A DNA stretch of 64,000 bases, taken from NCBI RefSeq assembly GCF_037042905.1, contig NC_087251.1:23004001-23068000 (forward strand). The letters are read 5' to 3'. Shown here in pieces: positions 1 to 64,000 of the stretch. The position numbers were made by a program, and so were the translations under genes. The notes under the pieces are model-generated. The model searched no databases. It saw only the letters and a program-made list of their open reading frames with translations, and was not told the origin of the DNA. This DNA comes from Lytechinus pictus. Taxonomy: Eukaryota. The first letter of the stretch is position 1. Each line of letters starts with the position of its first letter.

Positions 1-208
1 AAGGAAGCTTACCTTAAAAAAATACAATTTACAGTAGATCTAGTGCATAAAGAATACCGAAATGTGACATTGATTTTCTCGTAAATTTCTTGTGGGAAAC
101 GGTCAATATATGACCCCATGAATGCATAATTTGCCCTATTGCAGTCAGTATATTATTTGCCTAGTAGTCATATTTTGGGTCGTATATATACATATATATA
201 TACCCCCC

Positions 209-241
<33 letters not shown>

Positions 242-346
242 TTATATACACACATAAAATATGATTATATCTTTTTCTCAGTCGCAGGCTCTGTCTCTCT
301 TTCCCACACCCTCACAAAATAACCTTTTCACTAACCCTCTATGTAG

Positions 347-448
347 TTGACTGCACTGCTGGCAACCCTTGTCTCAATGGAGGTACTTGTGAGGAGAACG
401 ATACATGCACATGTACTAGTGGATTTAATGGAGATGTGTGTCAAACAG
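347..448 (+). pseudogene. B-type EGF exon with mutated donor (G|TTACCA)
   Basis: tgtag acceptor, DCTAGNPCLNGGTCEENDTCTCTSGFNGDVCQT, then TT instead of GT; in-frame TAA at 475-477. Confidence 0.7.
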
Positions 449-1252
449 TTACCAACTTTGTTTATTTCAATATATAAAATGACCTCTGTGACATTTGCCC
501 TTTGACCTCGTGAAGCTAAATTTTGTCAGATCATTTGAACTCACATATGCAAACAAAAGCCAAATTTAAAGTGTTCCCCTCAAAAGGATTTATAGTAAGC
601 GCGAGAACGAAAACGGGACAGAAGGAAAAACGACCCGAAAATATAGTGGGGAGATGCATAACAGTCTTCTGCAGCCATGAAGTATCCCCCTTGAATTAAA
701 AACCAATTCATCCTTTAAATTCATAAATTTTTTCCTTTAAGTTAAGCAATAAATCCATATTTGATTCATTGCCCTAATTTCTGCTTACTTTTTTAAAACC
801 TTATTTTCATACAAATTTTACGTGTACTCCATTTAACTTATAATGGGTCTTTTTGAGCTCTTTTATAGTATTAAGTTGTGTACAGCGTCAAAAAATGATT
901 GGTTAGGTTCCATTTCTTTATGGTGTAATAGCTTAAAAACAACAATATGACATTAAAAGTTGACTGTTTCATTTTTTTTTCCACCATGCTGAAATTCAGC
1001 ACACATGTTTCCTGCAATATGAATTTACGAGCCTGAATATTAATAATATTCAATATCAGATAAATTAAAATATCATGCCTTCAAAAATCTTGTAAATGTG
1101 GCATACTTCAATAAGTTTCCATTAAGATATCTTTATAACCTATTAATTTATTTTCATTATGAAGATATGCAATATACATGCATACATACACACCAAGAAC
1201 TTCATTTTCTACCGTCTATCTTTCTCGATATCATTTTCCTCTCTCTCTCTAG

Positions 1253-1351
1253 TTTCCTGTACTGACGGCAACCCTTGTATGAATGGAGCTACTTGTGAGA
1301 ACGACACGTGTTCATGTTCTGAGGGATTGACTGGAGTTCTATGTGATACAA
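1253..1351 (+). CDS. EGF exon, type A
   Basis: ctag acceptor, SCTDGNPCMNGATCENDTCSCSEGLTGVLCDT, A|gtatgt; 99 nt, phase 1-1. Confidence 0.85.
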
Positions 1352-3010
1352 GTATGTAGTTCTAACAAACCTCATTACAAAGGGGTGACTTTCTTATTAA
1401 GGAAGCTTACCTTAAAAAAATACAATTTACAGTAGATCTAGTGCATAAAGAATACCGAAATGTGACATTGATTTTCTCGTAAATTTCTTGTGGGAAACGG
1501 TCAATATATGACCCCATGAATGCATAATTTGCCCTATTGGAGTCAGTATATTATTTGCCTAGTAGTCATATTTTGGGTCGTATATATACATATATATATA
1601 TACCCACACAAACACACACACACACACACATATATATATATTTATATACACACATAAAATATGATTATATCTTTTTCTCAGTCGCAGGCTCTGTCTCTCT
1701 TTCCCACACCCTCACAAAATAACCTTTTCACTAACCCTCTATGTAGTTGACTGCACTGCTGGCAACCCTTGTCTCAATGGAGGTACTTGTGAGGAGAACG
1801 ATACATGCACATGTACTAGTGGATTTAATGGAGATGTGTGTCAAACAGTTACCAACTTTGTTTATTTCAATATATAAAATGACCTCTGTGACATTTGCCC
1901 TTTGACCTCGTGAAGCTAAATTTTGTCAGATCATTTGAACTCACATATGCAAACAAAAGCCAAATTTAAAGTGTTCCCCTCAAAAGGATTTATAGTAAGC
2001 GCGAGAACGAAAACGGGACAGAAGGAAAAACGACCCGAAAATATAGTGGGGAGATGCATAACAGTCTTCTGCAGCCATGAAGTATCCCCCTTGAATTAAA
2101 AACCAATTCATCCTTTAAATTCATAAATTTTTTCCTTTAAGTTAAGCAATAAATCCATATTTGATTCATTGCCCTAATTTCTGCTTACTTTTTTAAAACC
2201 TTATTTTCATACAAATTTTACGTGTACTCCATTTAACTTATAATGGGTCTTTTTGAGCTCTTTTATAGTATTAAGTTGTGTACAGCGTCAAAAAATGATT
2301 GGTTAGGTTCCATTTCTTTATGGTGTAATAGCTTAAAAACAACAATATGACATTAAAAGTTGACTGTTTCATTTTTTTTTCCACCATGCTGAAATTCAGC
2401 ACACATGTTTCCTGCAATATGAATTTACGAGCCTGAATATTAATAATATTCAATATCAGATAAATTAAAAAATCATGCCTTCAAAAATCTTGTAAATGTG
2501 GCATACTTCAATAAGTTTCCATTAAGATATCATCTTTATAACCTATTAATTTATTTTCATTATGAAGATATGCAATATACATGCATACATACACACCAAG
2601 AACTTCATTTTCTACCATCTATCTTTCTCGATATCATTTTCCTCTCTCTCTCTCTAGTTTCCTGTACTGACGGCAACCCTTGTATGAATGGAGCTACTTG
2701 TGAGAACGACACGTGTTCATGTTCTGAGGGATTGACTGGAGTTCTATGTGATACAAGTATGTAGTTCTAACAAACCTCATTACAAAGGAGTGACTTTCTT
2801 ATTAAGGAAGCTTACCTTAAAAAATACAATTTACAGTAGATCTAGTGCATAAAGAATACCGAAATGTGACATTGATTTTCTCGTAAATTTCTTGTGGGAA
2901 ACGGTCAATATATGACCCCATGAATGCATAATTTGCCCTATTGGAGTCAGTATATTATTTGCCTAGTAGTCATATTTTGGGTCGTATATATACATATATA
3001 TATACCCCCC

Positions 3011-3043
<33 letters not shown>

Positions 3044-6000
3044 TTATATACACACATAAAATATGATTATATCTTTTTCTCAGTCGCAGGCTCTGTCTCT
3101 CTTTCCCACACCCTCACAAAATAACCTTTTCACTAACCCTCTATGTAGTTGACTGCACTGCTGGCAACCCTTGTCTCAATGGAGGTACTTGTGAGGAGAA
3201 CGATACATGCACATGTACTAGTGGATTTAATGGAGATGTGTGTCAAACAGTTACCAACTTTGTTTATTTCAATATATAAAATGACCTCTGTGACATTTGC
3301 CCTTTGACCTCGTGAAGCTAAATTTTGTCAGATCATTTGAACTCACATATGCAAACAAAAGCCAAATTTAAAGTGTTCCCCTCAAAAGGATTTATAGTAA
3401 GCGCGAGAACGAAAACGGGACAGAAGGAAAAACGACCCGAAAATATAGTGGGGAGATGCATAACAGTCTTCTGCAGACATGAAGATCCCCCTTGAATTAA
3501 AAACCAATTCATCCTTTAAATTCATAAATTTTTTCCTTTAAGTTAAGCAATAAATCCATATTTGATTCATTGCCCTAATTTCTGCTTACTATTTTAAAAC
3601 CTTATTTTCATACAAATTTTACGTGTACTCCATTTAACTTATAATGGGTCTTTTTGAGCTCTTTTATAGTATTAAGTTGTGTACAGCGTCAAAAAATGAT
3701 TGGTTAGGTTCCATTTCTTTATGGTGTAATAGCTTAAAAACAACAATATGACATTAAAAGTTGACTGTTTCATTTTTTTTTCCACCATGCTGAAATTCAG
3801 CACACATGTTTCCTGCAATATGAATTTACGAGCCTGAATATTAATACTATTCAATATCAGATAAATTAAAAAATCATGCCTTCAAAAATCTTGTAAATGT
3901 GGCATACTTCAATAAGTTTCCATTAAGATATCATCTTTATAACCTATTAATTTATTTTCATTATGAAGATATGCAATATACATGCATACATACACACCAA
4001 GAACTTCATTTTCTACCATCTATCTTTCTCGATATCATTTTCCTCTCTCTCTCTAGTTTCCTGTACTGACGGCAACCCTTGTATGAATGGAGCTACTTGT
4101 GAGAACGACACGTGTTCATGTTCTGAGGGATTGACTGGAGTTCTATGTGATACAAGTATGTAGTTCTAACAAACCTCATTACAAAGGAGTGACTTTCTTA
4201 TTAAGGAAGCTTACCTTAAAAAAATACAATTTACAGTAGATCTAGTGCATAAAGAATACCGAAATGTGACATTGATTTTCTCGTAAATTTCTTGTGGGAA
4301 ACGGTCAATATATGACCCCATGAATGCATAATTTGCCCTATTGGAGTCAGTATATTATTTGCCTAGTAGTCATATTTTGGGTCGTATATATACATATATA
4401 TATACCCACACACACACACACACACACATACATATATATTTATATACACACATAAAATATGATTATATCTTTTTCTCAGTCGCAGGCTCTGTCTCTCTTT
4501 CCCACACCCTCACAAAATAACCTTTTCACTACCCTCTATGTAGTTGACTGCACTGCTGGCAACCCTTGTCTCAATGGAGGTACTTGTGAGGAGAACGATA
4601 CATGCACATGTACTAGTGGATTTAATGGAGATGTGTGTCAAACAGTTACCAACTTTGTTTATTTCAATATATAAAATGACCTCTGTGACATTTGCCCTTT
4701 GACCTCGTGAAGCTAAATTTTGTCAGATCCTTTGAACTCACATATGCAAACAAAAGCCAAATTTAAAGTGTTCCCCTCAAAAGTATTTATAGTAAGCGCG
4801 AGAACGAAAACGGGACAGAAGGAAAAACGACCCGAAAATATAGTGGGGAGATGCATAACAGTCTTCTGCAGCCATGAAGTATCCCCCTTAAATTAAAGAC
4901 CAATTCATCCTTCAAATTCATATATTTTTCCTTTAAGGTAAGCAATAAATCCATATTTGATTCATTGCGCTAATTTCTGCTTACTATTTTAAAACCTTAT
5001 TTTCATACAAATTTTACGTGTACTCCATTCAACTTATGCGTCTTTTTGAGCTCTTTTATAGTATTAAAAGCTGTGTACAGCGTCAAAAATGATTGGTTAG
5101 GTTCCATTTCTTTATGGTGTAATAGCTTAAAACAACAATATAATGACATTATGAATTCATACTTGTGCCCATATCTCTTTCTTTCGTTCTTTCTCTATTG
5201 CTATCTCTATTTAGTTTCCTGTAGTGGCAACAGCCCTTGTATGAATGGAGCATCCTGTGAGAACGACGCGTGTTCATGCTCTGTGGGATTGACTGGAGAT
5301 CTGTGTGAAACAAGTATGAATTTCTAACACATCTTATTAAAATGAGTGTATGTGTGTGGTTTTCCATTTTGGTACTGTTTGACCAAACGCATTTTACGTG
5401 TTAAAGCCAAAATCGCATCCTGATGTCATTACGGAGGCCGCGTAGAAATGGAAAGTGAATTTCACTAACACGGGGAAGAAGACCCTCCCAACACATCCAC
5501 CATCCTGTCGGTCTTTTCCCTCTATTTGGGGGGGGGGGGCGGGGTAAAATAAATGAAATCATGATTTTCACAAAAAATCATGCACACACACACAAAGACA
5601 CAAAACAAAAAACTGCCATCTTTCCTGCGTACTATGGTAAACGGCAACCAAGAGTTAAGACAACTCACAGCTGTCTTAAAGTTTGGGGAAACTTTTTAGC
5701 CATTTGTATTTATGGAATACATACTGACTGCAGTTTCCAGAAACGTTACTTATCCATACATCCTAAATCAGTCTCAAAGGCGCAAAAACTCTTAGTCAAA
5801 TTCTAAGATACACGTTTTGGCTCATTTTTTGTTTGCCTTCGACAGAAAATAGGACAAACCGCTTAGATTTTCGACTCAATCATGCTTATACCATTTATGG
5901 AATACGGGCCCCGATCGTAAAAAGTATACATAAAGAATATATAGGTCAGGTACAGAGTGGTATGATCAACGTGCCTTCCTTTTGTTGACAATCAGTCAAC

Positions 6001-6824
6001 GTAATTTGTTTTCAAAGTTAAAAAAACATGAAATGAAGACAACTTAGGCGTTTTGATCTCTTACTTAGTCGCGTTAGTATTATGAAAATGTGATCCGGAA
6101 CAGAGTCTCAATTCGGCCTATTACCCTTAAGTTTTCTGATAAATTTCTCCGTCAAGGAAATTAAAGAAAAAATATCACTGTTTGATATGCTGCCCTTATT
6201 TCTGTTACTTTTGACTCGTTTTCTTCCTGATAAGAAGGTTTATTTACACTCGAAATAATAATTGTAAATGCCCTGTAAAACTTTTGTTTAAATCAAAATA
6301 TGCCTTGTTTAACTTAAGATTTGTATTATTTTCTTCCGATATTGAGTCATGTGCGTATTCAACAGTAATTGATAAGGATCAATTTTCTTATGGTGTAATA
6401 ACGACGAAATAAAAACTAAGTTCGTTTCTACCCTCTATCTTTCTCGATATCAATTTCTTCTCTCTCTCTTTAGTTTCTTGTACTGACGGCAACCCTTGTA
6501 TAAATGGAGCTACTTGTGAGAACGACACGTGTTCATGTTCTGAGGGATTGACTGGAGATCTCTGTGATACAAGTATGAAGTTCTAACAATCCTTATCTAA
6601 TAAGAAAAGTCGCTATTCTTACCTTTCCTTGTTAACAAAAACTTACCCTTTATGTGTTTTAAAATAATTTTTAAATACATTTAGTGCATATAGAACATCG
6701 AAGTGTGGCAAAATAAAATTTCCTAATCTTTTTTTTTAGAGTTGAGAATTTTTGACATCAAATTTCGAAAGCGCATGATAAAATGTCTCCACAACCTACA
6801 TTGTGGGAATCGGTAAATTTCGGC

Positions 6825-6859
<35 letters not shown>

Positions 6860-9800
6860 CTTCATGAATACATAATTGGCCCTATTGGAGTCAGTATATT
6901 ATTTGCCTAGTAGTCATATTTTGGGTCGTATATATAAAAAAAAAATATATATATATATATATATACATAAAATATGATTATATCTGGCAACCCTTGTCTC
7001 AATGGAGGTACTTGTAAGGAAAAGGATACATGCACATGTACTAGTGGTTTTAATGGAGATGTGTGTCAAACAGGTACCAACTTTGTTTATTTCAATATAT
7101 AAAATGACCTCTGTGACATTTGCCCTTTGACCTCGTAAAGCTAAGTTTTGTCAGATCATTTGAACTCACATATGCAAACAAACGCCAAATTTAAAGTGTT
7201 CCCCTCAAAAGGATTTATAGTAATCGCGAGAACGAAAACGGGACAGAAGGAAAAACGACCCGAAAATATAGCGGGGAGATGCATAACAGTCTTCTGCAGC
7301 CATGAAGTATCCCCCTTAAATTAAAGACCAATTCATCCTTCAAATTCATATATTTTTCCTTTAAGTTAAGCAATAAATCCATATTTGACTCATTGCCCTA
7401 ATTTCTGCTTACTTTTTTAAAACCTTATTTTCATACAAATTATACGTGTACTCCATTTAACTTATAATGGGTCTTTTTTAGCTCTTTTATAGTATTAAGT
7501 TGTGTACAGCGTCAAAAATGATTGGTTAGGTTCCATTTCTTTATGGTGTAATAGCTTAAAAACAACAATATGACATTAAAAGTTGACTGTTTCATTTTTT
7601 TTCTCACCATGCTGAAATTCAGCACACATGTTTCATGCAATATGAATATAGAGCCTGAATATTAATAATATTCAATATTAGATGAATTAAAAAATCATGC
7701 CTTCACAAATCTTGTAAATATGTCATACTTCAATAAGTTTCCATTAAGGTATCATCTTTATAACCTATTAATTTATTTTCTTTATCAATATATGCAATAT
7801 ACATGCATACATACACACCCATAACTTCATTTTCTACCATCTATCTTTCTCGATATCATTTTTCTCTCTCTCTCTAGTTTCCTGTACTGACGGCAACCCT
7901 TGTATGAATAGAGTTACTTGTGCGAACAACGCGTGTCCATGTTCTGCGGGGTTGACTGGAGTTCTATGTGATGCAAGTATGTAGTTCTAACAAACCTCTT
8001 TACAAAGGAGTGGCTTCCTTATTAAGGAAGCTTACCTTAAAAAAATACAATTTACAGTAGACCTAGTGCATAAAGAATACCGAAATGTGACATTGATTTT
8101 CTCGTAAATTTCTTGTGGGAAACGGTCAATATATGACCACATGAATGCATAATTTGCCCTATTGGAGTCAGAATATTATTTGCCTAGTAGTCATATTTTG
8201 GGTCGTATATATACATATATATATACCCCCCCCCCCCACACACACACACACACATATATATATATTTATATACACACATAAAATATGATTATATCTTTTT
8301 CTCAGTCGCAGGCTCTGTCTCTCTTTCCCACACCCTCACAAAATAACCTTTTCACTAACCCTCTATGTAGTTGACTGCACTGCTGGCAACCCTTGTCTCA
8401 GTGGAGGTACTTGTGAGGAGAACGATACATGCACTTGTACTAGTGGATTTAATGGAGATGTGTGTCAAACAGTTACCAACTTTGTCTATTTCAATATATA
8501 AAATGACCTCTGTGGCATTTGCCCTTTGACCTCGTGAAGCTAAGTTTTTTCAGATCATTTGAACTCACATATGCAAACAAACGCCAAATTTAAAGTGTTC
8601 CCCTCAAAAGGATTTATAGTAATCGCGAGAACGAAAACAGGACAGAAGGAAAAACGACCCGAAAATATAGCGGGGAGATGCATAACAGTCTTCTGCAGCC
8701 ATGAAGTATCCCCCTTGAATTAAAAACCAATTCATCCTTTAAATTCATATATTTTTCCTTTAAGTTAAGCAATAAATCCATATTTGATTCATTGCCCTAA
8801 TTTCTGCTTACTTTTTTAAAACCTTATTTTCATACAAATTTTACGTGTACTCCATTTAACTTATAATGGGTCTTTTTGAGCTCTTTTATAGTATTAAGTT
8901 GTGTACAGCGTCAAAAATGATTGGTTAGGTTCCATTTCTTTATGGTGTAATAGCTTAAAAACAACAATATGACATTAAAAGTTGACTGTTTCATTTTTTT
9001 TTCCACCATGCTGAAATTCAGCACACATGTTTCCTGCAATATGAATTTACGAGCCTGAATATTAATAATATTCAATATCAGATAAATTAAAATATCATGC
9101 CTTCAAAAATCTTGTAAATGTGGCATACTTCAATAAGTTTCCATTAAGATATCATCTTTATAACCTATTAATTTATTTTCTTTATGAAGATATGCAATAT
9201 ACATGCATACATACACACCAAGAACTTCATTTTCTACCATCTATCTTTCTCGATATCATTTTCCTCTCTCTCTCTAGTTTCCTGTACTGACGGCAACCCT
9301 TGTATGAATGGAGCTACTTGTGAGAACGACACGTGTTCATGTTCTGAGGGATTGACTGGAGTTCTATGTGATACAAGTATGTTGTTCTAACAAACCTTAT
9401 TACAAAGGAGTGACTTTCTTATTAAGGAAGCTTACCTTAAAAAAATACAATTTACAGTAGATCTAGTGCATAAAGAATACCGAAATGTGACATTGATTTT
9501 CTCGTAAATTTCTTGTGGGAAACGGTCAATATATGACCCCATGAATGCATAATTTGCCCTATTGGAGTCAGTATATTATTTGCCTAGTAGTCATATTTTG
9601 GGTCGTATATATACATATATATATACCCACACACACACACACACACACATACATATATATTTATATACACACATAAAATATGATTATATCTTTTTCTCAG
9701 TCGCAGGCTCTGTCTCTCTTTCCCACACCCTCACAAAATAACCTTTTCACTACCCTCTATGTAGTTGACTGCACTGCTGGCAACCCTTGTCTCAATGGAG

Positions 9801-12141
9801 GTACTTGTGAGGAGAACGATACATGCACATGTACTAGTGGATTTAATGGAGATGTGTGTCAAACAGTTACCAACTTTGTTTATTTCAATATATAAAATGA
9901 CCTCTGTGACATTTGCCCTTTGACCTCGTGAAGCTAAATTTTGTCAGATCCTTTGAACTCACATATGCAAACAAAAGCCAAATTTAAAGTGTTCCCCTCA
10001 AAAGGATTTATAGTAAGCGCGAGAACGAAAACGGGACAGAAGGAAAAACGACCCGAAAATATAGTGGGGAGATGCATAACAGTCTTCTGCAGCCATGAAG
10101 TATCCCCCTTAAATTAAAGACCAATTCATCCTTCAAATTCATATATTTTTCCTTTAAGGTAAGCAATAAATCCATATTTGATTCATTGCGCTAATTTCTG
10201 CTTACTATTTTAAAACCTTATTTTCATACAAATTTTACGTGTACTCCATTCAACTTATGCGTCTTTTTGAGCTCTTTTATAGTATTAAAAGCTGTGTACA
10301 GCGTCAAAAATGATTGGTTAGGTTCCATTTCTTTATGGTGTAATAGCTTAAAACAACAATATAATGACATTATGAATTCATACTTGTGCCCATATCTCTT
10401 TCTTTCGTTCTTTCTCTATTGCTATCTCTATTTAGTTTCCTGTAGTGGCAACAGCCCTTGTATGAATGGAGCATCCTGTGAGAACGACGCGTGTTCATGC
10501 TCTGTGGGATTGACTGGAGATCTGTGTGAAACAAGTATGAATTTCTAACACATCTTATTAAAATGAGTGTATGTGTGTGGTTTTCCATTTAGGTACTATT
10601 TGACCAAACGCATTTTACGTGTTAAAGCCAAAATCGCATCCTGATGTCATTACGGAGGCCGCGTAGAAATGGAAAGTGAATTTCACTAACACGGGGAAGA
10701 AGACCCTCCCAACACATCCACCATCCTGTCGGTCTTTTCCCTCTATTTGGGGGGGGGGCGGGGTAAAATAAATGAAATCATGATTTTCACAAAAAATCAT
10801 GCACACACACACAAAGACACAAAACAAAAAACTGCCATCTTTCCTGCGTACTATGCTAAACGGCAACCAAGAGTTAAGACAACTCACAGCTGTCTTAAAG
10901 TTTGGGGAAACTTTTTAGCCATTTGTATTTATGGAATACATACTGACTGCAGTTTCCAGAAACGTTACTTAGCCATACATCCTAAATCAGTCTCAAAGGC
11001 GCAAAAACTCTTAGTCAAATTCTAAGATACACGTTTTGGCTCATTTTTTGTTTGCCTTCGACAGAAAATAGGACAAACCGCTTAGATTTTCGACTCAATC
11101 ATGCTTATACCATTTATGGAATACGGGCCCCGATCGTAAAAAGTATACATAAAGAATCTATAGGTCAGGTACAGAGTGGTATGATCAACGTGCCTTCCTT
11201 TTGTTGACAATCAGTCAACGTAATTTGTTTTCAAAGTTAAAAAAACATGAAATGAAGACAACTTATAGCGTTTTGATCTCTTACTTAGTCGCGTTAGTAT
11301 TATGAAAATGTTATCCGGAACAGAGTCTCAATTCGGCCTATTACCCTTAAGTTTTCTGATAAATTTCTCCGTCAAGGAAATTAAAGAAAAAATATCACTG
11401 TTTGATATGCTGCCCTTATTTCTGTTACTTTTGACTCGTTTTCTTCCTGATAAGAAGGTTTATTTACACTCGAAATAATAATTGTAAATGCCCTGTAAAA
11501 CTTTTGTTTAAATCAAAATATGCCTTGTTTAACTTAAGATTTGTATTATTTTCTTCCGATATTGAGTCATGTGCGTATTCAACAGTAATTGATAAGGATC
11601 AATTTTCTTATGGTGTTATAACGACGAAATAAAAACTAAGTTCGTTTCTACCCTCTATCAATTTCTTCTCTCTCTCTTTAGTTTCTTGTACTGACGGCAA
11701 CCCTTGTATAAATGGAGCTACTTGTGAGAACGACACGTGTTCATGTTCTGAGGGATTGACTGGAGATCTCTGTGATACAAGTATGAAGTTCTAACAATCC
11801 TTATCTAATAAGAAAAGTCGCTATTTTTACCTTTCCTTGTTAACAAAAACTTACCCTTTATGTGTTTTAAAATAATTTTTTTAATACATTTAGTGCATAT
11901 AGAACATCGAAGTGTGGCAAAATAAAATTTCCTAATTTTTTTTTCTAGAGTTGAGAATTTTTGACATCAAATTTCGAAAGCGCATGATAAAATGTCTCCA
12001 CAACCTACATTGTGGGAATCGGTAAATTTGGGCCCAATATATATATATAACTTCATGAACACATAATTGGCCCTATTGGAGTCAGTATATTATTTGCCTA
12101 GTAGTCATATTTTGGGTTGTATATATACATATATATATACC

Positions 12142-12174
<33 letters not shown>

Positions 12175-14547
12175 TTATATACACACATAAAATATGATTA
12201 TATCTTTTTCTCAGTCGCAGGCTCTGTCTCTCTTTCCCACACCCTCACAAAATAACCTTTTCACTAACCCTCTATGTAGTTGACTGCACTGCTGGCAACC
12301 CTTGTCTCAATGGAGGTACTTGTGAGGAGAACGATACATGCACATGTACTAGTGGATTTAATGGAGATGTGTGTCAAACAGTTACCAACTTTGTTTATTT
12401 CAATATATAAAATGACCTCTGTGACATTTGCCCTTTGACCTCGTGAAGCTAAATTTTGTCAGATCCTTTGAACTCACATATGCAAACAAAAGCCAAATTT
12501 AAAGTGTTCCCCTCAAAAGGATTTATAGTAAGCGCGAGAACGAAAACGGGACAGAAGGAAAAACGACCCGAAAATATAGTGGGGAGATGCATAACAGTCT
12601 TCTGCAGCCATGAAGTATCCCCCTTAAATTAAAGACCAATTCATCCTTCAAATTCATATATTTTTCCTTTAAGGTAAGCAATAAATCCATATTTGATTCA
12701 TTGCGCTAATTTCTGCTTACTATTTTAAAACCTTATTTTCATACAAATTTTACGTGTACTCCATTCAACTTATGCGTCTTTTTGAGCTCTTTTATAGTAT
12801 TAAAAGCTGTGTACAGCGTCAAAAATGATTGGTTAGGTTCCATTTCTTTATGGTGTAATAGCTTAAAACAACAATATAATGACATTATGAATTCATACTT
12901 GTGCCCATATCTCTTTCTTTCGTTCTTTCTCTATTGCTATCTCTATTTAGTTTCCTGTAGTGGCAACAGCCCTTGTATGAATGGAGCATCCTGTGAGAAC
13001 GACGCGTGTTCATGCTCTGTGGGATTGACTGGAGATCTGTGTGAAACAAGTATGAATTTCTAACACATCTTATTAAAATGAGTGTATGTGTGTGGTTTTC
13101 CATTTTGGTACTGTTTGACCAAACGCATTTTACGTGTTAAAGCCAAAATCGCATCCTGATGTCATTACGGAGGCCGCGTAGAAATGGAAAGTGAATTTCA
13201 CTAACACGGGGAAGAAGACCCTCCCAACACATCCACCATCCTGTCGGTCTTTTCCCTCTATTTGGGGGGGGGCGGGGTAAAATAAATGAAATCATGATTT
13301 TCACAAAAAATCATGCACACACACACAAAGACACAAAACAAAAAACTGCCATCTTTCCTGCGTACTATGCTAAACGGCAACCAAGAGTTAAGACAACTCA
13401 CAGCTGTCTTAAAGTTTGGGGAAACTTTTTAGCCATTTGTATTTATGGAATACATACTGACTGCAGTTTCCAGAAACGTTACTTAGCCATACATCCTAAA
13501 TCAGTCTCAAAGGCGCAAAAACTCTTAGTCAAATTCTAAGATACACGTTTTGGCTCATTTTTTGTTTGCCTTCGACAGAAAATAGGACAAACCGCTTAGA
13601 TTTTCGACTCAATCATGCTTATACCATTTATGGAATACGGGCCCCGATCGTAAAAAGTATACATAAAGAATCTATAGGTCAGGTACAGAGTGGTATGATC
13701 AACGTGCCTTCCTTTTGTTGACAATCAGTCAACGTAATTTGTTTTCAAAGTTAAAAAAACATGAAATGAAGACAACTTATAGCGTTTTGATCTCTTACTT
13801 AGTCGCGTTAGTATTATGAAAATGTTATCCGGAACAGAGTCTCAATTCGGCCTATTACCCTTAAGTTTTCTGATAAATTTCTCCGTCAAGGAAATTAAAG
13901 AAAAAATATCACTGTTTGATATGCTGCCCTTATTTCTGTTACTTTTGACTCGTTTTCTTCCTGATAAGAAGGTTTATTTACACTCGAAATAATAATTGTA
14001 AATGCCCTGTAAAACTTTTGTTTAAATCAAAATATGCCTTGTTTAACTTAAGATTTGTATTATTTTCTTCCGATATTGAGTCATGTGCGTATTCAACAGT
14101 AATTGATAAGGATCAATTTTCTTATGGTGTAATAACGACGAAATAAAAACTAAGTTCGTTTCTACCCTCTATCAATTTCTTCTCTCTCTCTTTAGTTTCT
14201 TGTACTGACGGCAACCCTTGTATAAATGGAGCTACTTGTGAGAACGACACGTGTTCATGTTCTGAGGGATTGACTGGAGATCTCTGTGATACAAGTATGA
14301 AGTTCTAACAATCCTTATCTAATAAGAAAAGTCGCTATTTTTACCTTTCCTTGTTAACAAAAACTTACCCTTTATGTGTTTTAAAATAATTTTTTAAATA
14401 CATTTAGTGCATATAGAACATCGAAGTGTGGCAAAATAAAATTTCCTAATTTTTTTTTCTAGAGTTGAGAATTTTTGACATCAAATTTCGAAAGTGCATG
14501 ATAAAATGTCTCCACAACCTACATTGTGGGAATCGGTAAATTTCGGC

Positions 14548-14580
<33 letters not shown>

Positions 14581-17500
14581 CTTCATGAACACATAATTGG
14601 CCCTATTGGAGTCAGTATATTATTTGCCTAGTAGTCATATTTTGGGTCGTATATATAGATATATATATACCCACACACACACACACACATATATATATTT
14701 ATATACACACATAAAATATGATTAGATCTTTTTCTTAGTCGCAGGCTCTGTCTCTCTTTCCTACACCCTCACAAAATAACCTTTTCACTAACCCTCTATG
14801 TAGTTGACTGCACTGCTGGCAACCCTTGTCTCAATGGAAGTACTTGTGAGGAGAACGATACATGCACTTGTACTAGTGGATTTAATGGAGATGTGTGTCA
14901 AACAGTTACAAACTTTGTCTATTTCAATATATAAAATGACCTCTGTGGCATTTGCCCTTTGACCTCGTGAAGCTAAGTTTTTTCAGATCATTTGAACTCA
15001 CATATGCAAACAAACGCCAAATTTAAAGTGTTCCCCTCAAAAGGATTTATAGTAATCGCGAGAAAAAAAACGGGACAGAAGGAAAAACGACCCGAAAATA
15101 TAGCGGGGAGATGCATAACAGTCTTCTGCAGCCATGAAGTATCCCCCTTAAATTAAAGACCAATTCATCCTTCAAATTCATATATTTTTCCTTTAAGTTA
15201 AGCAATAAATCCATATTTGATTCATTGCCCTAATTTCTGCTTACTTTTTTAAAACCTTATTTTCATACAAATTTTACGTGTACTCCATTTAACTTATAAT
15301 GGGTCTTTTTGAGCTCTTTTATAGTATTAAGTTGTGTACAGCGTCAAAACTGATTGGTTAGGTTCCATTTCTTTATGGTGTAATAGCTTAAAAGCAACAA
15401 CATGACATTAAAAGTTGACTGTTTCATTTTTTTTCTCACTATGCTGAAATTCAGCACACATGTTTCCTGCAATATGAATATAGAGCCTGAATATTAATAA
15501 TATTCAATATTAGATGAATTAAAAAATCATGCCTTCACAAATCTTGTAAATATGTCATACTTCAATAAGTTTCCATTAAGATATCATCTTTATAACCTAT
15601 TAATTTATTTTCTTTATGAAGATATGCAATATACATGCATACATACACACCCATAACTTCATTTTCTACCATCTATCTTTCTCGATATCATTTTTCTCTC
15701 TCTCTCTAGTTTCCTGTACTGACGGCAACCCTTGTATGAATGGAGTTACTTGTGCGAACGACGCGTGTCCATGTTCTGCGGGGTTGACTGGAGTTCTATG
15801 TGATGCAAGTATGTAGTTCTAACAAACCTCTTTACAAAGGAGTGGCTTCCTTATTCAGGAAGCTTACCTTAAAAAAATACAATTTACAGTAGACTTAGTG
15901 CATAAAGAATACCAAATTGTGACGACATTGATTTTCTCGTAAATTTCTTGTGGGAAACGGTTAATTGGGGCCTAATATATGACCTCATGATCGCATAATT
16001 TGCCCTATTGGAGTCAGTATATTATTTGCCTAGTAGTCATATTTTGGGTCGTATATATACATATATATATACCCACACACACACATACATATATATATTT
16101 ATATACACACATAAAATATGATTATATCTTTTTCTCAGTCGCAGGCTCTGTCTCTCTTTCCCACACCCTCACAAAATAACCTTTTCACTAACCCTCTATG
16201 TAGTTGACTGCACTGCTGGCAACCCTTGTCTCAGTGGAGGTACTTGTGAGGAGAACGATACATGCACTTGTACTAGTGGATTTAATGGAGATGTGTGTCA
16301 AACAGTTACCAACTTTGTCTATTTCAATATATAAAATGACCTCTGTGACATTTGCCCTTTGACCTCGTGAAGCTAAGTTTTGTCAGATCATTTGAACTCA
16401 CATATGCAAACAAACGCCAAATTTAAAGTGTTCCCCTCAAAAGGATTTATAGTAATCGCGAGAAGGAAAAACGACCCGAAAATATAGCGGGGAGATGCAT
16501 AACAGTCTTCTGCAGCCATGAAGTATCCCCCTTAAATTAAAGACCAATTCATCCTTCAAATTCATATATTTTTCCTTTAAGTTAAGCAATAAATCCATAT
16601 TTGATTCATTGCCCTAATTTCTGCTTACTTTTTTAAAACCTTATTTTGATACAAATTTTACGTGTACTCCATTTAACTTATAATGGGTCTTTTTGAGCTC
16701 TTTTATAGTATTAAGTTGTGTACAGCGTCAAAACTGATTGGTTAGGTTCCATTTCTTTATGGTGTAATAGCTTAAAAACAACAATTTAATGACATTAAAA
16801 GTTGATTGTATCATCTCTCTTTCTGTCACCATGTTCTTTCAATCTCTCTCTCTCGCTATCTCTATTTAGTTTCATGTATGGCCGGCAACCCTTGTATGAA
16901 TGGAGCTACCTGTGCTAACGACGCGTGTACATGTTCTGCAGGATTGACTGGAGATCTGTGTGAAACAAGTATGAAGTTCCAACACATTTCATCATAATGA
17001 GTGGATGTTTGCTTTTCCATATTTGTACTGTTCGACCTAACGGATATACTAACAGAAATGGACTGTCTGCCATTTATTGATAACTTTATCACTATGTAGT
17101 CTGATTTTAAGGTTTTTTTTTACCGTGCTGAAATTCGGCACACATGTTGCTTGAGAAAGTAAGATGCAAGCCTGATTAAAAATAGTAATAATCGGTATCT
17201 GACAAAAATGAAACGATGTTTTAAAATTATACCTCAAAATCAAATTTGTTTATTTCATGTCATATTGAATAAGTTTCCTTTCAATATCATCTCTATAACC
17301 TGTTAATTGATTTTTATCTTTAAGATATTCCAAACTATATACAAGGCTTTGATAGGTGTGATACAGACAGGCATGATCAACGTGTCTACCCTCCGTTCAA
17401 TATCAGTCAACGTGGGTTTTCACATAGTACAATTAAAAATGAATCTCTTTCCTGGTAGTGTTAGCATTATGAATATAATAACAGGAACAGAGTATTTCTG

Positions 17501-20500
17501 TGGTCAAATGCTTTTTCTGATTAATTTCTCCTTTAAGCAAATTTAAGAAAAAAGGAGTAATCACTATTTGATATGATGCTCTTATTTCTGCTTACTTATG
17601 ACTCGGTTTCTTCCTGATAAGCAGGTTAGTTTATACTTGATATGACGTAATACTTGTAATTACCATGTTTAAAGGCCCGGTCCCACTGCACTTGCAGATG
17701 TAGAGAGGATGTAAAACTGAAAAAAATATTGCCTTCCGTTGGAAAACGTTATGTATCCGTTATGTACTCTTCGTATACGTGTTTCATACGCTTTATATCC
17801 ATCGAGCATCCGTCCACTGTGATTTCATTGTTCACCCATTTTGTCCATTATCTGGAGCGGATAAAAACGGATGGAGCCACCCCGAAATTTTGTTTGTCCA
17901 CTGTATCGGTTCTGAATACGTTTGGTGTCCGTCGGCCTGTGGGACCAGGCCTTTAACTTAAGATCTATGGTTTTTTTTTCCACTGTTGAGTCATGTGCGT
18001 TTTTAAAAATAATTGATAAAAGTCAATTTTCTTATGGTTTAATAACAACGAAATAGAAAATTAATCAATTTTTACATTCTGTCTTTCACGATATCATTCT
18101 CTCTCTCTCTCTCTCTCTCTCTTCCTCTCTCTAGTTTCCTGTTCTACCGGCAACCCTTGTATGAACACAGGTACCTGTGAGAACGACGCATGTTCATGTT
18201 CTGCTGGATTGTCTGGAAATATGTGTGACTTATTTATAATGAGTGTCTATTTTTCGATTTTCCTTACTCAGGAAACTTAACTTACCTTTATAAATATTCC
18301 TCTCTATCTCTTTTTTTTGCATTTCAGCATTTTTTACACCATATTTCCGTGGCGCATGATGAAATAATTGTACAACCTAATATATGACCGCGTGAATATA
18401 TAAATTAGTCCTGTAGGAGTCAATGTATTATTTGCCTCGTAGTCATATATTTGGTCGTATATATACATGATTACGTCTTTTTCTCAGTCGCAGTCTTTTT
18501 TTTCTACCCCCTTTCGCACACCCTCATACAATAACCCCCTTTCCCACACCCTCATACAATAACCTTTTCACTATTCCTCTATGTAGTTAACTGCACTGCT
18601 GGCAACCCTTGTCTGTACGGAGGTACTTGTGAGGAGAACGATACATGTACATGTACTACCGGCTTAACCGCAGATGTATGTCAAACAGGTACCAACTTTT
18701 TTTAATTCATTATACGAAATGACCTCTGTGACATTTACCAATTTGACCTCGTGAATCCAAAGTTTGTCATATTATTTGAACTCGGATATGCGTGCAAAAT
18801 CAGAGTTTGGAGTTTACCCCTCAAAAGTTTCTCAGTTATCGCGAGAACGAAAACGGAACAGAAGGACGAACGACCCGAAAATATGTTTCCGGCAATCAGT
18901 TACAGTTGGCAGCGGCATAAAAGTCTTCTGTAGCCACGTACGATCCCCCTTAAGGACGTTCCAAAGTTATGTTTGTGCGCATTATGATCTGCGCATATTT
19001 TACACTCTGCGCGCTGACGTCACAATGGATGAACAGGTGATTAATTAGCTGTGGGTATGAGCTGATTTTTCTCATCATCTGCACTCTAACTGCAGATCCG
19101 ATGCGTTATTTTATGAAGCTAAAAAATTTGAATTATTCCATGGACCATTTTAAAAATACCTCTACAATTTCAAAATACTTTACTCTGCAGTGCTGCCAAA
19201 AATCACGTATATGACCCCGAGTTTGAATAAATGGTAGAGTGATTTTGATTTTTTCTTCACATAGATACAAAGCATTTGGGGCATTTTTGGTGTTTTAAAA
19301 AGCACATTTGCTCAAATAAAAATGCTGATAGTTTGAAAACAAGCACATGAACCCCTATTTTTTAATGTTTGTACCTCTTAGATATACCTTCCTCTACAAC
19401 TTTGCAAATTTTGGTGAAAATGACATGGATTTTGAATAAAGTGCAGCATTTATTGTACTTTTGTAGTTTGTTTTTGAAATTTCACATTTTTGAAATTGGG
19501 TTTTTGTTATCTTTTACGTCATTTTCAAGATCTGGCAGTGCTGTTAGACTTAAAATTGCAAACAAATAGCACTATGAATAGATTCTCCATTCTAACGATA
19601 CAATTATTAACTCTCTTGCGAAATTTGATGACTTTTTCATGTATTCTGACTGAGTAATAGAGGTTTAAACTCATTGTAGTGATCTTGCGAGGTCTAAAAA
19701 TGCCAAATTCTTTTGAATGCGCAATTCTTAAGAACATCAATTTGGGTGAACTTTGAAGCTTTATAGCAAAAAATGAAGCACATGGACCTATGTTAATTTT
19801 TGCCTATTTCGAATATTAAGGTTCTAAAGTATCTATGTGCAAAGTTTGGTGAAAATGACATGGATTTCACTTTAACTGTGGAACGTCCTTAAATCAAAGA
19901 CCATTTCATCCTTTCATCCTACAATGATCGTAGAAAGTTAAAAAGTAATTAGTACCATCTTTAATTTCCAATAGATTTTTTCCTTGAAGCTAAGAAATAA
20001 ATCCAGTTTTGATACGCTGCCCTAATTTCTGCTTACTTTTTAACTTTTTTTTTAATATCGCATTTGCCTCTGATAATCACATCCTTAAGCACCATGAATA
20101 AGCCTTATGAATTCATACTTGTGCCCCATTAAACTAATAATGAGTCTTTTTGATAGTATTAAAGGTTGTGTACAGTCCAAAAATAATCAATTTCCGTATG
20201 GTGTAATAGTTTAACAACAAGAATATAATGAACTTAAAGGTTGATTTGCACGAACTCTCTTTCTGTCTCCACTTTTATTTTTTCTCTCTCGTTCCCCCCC
20301 CCCAATCTCTGTTTTTAGTTCCCCCCCCCCAACATTACCAAAGTTTGTTGACCCTAAATGACCTTTGACCTTGGTCATGTGACCTGAAATTAGCACAGGA
20401 TGTTCAAGGATACTTGATTGCTCTTATGTCCAAGTTTCATGAACTAGATCCATAAAATTTCAAAGTTGTGATGACAATTCCTTAAATACCCCCAATATGG

Positions 20501-23500
20501 CCAAAGTTCGTTGACCCTTAGTGACCTTTGACCTTTGTCATGTGACGTGAAACTCAGGCAGGATATTAAGTAATACTTGATTAATCTTATGTTCAAGTTT
20601 CATGAACTAGGTACATATACTTTCTAAGTTATGATGACATTTCAAAAACTCAACCTTGGTTAAGATTTCAATGTTGACGACGCCGCCGTCGCCACCGCCG
20701 CCGTCGGAAAAGCGGCGCCTATAGTCTCGCTCTGCTATGCAAGACAAAAACTTACTGATGAGAATGTGAAAGGTATTTCGCAAGAACGAAGAAGAAGAAC
20801 GTACGACCCGAAAATATGCCTCCCGCAATAAGTCGGATTTTTAAAACATTACTTTATGCATGTTATTGAATATTTTGCATGTCAACAGGACCATGTTGAA
20901 AAACAAAGTATATTATCTGAACATGTTACCTTGTATAAAGATTTTTCATAAATGAATGAATAAATAAATTAGCTCCACTGGATGAAGGCATAAAAATCGT
21001 CGGTAGCCACGTACGACCCCCCTTAAATTATAGTCAAATCCATATTATGACAATCGTATAAGATTTAAACAGGCAGTAGTACCCCCTTCGAATTCTGATA
21101 AATTCTTCATTAAAGCTACGAAAAAAGTTTGATACAATAACAATAATTGGTTATGATCAATTTTCTTTACCCAAAATAGCCCAAGCTATTGTAAAATTAT
21201 ATAGACCGGAAAGGGGGGGGGGGGCTTTTTTGCCTCCCTCTAGTCTCGGTCGTTGATGGTCTAATCGCGCCGAAAATTGTCACGCACGTCACTTATGACG
21301 TGATATTCCACATAATGCATTGGACATTCAATTTTACCACAATTATTCAATTTTATGTAATTAATCATGCTAATTTATGCATGGAATTATACTTAAATAT
21401 TGCTCCAAAAGTGCTTTAAAAAATTTAGACTCTAAAAGCTATTTTGAGAATTCTTATGAAAAGTATATTAAAAAATAGCGACATCAATTTTTCTATGATT
21501 TTATTCATCTTATGTATTCTTTGTTTTTCGACTTTATGTATTTTTCCATGGAAATTGTCAGCGACACTATTTCAGTCAATAATAACATGAAATCAACTGT
21601 TTTTAATTATCAATGAAAAGTTGATGAAGTTTGGCAACATACAGAATTCACAGTTCATTTGTAGATGAAATCATACTTTTGAGCAATTTCAGGTCTGACA
21701 AGCACTTACGAAAATGTTGCGTATCTTCGGAACCGCGTAACCCTGCGTTGTGAATTTGGTCTTATAAGTTGCGCGAGACTTGATGAAAAGTCATGAAACG
21801 TTGCGACACAATCTTTTCGCGTAACAGGTTTATCGCGAAAAACATCGAGGGGGTGCTTTTTTACCCCCCTCCGACTAGATAGGGTTAAGGCGTAATAACG
21901 TAATCACAATATAATGAAATTAAGTTAATTTATACATTATCTCATTCTGTTTCCCAGTTCTTTCTCTCTCTGTCAGTTTTCTATATTTTAGGTCTTTATT
22001 ATTTCAATTAATCCCCAAAGGAGTGGGATATTTTGGATGATGATCGTTTGTTTCTAACGCGGTTAATAATAAATGCGAATATAATGTACAATATAGAGCG
22101 CAGATGTACATCATTACGTCATAAATAGCTACATGCAAGTTGCAATTCTATGATCAAACTGACCCTAGGAAGCGAGGCAATACTAACTGATAATGTAATT
22201 GACACGATTTGCACAATCACTTTTTAGGGCGAGGGGTTGGATAATAATTTTATTGAATGAATTTATTACATAGAATACCAGAAATAGTCCACTCATTATT
22301 GACCCAAACTCTTGGAATATTTCTGGAAGCCCATTATGGGCCATCTAATATAATATCAATGTAGAAAATTTATGCCTGAACATATCATCTTTTCATTCAT
22401 TTGATGTCAAAATTCATGTGTTTCCTTCAGTTGTCATCTCCATAACATTCTCAATGAATTTTCACGAGTTTTTTCACGAGCATGTCTAGCGATGCTTTAT
22501 CTATACATTCGGCATGTGGTCTTGAAGCTTGTGCGACATAAAAAGAAAACTCGTTTTATTTCCACACCTTGGCTGCTGTGAGATTTAGTATTAAGGAATA
22601 AAGACAGAAATGTCCACTGTTCGTTCAAAATTAGTCATTTTTATTGGTCTTCATTCACGTAAATACAAAATAAAAACAACTCCTAACGTCTTGAACCATT
22701 GACGACATCTCTGCTGATCGTGTTAGAATTATACATAATACAAGCTTGGACAGATTTTACTTCGACCTATCTCTATTTTGCCATGTTTGTTGTCCAATAT
22801 TCATTTTCATCGTGTATCACTTTTGAAATAATTTGTATAGTTTGTCTAAATATGATGTATATAATGTAATCTTACAATTACGATTAAAGAACAGTTAAAA
22901 TTTGCTGGCAATTTTAACCAGTGTTTTCTAATCGCAGTGGAATGGGAGTTTTAGCCCTAATACAGAATTGCATGTTATCAAGGTTATCACGATATCAAAA
23001 TGCTAGATATACAAATTATTTCTGGACATATGTATATGGATAACTAAAAACATTGCAATTCAAAACGACCCGAATTCGACTCGCAAGATTTATATACTGT
23101 GATCACTCACTGAGACGTTTTAAATCATCCTTAACTTACAAATTAAAGTGTTAATAAATAAAGGATTTTAATTTCTTAATTTCTCTATCTTAGTTACGTG
23201 TAGTGGTGGTAATCCTTGTCAGAACGGAGTTACCTGTTCAAACGATGCGTGCCCATGCCCTTCGGGATTAACGGGAGAACTCTGTGACACAGGTATGAAA
23301 TGTATACACTTCTACACTGCTTTGTACAAGAGGGACGTTATAAGTATTCAAAAGAGTAAATAACGCTGATTCACTGTCCAAGAGACTGACAGATCGAAGT
23401 ACCTAAATTTCCCCAACGTCAATAAGAAGCTAACTCTCAACTAGTGATGATAATCGGCCACTGGTTATGTGTGAATGTACGAGTTTTATATGTTAGCCTC

Positions 23501-26500
23501 AGTCAGATCACATCCTTGGGGATGCAATCTATTGATGCATATAAGTCATTAGAGCACACACGAAAGGGGTGTCACCCCCAATTTCGTATCAAAGTTGGTG
23601 TAATGTTTGGTGTAAAATCAGTGTTGCATATTTGAATAAGATTTTCACATTTATTTATGTGCTTAAAAAGAATTATAGGCGCATTGGATTTCATAATATA
23701 AAGAAAGGCATCGATCATTCCGTCTCTCTCACTTTTTCTATCACTCTTAGTCGACTGCAATGATGGCAACCCTTGTCTGTACGAAGGTACTTGTGAGAAC
23801 GATACATGTACATGTATTTCTGGATTAACTGGAGATGTGTGTCAAACAGGTACCAACTTTTATGTGTGATATCTTTTGAGGGGAATTTATGTGTATGTAT
23901 TTTGGTATTGAAAATAATGCCCCTTTTACATGTTTCCAACTATAAGAAGGGTTTAGCGAGCCAGCATTTGGGGTAACAAAATCAACAATTTTTCAAAACT
24001 GGAACGATAAAAGAAGACATTGTGGTATAATGAAGAGATGTTATAAAGGTTATACGAGTATGGAAATGATTATTATTATAGTGACGAATGCGAATCCATT
24101 TGATTATATTAATGAACAATTTTCTGATTGCGACTGCAATTAATGTAACCAAGATAATGATTACATTTATGACGCATACTAGAACTGAACTTGAAATTAT
24201 TTTGAAATTACAAAAGCATTTCCAAGAAACATGGACATAGTGGTTATCAAATCGCAGCAATTATGATAGTAGAATTGCAGGTCACTGGTTGAAAGTCAGA
24301 GGTCGCCTCAGATCAGTAAACAAAAACATTATGATAATAACGCAGCCCCAATGCCAGAATCTATACTTCATTCAGCAATATTAATTTTATTCACATTCAA
24401 GCATTCGTTTTCATTGTCATTTATTCACTACTCCTGTGAATGCAGTGATTCGGCATGTTCCCACTCCTATCTGATTCTCTTTCTACCCTCCCCCTTTAGT
24501 TACCTGTTCTGATGGTGATCCTTGTCAAAATGGAGCTACCTGTACGAACGATGCATGTCCATGCCCTGCAGGATTAACAGGAGATTTGTGTCAAACAGGT
24601 ATAAACATAATATACTTCGCAATAGTTGTATTATTAATGACAAGGAAAATTGTGGATGGGTTGGACCCACAAATCGAATAACCTTGAAATTAGTTTTCTA
24701 TTGAAGAGGCTTTCTTTGGTAAATGAAAACGAATTGATAAACATGATAAATGGATAGGGAAACTATATTGGATGACTCAAAATGGGAGTCCAGAAATAAA
24801 ACACAAATCATAATTGAGTAATATCGGCTTTAACGAGTATTATGCATTTTGAAAATACCCTCGTGTCGCCACAACACTCCCATAGATGTGCATTATTTGT
24901 GTTGTATGATGTTACTCACACAAATATTCTAGTTATTTGACTGGTGGAAAGGTGTTCAATATTAGTTAAATTTTAAGCTGCATATTTTATTTCCAATGCA
25001 CGGCGATTGTGACATTTGTATTTTCCATTGAACACCATCATTAAAAAACAAATTATATAACTAGTGAATGTACATAAAGGCCTACATGAAAACATGGTTG
25101 TGCTCTTTCTTTTCCTAGTTTCCTGTTCTGCCGGCAACCCTTGTATGAACGGAGGTTCATGTGAGAACGATGCGTGTTCATGTTCTCCGGGATTGACTGG
25201 AAATTTGTGCCAAACAGGTAATATTTTAAATTTTATTGATAATTCATCACCCAAAGAGGGCTTTTCCACAAAGCTGTTCTTTTAGCTATGCGAGACTCAA
25301 GGAACGACTAGTCCATATAAATAATAATAATAATATACAAAATTTATAGAGCGCTTTATACAAAAGTTTCAAAGCGCTAAGAAAGAAGGGGGAAAAAACA
25401 AGATATCTCAGAAAAAGAACAACAAAGGAACTGAAAGTAAAACAAAATTACGAAAAATTAATTATACGTACAAATAAAGAGATAATCGGTGAATACACAA
25501 CTTAAATATAACGGGTCGATAATCATGTATGTAAATCTAAATAATCCTAATAACTAAGCTTACAATCCGACTTAAAAAATCTGAACACAATATGATAATG
25601 CCAATTAACTAAGGGGGATAATTTCATACAGAACAAAAGAAGCGAAAAATAGGCAAGTGAAACTTATTAAAAGAGGTGGGTTTTAAGGAGGGACTTAAAC
25701 AGTTCTAACGATGATGCCTCACGTACATTAATGGGGAGATTGTTCCAGAGCTTCGGGGCAATAACTGAGAAGGATCTGTCACCGTAGTTGGTTTTAGTTC
25801 TTGGTCCGGGCAGCAGTTGAAGATGTGCAGTGGTGTGGGAGCGGAGACGTCTGGATGCGGATGAAACTGATGATGATCGGAGGGAGACGAGGTTCTGTAG
25901 ATAAGAGGGAGCTTGATTATGGATACACTTGTAGACTAGAAGGAGAATTTTGTAGACAATGCGTTGCTGAACTGGTAACCAATGTAGAGAATTCAGGATT
26001 GGGGTGATGTGTTCATGTTTTTTTGTCCCGGTAACCAATCTGGCTGCTGTATTCTGGATCCGTTGGAGGGGAGCAATATGGGATTGGGGAAGACCGGCTA
26101 GGAGGCTATTACAGTAATCCAGATGGGAAGAAACAAATGCATGGATGAGCTTTTCAGTAGATGTAGTGTTGAGGTACTTGCGGATTCGGCCAATTCTAGC
26201 TATACCCCAAGAAGCAGTCCTGCACTTGTTGCGGATGTGTTGTGCAAGAGAAAGGTGATTGTCTAAGATCACACCGAGATCACAGACAAAATCCGAATTC
26301 TGAACGCGCGTTCCAGACAGATCAAGGGGAGAGAGATCATCACGCTGCTGCCTGAACCGGGATGATATATGCAGCATTTCAGTCTTTGCTTCGTTGAGCT
26401 TCAAGTTGTTGGTTACGGACCAAGACTTGATATCACGTAAACTTTCCTTTCATTTCTTTTTCCTTTTTTAAAAGTGCGCCTGGATTTCCTTTAACCTATT

Positions 26501-29500
26501 AATTATATTCTGACAAGTAACAGACTCGCATTGACATTCATGCTTACAACAATACGTTCAGTCTTCAGGGACCGTGTTTTAACTTTAGCTGATTTTAATT
26601 AAAATTACTTACTCTGATTTAGCACAAAAACAGGTTACAGTCATTCGAAAAGCCATGCTTTATCTGGCTTTATGCGAAAGCCCATTGGTATTTCACAAGG
26701 CTCTGATTATAAACTTGTGCGAACCATCAATGTATAATATTCAACTTAAATTCATATGTTTGTACATATTAAAAAAAGGTCAATATTGGAAACAAGTTAA
26801 ACAGATAGGATAGGATAGCAAAGGCAACCATTTTACAAATTCTTTACTCATGAGTCAAATTTGTACGGTTTATTCTAAATGCCTACTTGTGAATCCTAAG
26901 GGATGGGGGTTCCAATCCCTACGGAAATATTAGGCAAGAACATGAAAACACTACGGGCTAAAAATTCAAGAAATCTGCTTATATTGTATATTTCTTATAT
27001 CTACCATTTTGTTTCCCTTTGCTTTCATAATGAAGAAAATATCATTATCATTATGAGACAGTTATAAATGATAATGATTTGAGTATCATAAGAGTCCATA
27101 AATTGAACATGATTGTATTAATAGAGATTGTGCCCCCAATTGACTCACCATAGTTAAACCAGAAACTTTAAACCAGGGTTTTATTTAAATCCGACTTCTG
27201 AATACGAACCTCTACATGTGTACAAATGATGCCTTGCATTGCACATAGTAATAATATATTAAGTAACTGTTCAAAATCTTGAGCAACACTGTTTAAACCC
27301 GTCACTGTAACAGCTATAAAGGTGTTAAACAACCGATGTTATCAAAACTATTGCGAATTTCCTATTTATCTTTTGAAAGATTATTTCACAATACTCATCA
27401 ATGTCTCTAACAATATTTTTTTCATTATACTCGTTATACTATATACTTGAGTATCATTCAATTATTAAAAAGGGTAGTTGCAAATATTTTTTTTTTTAAA
27501 GAAAAAACTGTTTTGATCGGGCACCCGATTAAAACAAAATTGCCATCTCAAGTATCTTTGGCTCAATCCAGTAAAACACATCTTTATTCTATATCAAGCG
27601 TATCATAATTGCTTCATGAACGCACATTCAACATTACAATAAAGAACTGGAACAGTGATATGTTCCTATTGGGGGTTACCAAAACGTGAAAAAGATGTTG
27701 AAATGGGAATCGCTACGACGATTAAAGCAGGCTGGTTAAGCGATAATATGTGTAGCAATTTATTTTACAAGCCTCTAAGCACAGAGACAAGGTTTTTTTT
27801 ATTAATTTTTTTTTGGGGGGGCACTAGATACCCAATTGTTCAGTTCCATTACACATCCCGTATTTTTTTTCTTCATATTAGCTTTTGTCCATCTTTACGT
27901 TTAATACTGGCTTTATAGTTTTCACCCAAAAGGAAATCATGAGAGTTAAGATTAATGTTTCTTCCCTATTGCTCTCTCTAGTTGATTGTAGTGTCGCCAA
28001 CCCTTGCCAGAATGGAGCTAACTGTACCAACGATGCATGTACATGCCCTGCGGGATTAACTGGAGATATATGTCAAACAGGTAAAGACACAATATGGGAT
28101 AGGATTTGTTCGGATTCACACCAGACAAATTGCAGAAATACGTCATTAGTACACCAGGGTCGCGTAACACAAAGGTTAGCGATTAATCGTACCCTTGATT
28201 TTCACGATGGATTGTACATTGTAGTCAATGGAATCAATCGCAGAAAAATGTTCTACGATCATTGCCAGATAAACCCAGCCCCAGATAAACCAAAGCGAAA
28301 TAGAGAGTTTGATGGAACGAATCTATCAAACCCAGGTAAAACAAAAACCATACTGACTTAAACCTAACGAGCAGCTCTTGATGAGTGGGGAAAAAAATAA
28401 AGCTTTTTTTTAAGTGGCTAGACAGTGACTGCTACATACATGTGTACCGATTATTTTACAGTTCCCCAATAGAAATATGGATCATTATTATATTGCAAGC
28501 ATACATATCGCACACAATTTTCATGAAACTTAATAGATATTTCAAGTAAACTGTAAGTCAAGATGTATAAAACCTTTTGGTGAAATCCAATATAATATTG
28601 ATTTGAAATTAAACAACCATACAAAACCATACATGTATATAGGCCCACGCGCATGAACAGCCCTACAGGGGCATTATTATTATTGTTTTTAAGTAGTGAA
28701 GAGAGGAAAAAGGGGATGGAGAGGAAGGAAAGAGGGGAAATGCTTTCGGTTATAGAGGTTTGGCTCCCTTTTTATACATTTTTATAATGATGTCACCTTT
28801 AGTTCGTCTTGACACCCTGTCAAAATAATGTGGCTTCATCCCGGTTCACGCCTGTAAATAATCGAGATTTGGACATTAAAATGTGGCATGGAAGTAATGC
28901 CGAGAATGAACTACCAATGTGGACACTAATGTTCAGAAACCCAGGATATATCTTCAAAAATAGATTTTTGTGCGTTATTTTTAATTTCGTAGAGGATATG
29001 TTTAGCCGTTATCTGCACTTTTATGCACAAGCCAATTGTTAAGAGTTTTCTAATACCGCTCTCTTCTTTTCTATTACACATTATGACATACGTATATCTT
29101 ATCAATTATTTGTATATATATAATCAATCAATTTCCTTTTTAAACCGTAGTTGACTGCAATCTGGAGAGCGACCCTTGCCAGAACGAAGGTACCTGTGCG
29201 GACGGTGCATGTACATGTGCCTCGGGGTACACTGGAGTTTTGTGCAGTAATGCCAGTAAGATCCTCTATGAGTTTGTCTGGTTTTGTTTTGTTTGAAGCA
29301 TTTGAATCATAAATTGGAAGATAAGTGCTATTCATTAATGACCCTGAGAGTTGGTGTGTTGGTGACTTCTTTGCGAATTCAGTCTCTATAATATTAGTTT
29401 GGTTAGCATATATCTGTAGATCTCAGAGATATACTATTATGTTGGAGGAACATGGGGAGGAGTGGAGGGAGGTAGTGACACTTATTTTTTTTTTTTTGGG

Positions 29501-31378
29501 GGGGGGGTCGGAGCAGGTACTGCGACACCACAAAATGCTGGGACGATTAATATGTCGCGTACGCCTCTATATGTTAGAAAGGGAGGAACCATTGTGGCAG
29601 CTGAAAATACCAAGTCTGATAGATCTCTTCATACTTCTGGAGTCTGAGACTCATTTAAATGGCTTAGAGACCTTTGGTCTAATTACTGAAGCCTGGGAGC
29701 TTGTAATTGAGAGAAACATGAAAATGCATGTTAGCGAATTCAAATGCCATACCACCAAGGGCAATCACTTTAGCAGTGCCTGGTAGATGTCTAAACAATA
29801 CGTGTTAAAAAAACTATTAGATACATCTGTGTCCTACAATATGTGAAAATACAAAGATCTCAATATTGCAAAAGCTCACCACAGAAATTCATGAAATTTA
29901 ATACAATGAATTATTTTGTGAAAGTAGTTTATCAAAATTTAAAATTTTCTTTAATATATCATCCGATACTTATTTTTACATGTGCAAGTTCCATTTCATT
30001 TAGAATTATTTACTCCTCTTTGCAGTTGATTGTGCTGGTGATAACGATCCGTGCCAGAACGGAGGTACCTGCGAGAACAATGCATGCACATGCAGTTCTC
30101 CATATATTGGATCCGTGTGTGATACAGGTATGGGGATATATTGTTCGTTTGTTTGCTTCTATTTCTGCGTTCAAAATAGTGTAATACAAAATAATCCATT
30201 ATATTAACAGTCATAATGCACAGTGAATACTAAATAATTATGTGAGCATATCACTTGTAAATCATAACAAAATAATATGTAATTAATGAACGCAGTTATG
30301 CTTGAAAATGATGGCGGCCTTATAAAAATATTGCACATTCTTAATAGAATTGGGGGAAATAAATGGCCAAGGTAGATAACATACCAAGCTCAAATTCATT
30401 TATCAAAACCAATGTAAAATATAAATCAATTATAAAATATAAAATATCATGAGATGGTTAGGACCAAAATGAAAACGTTAATACAACTATATATTAGTCC
30501 ACGTCTGAACGAGGCTATTAAAATCTTAAAACTTATAAGAGTATGCAAACTGATAGATAACTAACTGATAGACTGTGTTCTTTGTTAATTGCAGTCGACT
30601 GTAGCGGTGCAAACCCTTGTGTAAATGGAGGCACATGTCAAGACGGTGCTTGTTCGTGCACTGACAATTTTGATGGAGTTCTCTGTGGTTCAGGTATGAA
30701 GAATATACTTAAAGTGATTAAAAACATTTACCTTGAAATCAAGGTATTCTTAGCTGTAAATAATTCACAATGTGAAGATTGATGACTTGAACAGGTTGAT
30801 GATCTTGATTAGAACTGATGATTCTTTTTTTCAAAATAACTGCAGTTTAAGTGATTCCTCAGAAGTTAATGTTGTATTCCAGGTGGAGATAAACCATGCT
30901 CTGACATGAAGACTGCCTTGAAACTCTTAGTTCTGATCTGATATTGTCCTTGAAGAGACTGCCAGCTTATATAAATAAATTTGCACTATTCTGGAAGCTT
31001 CTAGTATTGTCTTTAAAAGGAACATTCCGCTTCTTTCATGTTCTAGAAGACTCTTGAATGACCTCAGTGAAATTAACAATGTAAACAGCATAGCTAAACC
31101 TATTGTTCTTCTTCACTGCGAGCAGTCCCTATTGTCTGCCAAAAATGATTGTGCATTACAAAAATACCAGACATTGCTCTGCCTCATTTAATATGCGTAA
31201 ATAGCAAAGCTTAGCTGAGACATTCTGGAATATTCCCTAATCATAGGCAATAAATATCGTTAGAGAGGAAATAATTAAATGAATGAATATACATGTAATT
31301 ATATATAACATTTTTTTTTCATTTCTATATTCTACTTTATTTCATTTATCATCAGTATTATAAATGTTATTTTATCTA

Positions 31379-31409
<31 letters not shown>

Positions 31410-34400
31410 TGGGGGGGGGGCAGATAGATTTTATGGACTATGGGGGAATGGGCTAGTTCTGCTTGATGCCGTTACATTTTACGAAAATTATTTGCAAGAT
31501 AATGCAGTTGCTGTCGTACAGTTTCTTTAGCCTCTTTTCTCATGAAATTCATTAAGATCGAACGATTTTTCTGCACAAATAAAGGCTGTGGAAATAAGAA
31601 TGTGAAAGAATAAGCCTTTTATTTTTTGTATAGATTTTGGAAGTTACTAAATTACGGCACCGTGATTAATAAATGACCAGTTTTGATTAGTTTCGGTCTC
31701 TTAAGTAAATTTCGTGAGTTACTACATTAGAATTTAAGGCATTAGTCAATAAAAATTGTAATTTTAGTGTAGCATTTTAACATCATGTGGATCTCAGCAG
31801 TGAGTTTTTCTTAGGGATGATTTTTTGCATCATAAAACATCTCTATTTAAATAATAACAATTTGTTCCTCTTCTCTCCGTAGTTGACTGTTCTGGTACAA
31901 ACCCTTGCATGAATGAAGGTACATGTGGGGATGGTTCATGTTCATGCGTTGAAGGATTTACTGGAGTCTTGTGTGATACAGGTATAACAATGTGTTCAAA
32001 GTATATATATATATATATATTCTTTTTTTTTTGGGGGGGGGGTTCATGCTAATATTCTTAATATCATTTTTTTTTTATGGAATGAACTATTTTATTCTTT
32101 GTTTTCCTCAGACATGCTGTCTGGTGCAGTTAACACAAAATAAATAAGAGTGCTCTTGAGACAGGGTCGATATCAAATATTTTGTCAATACATTTTGATT
32201 ACGTTGAAAATGTAACGCTTTTTTCTATTCTGTTATAAAACTGGCATTGCTGATATCAACACCAAGGTGATTAAAATCTATATTAAAGGCACTTTGCTAT
32301 TCTATTATCTCATTGATATGATTGATTCTAAGGCCATTTTATTAATTTTCAGTCCTTATATCAAAGATATAAAAGGATACCAAGTATAGATGAGTTACGT
32401 CAAAATAATCAATTTATTTCCGTTTAAGCTGGAGTTGCTTGTAAAGTCAGAGTTTTGATTTCCCATGTAATCATGTTATGAAATGTATTACGATCAGGAA
32501 AACAGCAACTCTGGTGGCACAAATTAATGCCTGCATAATAGTAAATGTTTTATTGGTGACTTTTGCAATTGTTTTGATCCTGAAATGTGAGGATTTATTC
32601 AATTGAATGCCCATCAGCAATTAGAATATTTACGTTGCCCCACACCTCACCTTTCCACGCAATCTCTTCATCTCAGTGACAAAATTTAATTCGGTTTTTG
32701 TGTCAGCTAGACCACAATTTCTTTTGTAATGTTTATCTTGCAAAGATTTGAGATTGTTGTTGACACGTTTTATATCCTGCAGTTGACTGTTCAGGTGACA
32801 ACCCCTGTAGGAATGGAGGTACATGTGGGAACAATACATGCACATGTGCAGCTGGATACACTGGAATTGTGTGCCAGTCAGGTAAGTCAAATTTATCAAA
32901 AGATAACATGATATGCATGAATGCCTAAGACACATTTGCCGATGTTTCTACATCTCAGGTCCATAATAAAGTATTACTTCACCGCAGAATTTCCACGGTC
33001 ATGCATTGCATTTTTTTTTATTTAAGGAAGAGTGGCAGCGGCGTAATGAGTCTTTTTAGGGGCAAGACATGGCATGCAAGGCAAATCTTTTTGAAAAGCT
33101 GCGAAGCGAGCAAAAATTCCCTTTCGTCTCGCCTGCATAGCAGAGCGAGACTATAGGCGCCGGTCTTCTGACGGCGGCGGCGGCGTCGTCAACATCAAAA
33201 TCTTAAGTTTTTGAAATGACATCATAACTTAGAAAGTACATAGACCTAGTTCGTGAAACTTGGACATAAGGGTAATCAAGTATAACTGAACATCCTGCCT
33301 TGGTCTCAGGTCACATGACCAAGGTCAGTGGTCATTTAGGGTCAATAAACTTTGGCCATGTTGGGGTATTTGTTGAATTACCGTCGCAACTTTGAAAGTT
33401 TATGGATCTAGTTCATAAGACTTGAACATAAGAGTAATCAAGTATCGCTGAACATCCTGTGCAAGTTTCAGGTCACATGACCAAGTTCAAAGGTCATTTA
33501 GAATTATTTTTATTAAATTGCCTTCGGCTAAAAAGTTATGCCATTCATAATAAAAGAAAACGGGGGTTACGTTTGTATTACCTATATTTAAAATTTAACA
33601 GATTTCACACATTGAAAGAAAGATGGAAAATGAAGAAGAAACGCGCAGAAAATGTTATGGAGACTATTTGAGGAGTGAAGGATTGCATTCGGGAAATTTT
33701 GAAGGTACAGGCAATTATTTAGTATTTTTGTGACCCTTTTAAAAAAGTTTTTACAATCCATTTCATGTATATGTCTTGAAACAGAGGTAATTCAGATAAG
33801 GATGGATGCGGTATTCAGTGGAGAAACTTTTTCAGAAGTCTTGGGAAACACCTCTTCAGATGAGTTTATGGCAGCTGCTGCAAGCTGGGAAACAACGGCA
33901 AGTATATCTACATATACATTTTGCTCATTATATGATAGAATTGATAAATCTAATTTGATGTAAGAGTCATTCTAGTCAATTATTTATGATTTTATATCCA
34001 ATCAAATATGTAGACTGTCATGGTTCTCAGTTGTTATGTTGACAATTTTTTTCTCTCCAAGTTAGTTTTCAGGAATATTTATTGGCTTCAGGCTGTCAAA
34101 AAACATGAATTGATCAATGAACCGGAATCATAGGAAACACGAAGGGAATATTCCCACGGACTCTGCAGTGTAAAACAAATTAAAAGTTTCTCGAGTTAGG
34201 CATGTAAAGTGTACCTGAACAGTGACCATGTCTTATTGACTGCCTCTTGCCAACTCACTACTGGTTATTGACAAATCGGGTACCAAAGAATTTTTCAATG
34301 ATGCCTTGGAATTTTAAAATTATGAACTTTAGAACTGGACCATAATGTTGACTGGGTATGAGGTGGTGTGGATGGAATATTTTTTTTTTGGCTTTGGAAA

Positions 34401-37400
34401 AGGCAGCTTCAGGTAAAGCAACTACTAGTAAGCCTACATATGTTCATGTATTAAAAATGAGATTCGATGTCAATAATGACACAATTCATTTTTTTTTTGG
34501 GGGGGTAGAACATGAAGATAAGTTTTTTCCGCGTTTTTTTTTCATGGTAGGTATTGATGTGCAACTATATATCAAATGATCAGACAATACTGCTTCATTG
34601 GACTTATCTGAAGTAGTTAAAATCCCAGTTCTCAGATGTGCATCCTTGGTTTTATACGAATTTATTTTTGTATCTTTCTTTGTGTCGACTAATAACGGGA
34701 ACTGATGGTGTGCGGCCTTCAGTCTCAGAAGGGCTAGAGTAGACTACTGACACCCACAGTACCTGTGATCGTTGGACATGGGACACCAGCCATACACATA
34801 ACAATGAATTAAGATGGTTTACTATGGACATTGGCCTCTCGTAATATACAACACATATAACAATATGCAGTACCCAAGACCCGCTTTTTACTACGCACGA
34901 TAGAGCATAGTTCTCAAGACTATTTATTTTACACAAGGTAGTCAGGTTCTTTGACCTCTATTAAAGTTACACCCCTATTACAGGGATTCGCCCCCCCCCC
35001 CCGCACATTCCCGTCAAATATAATACACAGCCAGACTGTAACAATTAGCGATACCTATTTACGCCAAAATTCTGATAAATTAAGTTCTATTCTTACAGCT
35101 CACAACAAGTTACTGTGAAGACCAAGGATACTCGGAATCTGAATGCCCATTCACAATAAAGGTAGTCGGATTCAGCAATGGATCTTTGGTAGTAAATTAC
35201 AATGTTTTTTACTCAAGTTCCGATGGAGTGGATGATAGTTTCGATCCTACCGAGGTCGTGATCATGGACGACAGTGGATCTACCCTCCCTTCTACATTTA
35301 GTCGTTTATCTCGTGAGTATTTCACTTCTTAATTCTTTCACAGAAAGATTTTATTTTAAGGACGTTCCACAGTTATATTTGTGCGCATTATGATCTGCGC
35401 ATAGTTTACACTCTGCGCGCTGACGTCACAATGGATGAACAGGTATTAATTAGCTGCGGGTATGAGCTGATTTTTCTCATCTTCTGCACTTTAACTGCAG
35501 ATCCGATGCGTTATTTCATGAAGCTAAAAAATTGAATTATTCCATGGACCATTCAAAAAAATATTCTCTACAATTTCAAAATACTTTACTCTGCAGTGCT
35601 GCCAAGAATCACGAATATTAGCCCGAGTTTGAATAAATGGTAGAGTGGTTTTGAATTTTTTCTTCACATAGATACTAAGCATTCGGCCCATTTTTTGTGT
35701 TTTAAAAAGCACATTTGCTCTAATAAAAATGCTGATAGTTTAAAAACAAGCACATGAACCCCTATTTTTTAATGTTTGTACCTCTTAGGTATACCTTCCT
35801 CTACAACTCTGCAAATTTTGGTGAAAATGACATGGATTTTGAATAAAGTGCAGCATTTATTGTACGTTTGTAGTTTGTTACTGAAATTTTACATTTTTCA
35901 GATTGGGATTTTGTTATCTTTTACGCCATTTTTAAGAACTGACAGTGCTGTTAAACTTAAAATTGCAAACAAATAGCACTATTAATAGATTCTCCATTCT
36001 AACGATACAATTATTAACTCTCTTGCGAAATTTGATGACTTTTTCATGTATTTTGAATGAGTAATGGAGGTTTAAACTCATTGTAGTAATCTTGGGCGGT
36101 CTAAAAATGCCAAATTCTTTTGAATGCGCAATTCTTAAGAACATCAATTTGGGTGAACTTTGAAGCTCTATAGCAAAAAATCAAGCACATGGACCTATGT
36201 TAATTTTTGCATATTTCGAATATTAAGGTTCTAAAGTATCTATGTGCAAAGTTTGGTGAAAATGACATGGATTTCACTTTAACTGTGGAACGTCCTTAAA
36301 TGACACATGAAACAAGCAATCAAGATATTTCACATCAATTCAATAACGCAAATCTAAACTGTAATCTTCATGATGAAATGAATCCAATATATTTGATGAA
36401 GAAGCCGCATGATTTCACAATATGTACCCCAAAATCATATCAAACTGATCTTCTTTACATCAATTTACTTAAAATGAACAATAAAATATTGAGTGCCAGG
36501 CCAAACAAATCCCCCCCCCCCAAATATTTTATTCAAATGCATATCATAGTTCAAGGGTGAACTTTGAGAGATCTAAATAAATTGCTTAGTTAAAGGACAG
36601 TCCCGAGTTGCAAAATACTTTAACAAAGAAAATCCAAAATATGAACAGATTACATTCAAACAAGCCCAGATACTATAACAAAGATCATAGAGATATTTCT
36701 TAACCCAAATAATCAATGGAAAAGTTTAAATTGAAAGTAATAGTTTAATTGAAAGGTAACGTTTTAAAGAGAATCACATTCAGTCTCCTGCCATTGCAAA
36801 AAAATAAAAAATAAAATTATTTGCATAGCAAAAGCCTTTATATGACTGTGCGCATTGTATCCCTGACAAAGACGTTAGGATTGTGTCAAAAATTTGGAGA
36901 ATACTTGGAAGTAAACTTTGTTGGAACTGCAATGCATTACTTCTTTGTCCCTTATATATATATATATATATATAGTATACACACACACACACATATAACT
37001 GAAATTTTGTGAATGAACTTGCACATGTTACATACTTCAAAACCCAAGGACATTGCAAATCATTTTAAAGCTTAACATTTTCTCATTCTGTTGGTATAAC
37101 TCAAGAGGATTCTTCATTCAGGTATGACTAAGCAAAAACAATTTGAAGGACACCAAAAAGTAACTTGGCGGTTGGCATCTGAGTTTCAAAAAGAAAATTA
37201 TGTCCAAAGCATTTGATATCTGCTTTTCAGTTTGATACCTTTTCATTTATTCCGAACTGTACTCATAAAACGATTGTCCATGCATAATTCACACCAGAAT
37301 AACAGAAAGGTAAACATAAAATATGAAGCCCACCTTGAATAGAGTCTCCAATGGTGATGGGGTTTGGAGTTCCCTTTCTAAGAATTGAAAAAAGAAGTAT

Positions 37401-40400
37401 AATAACATTGGAAGAAAATCATGTTGATAAGCTTTATCTTTTCTTTACTGCAACATTGAAAACTTGTTAACCTTTCTTTGAAGCAATTACAGCAAAATAG
37501 GTCTTTCCACCAGAATGAACATCGGGTGACCAAAGTGCCGACAATACACTTGGGCCAAACTTTCTACTACTATTTTGTAACTGATATCATTGAAGCCTTT
37601 GTTTTACAATAATTCTTTTTTCTTACTCTCAGTTACCTGTGGTGGGAATGTATGTGATGGCTGTGAATCGTGTCCCATAGGTAAGATCTTGTTTATGAAT
37701 AAGTGCTTAGTTGTTTTACATTAGTGAATGTAAACAGCTCTTATTTATGTGGGTCAAAACACAATTCAATGTCTTCTATTACATAATATAAAACATTTAA
37801 ATAACACTTGATATAGTTTCTAAGCCCTGCATACCATTACCCTCACTGATCAAGTGCTCAATCATTCAAAGAATACCTTCCCACCAGGTACCCGTTTACT
37901 ACACTTTGGTGGAAAGTGGCACTGTCCTTGCCAAAGGATGCAAGATGTGAGTGCTGTATAGGGATACAGGAACAAATCTTCTGTGCCACAACACCTCTAC
38001 AATCCCACAATCTATTACACAACAAATATTAAATCTTTCTTTATAAAAAAAAAACATTTAGGATGTCCAAAAATTGATTTAATACTTTACTTTTACTTGG
38101 TAAATTGAAGTCATATTACACTGATAAAACATACTGTATTTTGTATGGGAATTATAATATGATAATGGCTATTTCAAAGATTTCAAGTTATCAAAAAGGA
38201 ATACTAAAAAAGAATACCTTTAAGAAACAAAGATGTAAATTTCACAACTACAAAAATGTATTATTTAGACAGAATGAAATTTTATCCAATTTATGTACTA
38301 GAGTAAATGGAAGAGTAGTCCTCACCTACCTACTTGTCTGGCATTTTTCGTTATCTGATAATTATTGCTCATTTTATAATGACAATACATGTCAAATACA
38401 TGTCATGTGGTTACCTATTGTACATTGACATCACGTTTCATATCTTTTCTGACAAATGGTACTGTTTCCTTTTTCAATCCAGTTGAGGCTCAATGCAACA
38501 ACTCACAGACCCCTTGTCAGAACGAAGGTATCTGCGTGTTCGGAGAATGTGTATGTGCCCCGGGGTACACTGGAGTTTTGTGCGCCAATACCAGTAAGAT
38601 CTCCTATGATTTTAGTTTTTGCTTAAAATGTAGGCTAAACATCCAAACTTGAAAATTATAGTATATATTCAATAGATTTTGTATAGGCCTACGTTAATTG
38701 AATTACTGTATGTAACCCCTACACCTCCTCCACCTAACCCACCTTCTGAGTTGCCTAGGTTGTCGAACTGTTTCAGTGGCTCAATAATATAGCTCAAAGC
38801 GAAGAGGCGCTATCTGTTACAGTGCGTATTGAGTTTAGCAAAGTTTGCTTGCGCTTGCGAAATTTCTTCTAACCAATTAACAGCCTTATATATCTCAAAT
38901 CTCCTAAAATATAAGGCCTTATCTACTGAAAATAATAAAAACATAATAGTGAATGATATGAATAATTTTGATTGGTGCATATATTCCTTTTTGAATGAGA
39001 GCACCGTTAAAAACCAATCAACATCAACAAAAGCCCCTCCCCATTCAGGGTATGAAATCCTCATAGTGATTAGTATTATGTAAAACAAAATCAACCTATA
39101 AAATGTCAACTGTAAAATGTACAACTTATAGGTATGCTGGTGGGGGAGAGGGGGTGCAAAGGCACAATTTACCGTTTCAAAATACCATCATAATTTCCCA
39201 CTTTTCTCAAAAGATCCATCAAAGAATATGCCCATCCATTTTACATTAACGTTGTTATATATGTATATATATTATATTATGTACATAAATGTATAAACTT
39301 TCTTTTAATCTCAAAGTCATCTGCAGTTCAGAGACCCCCTGTCAGAATGGAGGTACCTGTGCGGATGGTGCATGTACATGTGGCTCCGGATACGCTGGAG
39401 ATTTGTGCAATGCAACTGGTGAGATCCTTTGTTTTCATATTTCTTTTACTTGAATACATAATGTACATGTAGGCTTTCATAATACTAACCTATTTTGATG
39501 ATAGTGCTGAAATACATAATACACCAAGGATGCTGACTTCTAACAAAATATTTAAGTCATAAATCAAGGAAGGTGGGGAAGACATTTCCAGTCCATGACA
39601 GATACTTTGACGTCTCTATCTGTGACAATTTTTTTTTTTTTTTTTCTGTGATGGAGTTATCTCCACAATCATTAGCAAAGTTAAAAAGAGTTTTAAAAGT
39701 TATAGTATTAAAATGAGGGAGGGGGGTCTCTTAACACAGTGGCATAAGTCTAAAATTCATTTTAAAATATCCATCAATTAACTTCATGTTTTTTTTTGGT
39801 CATTTTACAGCTGATTTCATAGTTCTGTTTATTCGACAAATGCACTGATTTCTTACCCTATAAACCTGACTTTGAAGTATCACATTCTGTTCAGTCAATG
39901 GCTTAATAGTTAATGAAATGACTTTCGGTCCCATGAGTATCTAAATATATGCAATATTCTTTGTTTTTCATCATTTCATCATTTGCTTTTGTTTCTATTG
40001 TGTTAAATTGCTTCGAAACTAATGTGCTTTTTAACTAATCAACTTGGTTTTGATTATTCATAAAAGACAACTCAATCAACCAATAGACTTTAATAAAGGA
40101 AATAGCAAAATTAAAAGCCCCCGCAGTATTGCTGAATGTTTAGTTTAATTAATTATATATTTTTTTGTATTTCCATACTTTCATTATTACAGTGAGGACT
40201 CAAGGGGTAAGTGAAATTAATCAAGTTAACGCTTGATCAGGGAAGAATTATAATACCGTTCTTTTTTTCATCGGAAAAAATGGGTAGAGCTGAGCTATAA
40301 ATATTTCAAAGTAGTATACAAAAAAAATTCTTTAAAAAATCATCAATGTTATTAATAGAAAAATTCCCATGGAAACTGCTAACTTGGGGTAAGCAGATTT

Positions 40401-42755
40401 TCCAAAAATTGGCATATTTCATGGTAGAGTACAGCAAAATATGCAATTATGCAACATGAATTTTAGACAAAGTGATTTTTTACAAAATACATACAGATTT
40501 GGTGACTAAAAGAGTGACCAACCAACTTAAATATGATTGGGCATGAATATGAAAAGTAGCACTGTCACTTTTCAAAAGTCACAAGAGTCATGTTAATGTC
40601 ACTATGCCGTCATTAAATTTACCCAGTTAACTTGGGATTTTCAAATTCATTACTAAGAATGTTCTCTCAACAGTAGTGCATGTATACAAGATTCTATATT
40701 CAACAAATTGTGACCATAACTGATTTTGTATGTCATTGTCACATACACTGGATTCATCTGGATTGAAAAGTGACAAAAATAGCCTTTGTGTGTGCTCACT
40801 AAAATGCATTCCTTGACATGTCACTAAAAAGTCTGTCAGATTAAATTGCTAACATATTTTGAATAACAGTTATTATATCTCAGTTAAGAGGAACTTACTA
40901 ATACCAGTGTCTATAACCATGTTTTTCATTCTCTTGTCATTAAAGCCCATCTTTGCTTCCCTCATAGAGGTTTTAGTTCTAACTAAATATATAACTAAAT
41001 AAGTACAATTTATAACAACAAATTGTACTTAAGTTTTAATTCTATTTTAGCCCAGAACACGACAGGGATATAAAAATTTATGCCTCATTGGCAGACATGC
41101 TGACCATATCCTAAAGTAATAAATCTGTTTTTAATCACACATTGTAATAACATCATTATTATTTTTTTCCTGGCAGGATCTGCAATGCTACACTTGTTCT
41201 GCTAGTAGTGTAACAGATGATTGTTCTGCAGCAATTGGAACTGATTCTGAAGTAACACCCATGACATGCTATGAGAACCAGCGATGTTGGGTATTAAATA
41301 CTTCACATTTTATTGTTATGCTTACATCTTATGAGTGAAAATGCATGTCTTTTGAGGACCTCTAAATGTTACTTGCATTTATCAAAAAAAAAGTTTCCCT
41401 TGCTTTTGTTAATTTTTAACAAATAGTCAATTGATGAATATATGTGTATTTAGAAGTGTTTTGACATACCCGTCTTAATTAGCAGTAAAACAAGTCCAAA
41501 AATCCAGTCCCAGCCCTACCCTCTTATACACAAAAGTTATTCAGGATAAAAACAAAGAAATACAGAATTGTATTATGTCAGAAATTAGGCTTCCACTACC
41601 CTTTAACCACCCCATTCTATTTTTCATCATTTCAAATGTAGTGTCAAAAATTTACTGCACATGTATGAGCCCATACTTGTATTCACCTTTCAAATGACAA
41701 TTAGTTTCATGACAATACCTCTCCATCCAGCCATATCACATCATAATGTGTTCTTCTCTAAAATGTTATTTTTATACAAAGCCATTCAAGGTCTTTCTTT
41801 TTATCATCTATATTCAGTATCATACCAATCCTGTCAAGCTATAAATGAGACCAAAATTAAATCTCTTGCCCCATGTATACCAAAAATATTCATGTCATTT
41901 CATAAATTGCATAGATTTCTCCTATAATTCCACCTCGATCCCCTCACACTGTTTCATTCTATTAATCACATTGTCACAAATTTGTGTGCCAATTAAATTA
42001 ACAGACATGATAGAGTAACATATTCAGTTTTCAAATGACACAAATTTCATGAAAATGCTATGTTAAACCAAGATATTGTTATGGTAGAAGTGGTACTCTG
42101 GGCTGAAGATAATTATATAAATGCTGAAAATCTCATGAAATTTAGAAAACAAAGTTACTGAATTTCAAAGTTTAGCAATATCAGGTAAAAACAATTGCAC
42201 ACTGGCATGAATATGCAATAGGTGGGCTGATGATTTCATGTCGCCACTTTCATTTTTTCTTATATTACGTGAAATCATAATCGTTTCGTTTCACATTTTG
42301 CCTGATTTACTTTAAATTGGTTAAAATCATATTTTTTCAGCTCGAAGTACCCCTTTAAACACAATAAATTTCAGGTAGCATAACAAAGCCACCTCTTACT
42401 GGGCCGAGAACATAAATGACAACAAGACGTTTATGAAAACTTGCAAACCTCTTACAAAAGTTCAAGTCAAACAACTATGAAACTTCTATGTTCCTTGCAG
42501 ACCGAGCATTACGAGAACTCAACACATACCAACATTTGGCGTGGATGTACTGATTCGATATGCAGTACCGAGAACAGTGATGGACCTTCTTGCCTGTCGA
42601 CAGGGGATGGAAACATCCTATGTGTTTTCTGCTGCGAGGCATCTTTGTGCAACAATGACCCAAGCTCTGGCAACACCATTTCAAGTTCTGTCACTAACAC
42701 TTGGTTGGCATCTCTTATTTCTTTGATCATCATGTATGCTACTTTTAGAACCTAA
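1253..42755 (+). CDS. 5'-partial multi-exon gene: poly-EGF / SEA / EGF2 / Ly6-uPAR GPI-anchored surface glycoprotein (32 splice-competent exons visible)
   Basis: Exons join in one frame: 24 phase-1 EGF exons (1253-32881), 33785-33897, 35099-35312, 37633-37680, 38483-38593, 39317-39418, 40193-40206, 41177-41290, 42501-42755 (TAA). No start codon or signal peptide in the window. Confidence 0.85.
1747..1848 (+). pseudogene. B-type EGF exon with mutated donor
   Basis: Copy of 347-448; G|ttacca. Confidence 0.7.
2658..2756 (+). CDS. EGF exon, type A
   Basis: AG/GT intact, same as 1253-1351. Confidence 0.85.
3149..3250 (+). pseudogene. B-type EGF exon with mutated donor
   Basis: G|ttacca. Confidence 0.7.
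4057..4155 (+). CDS. EGF exon, type A
   Basis: AG/GT intact. Confidence 0.85.
4544..4645 (+). pseudogene. B-type EGF exon with mutated donor
   Basis: G|ttacca; upstream branch-like CTAAC reduced to CTAC. Confidence 0.7.
5215..5313 (+). CDS. EGF exon, type C
   Basis: SCSGNSPCMNGASCENDACSCSVGLTGDLCET, ttag / A|gtatga. Confidence 0.85.
6474..6572 (+). CDS. EGF exon, type D
   Basis: SCTDGNPCINGATCENDTCSCSEGLTGDLCDT, ttag / A|gtatga. Confidence 0.85.
6984..7073 (+). pseudogene. B-type EGF exon remnant, acceptor and first Cys deleted, donor intact
   Basis: gattatatct joins directly to ggcaacccttgt; ends caaacag|gtacca. Confidence 0.8.
7878..7976 (+). CDS. EGF exon, type A'
   Basis: SCTDGNPCMNRVTCANNACPCSAGLTGVLCDA, AG/GT intact. 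Confidence 0.8.
8371..8472 (+). pseudogene. B-type EGF exon with mutated donor
   Basis: CLSGGTC variant; G|ttacca. Confidence 0.7.
9278..9376 (+). CDS. EGF exon, type A
   Basis: AG/GT intact. Confidence 0.85.
9765..9866 (+). pseudogene. B-type EGF exon with mutated donor
   Basis: G|ttacca; same CTAC variant as 4544. Confidence 0.7.
10436..10534 (+). CDS. EGF exon, type C
   Basis: Same as 5215-5313. Confidence 0.85.
11682..11780 (+). CDS. EGF exon, type D
   Basis: Same as 6474-6572. Confidence 0.85.
12280..12381 (+). pseudogene. B-type EGF exon with mutated donor
   Basis: G|ttacca. Confidence 0.7.
12951..13049 (+). CDS. EGF exon, type C
   Basis: AG/GT intact. Confidence 0.85.
14196..14294 (+). 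CDS. EGF exon, type D
   Basis: AG/GT intact. Confidence 0.85.
14804..14905 (+). pseudogene. B-type EGF exon with mutated donor
   Basis: CLNGSTC variant; G|ttacaa. Confidence 0.7.
15710..15808 (+). CDS. EGF exon, type A'
   Basis: SCTDGNPCMNGVTCANDACPCSAGLTGVLCDA, AG/GT intact. Confidence 0.85.
16204..16305 (+). pseudogene. B-type EGF exon with mutated donor
   Basis: CLSGGTC variant; G|ttacca. Confidence 0.7.
16870..16968 (+). CDS. EGF exon, diverged type C'
   Basis: SCMAGNPCMNGATCANDACTCSAGLTGDLCET, ttag / A|gtatga. Confidence 0.85.
17673..17952. mobile_element. 280-bp MITE flanked by TTAA
   Basis: TIR aggcccggtcccac / gtgggaccaggcct. Paralogous introns show the empty site tgtttaacttaagat (e.g. 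~6307-6321). Confidence 0.75.
18135..18229 (+). pseudogene. EGF exon lacking its 3' donor
   Basis: ctag acceptor, SCSTGNPCMNTGTCENDACSCSAGLSGNMCD then ttattt; no GT at the homologous position. Confidence 0.7.
18587..18688 (+). CDS. EGF exon, intact B-type
   Basis: NCTAGNPCLYGGTCEENDTCTCTTGLTADVCQT, tgtag / G|gtacca. Confidence 0.75.
18954..19888. mobile_element. 935-bp non-autonomous DNA transposon, TTAA TSD, purine termini (Kolobok-like), copy 1
   Basis: TTAA-ggacgttccaaagtta ... taactgtggaacgtcc-TTAA; highly similar to 35360-36295; empty site tcccccttaaattaaagacc in upstream array units. Confidence 0.85.
20330..20750 (+). mobile_element. Partial Helentron/HINE-like element
   Basis: tgacctttgacc core repeats, (GCC)n tract, end gcggcgcctatagtctcgctctgctatgca matching 56401-56480. 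Confidence 0.7.
21200..21884. mobile_element. Degenerate piggyBac-type MITE
   Basis: Right end ...tagataggg-TTAA; G-run/C-run subterminal motifs at both ends; left TIR eroded. Confidence 0.4.
23194..23292 (+). CDS. EGF exon
   Basis: TCSGGNPCQNGVTCSNDACPCPSGLTGELCDT, ttag / G|gtatga. Confidence 0.9.
23751..23849 (+). CDS. EGF exon (B-related)
   Basis: DCNDGNPCLYEGTCENDTCTCISGLTGDVCQT, ttag / G|gtacca. Confidence 0.85.
24500..24598 (+). CDS. EGF exon
   Basis: TCSDGDPCQNGATCTNDACPCPAGLTGDLCQT, ttag / G|gtataa. Confidence 0.9.
25119..25217 (+). CDS. EGF exon
   Basis: SCSAGNPCMNGGSCENDACSCSPGLTGNLCQT, ctag / G|gtaata. Confidence 0.9.
25318..26440 (-). mobile_element. 5'-truncated L2/CR1-group LINE (RT C-terminal region, 3' UTR, (TTA)n tail)
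   Basis: ORF 25667-26404 has LKLNEAKTE, DLGVILD, LDYCNSLL, LHWLP, RSFS..AP.LWN motifs; (TAA)n at 25318-25335. Confidence 0.92.
27982..28080 (+). CDS. EGF exon
   Basis: DCSVANPCQNGANCTNDACTCPAGLTGDICQT, ctag / G|gtaaag. Confidence 0.9.
29151..29255 (+). CDS. EGF exon
   Basis: DCNLESDPCQNEGTCADGACTCASGYTGVLCSNA, gtag / A|gtaaga. Confidence 0.9.
30026..30127 (+). CDS. EGF exon
   Basis: DCAGDNDPCQNGGTCENNACTCSSPYIGSVCDT, gcag / G|gtatgg. Confidence 0.9.
30595..30693 (+). CDS. EGF exon
   Basis: DCSGANPCVNGGTCQDGACSCTDNFDGVLCGS, gcag / G|gtatga. Confidence 0.9.
31883..31981 (+). CDS. EGF exon
   Basis: DCSGTNPCMNEGTCGDGSCSCVEGFTGVLCDT, gtag / G|gtataa. Confidence 0.9.
32783..32881 (+). CDS. EGF exon
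   Basis: DCSGDNPCRNGGTCGNNTCTCAAGYTGIVCQS, gcag / G|gtaagt. Confidence 0.9.
33122..33500 (-). mobile_element. Partial Helentron/HINE-like element (opposite orientation)
   Basis: gtctcgcctgcatagcagagcgagac hairpin, (GGC)n, ggtcaaaggtca-type core; reverse complement of the 56100-56480 family. Confidence 0.75.
33785..33897 (+). CDS. SEA domain exon 1 (GC donor)
   Basis: acag acceptor; EVIQIRMDAVFSGETFSEVLGNTSSDEFMAAAASWETT fits SEA F...L....S.EF pattern; ACG|gcaagt. Confidence 0.75.
35099..35312 (+). CDS. SEA domain exon 2
   Basis: ttcttacag acceptor; LTTSYCEDQGYSESECPFTIKVVGFSNGSLVVNYNVFY...FSRLS; C|gtgagt. Confidence 0.85.
35360..36295. mobile_element. 936-bp non-autonomous DNA transposon, TTAA TSD (Kolobok-like), copy 2
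   Basis: TTAA-ggacgttccacagtta ... taactgtggaacgtcc-TTAA, perfect 16-bp TIR. Confidence 0.88.
37633..37680 (+). CDS. 48-nt Cys-rich mini-exon
   Basis: Long pyrimidine tract + tcag; TCGGNVCDGCESCPI; AG|gtaaga; phase 1-1. Confidence 0.7.
   Translation, partial: LPVVGMYVMAVNRVP
38483..38593 (+). CDS. EGF exon (post-SEA)
   Basis: EAQCNNSQTPCQNEGICVFGECVCAPGYTGVLCANT, ccag / A|gtaaga. Confidence 0.9.
39317..39418 (+). CDS. EGF exon (post-SEA)
   Basis: ICSSETPCQNGGTCADGACTCGSGYAGDLCNAT, aaag / G|gtgaga. Confidence 0.85.
40193..40206 (+). CDS. 14-nt microexon (phase 1 to phase 0)
   Basis: ttacag|TGAGGACTCAAGGG|gtaagt; encodes VRTQG and restores frame to 41177. Confidence 0.65.
41177..41290 (+). 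CDS. Ly6/uPAR (LU) domain exon 1
   Basis: ggcag acceptor; DLQCYTCSASSVTDDCSAAIGTDSEVTPMTCYENQRCW, LxCYxC start motif; G|gtatta. Confidence 0.88.
42089..42354. mobile_element. Degenerate MITE related to 58913-59510
   Basis: Ends agtggtactctgggctgaa / ttcagctcgaagtacccct-TTAA; shared internal ggtgggctgatga motif. Confidence 0.45.
42501..42755 (+). CDS. Terminal exon: LU domain C-half and GPI-anchor signal
   Basis: ttgcag acceptor; ...WRGC...CVFCCEASLCN, then SSG spacer and hydrophobic WLASLISLIIMYATF with no cytoplasmic tail; TAA. Confidence 0.9.
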   Translation, partial: TEHYENSTHTNIWRGCTDSICSTENSDGPSCLSTGDGNILCVFCCEASLCNNDPSSGNTISSSVTNTWLASLISLIIMYATFRT

Positions 42756-42769
42756 CTGAATGAACTGAA

Positions 42770-42775
42770 AATAAA
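42770..42775 (+). terminator. Candidate polyadenylation signal
   Basis: AATAAA 15 nt after the stop; several later AATAAA are equally possible. Confidence 0.25.
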
Positions 42776-45700
42776 ATACAAGCTATATTTCCTATCTATA
42801 CTCTCCAGTCATTGTGGTAGATCCAGTCAGACTGGATACAATACCACTTCAGTGCCAGCATTGTTTAGTGCACATTGGTCTGATTTCTCTATACCAGATC
42901 AGCATGTGATACTACCTGGCAAAAAAGTATGATATAGGCAACTCTGCCCCAAAATAAATCTAATAGGAAATGCAGAAATTAGAAATTTTGACTTAATTAT
43001 GGTTAAAATATATTTTAGTATGTGGTGTAAGAATGTATTCAAATTAGATAATTTTAGAGGTAGACATAACTGTACTTTTGAAGCTATCATAATTTTGTGT
43101 TTGAGAAAATTACTAACAGCAGAATTAATTTACACGCTTGTAAGCATAATATTCATATTTTAGTGACAAAAGCCAAAAAAGAATATTTTAATCAGCCACA
43201 TAGAAAACAAGTAACAGAAATTATATTTTTTTTCTTCTTTTTTGTTCTTTAAATCAAGAAAGATCAGTCAAAAGTCATATATGATATAATGTAAGTTACT
43301 CATATATGCTTCAGAAGACAGTTATTCTAAAAGGAAATTTAATGAAACAATAAGTCTTGTTTACCATAATTAATGGGTGCCTTAGATTCTAAATCATATA
43401 CGTTTGTAAGTTCAGATTATACAAATAACAGTCAGGATTATGAATGTGTACAAGAATTAAAATACATTTAAAGGAGAATATGAGGAGAGCACCAGTTATT
43501 TGTATTTCAAAACAATTATTGAGTATGGATACTAAAAATAAGTTTAAATAATTGCATTGAATTATTATTTCTCAGAAAAGAAATATATATTTTTCATCAT
43601 TTATCATTTCTTCTATTGTATAAATGTATAATACAGATTTTGAGTGCTAATGATTTACTCCTAAAATAAGAATGGTTATCACCTCCGTCCTGATATTTTT
43701 CAAATTAAAAAAAAATCATTAACATAATTCTATGTTCATGTCTAATTGTAGTATGTATATTTTGAAAGGAAATGTAAAGAAACATAAATGAATGAGAAAA
43801 GCACCCTTGTAACATATGACATTAGTAACTTTGTCGTATAATTAAACTTTAGAAACTAACATGCAGAATCAATACAAAATATTCATTTGGTTGAGTGTCT
43901 TTATTATACAAAATACATTTTGGAGGAAATATATCAAGAGAAATACATTATAATCGAAAAAGAAATGTAATTCATGGTGTGATATTTTATTGAATGAAAA
44001 TTTCCAACATTCAATAAGTAACATGGTTATCCAGTAATAATGCATTTCAACTACCTTTAATAACCCCTTTCATGTTTGATATTGCATTCAAGATTGAATG
44101 GAGGGGGGGTGTAATTATTTCCATTTTGTTCTTTTTAGTAAAAAAATTCATTTTTTCAGTTAATATGTGAAGAATACATTACTATTCAAATCAACTTTTT
44201 CAGAAGTGTGTGAATCCAATTAAAACCTATCATAAGAAAGGAAATGCAAAATATCCCAAATTTTAATTTGCATTCTCTCAATTAACCATGGGCAACATAA
44301 ATAAGTCATCATGATTGTTTAGCAAATATCATCTACAGAGTAATCCATTATTATTATTAATTGTACGCGCTATGGTACTTTTTGTTTTTAGCACCTCTAA
44401 ATATCCATTATTATTAATAAATTACACAATTTTATATAACTTTCCATCTGTAAGCATCTAAAAAGCTAGCATAATACCACCACATGTTGAGAGCTAAGTT
44501 TGATGTATCTTAGGAATGTGTAATAATCAATAACCCTGGATGTATGGTTAAACAAAACATCCTTTTTATTTGGAAGTGGTTGCAATGACATGATGTATAT
44601 ATACAAATACAGTAACGATTAAGAAATTCTGCATGTTGAATATGGAAGAGACAAAGAACTTATTTTCAAGGTAATGCATTCAGCTCCAACAAACTTTAAT
44701 AATTCAAATGAAATCCAAATAATTTTAGACAGAACAGCCTTCTTTAGAGTTATGATAAACAAATAATCATGGTTCGTTTATCATGTAACCCAGAATAAGT
44801 TTTGTTAGAGCTAACTGCATTACCTCATCAATATATACTTTTTGTATGTGGAGTATGTATAGAGATATTTACTCTTAAAATCAATCTGTTGTAATAATAT
44901 GGAATCCTTTACTTCTTACCAAACCTTTCCTATTTTATGCTCTATCACCTTGATTAGTTTCTGTCTGGATTTGTGCTGCATGTATGTAAGAAATATAATT
45001 GTAAATACTTCATATTATGGGCATATTCTCTATGATCGATTAAAGGCAATTACGTGATTACTTGTAGCTTTTTCAAACCATAAATGTTAAACGGAATCGT
45101 TGCAGTTTTTTCCCTGCTCGTGTCATTTTCATAAAGCTGTTTGTAAGGTATGCATGTCTTTATAGATGTAAGGTGACCCGTTTTAGTGCTCACAAGATTT
45201 ACCCTTGAGTTGAATTTCTGTTAGCCCTACACAAATTCCGACAAATTATTAGCTTTGTATTCAGATGCTTGTTGATGACAAAAATTTAATCCACAAAAAA
45301 TTGGTTTCAAGAAGATTGGGAATCTAATTTCGCAATCAAGAACATGTTCCTGCCTTGCATAATTTACAAACAGCTTTATGAAACATCTATCAGAGCTCTG
45401 AAGTTGATAGATTTCAAATAAATTCACAATCAATATGTGCTATCAATATTAAACATTTTAGGGTAGGCCCATAGTGATGTAAAAGTTATGTTGCACTGTC
45501 TGTTTTCATTGAAACAAATGCATTGTAGTTCACCATTAGCAAATCAATTCATAACAGCACTAGAATTGCACTTGGTTAAATTGAAAGAAAAAGACAAACC
45601 CAGAATTAAGTAAATTTCTCATTTGTTTTAAAAGTTTGTCTTTTTCCTTGAAAGTATGTCCCATTTTTTCTGTATTTTACTTGTATTCAGATTTAGAATA

Positions 45701-48008
45701 TAAAGCAAATAATCTCCTTTGCGTTTAGGTGCAGAGTAATATTATCATTCCTCAGTGATTTGAAGGTATTGGTTATTTTGCTTCAGTTCAGCTGAAGAAA
45801 GATAGCTTCATCTGGATTACCTTGGAAATTATATTTTGTCTCATTACCTACACCAAACAGAAATTACTTGCTAGTAGATGTTATTGATTCTTTCACTAAA
45901 TTTGACAAGCAAGGGCGCCTTCAAATCTTGATTGTACATATAATATAGATGTTGTATCAGAAATCATGAAAAATTGCTTTGTGTTCTTCGCAATGGATGT
46001 ACATATTCTGTGATAAATAAATTGTTATATTTTATATGTAATGTCAACTCATATTTCTTTAATATTCTCATTAAAATTTGGATTGAAGTGTATATAATCA
46101 ATTACTTAATGTTCATTTACTTGGATTGGAGTGTTGACAATTGTTGATATGCATTGTATTTAGTATTGTTTATATGGTTAAAAACATCCAGGAAGAAACA
46201 AATAATTTGGGAAGACCTGGGCCTCGTCTTACAAAGTTACGATTGATCCGATCAATCGTATGGATGGCCAGCAACGTCAACAACTATTATGCATGTTTGT
46301 TCAAAATATTTTTTAGCTATGATTTATATTCATGTATTCATTGTTTTCTTGAAAATTCACTGCGCTTCTCTTTGCATACAGAGGACATTGTGCAAGTTTT
46401 TTGTAGAAAAAAATTATGATACTGATGGATTTCCATAGAGTTACGATTGATCGGATCAACCGCATTATTATGGTAACTTTGCCATCCAATGGTAACTACC
46501 ATGGTAACAATGCTCATCAGCCAACCAAAATCAACGATTCCATGTAGGTTACCATTGCATGGCAAACTTACCATAATAATAACTTTTATGCAACAGGGCC
46601 CAGGTTATTTGTACGTTTTTACTAAATGCCTTTCAGGTTCAATTTTTTTAGGACTTCTGTTTTACAATATAAGGTAACAGTTGGAACTTACGGTTCAAAT
46701 ATTTTATAATGTCAAATCAATAAATCAGATTAGGTTTTATTGTTTATTTATTCTTTACAGAGTGAATAAAAAAAGTTATGAATATGTATAATTTTGAATT
46801 TATTACAAATATAAGTACATAAACATATATATACATGTATATATTTAGAAAAATTAAAAAAGTGTAAAATTCATTCAAGTTCAAGGATACATTGAAAATC
46901 ATGAAACTATATATGCTCAAAAGCCAATCAAATTCAAGGATTACATATAAGTTATCATTGGATGACAGAGTTACTATATAATAAACTTTTATGCAATTGG
47001 GCCCTGGTGTATTTGATATCTCAAAAGTGCATTTAAAAAAAAAGTCAATATATCAAATTGCCAATGTTATAGGGAAGATCGTACAATATATAACCCGTTC
47101 CATTTCATACCTTGGACTTTTCAATACATCATCGATATGATTAGTAATACTATTTCTGAAGTTTTGAATCTTAGTTTATGATGATAAACCAACCTGGAAT
47201 CAGAATTATAATATGTAGAGTGTACTGTAAGGTAGACTCACTCAAGGGTTCATTGCATGCCGCCGCGCACATAAAAATCAAACCATAGAAGACGTGTGTT
47301 GTGGACACCAGAAGTGGGATCGCAGCACGCGCGACCCACTAGTTAGAAATCCACTGCCAAACGCGGTTCATGGTGCGAGGTTAGTATACTAATAATAACC
47401 TCTCAATAGGTGTGAGTGAGGTAGACTATACCTTGAATTCCCTCAGATACTTAAAAACTTTGAGATTAAAGTCTGATCCTCATTCCCTTGAGGCTTAAAA
47501 TGGGGATCCCACTCGATCTCATGGAATCATCTAATATCTGAAATGTTGTTCACTAAGCCCTTTTGAAGTCAACTTCACATAAGACAAGTGACCTGGGCTG
47601 GTATTCAATTCCATATGTAAGAAAGAAGTTTCAGTACTTTACTCAGTATTCTGCTAATTAAAATAATTAACCATCATTGTTACTTATTGTCTTTTTGGCA
47701 AGTATTTTGTTTAAATCTATTTCAGCCGCCTCCTTGGCTTAGAAGTCTGGCTTACATGCAGTTTACAAACGTACAAATACGTGTAGTAGTACACAGATTC
47801 GGTTTTACATTTAATTTTTTTCTGATGTGAAAAAAAAAATGATTGAGAATCTGATAGCACTTACATGTAAGAACGAACCATTAGTAATATGCAAAGTCAT
47901 CCACAAATTGCGAACATCTATCAAAACTGTCCAACAGCATAGACAAAACAATGGCAGATCAAGAAAACCACTGAGAACTTTTGCATGTAGCAAAGCAGAT
48001 ATATTATA

Positions 48009-48690
48009 TGCATCTTTCATTAAGGTGCCTGATCCGGTGACACAACACTCCAGGCTTAATTTCGTCTAAGATATAGGGTTACGGTTAGGGATGCAATGGG
48101 GTGTTATGTAAGGTTAAGGGTAGGGTATATTGTTAAACCCAGGGTTGAAGTTGGTCGTTTGATCAGTGTGTGTGGAATTGAGAGCGGAGCAATTGTCACC
48201 AGGGCACCTATCATAAAGCTGCTGCTCATTGCACAAAACATCCACACTGAAAGCTTGGTATCTATGATTAAGAGATGTTTCGGTATGAAACCGATGAATG
48301 CATCTTTTGTTCAGTTTACTGATCCAAATGCTACCTGACATCACGCTGTTGGCAGTTGCTCATTGCACAAAACATCCACACTGAAAGCTTGGTATCTATG
48401 ATTAAGAGATGTTTCGGTATGAATCTGATGAATGCATCTTTCTTTCGTTAAGGTACCTGATCTCAATGCTACCTGACATCAAGCTGTTGCTCATTGCACA
48501 AACCATCCACCTTGAAAGCTTGGTATCTATAAGCAAGAGATGTTTCGGTAAGAAGCTGATGAATGCATCTTCCACTCGGGTACCTGATCCCAATGCTACC
48601 TGACATCGAGCTGTTGCTCATTGCACAAAACATCTACCTTGAAAGCTTGGTATCTATGATTAAGAGATGTTTCTGTATGAAGCTTGTACA
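48009..48690 (-). repeat. ~130-bp tandem repeat (4 units) derived from the ADAT3 C-terminal coding sequence
   Basis: gctcattgcacaaaacatc..gaaagcttggtatctatgattaagagatgtttc recurs at ~48223, 48358, 48489, 48615; the last unit is the coding one. Confidence 0.9.
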
Positions 48691-48770
48691 TGCTGCCCAA
48701 AGCCCCATCAGGGTGACTGTTTGTATAGAAGACACGACGTATGCGAGAATGCACCAAGGCCATAGCACAC
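48596..48770 (-). CDS. ADAT3: ADAT3 terminal exon
   Basis: CAMALVHSRIRRVFY...LNHRYQAFKVDVLCNEQQLDVR*. Confidence 0.92.
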
Positions 48771-51700
48771 CTATATACCACATCAAAATATTTTTTTATA
48801 TTATTCGAGAGAAGTGACCCTTTCAGGATATGAATTCAATAGTATTGTGTTCATGACATGTTTCTTTTATTCAACTGGATATTTATTAGGTTTAATCAAT
48901 CTTTATAATGACCTATGGCCATGATATCCCCAATTAGATCAATGTCACTCATATATGCATACTTAGATGAAGTTTGAAGGTAAATCATCAAATGTATTTA
49001 AAGTCTAGTTATCACAAAAATGAAAAAAAGTACAGACAGCCTTCCACAAAAGAAGGATAAAACTTGTTTCCAAAAACATTATTTTACAAAACCACATGAA
49101 TACACATATAGCAATAGAAAATGCCTTCATTTGTAAAAGATGTCACGTAAGTCATTTTGAAACAAGAGCTCTATTTCTGATCACTAAGGATTTAAAAAAA
49201 GTAAAATAAAGTATTAAAAAAACTCATTGGAAAAAAAGTGAATTTGTAAAGTCATCCCCCAAAATATAGAGGGATGAATTCATGAATCATGACCTTCATT
49301 GAAATGTGATTCTTTTTTTCTTTGAAATTAAGACACTGCCCACCAAATAAATAACTATTCAAATGTTTTAATAACTCATGCATAAAGCAGGCATAAAATA
49401 AGTAACATCAAACAGAATAGGAGGATCTATTAAAAACTTCTTGTATTTTCTCTTCATATATCATAACAAGGGTTAAGTAATATTATGTTATGATAGACCA
49501 TTGATGACTCTGGATTTTCTTTTTTTCTGGGACTTTCTGCATGCATTCAACGGCTAATACATGAATTTAAAATTCCCTTTGTGGTTTTAGTACTCAAGCG
49601 CCCAATAAGAGAAACTATGGTAAAGCCAAGGTAATAGTATGCAGCACTAAGAAACAATACTTTCAGCACCATATAAATATGCATATTGTTATCATTCAAC
49701 ACTTACTTTTTCATTGTTTGTTGGATTTCAACAACCATTTGATCTTCTTTTTATTGTCTTTTGGTTGATTTTACTAGAAGTTTATTTCTCTCAAGCATAC
49801 AATGAAATTGTTACTTACATTATACATGGTTCTTGTGTAACATACAGGTCAAATCCTGTGCACAGATATGGTGTTTCATCAGAGTTGCACATACTATCCA
49901 GTGAAACAAAATGGCTCTCTATTAAGGAAAGTAATGTAAGTAGTAGTAGTATAGGGGAGAAAATGATACAAAAAATCATTTGCACAGCCATTCATTCAAA
50001 TATGCATTGAGAAAAAGAGAAGAATAAATCATTCAAATAGAAAATGAAGTCATGAATATAGATTAAAGGCATTAAGTAAACATTGATTTGACTTTCAAAG
50101 ATCTGAGCTGCAAGGTCCCACTTGTCACCTGTGTCTATGATATACTATAAACTTGAAGCCTAGAAAAATGCCACTTGAAAATCATTAAAGTGCTCAAAAA
50201 AGTGAAATATAAAGGGAGTCTACGAACACCGTCTTCATTTCATTCCATACACTAACATGTGTTATATTAATCTCCATTGGACATATAGTAAATTATGGTT
50301 TTTCAGTCTATTATGGACAAATTTAAGATATCGTGAAAGGGTCTGCACAAATTTGATGTTTTTTTCATCCCGGGTGTTTTTTCATCCATGTGAACAGTAT
50401 CATCTACAACATGAATCAAAGTAATTTGTAAACCAATACCATAAACTTGTTGGATGATTCATAACAGTTTCAAATTTGAACTTTCCATAAAGATAACAAT
50501 GTAAAGGGATGAATACTACCTTGACAAATAGGCCAGGCTCCTCCACCTTGACTATGAGCCACAAGGTCAATGCACTTCATTACAGCATGCTGGAGAGGGT
50601 TTTCCCCCTTGCCCGGTATGGACGATGTCATTGCCAGCGTGGTATCAGATGTTGGATCTACAATCAATGCACCTATAGCTTCCTACAATGAATACACAAA
50701 CAATACAATTACGGTACTTATAAACCTTGGCTTAACATGTAGATTATACATAATGCATATTGTGATATGATAAGAATGTTAACTCCAAATTATTTGTGAG
50801 AATGCTCTTGACTCTGTGTCTTTTGTTCGCACCATTACACACCCATAGACATGTTTCATTCGCTTTCTTGTAACACAACCACATATTTCCCATATAATGC
50901 CCCTTTGCCCTGTAATGACTGGGGTTTCCAGTATTTCATTTTTTAAATTTCCAATACTAGGAATGTAACGTTCTGCATATGATACGTGACATGATTGAAT
51001 TAAATGGTTGAATATGCATTCATTCCATATTTTTAACCTTTCAAGTAGAAAGAGCATGATATCACAGTTCATTCATCTAGTTTACATTCACTGTATCTGA
51101 TTTACACATGATTTGGGATACTTAATGTAAGCCTGTTGTTCTTCAAAGTAAAACCCTCAATACATCCTCATAAAGATAACTCAGATACCCAGGAAGTCAA
51201 CTGAAAGAGAGAAAGAGGGGGGAAATCAATAACCTTCCTAATGAACAATACCCAGGTTCAGGTTCACTGTTAGGAGCTATGACTCATAGCACCTATGTAA
51301 TAGAGGAGCTTTTATTGAAGACACTGGGGCTAGGTAGAAAGTTACCCTCTTTTCTTTTTTACATTATTGTATGGAGTTTTCTAGTCAGATTATCAAGATT
51401 TTTTAGAAGTGGAAAGCTGGTCTAATTATCTGTGCAAGTAAACTCACATGAAGTATGCAATAAACACAATAGGGCTCTATTAAATAATGCTTTGTTGCAA
51501 ATGTCATAACAAAATGGCATTAAAAAAAAGCATTGCAGACAGGACACTAGTATTCTGTTTAGAAACTTTATCAAAATACTCAATTAGTTTGCTACACAAC
51601 ATTTTGTTTCAGAACGTTAAGGTAAAAAAGTTGTAGCCCTCTACATAACAGACTCTACCCTGAAGAAAGGTTTGTTGCTGAAATAATGCAACAAACTGAG

Positions 51701-54700
51701 CAAAGAATTGAATGAGCCTTGCGTCTGAGATAACCCTGGCTATGGTCTGAAGGAAATGTGTATTACCTTGATATCAAATTGTGACCAAAGGGTTACAAAA
51801 TCCAAACTGAAATTAAATGTATCAGTATGTTATCTCACCAAATGAATATCACAAGATAATAATAATAATCCGCTTTTATAAAGCGTTTGATATATCGGAA
51901 TGACGTTTCTAAAATGTTCTGCAGTACCGGTAAAGTTGGGCGAGAAAGAGAAATCTATGAAGCAAAAACAGGCTTCTCAGAAAAAAATTCTGGCTTATAA
52001 ATGAAGATATAAAACAATGTAGCAGAGTGATGTAATTTACATCACACATTATAAAAATAAAATGACAGCATGATATACAATTCACGTAATTGCACTTCTG
52101 CTCATTCATAAATTCCAAAACCATGATCTCATTTAACATATGAAAAGGGAGGGGGTACACTATCATGACCAGAACTGTTAACCCGAACAGGACTAAGAGG
52201 GGACAATCATGCCCCCCCTCCCCCCCCCCAACGCCTCGCATGATCATTCAGAAACAGACAAAGATAGTGCCGTTAAATTTTCTGACTTCTTTCTTTGAAG
52301 TCTCATGCAACTTTTGAGACCATTCTCGTGACCTACAGGTAAAGCATTGCAACATGTCATGACTTTTTATGAGATGTTATGCCAAATATAGCTCATTTAT
52401 GTACAAATTCAATGGGATATGAAATTCTTAAAAAGGTTATTACTTTACTTTCTAATTGGTCTGCTTAACTAATTTAGGGCTATGTTTATTTGTTAAATGA
52501 ACAGTGATGATTCTAATTGAAAAAAAAGGAAAAAAAGATGAAATCACAAGGATAAAAATATTATAAAATCAAATAAGGAAATATTTGGCTTTCATAATTT
52601 GCTGTTGAAATCCATACATAAAAGTTCAAAGATGACCTCTGATTTTGGCGAGATTGTGTGAACTGCGGCCAAGATCAGAAACGGGGGGAAGGGGGTAAGC
52701 AATCATGGCCCCTCCCCCAGTCCTCAATACATCTCAAATAGAGTAGTCCTTTTAGGGTTAAGGGTGACTGCAGTCTGCAAATACTAAATTATGATTCAAA
52801 TAAATATGACCTTTCCTACCTTCCCATTTATTGTAGCTTCGTCAGCTTTTCTTATAGCTTTTAGAATATTTTTGTAAACACTTTCCCTGTCTGATGATGA
52901 AAAGTTTTCTCCGGAAAGAAGTCTGCTGAGTCTGTCGGAAATCAGTAATAGACATATCAAAAGGAAGATCAATTGCATCATTTTCACAAAATAATCACAA
53001 CAAAGTACAACTTTGAGTAACGCTTGAATTTCAAAGGTGAATTAAAATGAGGTTAATTATTAGATTTACAGGTACATAATTCTGAGATCAGGAATTCATC
53101 TCGACTAAATATGACATACAGAAAGTAAACTGTCTTGATGATGAAAATCAAATTTCATACAGTTTTACTGGTCAACTGCACTTGGCTATTCCATATGAAT
53201 CATTTCACAAAACATGAATTCTCAGAGAACCTGGTGTTGTCATACTGTATTGACTTCATATAAACTGTAATTATGGTAAAAGCCATTTCTGATTATCAGC
53301 ATGAGCTTGTACTCAGGACCGAAGAAGGGGGTGGGGGTAGCTTGAACTTTTTATAATACGGAGTTCTTTGGTAAAAGTTGTACTTGGAATGAGAAAAGAA
53401 GGACTGTGTTACTGTTTTTGGCCAATATACACCCATACATATGTATTTTGTACAAAATCAAGGTAAATAATGACTGGAAATTTAAGTGAAACACCAGTAA
53501 CAAGGGGTTTCCTGATCAATCATTGTTGCAGCTTTGAATATAGTTGCAACATCGGATCAGGAACATACCAATCATCGTTGAGTGAAGGAAATCACTTACT
53601 CTTTGTCTTCATGATATGCGGTAGGCCAGTATTTGGATGCCTCTGCAAATTGAGCTTTGGTCTGAGGAGCAACTCTAGGAATGTATGCAATGAAAGGGTC
53701 TCCTAAAAGTTCTTTGTTGATGTCACCATCCACAATCACTGAAGATGATTTATCTATGATGGGCAATGTGACCTTATTGCTCTCACAAAGGATGACCTGT
53801 AACTCATCTGGGATGGAAACAAATTGTAATAACATTTTACTTTTTTTGGATTTAGGTACATGAAAGTATAATCTACTTCATTCAATCTATATTCTTGATA
53901 ACATAAGTAGGATAATAATTCAATTAGCCAAAAATTCATTGGTTTCCGAAAGGATGATCTGTAACTACCCCAGACAAAACAATTCAAATCTCAATGTTTT
54001 CAATGATGTTTTCCACTTACAATGTACTTCTTAAGTAAAATTCATCATTCTATTTTGCAAGAATTAATCCCCTAAATAATAATGTATAGTTTAATTCTAA
54101 TCGAGTGTTCTAATGTGTGTTACTTTATACAGATATAATTTTCAAAGTTAAATTCACATTTCTTGAGGATATAGTATAATAGGTTAATGAGTCAAGTTGA
54201 AGTTGACCATCAAACAGCTATTGTTTTTTTTTTAATGGGTGACTTCCAAAAAACCTCTCTAACCCAAGACATTGGACCTTGATACCCCAAGACCAAGCAG
54301 ATAATTGTCCTTCCATCATACATGTACTACAGGAATTGAGTTTAAAGTTGATCCATCACACATATTTAAGTTATCACAAGAAACAGATAGCTAAATGGAG
54401 GAAAGGTAATAGGGGACTCTGATCTTGTTTGTTTATTTGCTTTTATTGCTGTGTTCAAAATATTACAATATTAAATGTGACATAATTATATGCAATATAA
54501 TCCATAACATAAACAATACAATCATAATATATAATGAATACAAAATAACGATTCGAGCATAAAGTTGACTTTCAATAATAATATTTAATGAACGCAGGAC
54601 ACCACCATCGTGAGATCTAAAGTAGTGCCTTTGCAGATTAATCATGACACATTTACCTTTATTATCACTTCCATTCTTAATTGTCTGCTTGCGTACTCGT

Positions 54701-57700
54701 TTGATGTGTGACAGACCCTCTAAAGGATATACATCTGAAAGTTTCCTAGATAATGATAATTAATGAATAATCAATCTTGTTTTTAGTCAAACAACATATT
54801 CATTTGAGTGCCCATAATGATTGGTCTCTGGTGGCTTTTGACAGTTTTGTCCCCTTCTTTAGTTTTCAATTTTTTGAAAAGTTGCCTTGCCCAAAAATCA
54901 TTGTAATTCAAGGCAAGGAAATAAGCCTTCCGAAGCTATGTCTTGGAATTCAGTATGTACCAGTGCAAGTATGAGGAGACTCAGGAGAGTACAAAGTATT
55001 ACAGGTAAGTATGAAAGTAGAATTACAAGTGGGGATCAAAGGCCCACAGTCAGTAGGGTTACACTTCGTAATTCCGAAGGTTCTTTATTCCGAAGGTTCG
55101 TAATTCCGAAACACGTAAATTGCCTATACCTCGATGTTCGTTAATCCGAAAACATAAAAGGGTTCGTTAATCCGAACATTTGTGGCGTTATTCCGAAGGT
55201 TCGTTATTCAGAAGGTTCGATAATCCGAAAACGAAATAAGGTTTGTTGTTCCGAAGGTTCGTTAATCCGAAAACAAAATAAGGTTCGTTGTTCCGAAGGT
55301 TCGTTAGTCCGAAAACGAAATAAGATTCGTTAATCATTTCGTTTTCGGATTAACAAACCTTCGGAATTACGAACCTTCGGAAATATGAACCTCTGGGATA
55401 ACGAACCTTCGGAATATCCGAACCTTCGGAATAACGAAGCTTCGGAATTACGAATGTATGCCAGTCAGTAGGACCAACAGGTCAAAAAATTATAGAATAC
55501 AAGAGGAGCATTCTTAATTAACAAGTGGAATGCCTCTGGCCGTCTCACCTGCATCACGCGATTCAATATAGCAGCAGTGCTGATTTTGAAAACTACTATA
55601 ACTCGCACAAGATGTTCAGTGATACTTGGTTACTCTTATTTCCACGTTTTATGAACTAGACCAATACACTTATAGAGATATGATGGCAATTCAACAAATA
55701 CCCCCAACGTGGCCAAAGTTCTTTGACCTTACATGACCTTTGACCTTGATCATGTGACCTGAAACTCGCACAGGATGTTCAGTGATACTTGATTACTATT
55801 ATGTCCAAGTTTTATGAACTAGACCAACACACTTTCAAATTTATGGCTGTAATTCAACAAATACCCCAATTTGGCCAAAGTTCATTGACCCTAAATGACC
55901 TTTGACCTTGATCATGTGACCTGAAACTTGCACAGGATGTTCAGTAATACTTGATTACTATTATGTCCAAGTTTCATGAATCAGATCCATAAACTTTCAA
56001 AGTTATGATGGTAATTCAACAGATACCCCCAATTCGGCCAAAGTTCATTGACCCTAAATGACCTTTGACCTTGGTCATGTGACGTGAAACTCATGCAGGA
56101 TGTTCAGTGATACTTGATTAACCTTATGTATAAGTTTCATGAACTAGGTCCATATATTTTCTAAGTTATGATGACATTTCAAAAACTTAACCTTAGGTTA
56201 AGATTTTGATGTTGATTCCCCCAACATGGTCTAAGTTCATTGACCCTAAATGACCTTTGACCTTGGTCATGTGACATGAAACTCAGGCAGGATGTTCAGT
56301 AATACTTGATTAACCTTATGGCCGAGTTTCATGAACTAGGTCCATATACTTTCTAAGTTATGCTGTCATTTCAAAAACTTAACCTCAGGTTAAGATTTGG
56401 TGTTGACGCCGCCGCCGCCGTCGCCGCCGCCGTCGGAAAAGCGGCGCCTATAGTCTCACTCTGCTATGCAGGTGAGACAATAAAACCAAAAAATAATTAC
56501 AATAGCAATACCTGAGTATGAAGCTTGTCTTTTTCTTGTCCAGAATGGCTGCAGCATACACAGAAACTGTAGTATCATAGGAATGATAGAAGAAAAAAAG
56601 AGATACCGGTACACTAATTCACAATTAGGCTGATCTTTAATTGTAAGGGCGGCTAATTTAAAGGACAAGTCCACCCCAACAAAAAGTCGATCCAAATAAA
56701 AAGAGAAAAATCCAACAAGCATAACACTGAAAATTTCATAATAATAATAATAATACCAACATGCTTATATAGCGCATATCACTGCCAAATGCGTCCCTAT
56801 GCGCTTTTAAAGGAGACAGAAAAGGCAAAGAAAAAAAATAAGAAATTTGCTGGAAAATTGTGGCACTAACTCATTTAAAAGTCTTTTTGAATAAACATGT
56901 TTTCAAAGTGGATTTAAACTTGGGTGGAGAAGAGTTCTTTACATATGATGGGGTGGTATTCCAAAGTGAAGGGGCAGCGTGGGCAAAGGATCGTTCTCCA
57001 TAAAACTTGGTCTGAACACAAGGACAATTTAAAAGATCCTTTTGAGCTGATCGAAGATTACGAGATGGCACATACTTAACTGAACAATCAATAAGATATT
57101 TTGGAGCCATTGCGTGGAGGCACTGATAAGTTACAAGCAGTAATTTAATATTACACGTGACTGGACTGGGAGCCAATGTAGTAATTTTAAGACAGGTGTG
57201 ATGTGGAAATATTTTTTAGTACGGAAGACTAGTCGTGCTGCAGAGTTTTGAATTACTTGTAATTTGTTAATTTGGGAATCGGGCATCCTATAGAGTAAAC
57301 TATTGCAGTAATCTAAATGACATATTACAAGAGCCTGGACAAGCTGCTTGGTAGTCTTTGCATCTAAGAATTGCCAAACTCTACCAAATTTACATAGAGC
57401 AAAAGATGCTGATTTACATTTTGCAGCAACAAACTTGTTCATGACCATATTTTCATCAAATATCACACCTAGGTTTCTGGCTGTTGACGTGGGCATAATT
57501 GATCATGTATCAAACTTAACAACTGGAAGTCTCATACTTCTGCGAAAACGAGATGACAGATGTAAAATCTCTGTTTTCTGATCATTCAATTTCAGACCAT
57601 TTGCTGTGGACCACTGTTTGATCTCTCTTATACATTTTTCTACTTGGGAGATTGCATCATCAATGTTACATGGTTTAAAAGAAACATATACTTGTGTGTC

Positions 57701-58686
57701 ATCAGCATAACACATCCTAGATAATCCATTATACGCTATCACATCATATAAAGGAGATGAGAACATGGTAAATAACAGCGGACCTACCACTGAACCTTGG
57801 GGTACGCCTATACAAGGCTCATGAACTGAAGACTCTAACCCGTTTATTACTACTCTCTGTTTTCTTTGAGTCAAATATGATTCAAACCACCTATCTAAAT
57901 CGGATGTAAAATAAGAAAGTTATGACATTTTAAAGTTTCGCTTAATTTCACAAAACATTTATATGCACATCCTGGCTGGTATGCAAATGAGGAGACTATG
58001 ATGTCATCCACTCACTATTTCTTTTGTATTTTATTATATGAAATATTCTAATTTTCTTCTCATTGTCAAGTGATACGATTAATTCTTCCCTGAACATGTG
58101 GAATTAATTGTTTAATACTATATGGTTCAGTCAAGTTGGTCCTTATTGTAAAATCTATAAAAAATGAAATATTGTATAATTCGAACAATAAAAAAAAAAT
58201 AGTGAGTGGTGGACATCATCGACTGACTCACCAAGTTGTGCTTTTCACTATTTTGTGAATAATAAATTTTAAAATGTCATAACTTTCTTATTTTACATCC
58301 GATTTTGATGAAATTTTCAGCACTATGCTAGTTTGATTTTTCTCTATTTATTCAAGTCAGCATTTCCTGGGGTGGACTTGACCTTTAATAAAAAAAATGT
58401 TGACATCCTACATTTGTATTCTGTGCTGTAGACAGAAGCATACCAAGGTCGATGAATACTTCGGACAGTTCATTAAACGTGGCTGCATGTTTTAAAAGAA
58501 AAGTGTAATATTTCTTCCTCAAATTCACGATGGAATTGGTATGTAATATTTTTTCATTAGTTAGGAAAAATATCCTACAGAAGAATTGTTTGTACTACAT
58601 ATGAATAGATAAAATGACATGGATTGATAGATACCCAAGGGAACTGGCGCTGAAACATGATCAGGTAGAACTGGTATAATCCTCAT
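48596..58686 (-). CDS. ADAT3: tRNA-specific adenosine-34 deaminase, non-catalytic subunit (ADAT3/TAD3), ~317 aa, 8 coding exons
   Basis: Exons 58686-58635, 56566-56512, 54745-54657, 53807-53600, 52931-52820, 50682-50520, 49918-49819, 48770-48596 are all GT-AG and frame-consistent. Motifs HIKRVR, WPTAYH, PLQHAVM (Val for catalytic Glu), [27 protein letters not shown], LNHRY. The start is uncertain because the exon frame is open to its acceptor at 58721. Confidence 0.93.
49819..49918 (-). CDS. ADAT3: ADAT3 exon
   Basis: [34 protein letters not shown]; donor gtaagt. Confidence 0.92.
50520..50682 (-). CDS. ADAT3: ADAT3 exon
   Basis: EAIGALIVDP...NPLQHAVMKCIDLVAHSQGGGAW. Confidence 0.92.
52182..52757. 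mobile_element. Degenerate piggyBac-type MITE
   Basis: TTAA-cccgaacaggacta ... tagtccttttaggg-TTAA; subterminal caatcatg.cccc motifs. Confidence 0.6.
52820..52931 (-). CDS. ADAT3: ADAT3 exon
   Basis: LSRLLSGENFSSSDRESVYKNILKAIRKADEATINGK; phase 2-0. Confidence 0.85.
53600..53807 (-). CDS. ADAT3: ADAT3 exon
   Basis: DELQVILC...IPRVAPQTKAQFAEASKYWPTAYHEDK. Confidence 0.9.
54657..54745 (-). CDS. ADAT3: ADAT3 exon
   Basis: KLSDVYPLEGLSHIKRVRKQTIKNGSDNK. Confidence 0.88.
55057..55462. mobile_element. Foldback-type non-autonomous element with 9-bp TSD (Mutator/MULE-like)
   Basis: TSD agtcagtag at 55048-55056 and 55463-55471; arms built from ttccgaaggttcg subrepeats in inverted orientation; GG...CC termini. 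Confidence 0.8.
55520..56482 (+). mobile_element. Apparently complete Helentron/HINE-like element with ~162-bp internal tandem repeats
   Basis: Starts aacaag; subterminal IR gtctcacctgcat (55542-55554) pairs with atgcaggtgagac (56466-56478); terminal gtctcac/gtgagac hairpin; (GCC)n; core units at ~55713, 55875, 56038, 56232. Confidence 0.8.
56512..56566 (-). CDS. ADAT3: ADAT3 exon
   Basis: VSVYAAAILDKKKTSFIL; phase 1-2. Confidence 0.85.
56662..58384. mobile_element. TTAA-flanked palindromic MITE interrupted by a LINE
   Basis: TTAA-aggacaagtccacccca ... tggggtggacttgacct-TTAA; left arm resumes at ~57893 and mirrors 58267-58320. Confidence 0.8.
56740..57892 (-). mobile_element. 5'-truncated, frameshifted L2/CR1-group LINE
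   Basis: GVPQGSVVGPLLF, YADDTQ, LKLNDQKTE, LDYCNSLL, LHWLP split over three ORFs; (TAA)n tail at 56740. Confidence 0.92.
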
Positions 58687-58721
58687 GTTTTCTTCCTTCT
58701 GAGTGCTTTTCAGTCTTGAAT
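58635..58721 (-). CDS. ADAT3: ADAT3 first recognisable exon (ATG at 58686)
   Basis: tacag acceptor; (DSRLKSTQKEEN)MRIIPVLPDHVSAPVPL; G|gtatct. Confidence 0.7.
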
Positions 58722-58912
58722 CTGTACAAAAAAATGATAAACAAAGTACATGACGTTGTTGGCTTCATAATAGGAATACATTTCCACCAAGATTTGAAAC
58801 TCTAGTTGACTTCAATTACTTTATTATTTGTTATCCGATTTTGATGAAATTTTCAGCATTTTGCTCAGTGAATTGAAGATATAAATATTTTTAGCCCGGA
58901 CCATCCCTTTAA

Positions 58913-59510
58913 AGGGATGGTCCAGGCTGGAGATATCTATATCTCAATATATAGAGTAAAATTCACAAAGCAAAATGCTGAAAATTTCATCAAAATCAGA
59001 TAACAAATAACGAAGTTATTGAATTTTAAAGTTAAGCAATATTTTGTGAAAATAGTTATATGCACATCGCCATGAATATTCATTAGGTGGGCTGATGATG
59101 TCACATCCCCACTTTCCTTATCTCATTACCGGTACATAAATCATAATTGTTTCATTTTTTCATAAATGTGTAAATGATGTGTCTCCATTATGATGAAATA
59201 AGTTGCAGCAATAAATAACTAATGCACTTAATCAGTTGTCAATCCGATTGTTTTAGTTCTTGATAAAATTTTTTTGAATAAACCTAATTTCATATAATAC
59301 AATACAAAAGAATAAGTGGGGATATGACATCATCAGCCCACCTAATAAATATTCATAAAGAAATTGCCTAGAACTTTTTCACCGGAATAATGCAAATCTT
59401 TAAAAATTCAATAACTTTGTTATCCAATTTTGATCAAATTTTCAGCATTTTGCTCTGTGAATTTTACTTTATTTATTGAGATATAAATATTTCCAACCTG
59501 GACCATCCCT
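58913..59510. mobile_element. TTAA-flanked palindromic MITE
   Basis: TTAA-agggatggtccagg ... cctggaccatccct-TTAA; long imperfect inverted arms. Confidence 0.85.
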
Positions 59511-59874
59511 TTAAAGAAAAAACAAGCATTTTGGAGCAACATTGACTTTGTCTCCAAAATACTCGGTTTGTGTGGGCCTATGGCATCCCGTCCTCCCAGG
59601 CTCCATCCATGGAGAGTAAGCCTACGTAGTAGACTGGGGCCGATTGCAAGAACGGGTCTTTGCAAGAACCGTCTTTCATGTCGCCCATTTGTTATGATGC
59701 GCCATGTGAAACACATTCGAAATAAATTACCTGCAAACACTTTATCCGTTAAAGTAAACAAAGTCTATTACACTTACAGCTTTGCCTTTGCTTACAAAAT
59801 GATGTGATATCATGAAATTTTATACAAATTGATTTAAATGCTAGCTAACAAAAGACCCTTTCATGTAATCGGCC

Positions 59875-60358
59875 CCCGGGGGGGGGGGGGGGCACTCAGT
59901 ATATATTGCATAGTGGGTATGTGCCGCGGAGGGGACCCCCATTTTTACACTCAAATTTCCGTTCCAAGGCATAGCATTTTTAGTCTTATTGAGAAAAAGA
60001 ACAAAGAAAGCCGCTCCAAAGCATATCATTTTCTTCTTATTGAGAAAAAAGAAGAAAGAAATCCGCTCCAAAGCTTCGCATATTTTCCGTTATGACGTTC
60101 CAGCCGTATTACTATTGATCTGCTACAATGAGCCGCAATTTTGGTGAAAAGCGGCCGCAGAGCGCTGTCCGACCATCGCATCAGCGCTTGCGCACCCGGG
60201 CCGCCGGGCTAGCTGCATGCACGTATGCCCGTTCCATAGGGATGAATACACGCAATCACACGCAGGCGACCCAATCCAAGGACCCCCGTTTTCACAAACG
60301 TTTGTCGTTCCGAGGACCCTCCTTTAGTTTTACAATAAGCCCGCTCCAAGGCCCCCCG
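59875..60358. mobile_element. Probable left part of a non-autonomous DNA transposon
   Basis: Begins cccggggg(G)n cactc; repeated gacccc and ccgctccaa motifs; GC-rich island ending abruptly; no partner end in the window. Confidence 0.4.
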
Positions 60359-62103
60359 ACAATAAAAAGGGAGAAATTACCACATCAGATTGGGATGCAA
60401 AATGAACACCTTTATTCAACAAGGCCTAGGCTGAACATGCCGGCTAATATTTATACAATCATATGGTAGCTTCAAACAAACCAAACACAAACATTGGCGT
60501 AATACATTCTTCTTTCTTCCATCTTCATCTATGGAAAGCGAATTACCCAAACACTGTGCTGCACCGAATTACAAGCACTACATTCTGGACTAAACAACCC
60601 TACAAATCGCATGATTCGAGTATCTAAAATAGTTCAAGTATTTCACTAGAAATCTGCATAAAAAGCACAAACTAGTATGTAACAACACTGCATGTATGGC
60701 CATGAACATGTTAAACAACAAACCTACACAATCAAGTAAAAAAAATACAATACACGTATCTGCATAACTCTAGTTAGACTAGTATACTACAAAAGGCAAT
60801 AGCTAATATAAATATGCAAGTTTAAAGGCATGTAAACTGTTCATTAACGTTAAATGAACAAACAATACCTACAACAACCAATATACAAATGCTTCTTCGT
60901 CCATCAACTTCTTACCGTGCATGACCACAAAAAAAATTACACAAAGGCCAAACATATGCTTAAAAAAAATACATCTATAAGGTATTTCTAAATTGACCAA
61001 TATCTACTCACATTTCCATAACAGCGTGCCATTACAGGTAAACACAATAGTCAACCAATAAATCCGAATCAAAAGTTATTCCTTCCAATAGTTAAAAAAA
61101 TGATGATCCATATTACTATCCCTCTTAATAAAAACAAATTATACACAGTAACCATAAACCAAAATTCAAAACCGTAAAATTCAGGCATGTCGTGAAAAAC
61201 AGTTCTCTCTTCCACTTGACCTACACTGATAAACCGTGTAAACAAGCTGAAACACATCTTAACTATGATATGCACTGTTGTGCCACCTGTATATCATAAT
61301 TGTAAGGAACAATACAAAACAGGTACCTGTAACAGGGCGTATACAAGCTAAAAAACAAGTAAAACCAAATCTAAAAGGCATAAACACAAATTATGCACAT
61401 GAAAACAGCTACACCATGGAGCGAAAAGGTGCGATCAAATATACTGGAAATATCACAAATGAGGCCTTCATGTACATAAACCTGTCAACAATAAAAATCA
61501 AGAGTTAAAATCTAAACTATCAGTATTAAACAAAACAATAGCATAAAATTCCATTATGTAATAAGCTTACGGCTTACATCAGTATCCCAAAATAACAATA
61601 GCACAATCATAACAAACAAAAATATCTCACTCAAGGAATATTTACAATTTTTTTTACACAACTTCACTGGTCAGTGTTAAGTCCAATAAAAACTTACACG
61701 AGTACCCTTGGCTATTGTAAAAAAAAATAACAAAATGTATGACAAAAATAACCAACATAAATAACTGTACAGAAATTAAACTATATGTGTACAACTGGAG
61801 GCCCACTGCACCACCAACTGGTAAAAATAAAAAAAACGACATCAAACTGGACAAGATTAAAACATGTCTAAAATACTAACAGATCATGTGGTTATGGCAT
61901 TAACATTAAACATGATAAAAAAACCAACAAAAACACTGTCATAAATATACAAAGACAAAGATTACAAATCGACAAGGAATAAATCACCATCAATATAGTC
62001 AATAACTGCGAATGTTCGAAAAAAGAGTAACAGCGGTCAAGTGAAAACAGTAAAAATAGTCCAACAATTCTTGCGGCGTAGAATGCAATGTGACCGGCTG
62101 CTG

Positions 62104-64000
62104 CTAACTAAAAACACTGATGCAGGGGACAGGCTGGGGGTGTGGAGGGGCCGGGGGAGGTGGGGTAATATCCGGCGCATAGCTAGCAAAGCGACCTATG
62201 TCTGGGCCTATGTCTGGACCTATGTCTGGACAACAGGTGTTGTTCCGAAGCAGACCAAGTAGCGATGAGGGGTTACCTCGAGGATCATATAGAGCAGCGG
62301 CCATGGGGACCCAAGGTCGCGAAAGTCCATAGGCGAGTCGTAGTGAGGCCATCAAAATTCCTGTAGTAGGGCCCATCTTGAGGGTGGTGTGATGACAATC
62401 TCGGGCAGTTCCACTGGTACATGAAGTGGAGACATCGCGAACACGTTGGACGTCGGGGGGTCGACCCATGGGAACCGAGATGTTGGTACTCATAAGAACT
62501 GTACCCAGGCTGGGGATCACATCAGAGGCGGTATCCCTCACAGGCTGGTAGGTGGAGTCATCATGGTATCGGTCTAGAGGACATTGGAATTCCTCATCCT
62601 GGACAGTGGTGGCTATGGCATCAACCACAAAAGAGCTGGAGTGAACAACACCATGTTGGTAAATATGGACATCTGGGGGGTGTCCTTGGGGGACCAGGGC
62701 ATCCTCAAGCTGAAGAGAATGTGGTGGATCCTGACGTAGATCAGGGATGGTACTTTGCTCAAAGCAGTCCATGGTGAACTTCCGATCAGCACCTGGATCA
62801 ATGGCTCTAGTTGGGTTAACTGGAGATAACTGAATGTGAGACGATGGCTCGAGCATATACAGGCGCAGTTGATGTGTTGTCATGTCAACGGAGGTACTGC
62901 TCGCTTGGCTGATAGCGAGACCGGCTATTCTATCATTCGTACATGCGAACCGAACGGAGGTATTGTTAGTTTGGCCGATAGCGAGATCGAGAACGGCTAT
63001 TCTATCATTCGAACATGCGAACCGAACGGAGGTATTGTTAGTTTGGCCGAGAGCGAGATCGAGAACGGCTATTCTATCATTCGAACATGCGAACCGAACA
63101 GAGGTATTGTTAGTTTGGCCGATAGCGAGATCGAGAACGGCTAGCCTATCGTTCGAATGTGTGAATCGAAAACGAGTGCCTGTATGTGAATGGTGCATGC
63201 ACTGTTCGGGCGTGTGATGAGTGAACAGTGTATCAGAGCGCAAGAGCCTATCAGCCCCGTCAATGCAGGTAGAAGTTGGCACAATCTGGAAACCAGGAGT
63301 ACTGCCAGGGATAACTGACAAGTCTTTGCACGTTTCATCTCTCTCTGATGAACCAACATAGCGAACATTGCTATCAACAACATCACAGAAATTCAACTGA
63401 TCTTTACTCGCACCAAGTGTGCAAGTGCCTGATAACATATCAAGTGAAGGGGGATCACATCCCAGTCCAACAGTGAGTTCATGACCTTGGAAACGATCAG
63501 GCTCCGATAAACAATCATCATCGGTAGGAATACCCGGATTACATACCACATCATTGTGAGAACCATGATCATCATTAGCTACATGCATTGCCGACAACTC
63601 AGCAGCGCAACCATCAAGATTAACAGAATGTGTTACAAGGTCGGTTAAATCTAAATCTCCGGACGATATAGCTCTAGACCCATCTAACTCAACGCTAAAC
63701 CTCGAAGAATCGCTAGTGTGAACAGGCCTACTCCAATCACCTGTCACTCCAATGTTACAACCATAATGAAACACGTCATGACTACTTCTTCCATCTTCTC
63801 GCAAAGCAATGTCATCAACATCACGACTGGGGATACCACCTTCGTCTGCATGTACAAAGCTAAACTCCTTGGCATTGTCTTTACGTTTATTTTCATCACT
63901 TCCATCATCAGATCTCAACTCATCATTAACATTGTCTTCATGTTTATTTTCATCACTTCCTACATCACATCTCAACTCATTATCATTGACATTGTCTTCA
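62104..64000 (-). CDS. Unidentified intronless ORF, >630 aa, 5'-partial, probably transposon-associated
   Basis: Frame stays open to the window edge (EDNVNDNELR...); acidic N-terminal repeats, 24-aa repeats, Pro-rich end; no recognisable domain. Confidence 0.45.
   Translation of the reverse strand, partial: EDNVNDNELRCDVGSDENKHEDNVNDELRSDDGSDENKRKDNAKEFSFVHADEGGIPSRDVDDIALREDGRSSHDVFHYGCNIGVTGDWSRPVHTSDSSRFSVELDGSRAISSGDLDLTDLVTHSVNLDGCAAELSAMHVANDDHGSHNDVVCNPGIPTDDDCLSEPDRFQGHELTVGLGCDPPSLDMLSGTCTLGASKDQLNFCDVVDSNVRYVGSSERDETCKDLSVIPGSTPGFQIVPTSTCIDGADRLLRSDTLFTHHTPEQCMHHSHTGTRFRFTHSNDRLAVLDLAIGQTNNTSVRFACSNDRIAVLDLALGQTNNTSVRFACSNDRIAVLDLAIGQTNNTSVRFACTNDRIAGLAISQASSTSVDMTTHQLRLYMLEPSSHIQLSPVNPTRAIDPGADRKFTMDCFEQSTIPDLRQDPPHSLQLEDALVPQGHPPDVHIYQHGVVHSSSFVVDAIATTVQDEEFQCPLDRYHDDSTYQPVRDTASDVIPSLGTVLMSTNISVPMGRPPDVQRVRDVSTSCTSGTARDCHHTTLKMGPTTGILMASLRLAYGLSRPWVPMAAALYDPRGNPSSLLGLLRNNTCCPDIGPDIGPDIGRFASYAPDITPPPPAPPHPQPVPCISVFS
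62906..63160. repeat. 72-bp in-frame tandem repeat (~3.5 copies)
   Basis: Encodes NDRIAVLDLAIGQTNNTSVRFACS repeats on the minus strand. Confidence 0.9.

What the first reader, a model, noticed from the sequence alone, without database searches (positions are those of the whole stretch)
347..16334. Nine amplified EGF exons with a dead donor that read into a stop: silent passengers or a ladder of alternative last exons
Seen: B exons at 347, 1747, 3149, 4544, 8371, 9765, 12280, 14804 and 16204 keep the acceptor AG and all six Cys. They end ACAG|TTAC where relatives at 7073, 18688 and 23849 have ACAG|GTACC. Read-through gives VTNFVYFNI-stop (TAA 475-477), and AATAAA lies ~270 nt further on in each unit (748-753). 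The shifted ACA|GTTACC site would frameshift. Inference: full-length GPI protein needs all nine skipped. Occasional use as last exons would give a graded series of secreted EGF polymers from the same gene. Caveat: the AATAAA is also present downstream of the intact copy (~19996), so it predates the mutation and may be incidental.
Basis: partly seen in the sequence, partly recalled or inferred. Interest (0 to 1): 0.75.

Follow-up and report, generated by a model that had tools for sequence, protein, structure and literature searches.

The report
Dead duplicated exons in urchin gene
Nine copies of a broken exon ride along in a young tandem repeat inside a sea-urchin cell-surface gene, and the RNA data examined show them being skipped, so this looks like ordinary exon decay rather than a new way of making secreted proteins.

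Summary
In detail: nine 102-nt EGF exons (B) have GT>TT donors, read through to a stop, and have a downstream AATAAA. They lie in a sea-urchin (Lytechinus pictus) gene predicted as signal peptide, 36 one-exon EGF modules, SEA-like, Ly6/uPAR-like and GPI-like tail.

RNA laid on one A-B-C unit shows A>A and A>C junctions that skip B, in one raw-read run (20 reads) and two contig runs. No junction enters or leaves a dead B, and depth over the read-through and AATAAA is zero apart from a 36-nt dispersed-repeat match. Reads entering B are intact paralogues.

The 7073 relative is also dead (88-nt acceptor deletion, 3 copies). The array has at least five independent exon-killing lesions. All its exons are phase 1-1, so skipping keeps the frame. 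The stop and AATAAA are chance-level, and the nine copies share one mutation.

Verdict: silent passengers amplified with a live neighbour; the secreted ladder is unsupported. Limits: depth about 25, the raw-read animal carries other array alleles, contigs drop rare forms, and no 3'-end or DNA reads were laid. Minor or tissue-specific use stays possible (about 7%).

The parts
347..448 (+). B pseudo-exon (EGF, phase 1-1), acceptor intact, donor GT>TT
1747..1848 (+). B pseudo-exon, donor GT>TT
3149..3250 (+). B pseudo-exon, donor GT>TT
4544..4645 (+). B pseudo-exon, donor GT>TT
8371..8472 (+). B pseudo-exon, donor GT>TT; N>S variant
9765..9866 (+). B pseudo-exon, donor GT>TT; the copy on which RNA was laid; skipped by joint 9376>10436
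12280..12381 (+). B pseudo-exon, donor GT>TT
14804..14905 (+). B pseudo-exon, donor GT>TT; G>S variant
16204..16305 (+). B pseudo-exon, donor GT>TT; N>S variant
6984..7073 (+). B remnant with intact GT donor but an 88-nt deletion of the acceptor and first 12 exon bases (two more such copies upstream of the window)
748..753 (+). AATAAA in the intron after B (one per B unit; homologue at 19996 after the intact exon); no RNA depth over the homologous site at 10165
959..1005 (+). scar of a ~300-nt deletion that removed a whole E-type EGF exon; the same scar at 2359, 3760, 7582, 8981, 15414 and twice upstream (8 in all)
1253..1351 (+). live A-type EGF exon (99 nt); identical copies at 2658, 4057, 9278; variants A' at 7878 and 15710
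   Evidence: A>A and A>C joints
5215..5313 (+). live C-type EGF exon; identical copies at 10436 and 12951
6474..6572 (+). live D-type EGF exon; identical copies at 11682 and 14196
   Evidence: C>D joint
16870..16968 (+). E-type EGF exon with intact sites
   Evidence: joint best read as E>18587
18135..18227 (+). F pseudo-exon: donor removed by a ~20-nt deletion
   Evidence: skipping inferred from the X17 joint
18587..18688 (+). intact B-family EGF exon (AG ... CAG|GTACC), present in RNA contigs: the positive control
   Evidence: (loose end equals its 3' end)
20234..20330 (+). orphan acceptor region homologous to that of exon E, followed by a 163-bp repeat; no exon found behind it
23194..32881 (+). 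ten older EGF exons with intact AG/GT (23194, 23751, 24500, 25119, 27982, 29151, 30026, 30595, 31883, 32783)
   Evidence: the last four are in P0001
33785..35312 (+). two exons (33785-33897, 35099-35312) of a SEA-like domain; the first ends at a GC donor
   Evidence: Pfam SEA E=0.035, below the curated cut-off
37633..40206 (+). short Cys exon 37633-37680, EGF exons 38483-38593 and 39317-39418, linker exon 40193-40206
41177..42755 (+). last two coding exons (41177-41290, 42501-42755): Ly6/uPAR-like Cys domain and hydrophobic GPI-signal-like tail, stop 42753-42755

Best explanation
B is a dead duplicated exon (pseudo-exon) that is skipped. The gene encodes a cell-surface protein with a stalk of one-exon EGF modules, all phase 1-1, so dropping any one leaves the frame open (shown). 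An ancestral three-exon unit (B, C/E, A/D/F types) was tandemly duplicated. One B copy took a single +1 G>T donor change and another lost its acceptor. Unequal exchange then amplified the units for, or along with, their live A/C/D exons, carrying the dead B along (inferred from sequence). Without a donor, exon definition fails, the intact AG is passed over, and the spliceosome joins A>A, A>C and so on (skipping shown; the mechanism follows from established splicing knowledge). The product is one membrane-tethered protein of about 1,470 aa with 36 EGF modules (inferred; only five junction types of this part were seen). The stop and AATAAA behind B are ordinary AT-rich intron sequence.
For: Raw stranded RNA run X21 (41 reads laid): depth about 20 on A and 12-15 on C; joints A>A 8, A>C 12 (GT..AG, skips 1059 nt), C>A/D 11. 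Depth is zero in all six bins from 9871 to 10392.

The only X21 reads on B are 3 reads that begin TTA and carry 9777 C>A, the letters of the intact upstream paralogue rather than of dead B. They account for all letters in the first B bin (47.9 against 48) and, at about 25 bases each, the second.

Contig runs X17 and X1 show the same A>A, A>C and C>D joints with reference A-type letters at 9362/9366. Their pieces over the B acceptor are the intact exon 18587 (X17) and the intact upstream pair (X1), and these explain that bin fully. Intact B-family exons are thus spliced in while dead B is not.

At least five independent exon-killing lesions lie in the same array: B donor change, B acceptor deletion, whole-exon deletion (8 scars), F donor deletion, and an AG>AT acceptor upstream. 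The stop and AATAAA are at chance level.
Against: Depth is low: 0 of 20 listed joints out of A gives a one-sided 95% bound of only 14%. About 6 in 100 of each raw run was read, and X23 gave 0 reads (no test). The X21 animal carries different array alleles (9362 T>A in 23 of 24 reads; 9357 T>C in 7 of 20, a letter in none of the 22 reference exons compared), so it may not carry these B copies. Logan contigs drop rare forms. In X17, 271 of 1140 depth-letters in bin 9784-9870 are not explained by listed pieces, because 15 pieces were not shown; short matches to intact paralogues could supply them, but this was not verified. Tissue and stage of the runs are unknown. Substitution counts do not separate dead from live exons (B 5 non-synonymous and 3 synonymous; A/D 11 and 3), so neutrality of B is not shown.
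Confidence: 0.8

Rival explanations
1. Composite terminal exons. Loss of the donor removes U1 protection, the B acceptor is sometimes used, and the transcript is cleaved at the intronic AATAAA. This gives up to nine secreted EGF polymers of graded length, perhaps in one tissue or stage.
For: Acceptor, open frame, stop and AATAAA are all present. Donor-side variants do cause composite-terminal-exon intronic polyadenylation in human tumours (PMC8501991, passages). The RNA test is shallow.
Against: No joint into dead-type B, zero depth over the read-through to 10392 apart from a 36-nt dispersed-repeat match, and no end pile-up, in 3 informative runs. Nine templates should have made the signal easier to see. 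Stop and AATAAA are chance-level and predate the mutation. Three sister B copies were killed at the acceptor instead, which removes any last-exon use. The same paper says such polyadenylation follows only a small share of splice-site variants.
Confidence: 0.07
2. B is skipped, but its loss was selected rather than neutral. The B module or an over-long stalk was disfavoured, so only units with a dead B could amplify.
For: 12 of 12 young B copies are dead by two separate lesions, no intact copy of this subtype survives in the assembly, and none was seen in RNA from three runs. A third B-like exon upstream also has a dead acceptor.
Against: Non-B exons died too (F, the deleted E, the orphan acceptor at 20320). 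B has no odd feature: six Cys and an open frame. Close B-family exons (87-88% identical) are expressed. Two lesions fixed in one small array are compatible with drift and homogenisation.
Confidence: 0.08
3. B is partly included through a frame-preserving internal donor (GAG|GTACTT after base 36), which adds a two-Cys half module.
For: The site scores as many matches to the U1 consensus (7 of 11, my crude count) as the native B-family donor, and keeps the frame.
Against: No joint from 9800 or any other internal B position, and no dead-type B letters at the acceptor in the laid RNA.
Confidence: 0.03
4. The T is an assembly or consensus error and B is a normal exon.
For: No raw DNA reads were laid, and the change is GGT>GTT inside a near-identical array.
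Against: T co-occurs with the intact acceptor in 9 of 9 copies and G with the deletion in 3 of 3, among copies that carry other private variants. RNA with reference-type A letters skips B, which a working donor would not predict, since exon 18587 with the same donor sequence is spliced in.
Confidence: 0.02

Closest known systems
Splice-site variants inside the LPA KIV-2 coding tandem repeat (PMC4378929 and PMC7613587, passages)
   Same: A donor +1 change inside one unit of a young, copy-variable array of Cys-rich domains, with variants spread among copies by duplication or conversion.
   Different: In LPA the +1G>A in a single copy goes with a null allele. Here one exon is one whole phase 1-1 domain, so skipping is tolerated and the dead copy was amplified nine times.
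SNV-associated intronic polyadenylation / composite terminal exons (PMC8501991, passages)
   Same: A donor mutation with a downstream polyadenylation signal is exactly the anatomy of B.
   Different: The defining RNA signature (coverage running from the exon into the intron, then dropping) is absent.
Tandemly duplicated alternative terminal exons such as Drosophila pip, and tandem exon duplications in general (PMC9013439, passages)
   Same: Clusters of homologous exons made by intragenic tandem duplication, some unannotated and little used.
   Different: pip-type clusters are used as mutually exclusive last exons. B copies alternate with constitutive exons upstream of the true last exon, and no use was seen.
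Strongylocentrotus purpuratus EGF/SEA-like/Ly6-like proteins (XP_030855055.1, XP_011662621.1, XP_030855196.1, XP_030855056.1, XP_030854203.1)
   Same: Same C-terminal Cys domain and hydrophobic tail; 40-49% identity to P0001 over aligned parts, with Cys invariant.
   Different: Their database models are short (126-234 aa, few EGFs; they may be incomplete), whereas this gene has 36 intact and at least 14 dead EGF exons.
Fibropellins (NCBI's automatic name for P0001, XP_054759353.1, is fibropellin-1-like)
   Same: Sea-urchin extracellular EGF-repeat protein.
   Different: Fibropellins have CUB and avidin-like domains (recalled). Pfam finds neither in P0001, which ends in a Ly6-like domain and hydrophobic tail. 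The name reflects EGF similarity only.

Membership tests
Pseudo-exon (dead duplicated exon) | Homologous to functional exons of the same gene | tested here: met
   87-88% identical to intact exons 18587 and the upstream paralogue; Pfam EGF E=2.2e-6
Pseudo-exon (dead duplicated exon) | Lesion in an essential splice site | tested here: met
   GT>TT in 9 of 9; assembly only, no raw DNA reads laid
Pseudo-exon (dead duplicated exon) | Excluded from mature mRNA | tested here: met
   Skip joints in 3 of 4 runs laid, no inclusion joint; bound about 14% from 0 of 20 raw joints, with the haplotype caveat
Pseudo-exon (dead duplicated exon) | Released from purifying selection | tested here: inconclusive
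   5 non-synonymous and 3 synonymous variants in 12 B copies; live A/D exons show 11 and 3
Composite terminal exon / intronic polyadenylation switch | Exon's acceptor is used | tested here: not met
   No joint into a dead-type B start
Composite terminal exon / intronic polyadenylation switch | RNA coverage runs through the donor to a poly(A) site | tested here: not met
   Bins 9958-10392 zero in all runs; 9871-9957 holds only a 36-nt dispersed-repeat match in the contig runs
Composite terminal exon / intronic polyadenylation switch | Polyadenylation signal downstream | tested here: met
   AATAAA in 9 of 9 units, but 33 of 49 gaps have one
Composite terminal exon / intronic polyadenylation switch | Poly(A) ends and a secreted product | not testable with these tools
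Ly6/uPAR (LU) domain, GPI-anchored | Cys pattern from an N-terminal CxxC to a final CCxxxxCN | tested here: met
   By inspection of P0001 and the alignment; 12 Cys rather than the usual 10 (usual number recalled)
Ly6/uPAR (LU) domain, GPI-anchored | Profile match or three-finger fold | tested here: inconclusive
   No Pfam UPAR_LY6 hit and no PDB sequence hit; atlas leads at 0.83, under its 0.9 mark; models too poor to search (pLDDT 38 and 47)
Ly6/uPAR (LU) domain, GPI-anchored | GPI anchor attachment | not testable with these tools
   Ser-rich spacer and hydrophobic C-terminus seen; no predictor run
Fibropellin | C-terminal avidin-like domain (feature recalled) | tested here: not met
   No avidin hit in P0001; the C-terminus is the Cys domain
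Fibropellin | N-terminal CUB domain (feature recalled) | tested here: inconclusive
   A crude exon scan of the region upstream of the first EGF showed no CUB-like exon; that region was not scanned with Pfam

The most novel reading that the evidence does not exclude
In a tissue or stage not sampled, the nine donor-dead B exons act as composite last exons, so one amplified point mutation turns a membrane-anchored EGF-stalk gene into a source of up to nine secreted EGF polymers of graded length. A milder novelty that fits all the data: the array holds complementary dead B alleles (acceptor-dead and donor-dead, lesions about 90 nt apart), from which a crossover or conversion could regenerate a live exon, in a surface protein whose array alleles differ between animals.
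Probability: 0.07. Interest if true: 0.65.

Novelty: new member of a known kind. Interest (0 to 1): 0.17.

Why it matters
As it stands this is a tidy natural example of exon birth and death in a symmetric-exon array. At least five separate lesions have each removed an EGF module without breaking the gene, and dead exons were amplified with live ones. It is a caution for annotation, because counting EGF-like exons overstates protein length by 14 modules and automatic models can be truncated (P0001 covers only the 3' part). It also shows that donor loss plus a stop plus AATAAA is not evidence of an alternative last exon in an AT-rich genome. If the ladder were real it would be an unusual route to many secreted isoforms, and one 3'-end sequencing experiment would settle that.

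Tried and rejected
Run search: no listed holder is on record as RNA. The two contig runs used (X17, X1) behave as RNA, with spliced joints and empty introns. X23 gave 0 reads laid: no test. No DNA run was laid, so G>T rests on the assembly and on indirect RNA evidence.

A homologue search with B plus its read-through peptide found 2 proteins among 5 candidates, 65% and 58% identical and neither from this gene. This is weak evidence, since this gene's 5' part may not be in the collection.

Substitution counting could not tell dead from live exons. The tree of B units did not group the nine donor-dead copies as one clade, and the variant table is mosaic downstream of the donor, so exchange between copies blurs the order of events. 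The single origin of T is inferred from the shared site and linkage, not from the tree.

Two structure predictions were too poor to search; no fold search was run. The PDB sequence search gave nothing meaningful.

Literature searches listed no paper on this gene or on amplified donor-dead exons; two returned 0 papers, and the library lacks most subscription journals. One search listed mainly clinical pseudo-exon papers, seen as listings only. Earlier scan notes: nothing found.

Rejected: the shifted donor ACA|GTTACC (frameshift, 4 of 11 consensus matches, no joint); a mutually exclusive cluster (live exons are joined in series).
Full report
OBSERVATION. Each is 102 nt, follows an AG, keeps six Cys and ends CAG|TTAC. 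Read-through gives VTNFVYFNI-stop in 9 of 9, and each unit has an AATAAA. None of this beyond the donor change exceeds chance. A stop comes within 10 codons after 24 of 36 intact-donor EGF exons. AATAAA runs at about 1.3 per kb on either strand and sits in 33 of 49 inter-exon gaps. The nine copies differ at three exon sites, so they are one event copied, and intact cysteines are expected without selection.

THE GENE. The window is G000:C7:23004001-23068000 of an 811.7-Mb animal assembly. The last exon matches one protein at 100%, XP_054759353.1 of Lytechinus pictus, a 458-aa model that covers only the 3' part. With 80 kb of upstream DNA the gene reads as follows. There is a signal-peptide-like exon (MRVCNMIGAVLIFIII, C7:22988952) and a 24-nt exon. 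Then come 47 full-length EGF-like exons, of which 36 have intact AG and GT, plus three acceptor-deleted remnants. The 3' part has a SEA-like pair of exons (Pfam E=0.035, below cut-off), a Ly6/uPAR-like Cys domain (pattern and alignment; atlas lead only) and a hydrophobic tail. All EGF exons are multiples of three, phase 1-1. Joining the intact exons would give about 1,470 aa (inferred, and the two 5' exons were not checked in RNA). S. purpuratus has several short relatives of the C-terminal part. The B motif occurs 14 times in the assembly, all at this locus.

THE ARRAY IS FULL OF DEAD EXONS. The copy at 7073, given as a relative with GT, has lost its acceptor and first 12 bases in an 88-nt deletion, as have two copies just upstream of the window. 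So 12 of 12 young B copies are dead: 9 with intact acceptor and T, 3 with the deletion and G, and no mixed type. The B-to-A introns carry the scar of a roughly 300-nt deletion that removed a whole E-type exon, 8 times. Exon F at 18135 has lost its donor. An upstream B-like exon has AG>AT. At 20320 an orphan acceptor region runs into a 163-bp repeat. That makes at least five independent lesions, probably six. Variants downstream of the donor are mosaic across copies, which points to continuing exchange between units.

RNA TEST. One A-B-C unit without internal repeats (9001-11610) was laid with 4 of the 23 runs listed. X23 gave 0 reads. In X21 (raw, stranded, rRNA-depleted; about 6 in 100 of the run read; 41 reads laid) depth was about 20 on A and 12-15 on C. 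Joints were A>A 8, A>C 12 (GT..AG, skipping 1059 nt that hold B) and C>A/D 11. The six bins from 9871 to 10392, which hold the read-through stop and the AATAAA, had zero depth. Three reads touched B. They start TTA and carry 9777 C>A, the letters of the intact upstream paralogue, and they account for all the letters in the first B bin (47.9 against 48) and plausibly the second.

Contig runs X17 and X1 show A>A, A>C and C>D joints, and the joint contigs carry reference A-type letters; in the reference every A-A and A-C neighbour pair has a B copy between them. Their pieces over the B acceptor are exon 18587 in X17 (its loose end equals that exon's 3' end) and the intact upstream pair in X1. These explain that bin fully (355.0 against 355.2; 237.5 against 237.3). 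Their depth at 9871-9957 is a 36-nt match flanked by unrelated sequence. The X17 joint into 18587 is best read as E>18587, which skips dead exon F. Intact B-family exons with the same donor sequence are therefore spliced in, while dead B is skipped.

RESULTS AGAINST OR LIMITING. 0 of 20 raw joints bounds B entry only below about 14%. Joints with fewer than 3 reads are not listed, though the depth arithmetic leaves no room for more B reads in X21. The X21 animal has other array alleles (9362 T>A in 23 of 24 reads) and no intronic reads, so it may lack these B copies. Contigs drop rare forms. In X17, 271 of 1140 depth-letters in bin 9784-9870 come from pieces not shown; paralogue matches could supply them but this is unverified. 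Tissues are unknown, and no DNA reads were laid. Substitution counts do not show B to be freer than the live exons.

MECHANISM. Shown: the donor lesion, symmetric exons, skipping joints, and no read-through at this depth. From established splicing knowledge: an internal exon without a donor is usually not defined and is skipped. Inferred: one G>T event, later amplified by unequal exchange of 1.4-kb and larger units together with live A, C and D exons; neutrality of the loss; and a membrane-tethered full-length product. I put this at 0.80, selected loss of B at 0.08, the secreted ladder at 0.07, a cryptic in-frame donor at 0.03 and assembly error at 0.02.

COMPARISON. The ladder idea has a real precedent: donor-side variants can cause composite-terminal-exon polyadenylation (PMC8501991, passages). 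B has that anatomy but fails the RNA criteria tested. The closest genomic analogue is the LPA KIV-2 array, where a +1G>A in one copy goes with a null allele (PMC4378929 passages; PMC7613587 passages); here the one-exon, one-domain layout makes the lesion harmless. Tandem clusters of true alternative last exons exist (pip; PMC9013439 passages) but are used, and are terminal. Searches listed no paper on this gene; other papers were seen as listings only, and no supplements were opened.

VERDICT. A real feature with an ordinary explanation: dead duplicated exons hitch-hiking in a young intragenic array. New member of a known kind; interest 0.17. The ladder is not excluded at low level or in other tissues (0.07; interest 0.65 if true).

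Noticed in passing
window 6984-7073 and L009 7670-7760, 8959-9048, against the nine B copies: Two complementary dead B alleles (acceptor-deleted with G; acceptor-intact with T) sit interleaved, lesions about 90 nt apart. An exchange between them would regenerate an intact exon; no such recombinant among 12 copies.
   Followed up: partly
window 9278-9376 (run X21): The raw-read animal shows A-class exon letters unlike the reference mix (9295 A>G 11 of 24, 9331 A>G 16 of 24, 9357 T>C 7 of 20, 9362 T>A 23 of 24). The array appears polymorphic between animals, partly at amino-acid level.
   Followed up: partly
window 1253-16968, live A/D and C/E exons: Variants among live copies are mostly non-synonymous (A/D 11 against 3; C/E 11 against 5; site ratio about 3.5), so constraint outside the cysteines looks relaxed, or diversifying.
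   Followed up: partly
window 33897/33898: The first SEA-like exon ends at a GC donor (ACG|GCAAGT), consistent with the junction in P0001.
   Followed up: no
L009 667-768 (C7:22994667-22994768): B-like EGF exon with acceptor AG>AT and donor CGG|GTACC: another probable pseudo-exon; not tested in RNA.
   Followed up: partly
window 20234-20330 and 21924-21968: Intron-end sequences homologous to those before EGF exons but with no exon behind them; the first runs into a 163-bp repeat.
   Followed up: partly
window 18940-19890 and 35360-36300: Two similar copies of a roughly 950-bp element inside introns of the gene (seen by eye).
   Followed up: no
window 25650-26420: Intronic stretch that looks like a decayed LINE reverse-transcriptase fragment on the minus strand (by eye; recognition recalled, not tested).
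   Followed up: no
window 20326-20643, 55600-56406 and L009 2930-3720: Recurring 163/192-bp repeat family ending in a GCC-rich tail; another copy in reverse at about 33130-33500.
   Followed up: no
window 42756-46770: Possible long 3' UTR; AATAAA at about 42955 and 46765. The true end was not determined.
   Followed up: no
window 62916-63157 and 63873-64000: 72-bp and 57-bp period tandem repeats in a more GC-rich end of the window, possibly coding.
   Followed up: no

Follow-up and report, generated by a model that had tools for sequence, protein, structure and literature searches.

The sea-urchin protein SP63 has the domain order EGF-SEA-EGF-EGF in 470 residues, with few EGFs, and is not known to have an LU domain. 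It was described as a 63-kDa sperm flagellar membrane protein of S. purpuratus with a signal peptide, EGF repeats and a GPI anchor demonstrated with PI-PLC (PMC2119707), and it is the namesake of the SEA domain (PMC13643018). EGF, SEA and GPI anchor without LU have a sea-urchin precedent in this protein. The SEA-type mucins MUC1, MUC3A/B, MUC12, MUC17 and MUC13 combine a long stalk, a membrane-near SEA domain with a Gly-Ser site, and EGF-like domains (PMC13643018). The standard LU protein consists of LU domains only, with a signal peptide and a GPI or TM anchor; a survey of 387 invertebrate genomes, among them 7 echinoderms, reported LU-only, receptor-kinase and 7TM types (PMC13719153). LU together with EGF or SEA is absent from the main text of this 2026 survey, including its legend on unusual architectures, and its supplements may contain such proteins (PMC13719153). 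EGF is not mentioned in the portion available of a study of 48 starfish LU proteins (PMC11595613), and the available portions of PMC13409769 and PMC10381214 add no EGF/SEA/LU combination. No description of an EGF+SEA+LU architecture was found in the freely accessible literature, and the combination seems to be undescribed.

The window, a 64,000-nucleotide stretch of the Lytechinus pictus genome (contig NC_087251.1, positions 23,004,001 to 23,068,000, forward strand), was scanned in six frames. The + strand held 36 EGF-motif copies, 34 before the middle (SEA) domain and 2 after it, and the minus strand held none. Splice-site inspection gave 24 usable EGF exons before SEA from 1253 onward, each of 99-105 nt and phase 1-1. 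In all, 32 exons between 1253 and 42755 (24 EGF, 2 SEA, a 48-nt 4-Cys exon, 2 EGF, a 14-nt micro-exon and 2 LU) splice into a single open frame of 1,118 residues, whose sole stop is terminal, at 42753-42755. Acceptors are AG and donors GT throughout, except for one GC donor after SEA exon 1. The original prediction of 32 exons in one frame and at least 24 EGF repeats was reproduced on both counts, with 24 intact EGF exons before SEA in the window and 34 in the full model described below.

The gene starts about 15 kb upstream of the window. In 150 kb of scanned upstream DNA, EGF copies end 12.7 kb before the window; the upstream copies lacking intact sites comprise one with a lost acceptor and two truncated ones. 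The resulting 44-exon model predicts 1,473 residues with 34 EGF units before SEA and only two hydrophobic peaks, one at each end. A loose signal-peptide scan from -15100 to 42500, calibrated on two known signal-peptide exons, returned six rows at four places, of which only the first, at the start of the array, was convincing. Feature coordinates are listed in Table 1.

Table 1. Features of the EGF-SEA-LU gene and its upstream paralogue (window positions unless given as contig positions).
Feature	Position	Strand	Remarks
Signal-peptide exon	contig 22988952-22989000	+	
24-nt exon after signal-peptide exon	contig 22989771-22989794	+	
10 further intact EGF exons	contig 22991309 to 23003953	+	
9 EGF copies, intact acceptor, GT-to-TT donor	347..16305	+	shared donor change; starts 347, 1747, 3149, 4544, 8371, 9765, 12280, 14804, 16204
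13 EGF exons, 99 nt, intact splice sites	1253..16968	+	recently amplified array; starts 1253, 2658, 4057, 5215, 6474, 7878, 9278, 10436, 11682, 12951, 14196, 15710, 16870
EGF copy, weak in-phase donor only	18135..18242	+	outside model
11 older, more diverged EGF exons	18587..32881	+	last 4 present in nr record; starts 18587, 23194, 23751, 24500, 25119, 27982, 29151, 30026, 30595, 31883, 32783
SEA exon 1, GC donor	33785..33897	+	identical residues in P0001; weak Pfam SEA
SEA exon 2	35099..35312	+	Gly-Ser and three aliphatic residues at predicted beta-hairpin turn
4-Cys linker exon	37633..37680	+	RNA joints; counterpart in S. purpuratus P0133
EGF exon after SEA	38483..38593	+	Pfam EGF_2 E 1.2e-6; RNA joints
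Second post-SEA EGF exon	39317..39418	+	RNA joints
14-nt micro-exon, phase 1 to phase 0	40193..40206	+	letters found between EGF and LU in RNA
LU exon 1 (three-finger), 5 Cys	41177..41290	+	RNA joints
LU exon 2, 7 Cys, stop	42501..42755	+	CCxxxxCN end, small-residue site, polar spacer, hydrophobic tail
Start of 3' untranslated region	42756..43020	+	RNA
Paralogue, 7 exons, 535 residues	contig 22961936-22968088	+	36-42 kb upstream of window

Transcription was checked over 37560-43020 with two same-species RNA runs (X9 and X10) and with contigs of two further runs, X5 and X1. From X9 and X10 roughly 6% of the reads were used, and depth was low, roughly 2-9 on the LU exons. Exon coverage lay on the strand expected for RNA of the + strand. 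Reads supported the linker-EGF joint 37680 to 38483 (4 in X9, 3 in X10), the EGF-EGF joint 38593 to 39317 (1 and 4), the EGF-LU joint from 39418 through the micro-exon to 41177 (1 and 8) and the LU-LU joint 41290 to 42501 (9 and 1). All four joints were also present in X5 contigs, micro-exon letters included; one X5 contig carried about 267 further letters beyond the linker exon, and one extended about 1.36 kb beyond 43020. An AATAAA is located at 44416. The X1 contigs covered introns and showed no joints, and X1 may therefore represent DNA or unspliced RNA. A short high-copy repeat at 42100-42250, within the LU intron, showed very deep coverage from other loci.

Because RNA joins EGF to micro-exon to LU, the LU exons are part of the EGF transcript. 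A separate gene for them, named in the original prediction as a finding that would overturn it, was looked for and is ruled out by these reads. A kinase or 7TM continuation past LU, of the activin-receptor or GPCR type, was rejected as well, the last exon passing through the stop into untranslated RNA. In nr, the L. pictus record XP_054759353.1 (P0001, 'fibropellin-1-like') matches the final 12 exons in 454 of the 455 residues compared, in the order 4 EGF, SEA, linker, 2 EGF, LU and tail, with no signal peptide. The locus is confirmed as a real, transcribed gene and the 32-exon reading is right; chance can be set aside because the RNA joints match all four junction spans and because of the nr match. 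For the order array, SEA, linker, the basis is the splice sites, the nr model and a S. purpuratus relative (P0133), from which we infer that the whole EGF array is joined to SEA.

The EGF domains scored above the Pfam cut-off. For the SEA domain claimed in the original prediction, the Pfam score on the whole protein fell below the cut-off (14.7 versus 26.4 bits, E 0.035). In a low-confidence model (mean pLDDT 49) the region takes a strand-helix-strand-strand order, the Gly-Ser falling on the hairpin turn. Searched against 48,161 chains, this low-confidence model gave as its top match the Muc16-type SEA 1ivz (Z 5.7, rmsd 4.5, 113 aligned), followed by the SEA domains of TMPRSS6, Gpr126 and MUC16 SEA5 (Z 5.1-4.3); unrelated ferredoxin-like folds tied with SEA structures in the same search. 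No structural match was obtained with a single-sequence fold (pLDDT 38), and Foldseek on the second model returned EGF proteins only. A genome-wide Pfam SEA search found 11 places, none at this locus. Only P0001 was recovered by a word-based search with the SEA region (152 candidates), only P0001 matched SEA or LU among 126 protein sequences compared, and residues 136-458 had a single low-scoring Atlas match (0.77). The middle domain is probably SEA.

The published SEA self-cleavage motif is G/S[V/I]VV (PMC13643018). The Gly-Ser here is a possible self-cleavage site; the case is weakened because Leu follows it in place of Val/Ile, and strengthened because the site is kept in S. purpuratus P0133, where the longest identical SEA run, 9 residues, spans it.

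LU domains usually contain 8-10 Cys. The predicted 12-Cys LU domain was recovered with the three-finger Cys pattern, a CxxC start and a CCxxxxCN end, and its spacing (2,8,14,5,16,4,9,9,2,0,4) is near-identical in S. purpuratus relatives. Its only PDB sequence match was LYPD1 (E 0.012, residues 2-89 of 92), and the LU clan accounted for 10 of the 10 best Atlas neighbours with a family (0.88-0.90), which we treat as a lead only. No LU family was matched by Pfam on the whole protein, and neither SEA nor LU was matched on single exons of this gene and its paralogue or on the S. purpuratus relatives. In both models pLDDT of the LU region was below 50, and all fold-search matches came from the EGF and SEA regions. 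LU and SEA are divergent and below Pfam cut-offs, yet supported by structure and sequence matches; an LU subfamily under the normal thresholds may explain why it was overlooked.

At the C-terminus, a hydrophobic 15-residue stretch is followed by two residues and the stop, in agreement with the hydrophobic signal originally noted. By rule, the protein shows the GPI-signal pattern of signal peptide, small-residue site, spacer and hydrophobic tail, and the tail pattern was kept in all five S. purpuratus relatives checked. On this pattern, the protein is likely to be GPI-anchored.

The upstream paralogue in Table 1 opens with a signal peptide and a 260-residue exon in which Pro, Thr and Ser make up 38%; SEA and LU follow, each on two exons and with a linker between them, and the product ends in a hydrophobic tail. 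Its intron phases in SEA and LU equal those of this gene; the intron at window 33897, after SEA exon 1, is of the GC-AG type here, and the paralogue has GT at that place. Alignment between the two genes scored 112 for SEA (shuffles 29±5) and 87 for LU (shuffles 36±7), and in each case 0 of 500 shuffles reached the score. By these alignments the SEA and LU domains are homologous. The paralogue SEA is without the Gly-Ser motif. In the two genes, a Pro/Thr/Ser tract and an EGF rod take the same position on one type of SEA-LU base, so that stalks would have been swapped on it; this supports the proposal that an EGF rod replaces the Ser/Thr tract. Genome searches with LU exon 2, SEA exon 2 and P0136 returned this locus only; these searches are insensitive, since they missed the upstream paralogue.

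LU exon 2, compared with 1.84 billion representative sequences, had seven matches: the protein itself, three true relatives and three artefacts (P0127, P0131 and P0132), which were rejected as repeat-driven noise. In S. purpuratus, P0133 (BLASTP E 4e-38) contains the latter half of SEA followed by the 4-Cys linker, LU and tail, P0129 carries EGF, LU and tail, and P0135 has three EGF-like repeats (spacing 5,5,4,1,5), LU and tail; the clusters also contain LU-only fragments from that species. The relatives XP_011662621.1, XP_030855055.1, XP_030855056.1, XP_030855196.1 and XP_030854203.1 have the LU subfamily and tail in common, and four current S. purpuratus RefSeq models likely lie on one 45.2 Mb scaffold. 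P0001 and the S. purpuratus models are partial and automatically named, and SEA and LU are absent from their names. No relatives were found outside sea urchins in searches of limited reach, and the SEA-LU family is apparently limited to them.

Fibropellins have a CUB domain, calcium-binding-type EGFs and a C-terminal avidin domain. Here, neither CUB nor avidin was matched by Pfam and none of the 36 EGF units has a calcium-binding-type start. The name 'fibropellin' is misleading because the EGF Cys spacing differs, being 5,5,4,1,8 in this protein as against 4,5,8,1,8 in 13 of the 16 units of a L. pictus fibropellin-like protein. The same short EGF type, at 62% identity, occurs in the S. purpuratus adhesion GPCR XP_030842218.1 (P0126) and in LOC100888963 (P0002), with the 5,5,4,1,8 spacing in 5/6 and 8/8 units, respectively. 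P0126 also has SEA, together with Ig, GAIN/GPS and 7TM, whereas Pfam found no GPS or 7TM in this protein. Derivation as a block from the adhesion-GPCR ectodomain was not supported, the SEA likeness being no better than shuffles (76 of 500 reached the score); with the adhesion-GPCR SEA not close, only the EGF exon module seems to be shared. P0002 and P0126 also contain LDLa-like repeats, and P0002, which ends just past an EGF, may be a truncated model.

Like the SEA-type mucins, this protein is predicted to have a long stalk; it has a probable SEA domain near the membrane, with a Gly-Ser, and adjacent EGF-like domains. Unlike them, it has no Pro/Thr/Ser tract, its stalk being 34 six-Cys EGF units, and no transmembrane helix or cytoplasmic tail, their place being taken by LU and a GPI-like tail. 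Compared by description only, it differs from SP63 in its roughly 34 EGFs before SEA, its 4-Cys linker and its 12-Cys LU; SP63 was not among the matches of protein searches with this gene. As in LYPD1/Lynx2, CD59, Quiver, Bouncer and starfish Lystar, the LU domain spans two exons with the CxxC and CCxxxxCN signatures and a GPI-like tail. Unlike in standard LU proteins, it has no signal peptide of its own and ends a 1,400-residue ectodomain, and the LU-only architecture does not apply, as RNA joins its exons to EGF exons. The protein would work like a SEA-type membrane mucin or SP63, yet it belongs neither to the mucins nor to the standard LU proteins.

On balance, the gene probably encodes a mucin-like, GPI-anchored glycocalyx protein, in which a predicted stalk of about 34 EGFs is borne by a probable SEA domain, followed by two EGFs and an LU domain at the membrane. 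This agrees with the mucin-like surface polymer of EGF rod and LU-GPI module first proposed, which the paralogue and the RNA joints support, the anchor being predicted. The signal peptide would direct the protein to the secretory route, where the hydrophobic tail would be exchanged for a GPI anchor. The rod contains 3.8% Pro and 18% Cys, with a net charge of -145. N-glycan motifs occur in 22 of the 36 EGF units; the O-fucose motif occurs in 34 of 36 and the O-GlcNAc motif in 32 of 36 (motif of PMC8950332) or 6 of 36 (stricter motif, PMC6125653), both being common in EGF proteins generally. The acidic, non-calcium-binding repeats may accordingly be O-fucosylated, O-GlcNAcylated and N-glycosylated; the rod they form would resist proteases, measure very roughly 85-100 nm and provide the spacing and shielding otherwise supplied by a Pro/Thr/Ser tract. 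SEA would cut itself at Gly-Ser during folding and keep its halves together, as in MUC1 and MUC17 (PMC13643018). With the halves so held, pull or binding could release the rod, which would then act as a break-away part or a decoy. LU would remain membrane-bound, where it may engage an adjacent receptor in cis. Across the family, the SEA-LU-tail base would be retained and the stalk exchanged or resized.

A broader and distinctly more speculative proposal, which we offer tentatively, is an undescribed group of sea-urchin 'LU-anchored mucins'. Its members would share a conserved SEA-LU-GPI base with interchangeable stalks: a Pro/Thr/Ser tract, EGF-like repeats, or a glycosylated rod of 34 disulfide-locked EGF units. 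The EGF rod could replace the mucin tract, the stalk could be shed at a self-cut SEA, unmasking LU, and continuing amplification of exons, together with loss of splice sites, could retune its length. Besides occurring alone, LU domains are known from receptor kinases, some GPCRs and a few other fusions; here the LU domain would anchor a mucin-like protein at the membrane. The neighbouring paralogues would be a natural swap experiment, with a mucin stalk in one and an EGF rod in the other. If true, glycocalyx spacers would have a second mode of construction, and shedding could activate a three-finger protein by a testable route. L. pictus is a species amenable to laboratory work. The component parts are all familiar; what appears to be new is the combination, and the proposed role is a prediction.

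That the protein is instead a gamete or cell recognition molecule, contacting a partner on another cell through its LU domain, as Bouncer does, or through its EGF rod, appears unlikely, although it is the best of the alternatives. Rapid changes in repeat number and LU loops would then stem from selection of the kind proposed for SP63, either species-specific or driven by pathogens. LU and SEA are just ~42-49% identical to the S. purpuratus relatives over aligned positions, as such selection would allow, and the amplification of the EGF exons appears very recent, array segments of 3.4-5.2 kb being 96.7-98.5% identical, which marks the array as young. SP63, on sperm flagella, is itself an EGF protein with a GPI anchor (PMC2119707), and GPI-type LU proteins occur on starfish coelomocytes (PMC13409769). 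However, the LU domain would lie beneath the stalk at the membrane, a poor position for cell contact unless the stalk is shed, and the sister gene bears a plain mucin stalk.

The splice sites of the young array bear on the length of the protein. Of the 48 EGF copies before SEA in the window and upstream DNA, 14 have a broken or weak splice site; the copy at 6983 has lost its start. In each of the nine dead-donor copies the frame closes at a stop 26 bases downstream of the missing donor, with an AATAAA/ATTAAA some 200-270 bases beyond the stop. These copies are likely skipped pseudo-exons, and use as alternative last exons is conceivable. On such grounds the functional protein might be far shorter than 1,473 residues, the young-array exons being skipped or ending at dead-donor copies, with short anchored and secreted EGF-only forms and the long rod a by-product of tandem duplication. 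Every EGF exon is phase 1-1 and therefore freely skippable, and the nr model has just four EGFs before SEA. Against this, 34 copies before SEA retain six Cys and both splice sites, and pooled dN/dS, computed from pairs that are not independent, was 0.43 among 22 distinct 99-nt units (31 exons) and 0.63 once Cys codons were removed, in both cases below 1. Poly(A)-like hexamers are also common in DNA of 65% A+T, and the one convincing signal-peptide exon among the four candidate places is that at the array start. We regard this short-protein reading as quite improbable.

Least probable is a split into an upstream secreted EGF-repeat gene (signal peptide at -15 kb) and, downstream of it, a short gene for EGF-SEA-LU whose first exon would have escaped detection, a reading to which the 4.5 kb without EGF exons (18688-23194), an ATG at 25094 in frame through a pyrimidine tract into EGF exon 25119 and the late start of the nr model lend some appearance, but EGF units on either side of the gap share Cys spacing and phase in a smooth sequence gradient, the nr model has no signal peptide, and the 25094 candidate yields about eight hydrophobic residues, which come from the acceptor tract.

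Other elements were observed in the window. On the minus strand, an open frame of at least 631 codons (62107-63999), GC-richer and with 72-, 57- and 12-base repeats, runs off the window end and gave no Pfam match. A LINE-like fragment lies at 56874-57919 (-), within which 57506-57919 matched Pfam RVT_1 (E 1.6e-14); 25670-26449 (-) was LINE-like by eye, without an RVT_1 match by Pfam. A 163-base tandem repeat family occupies 20326-20643 and 55600-56406, with sequence similar by eye near 33250-33500.
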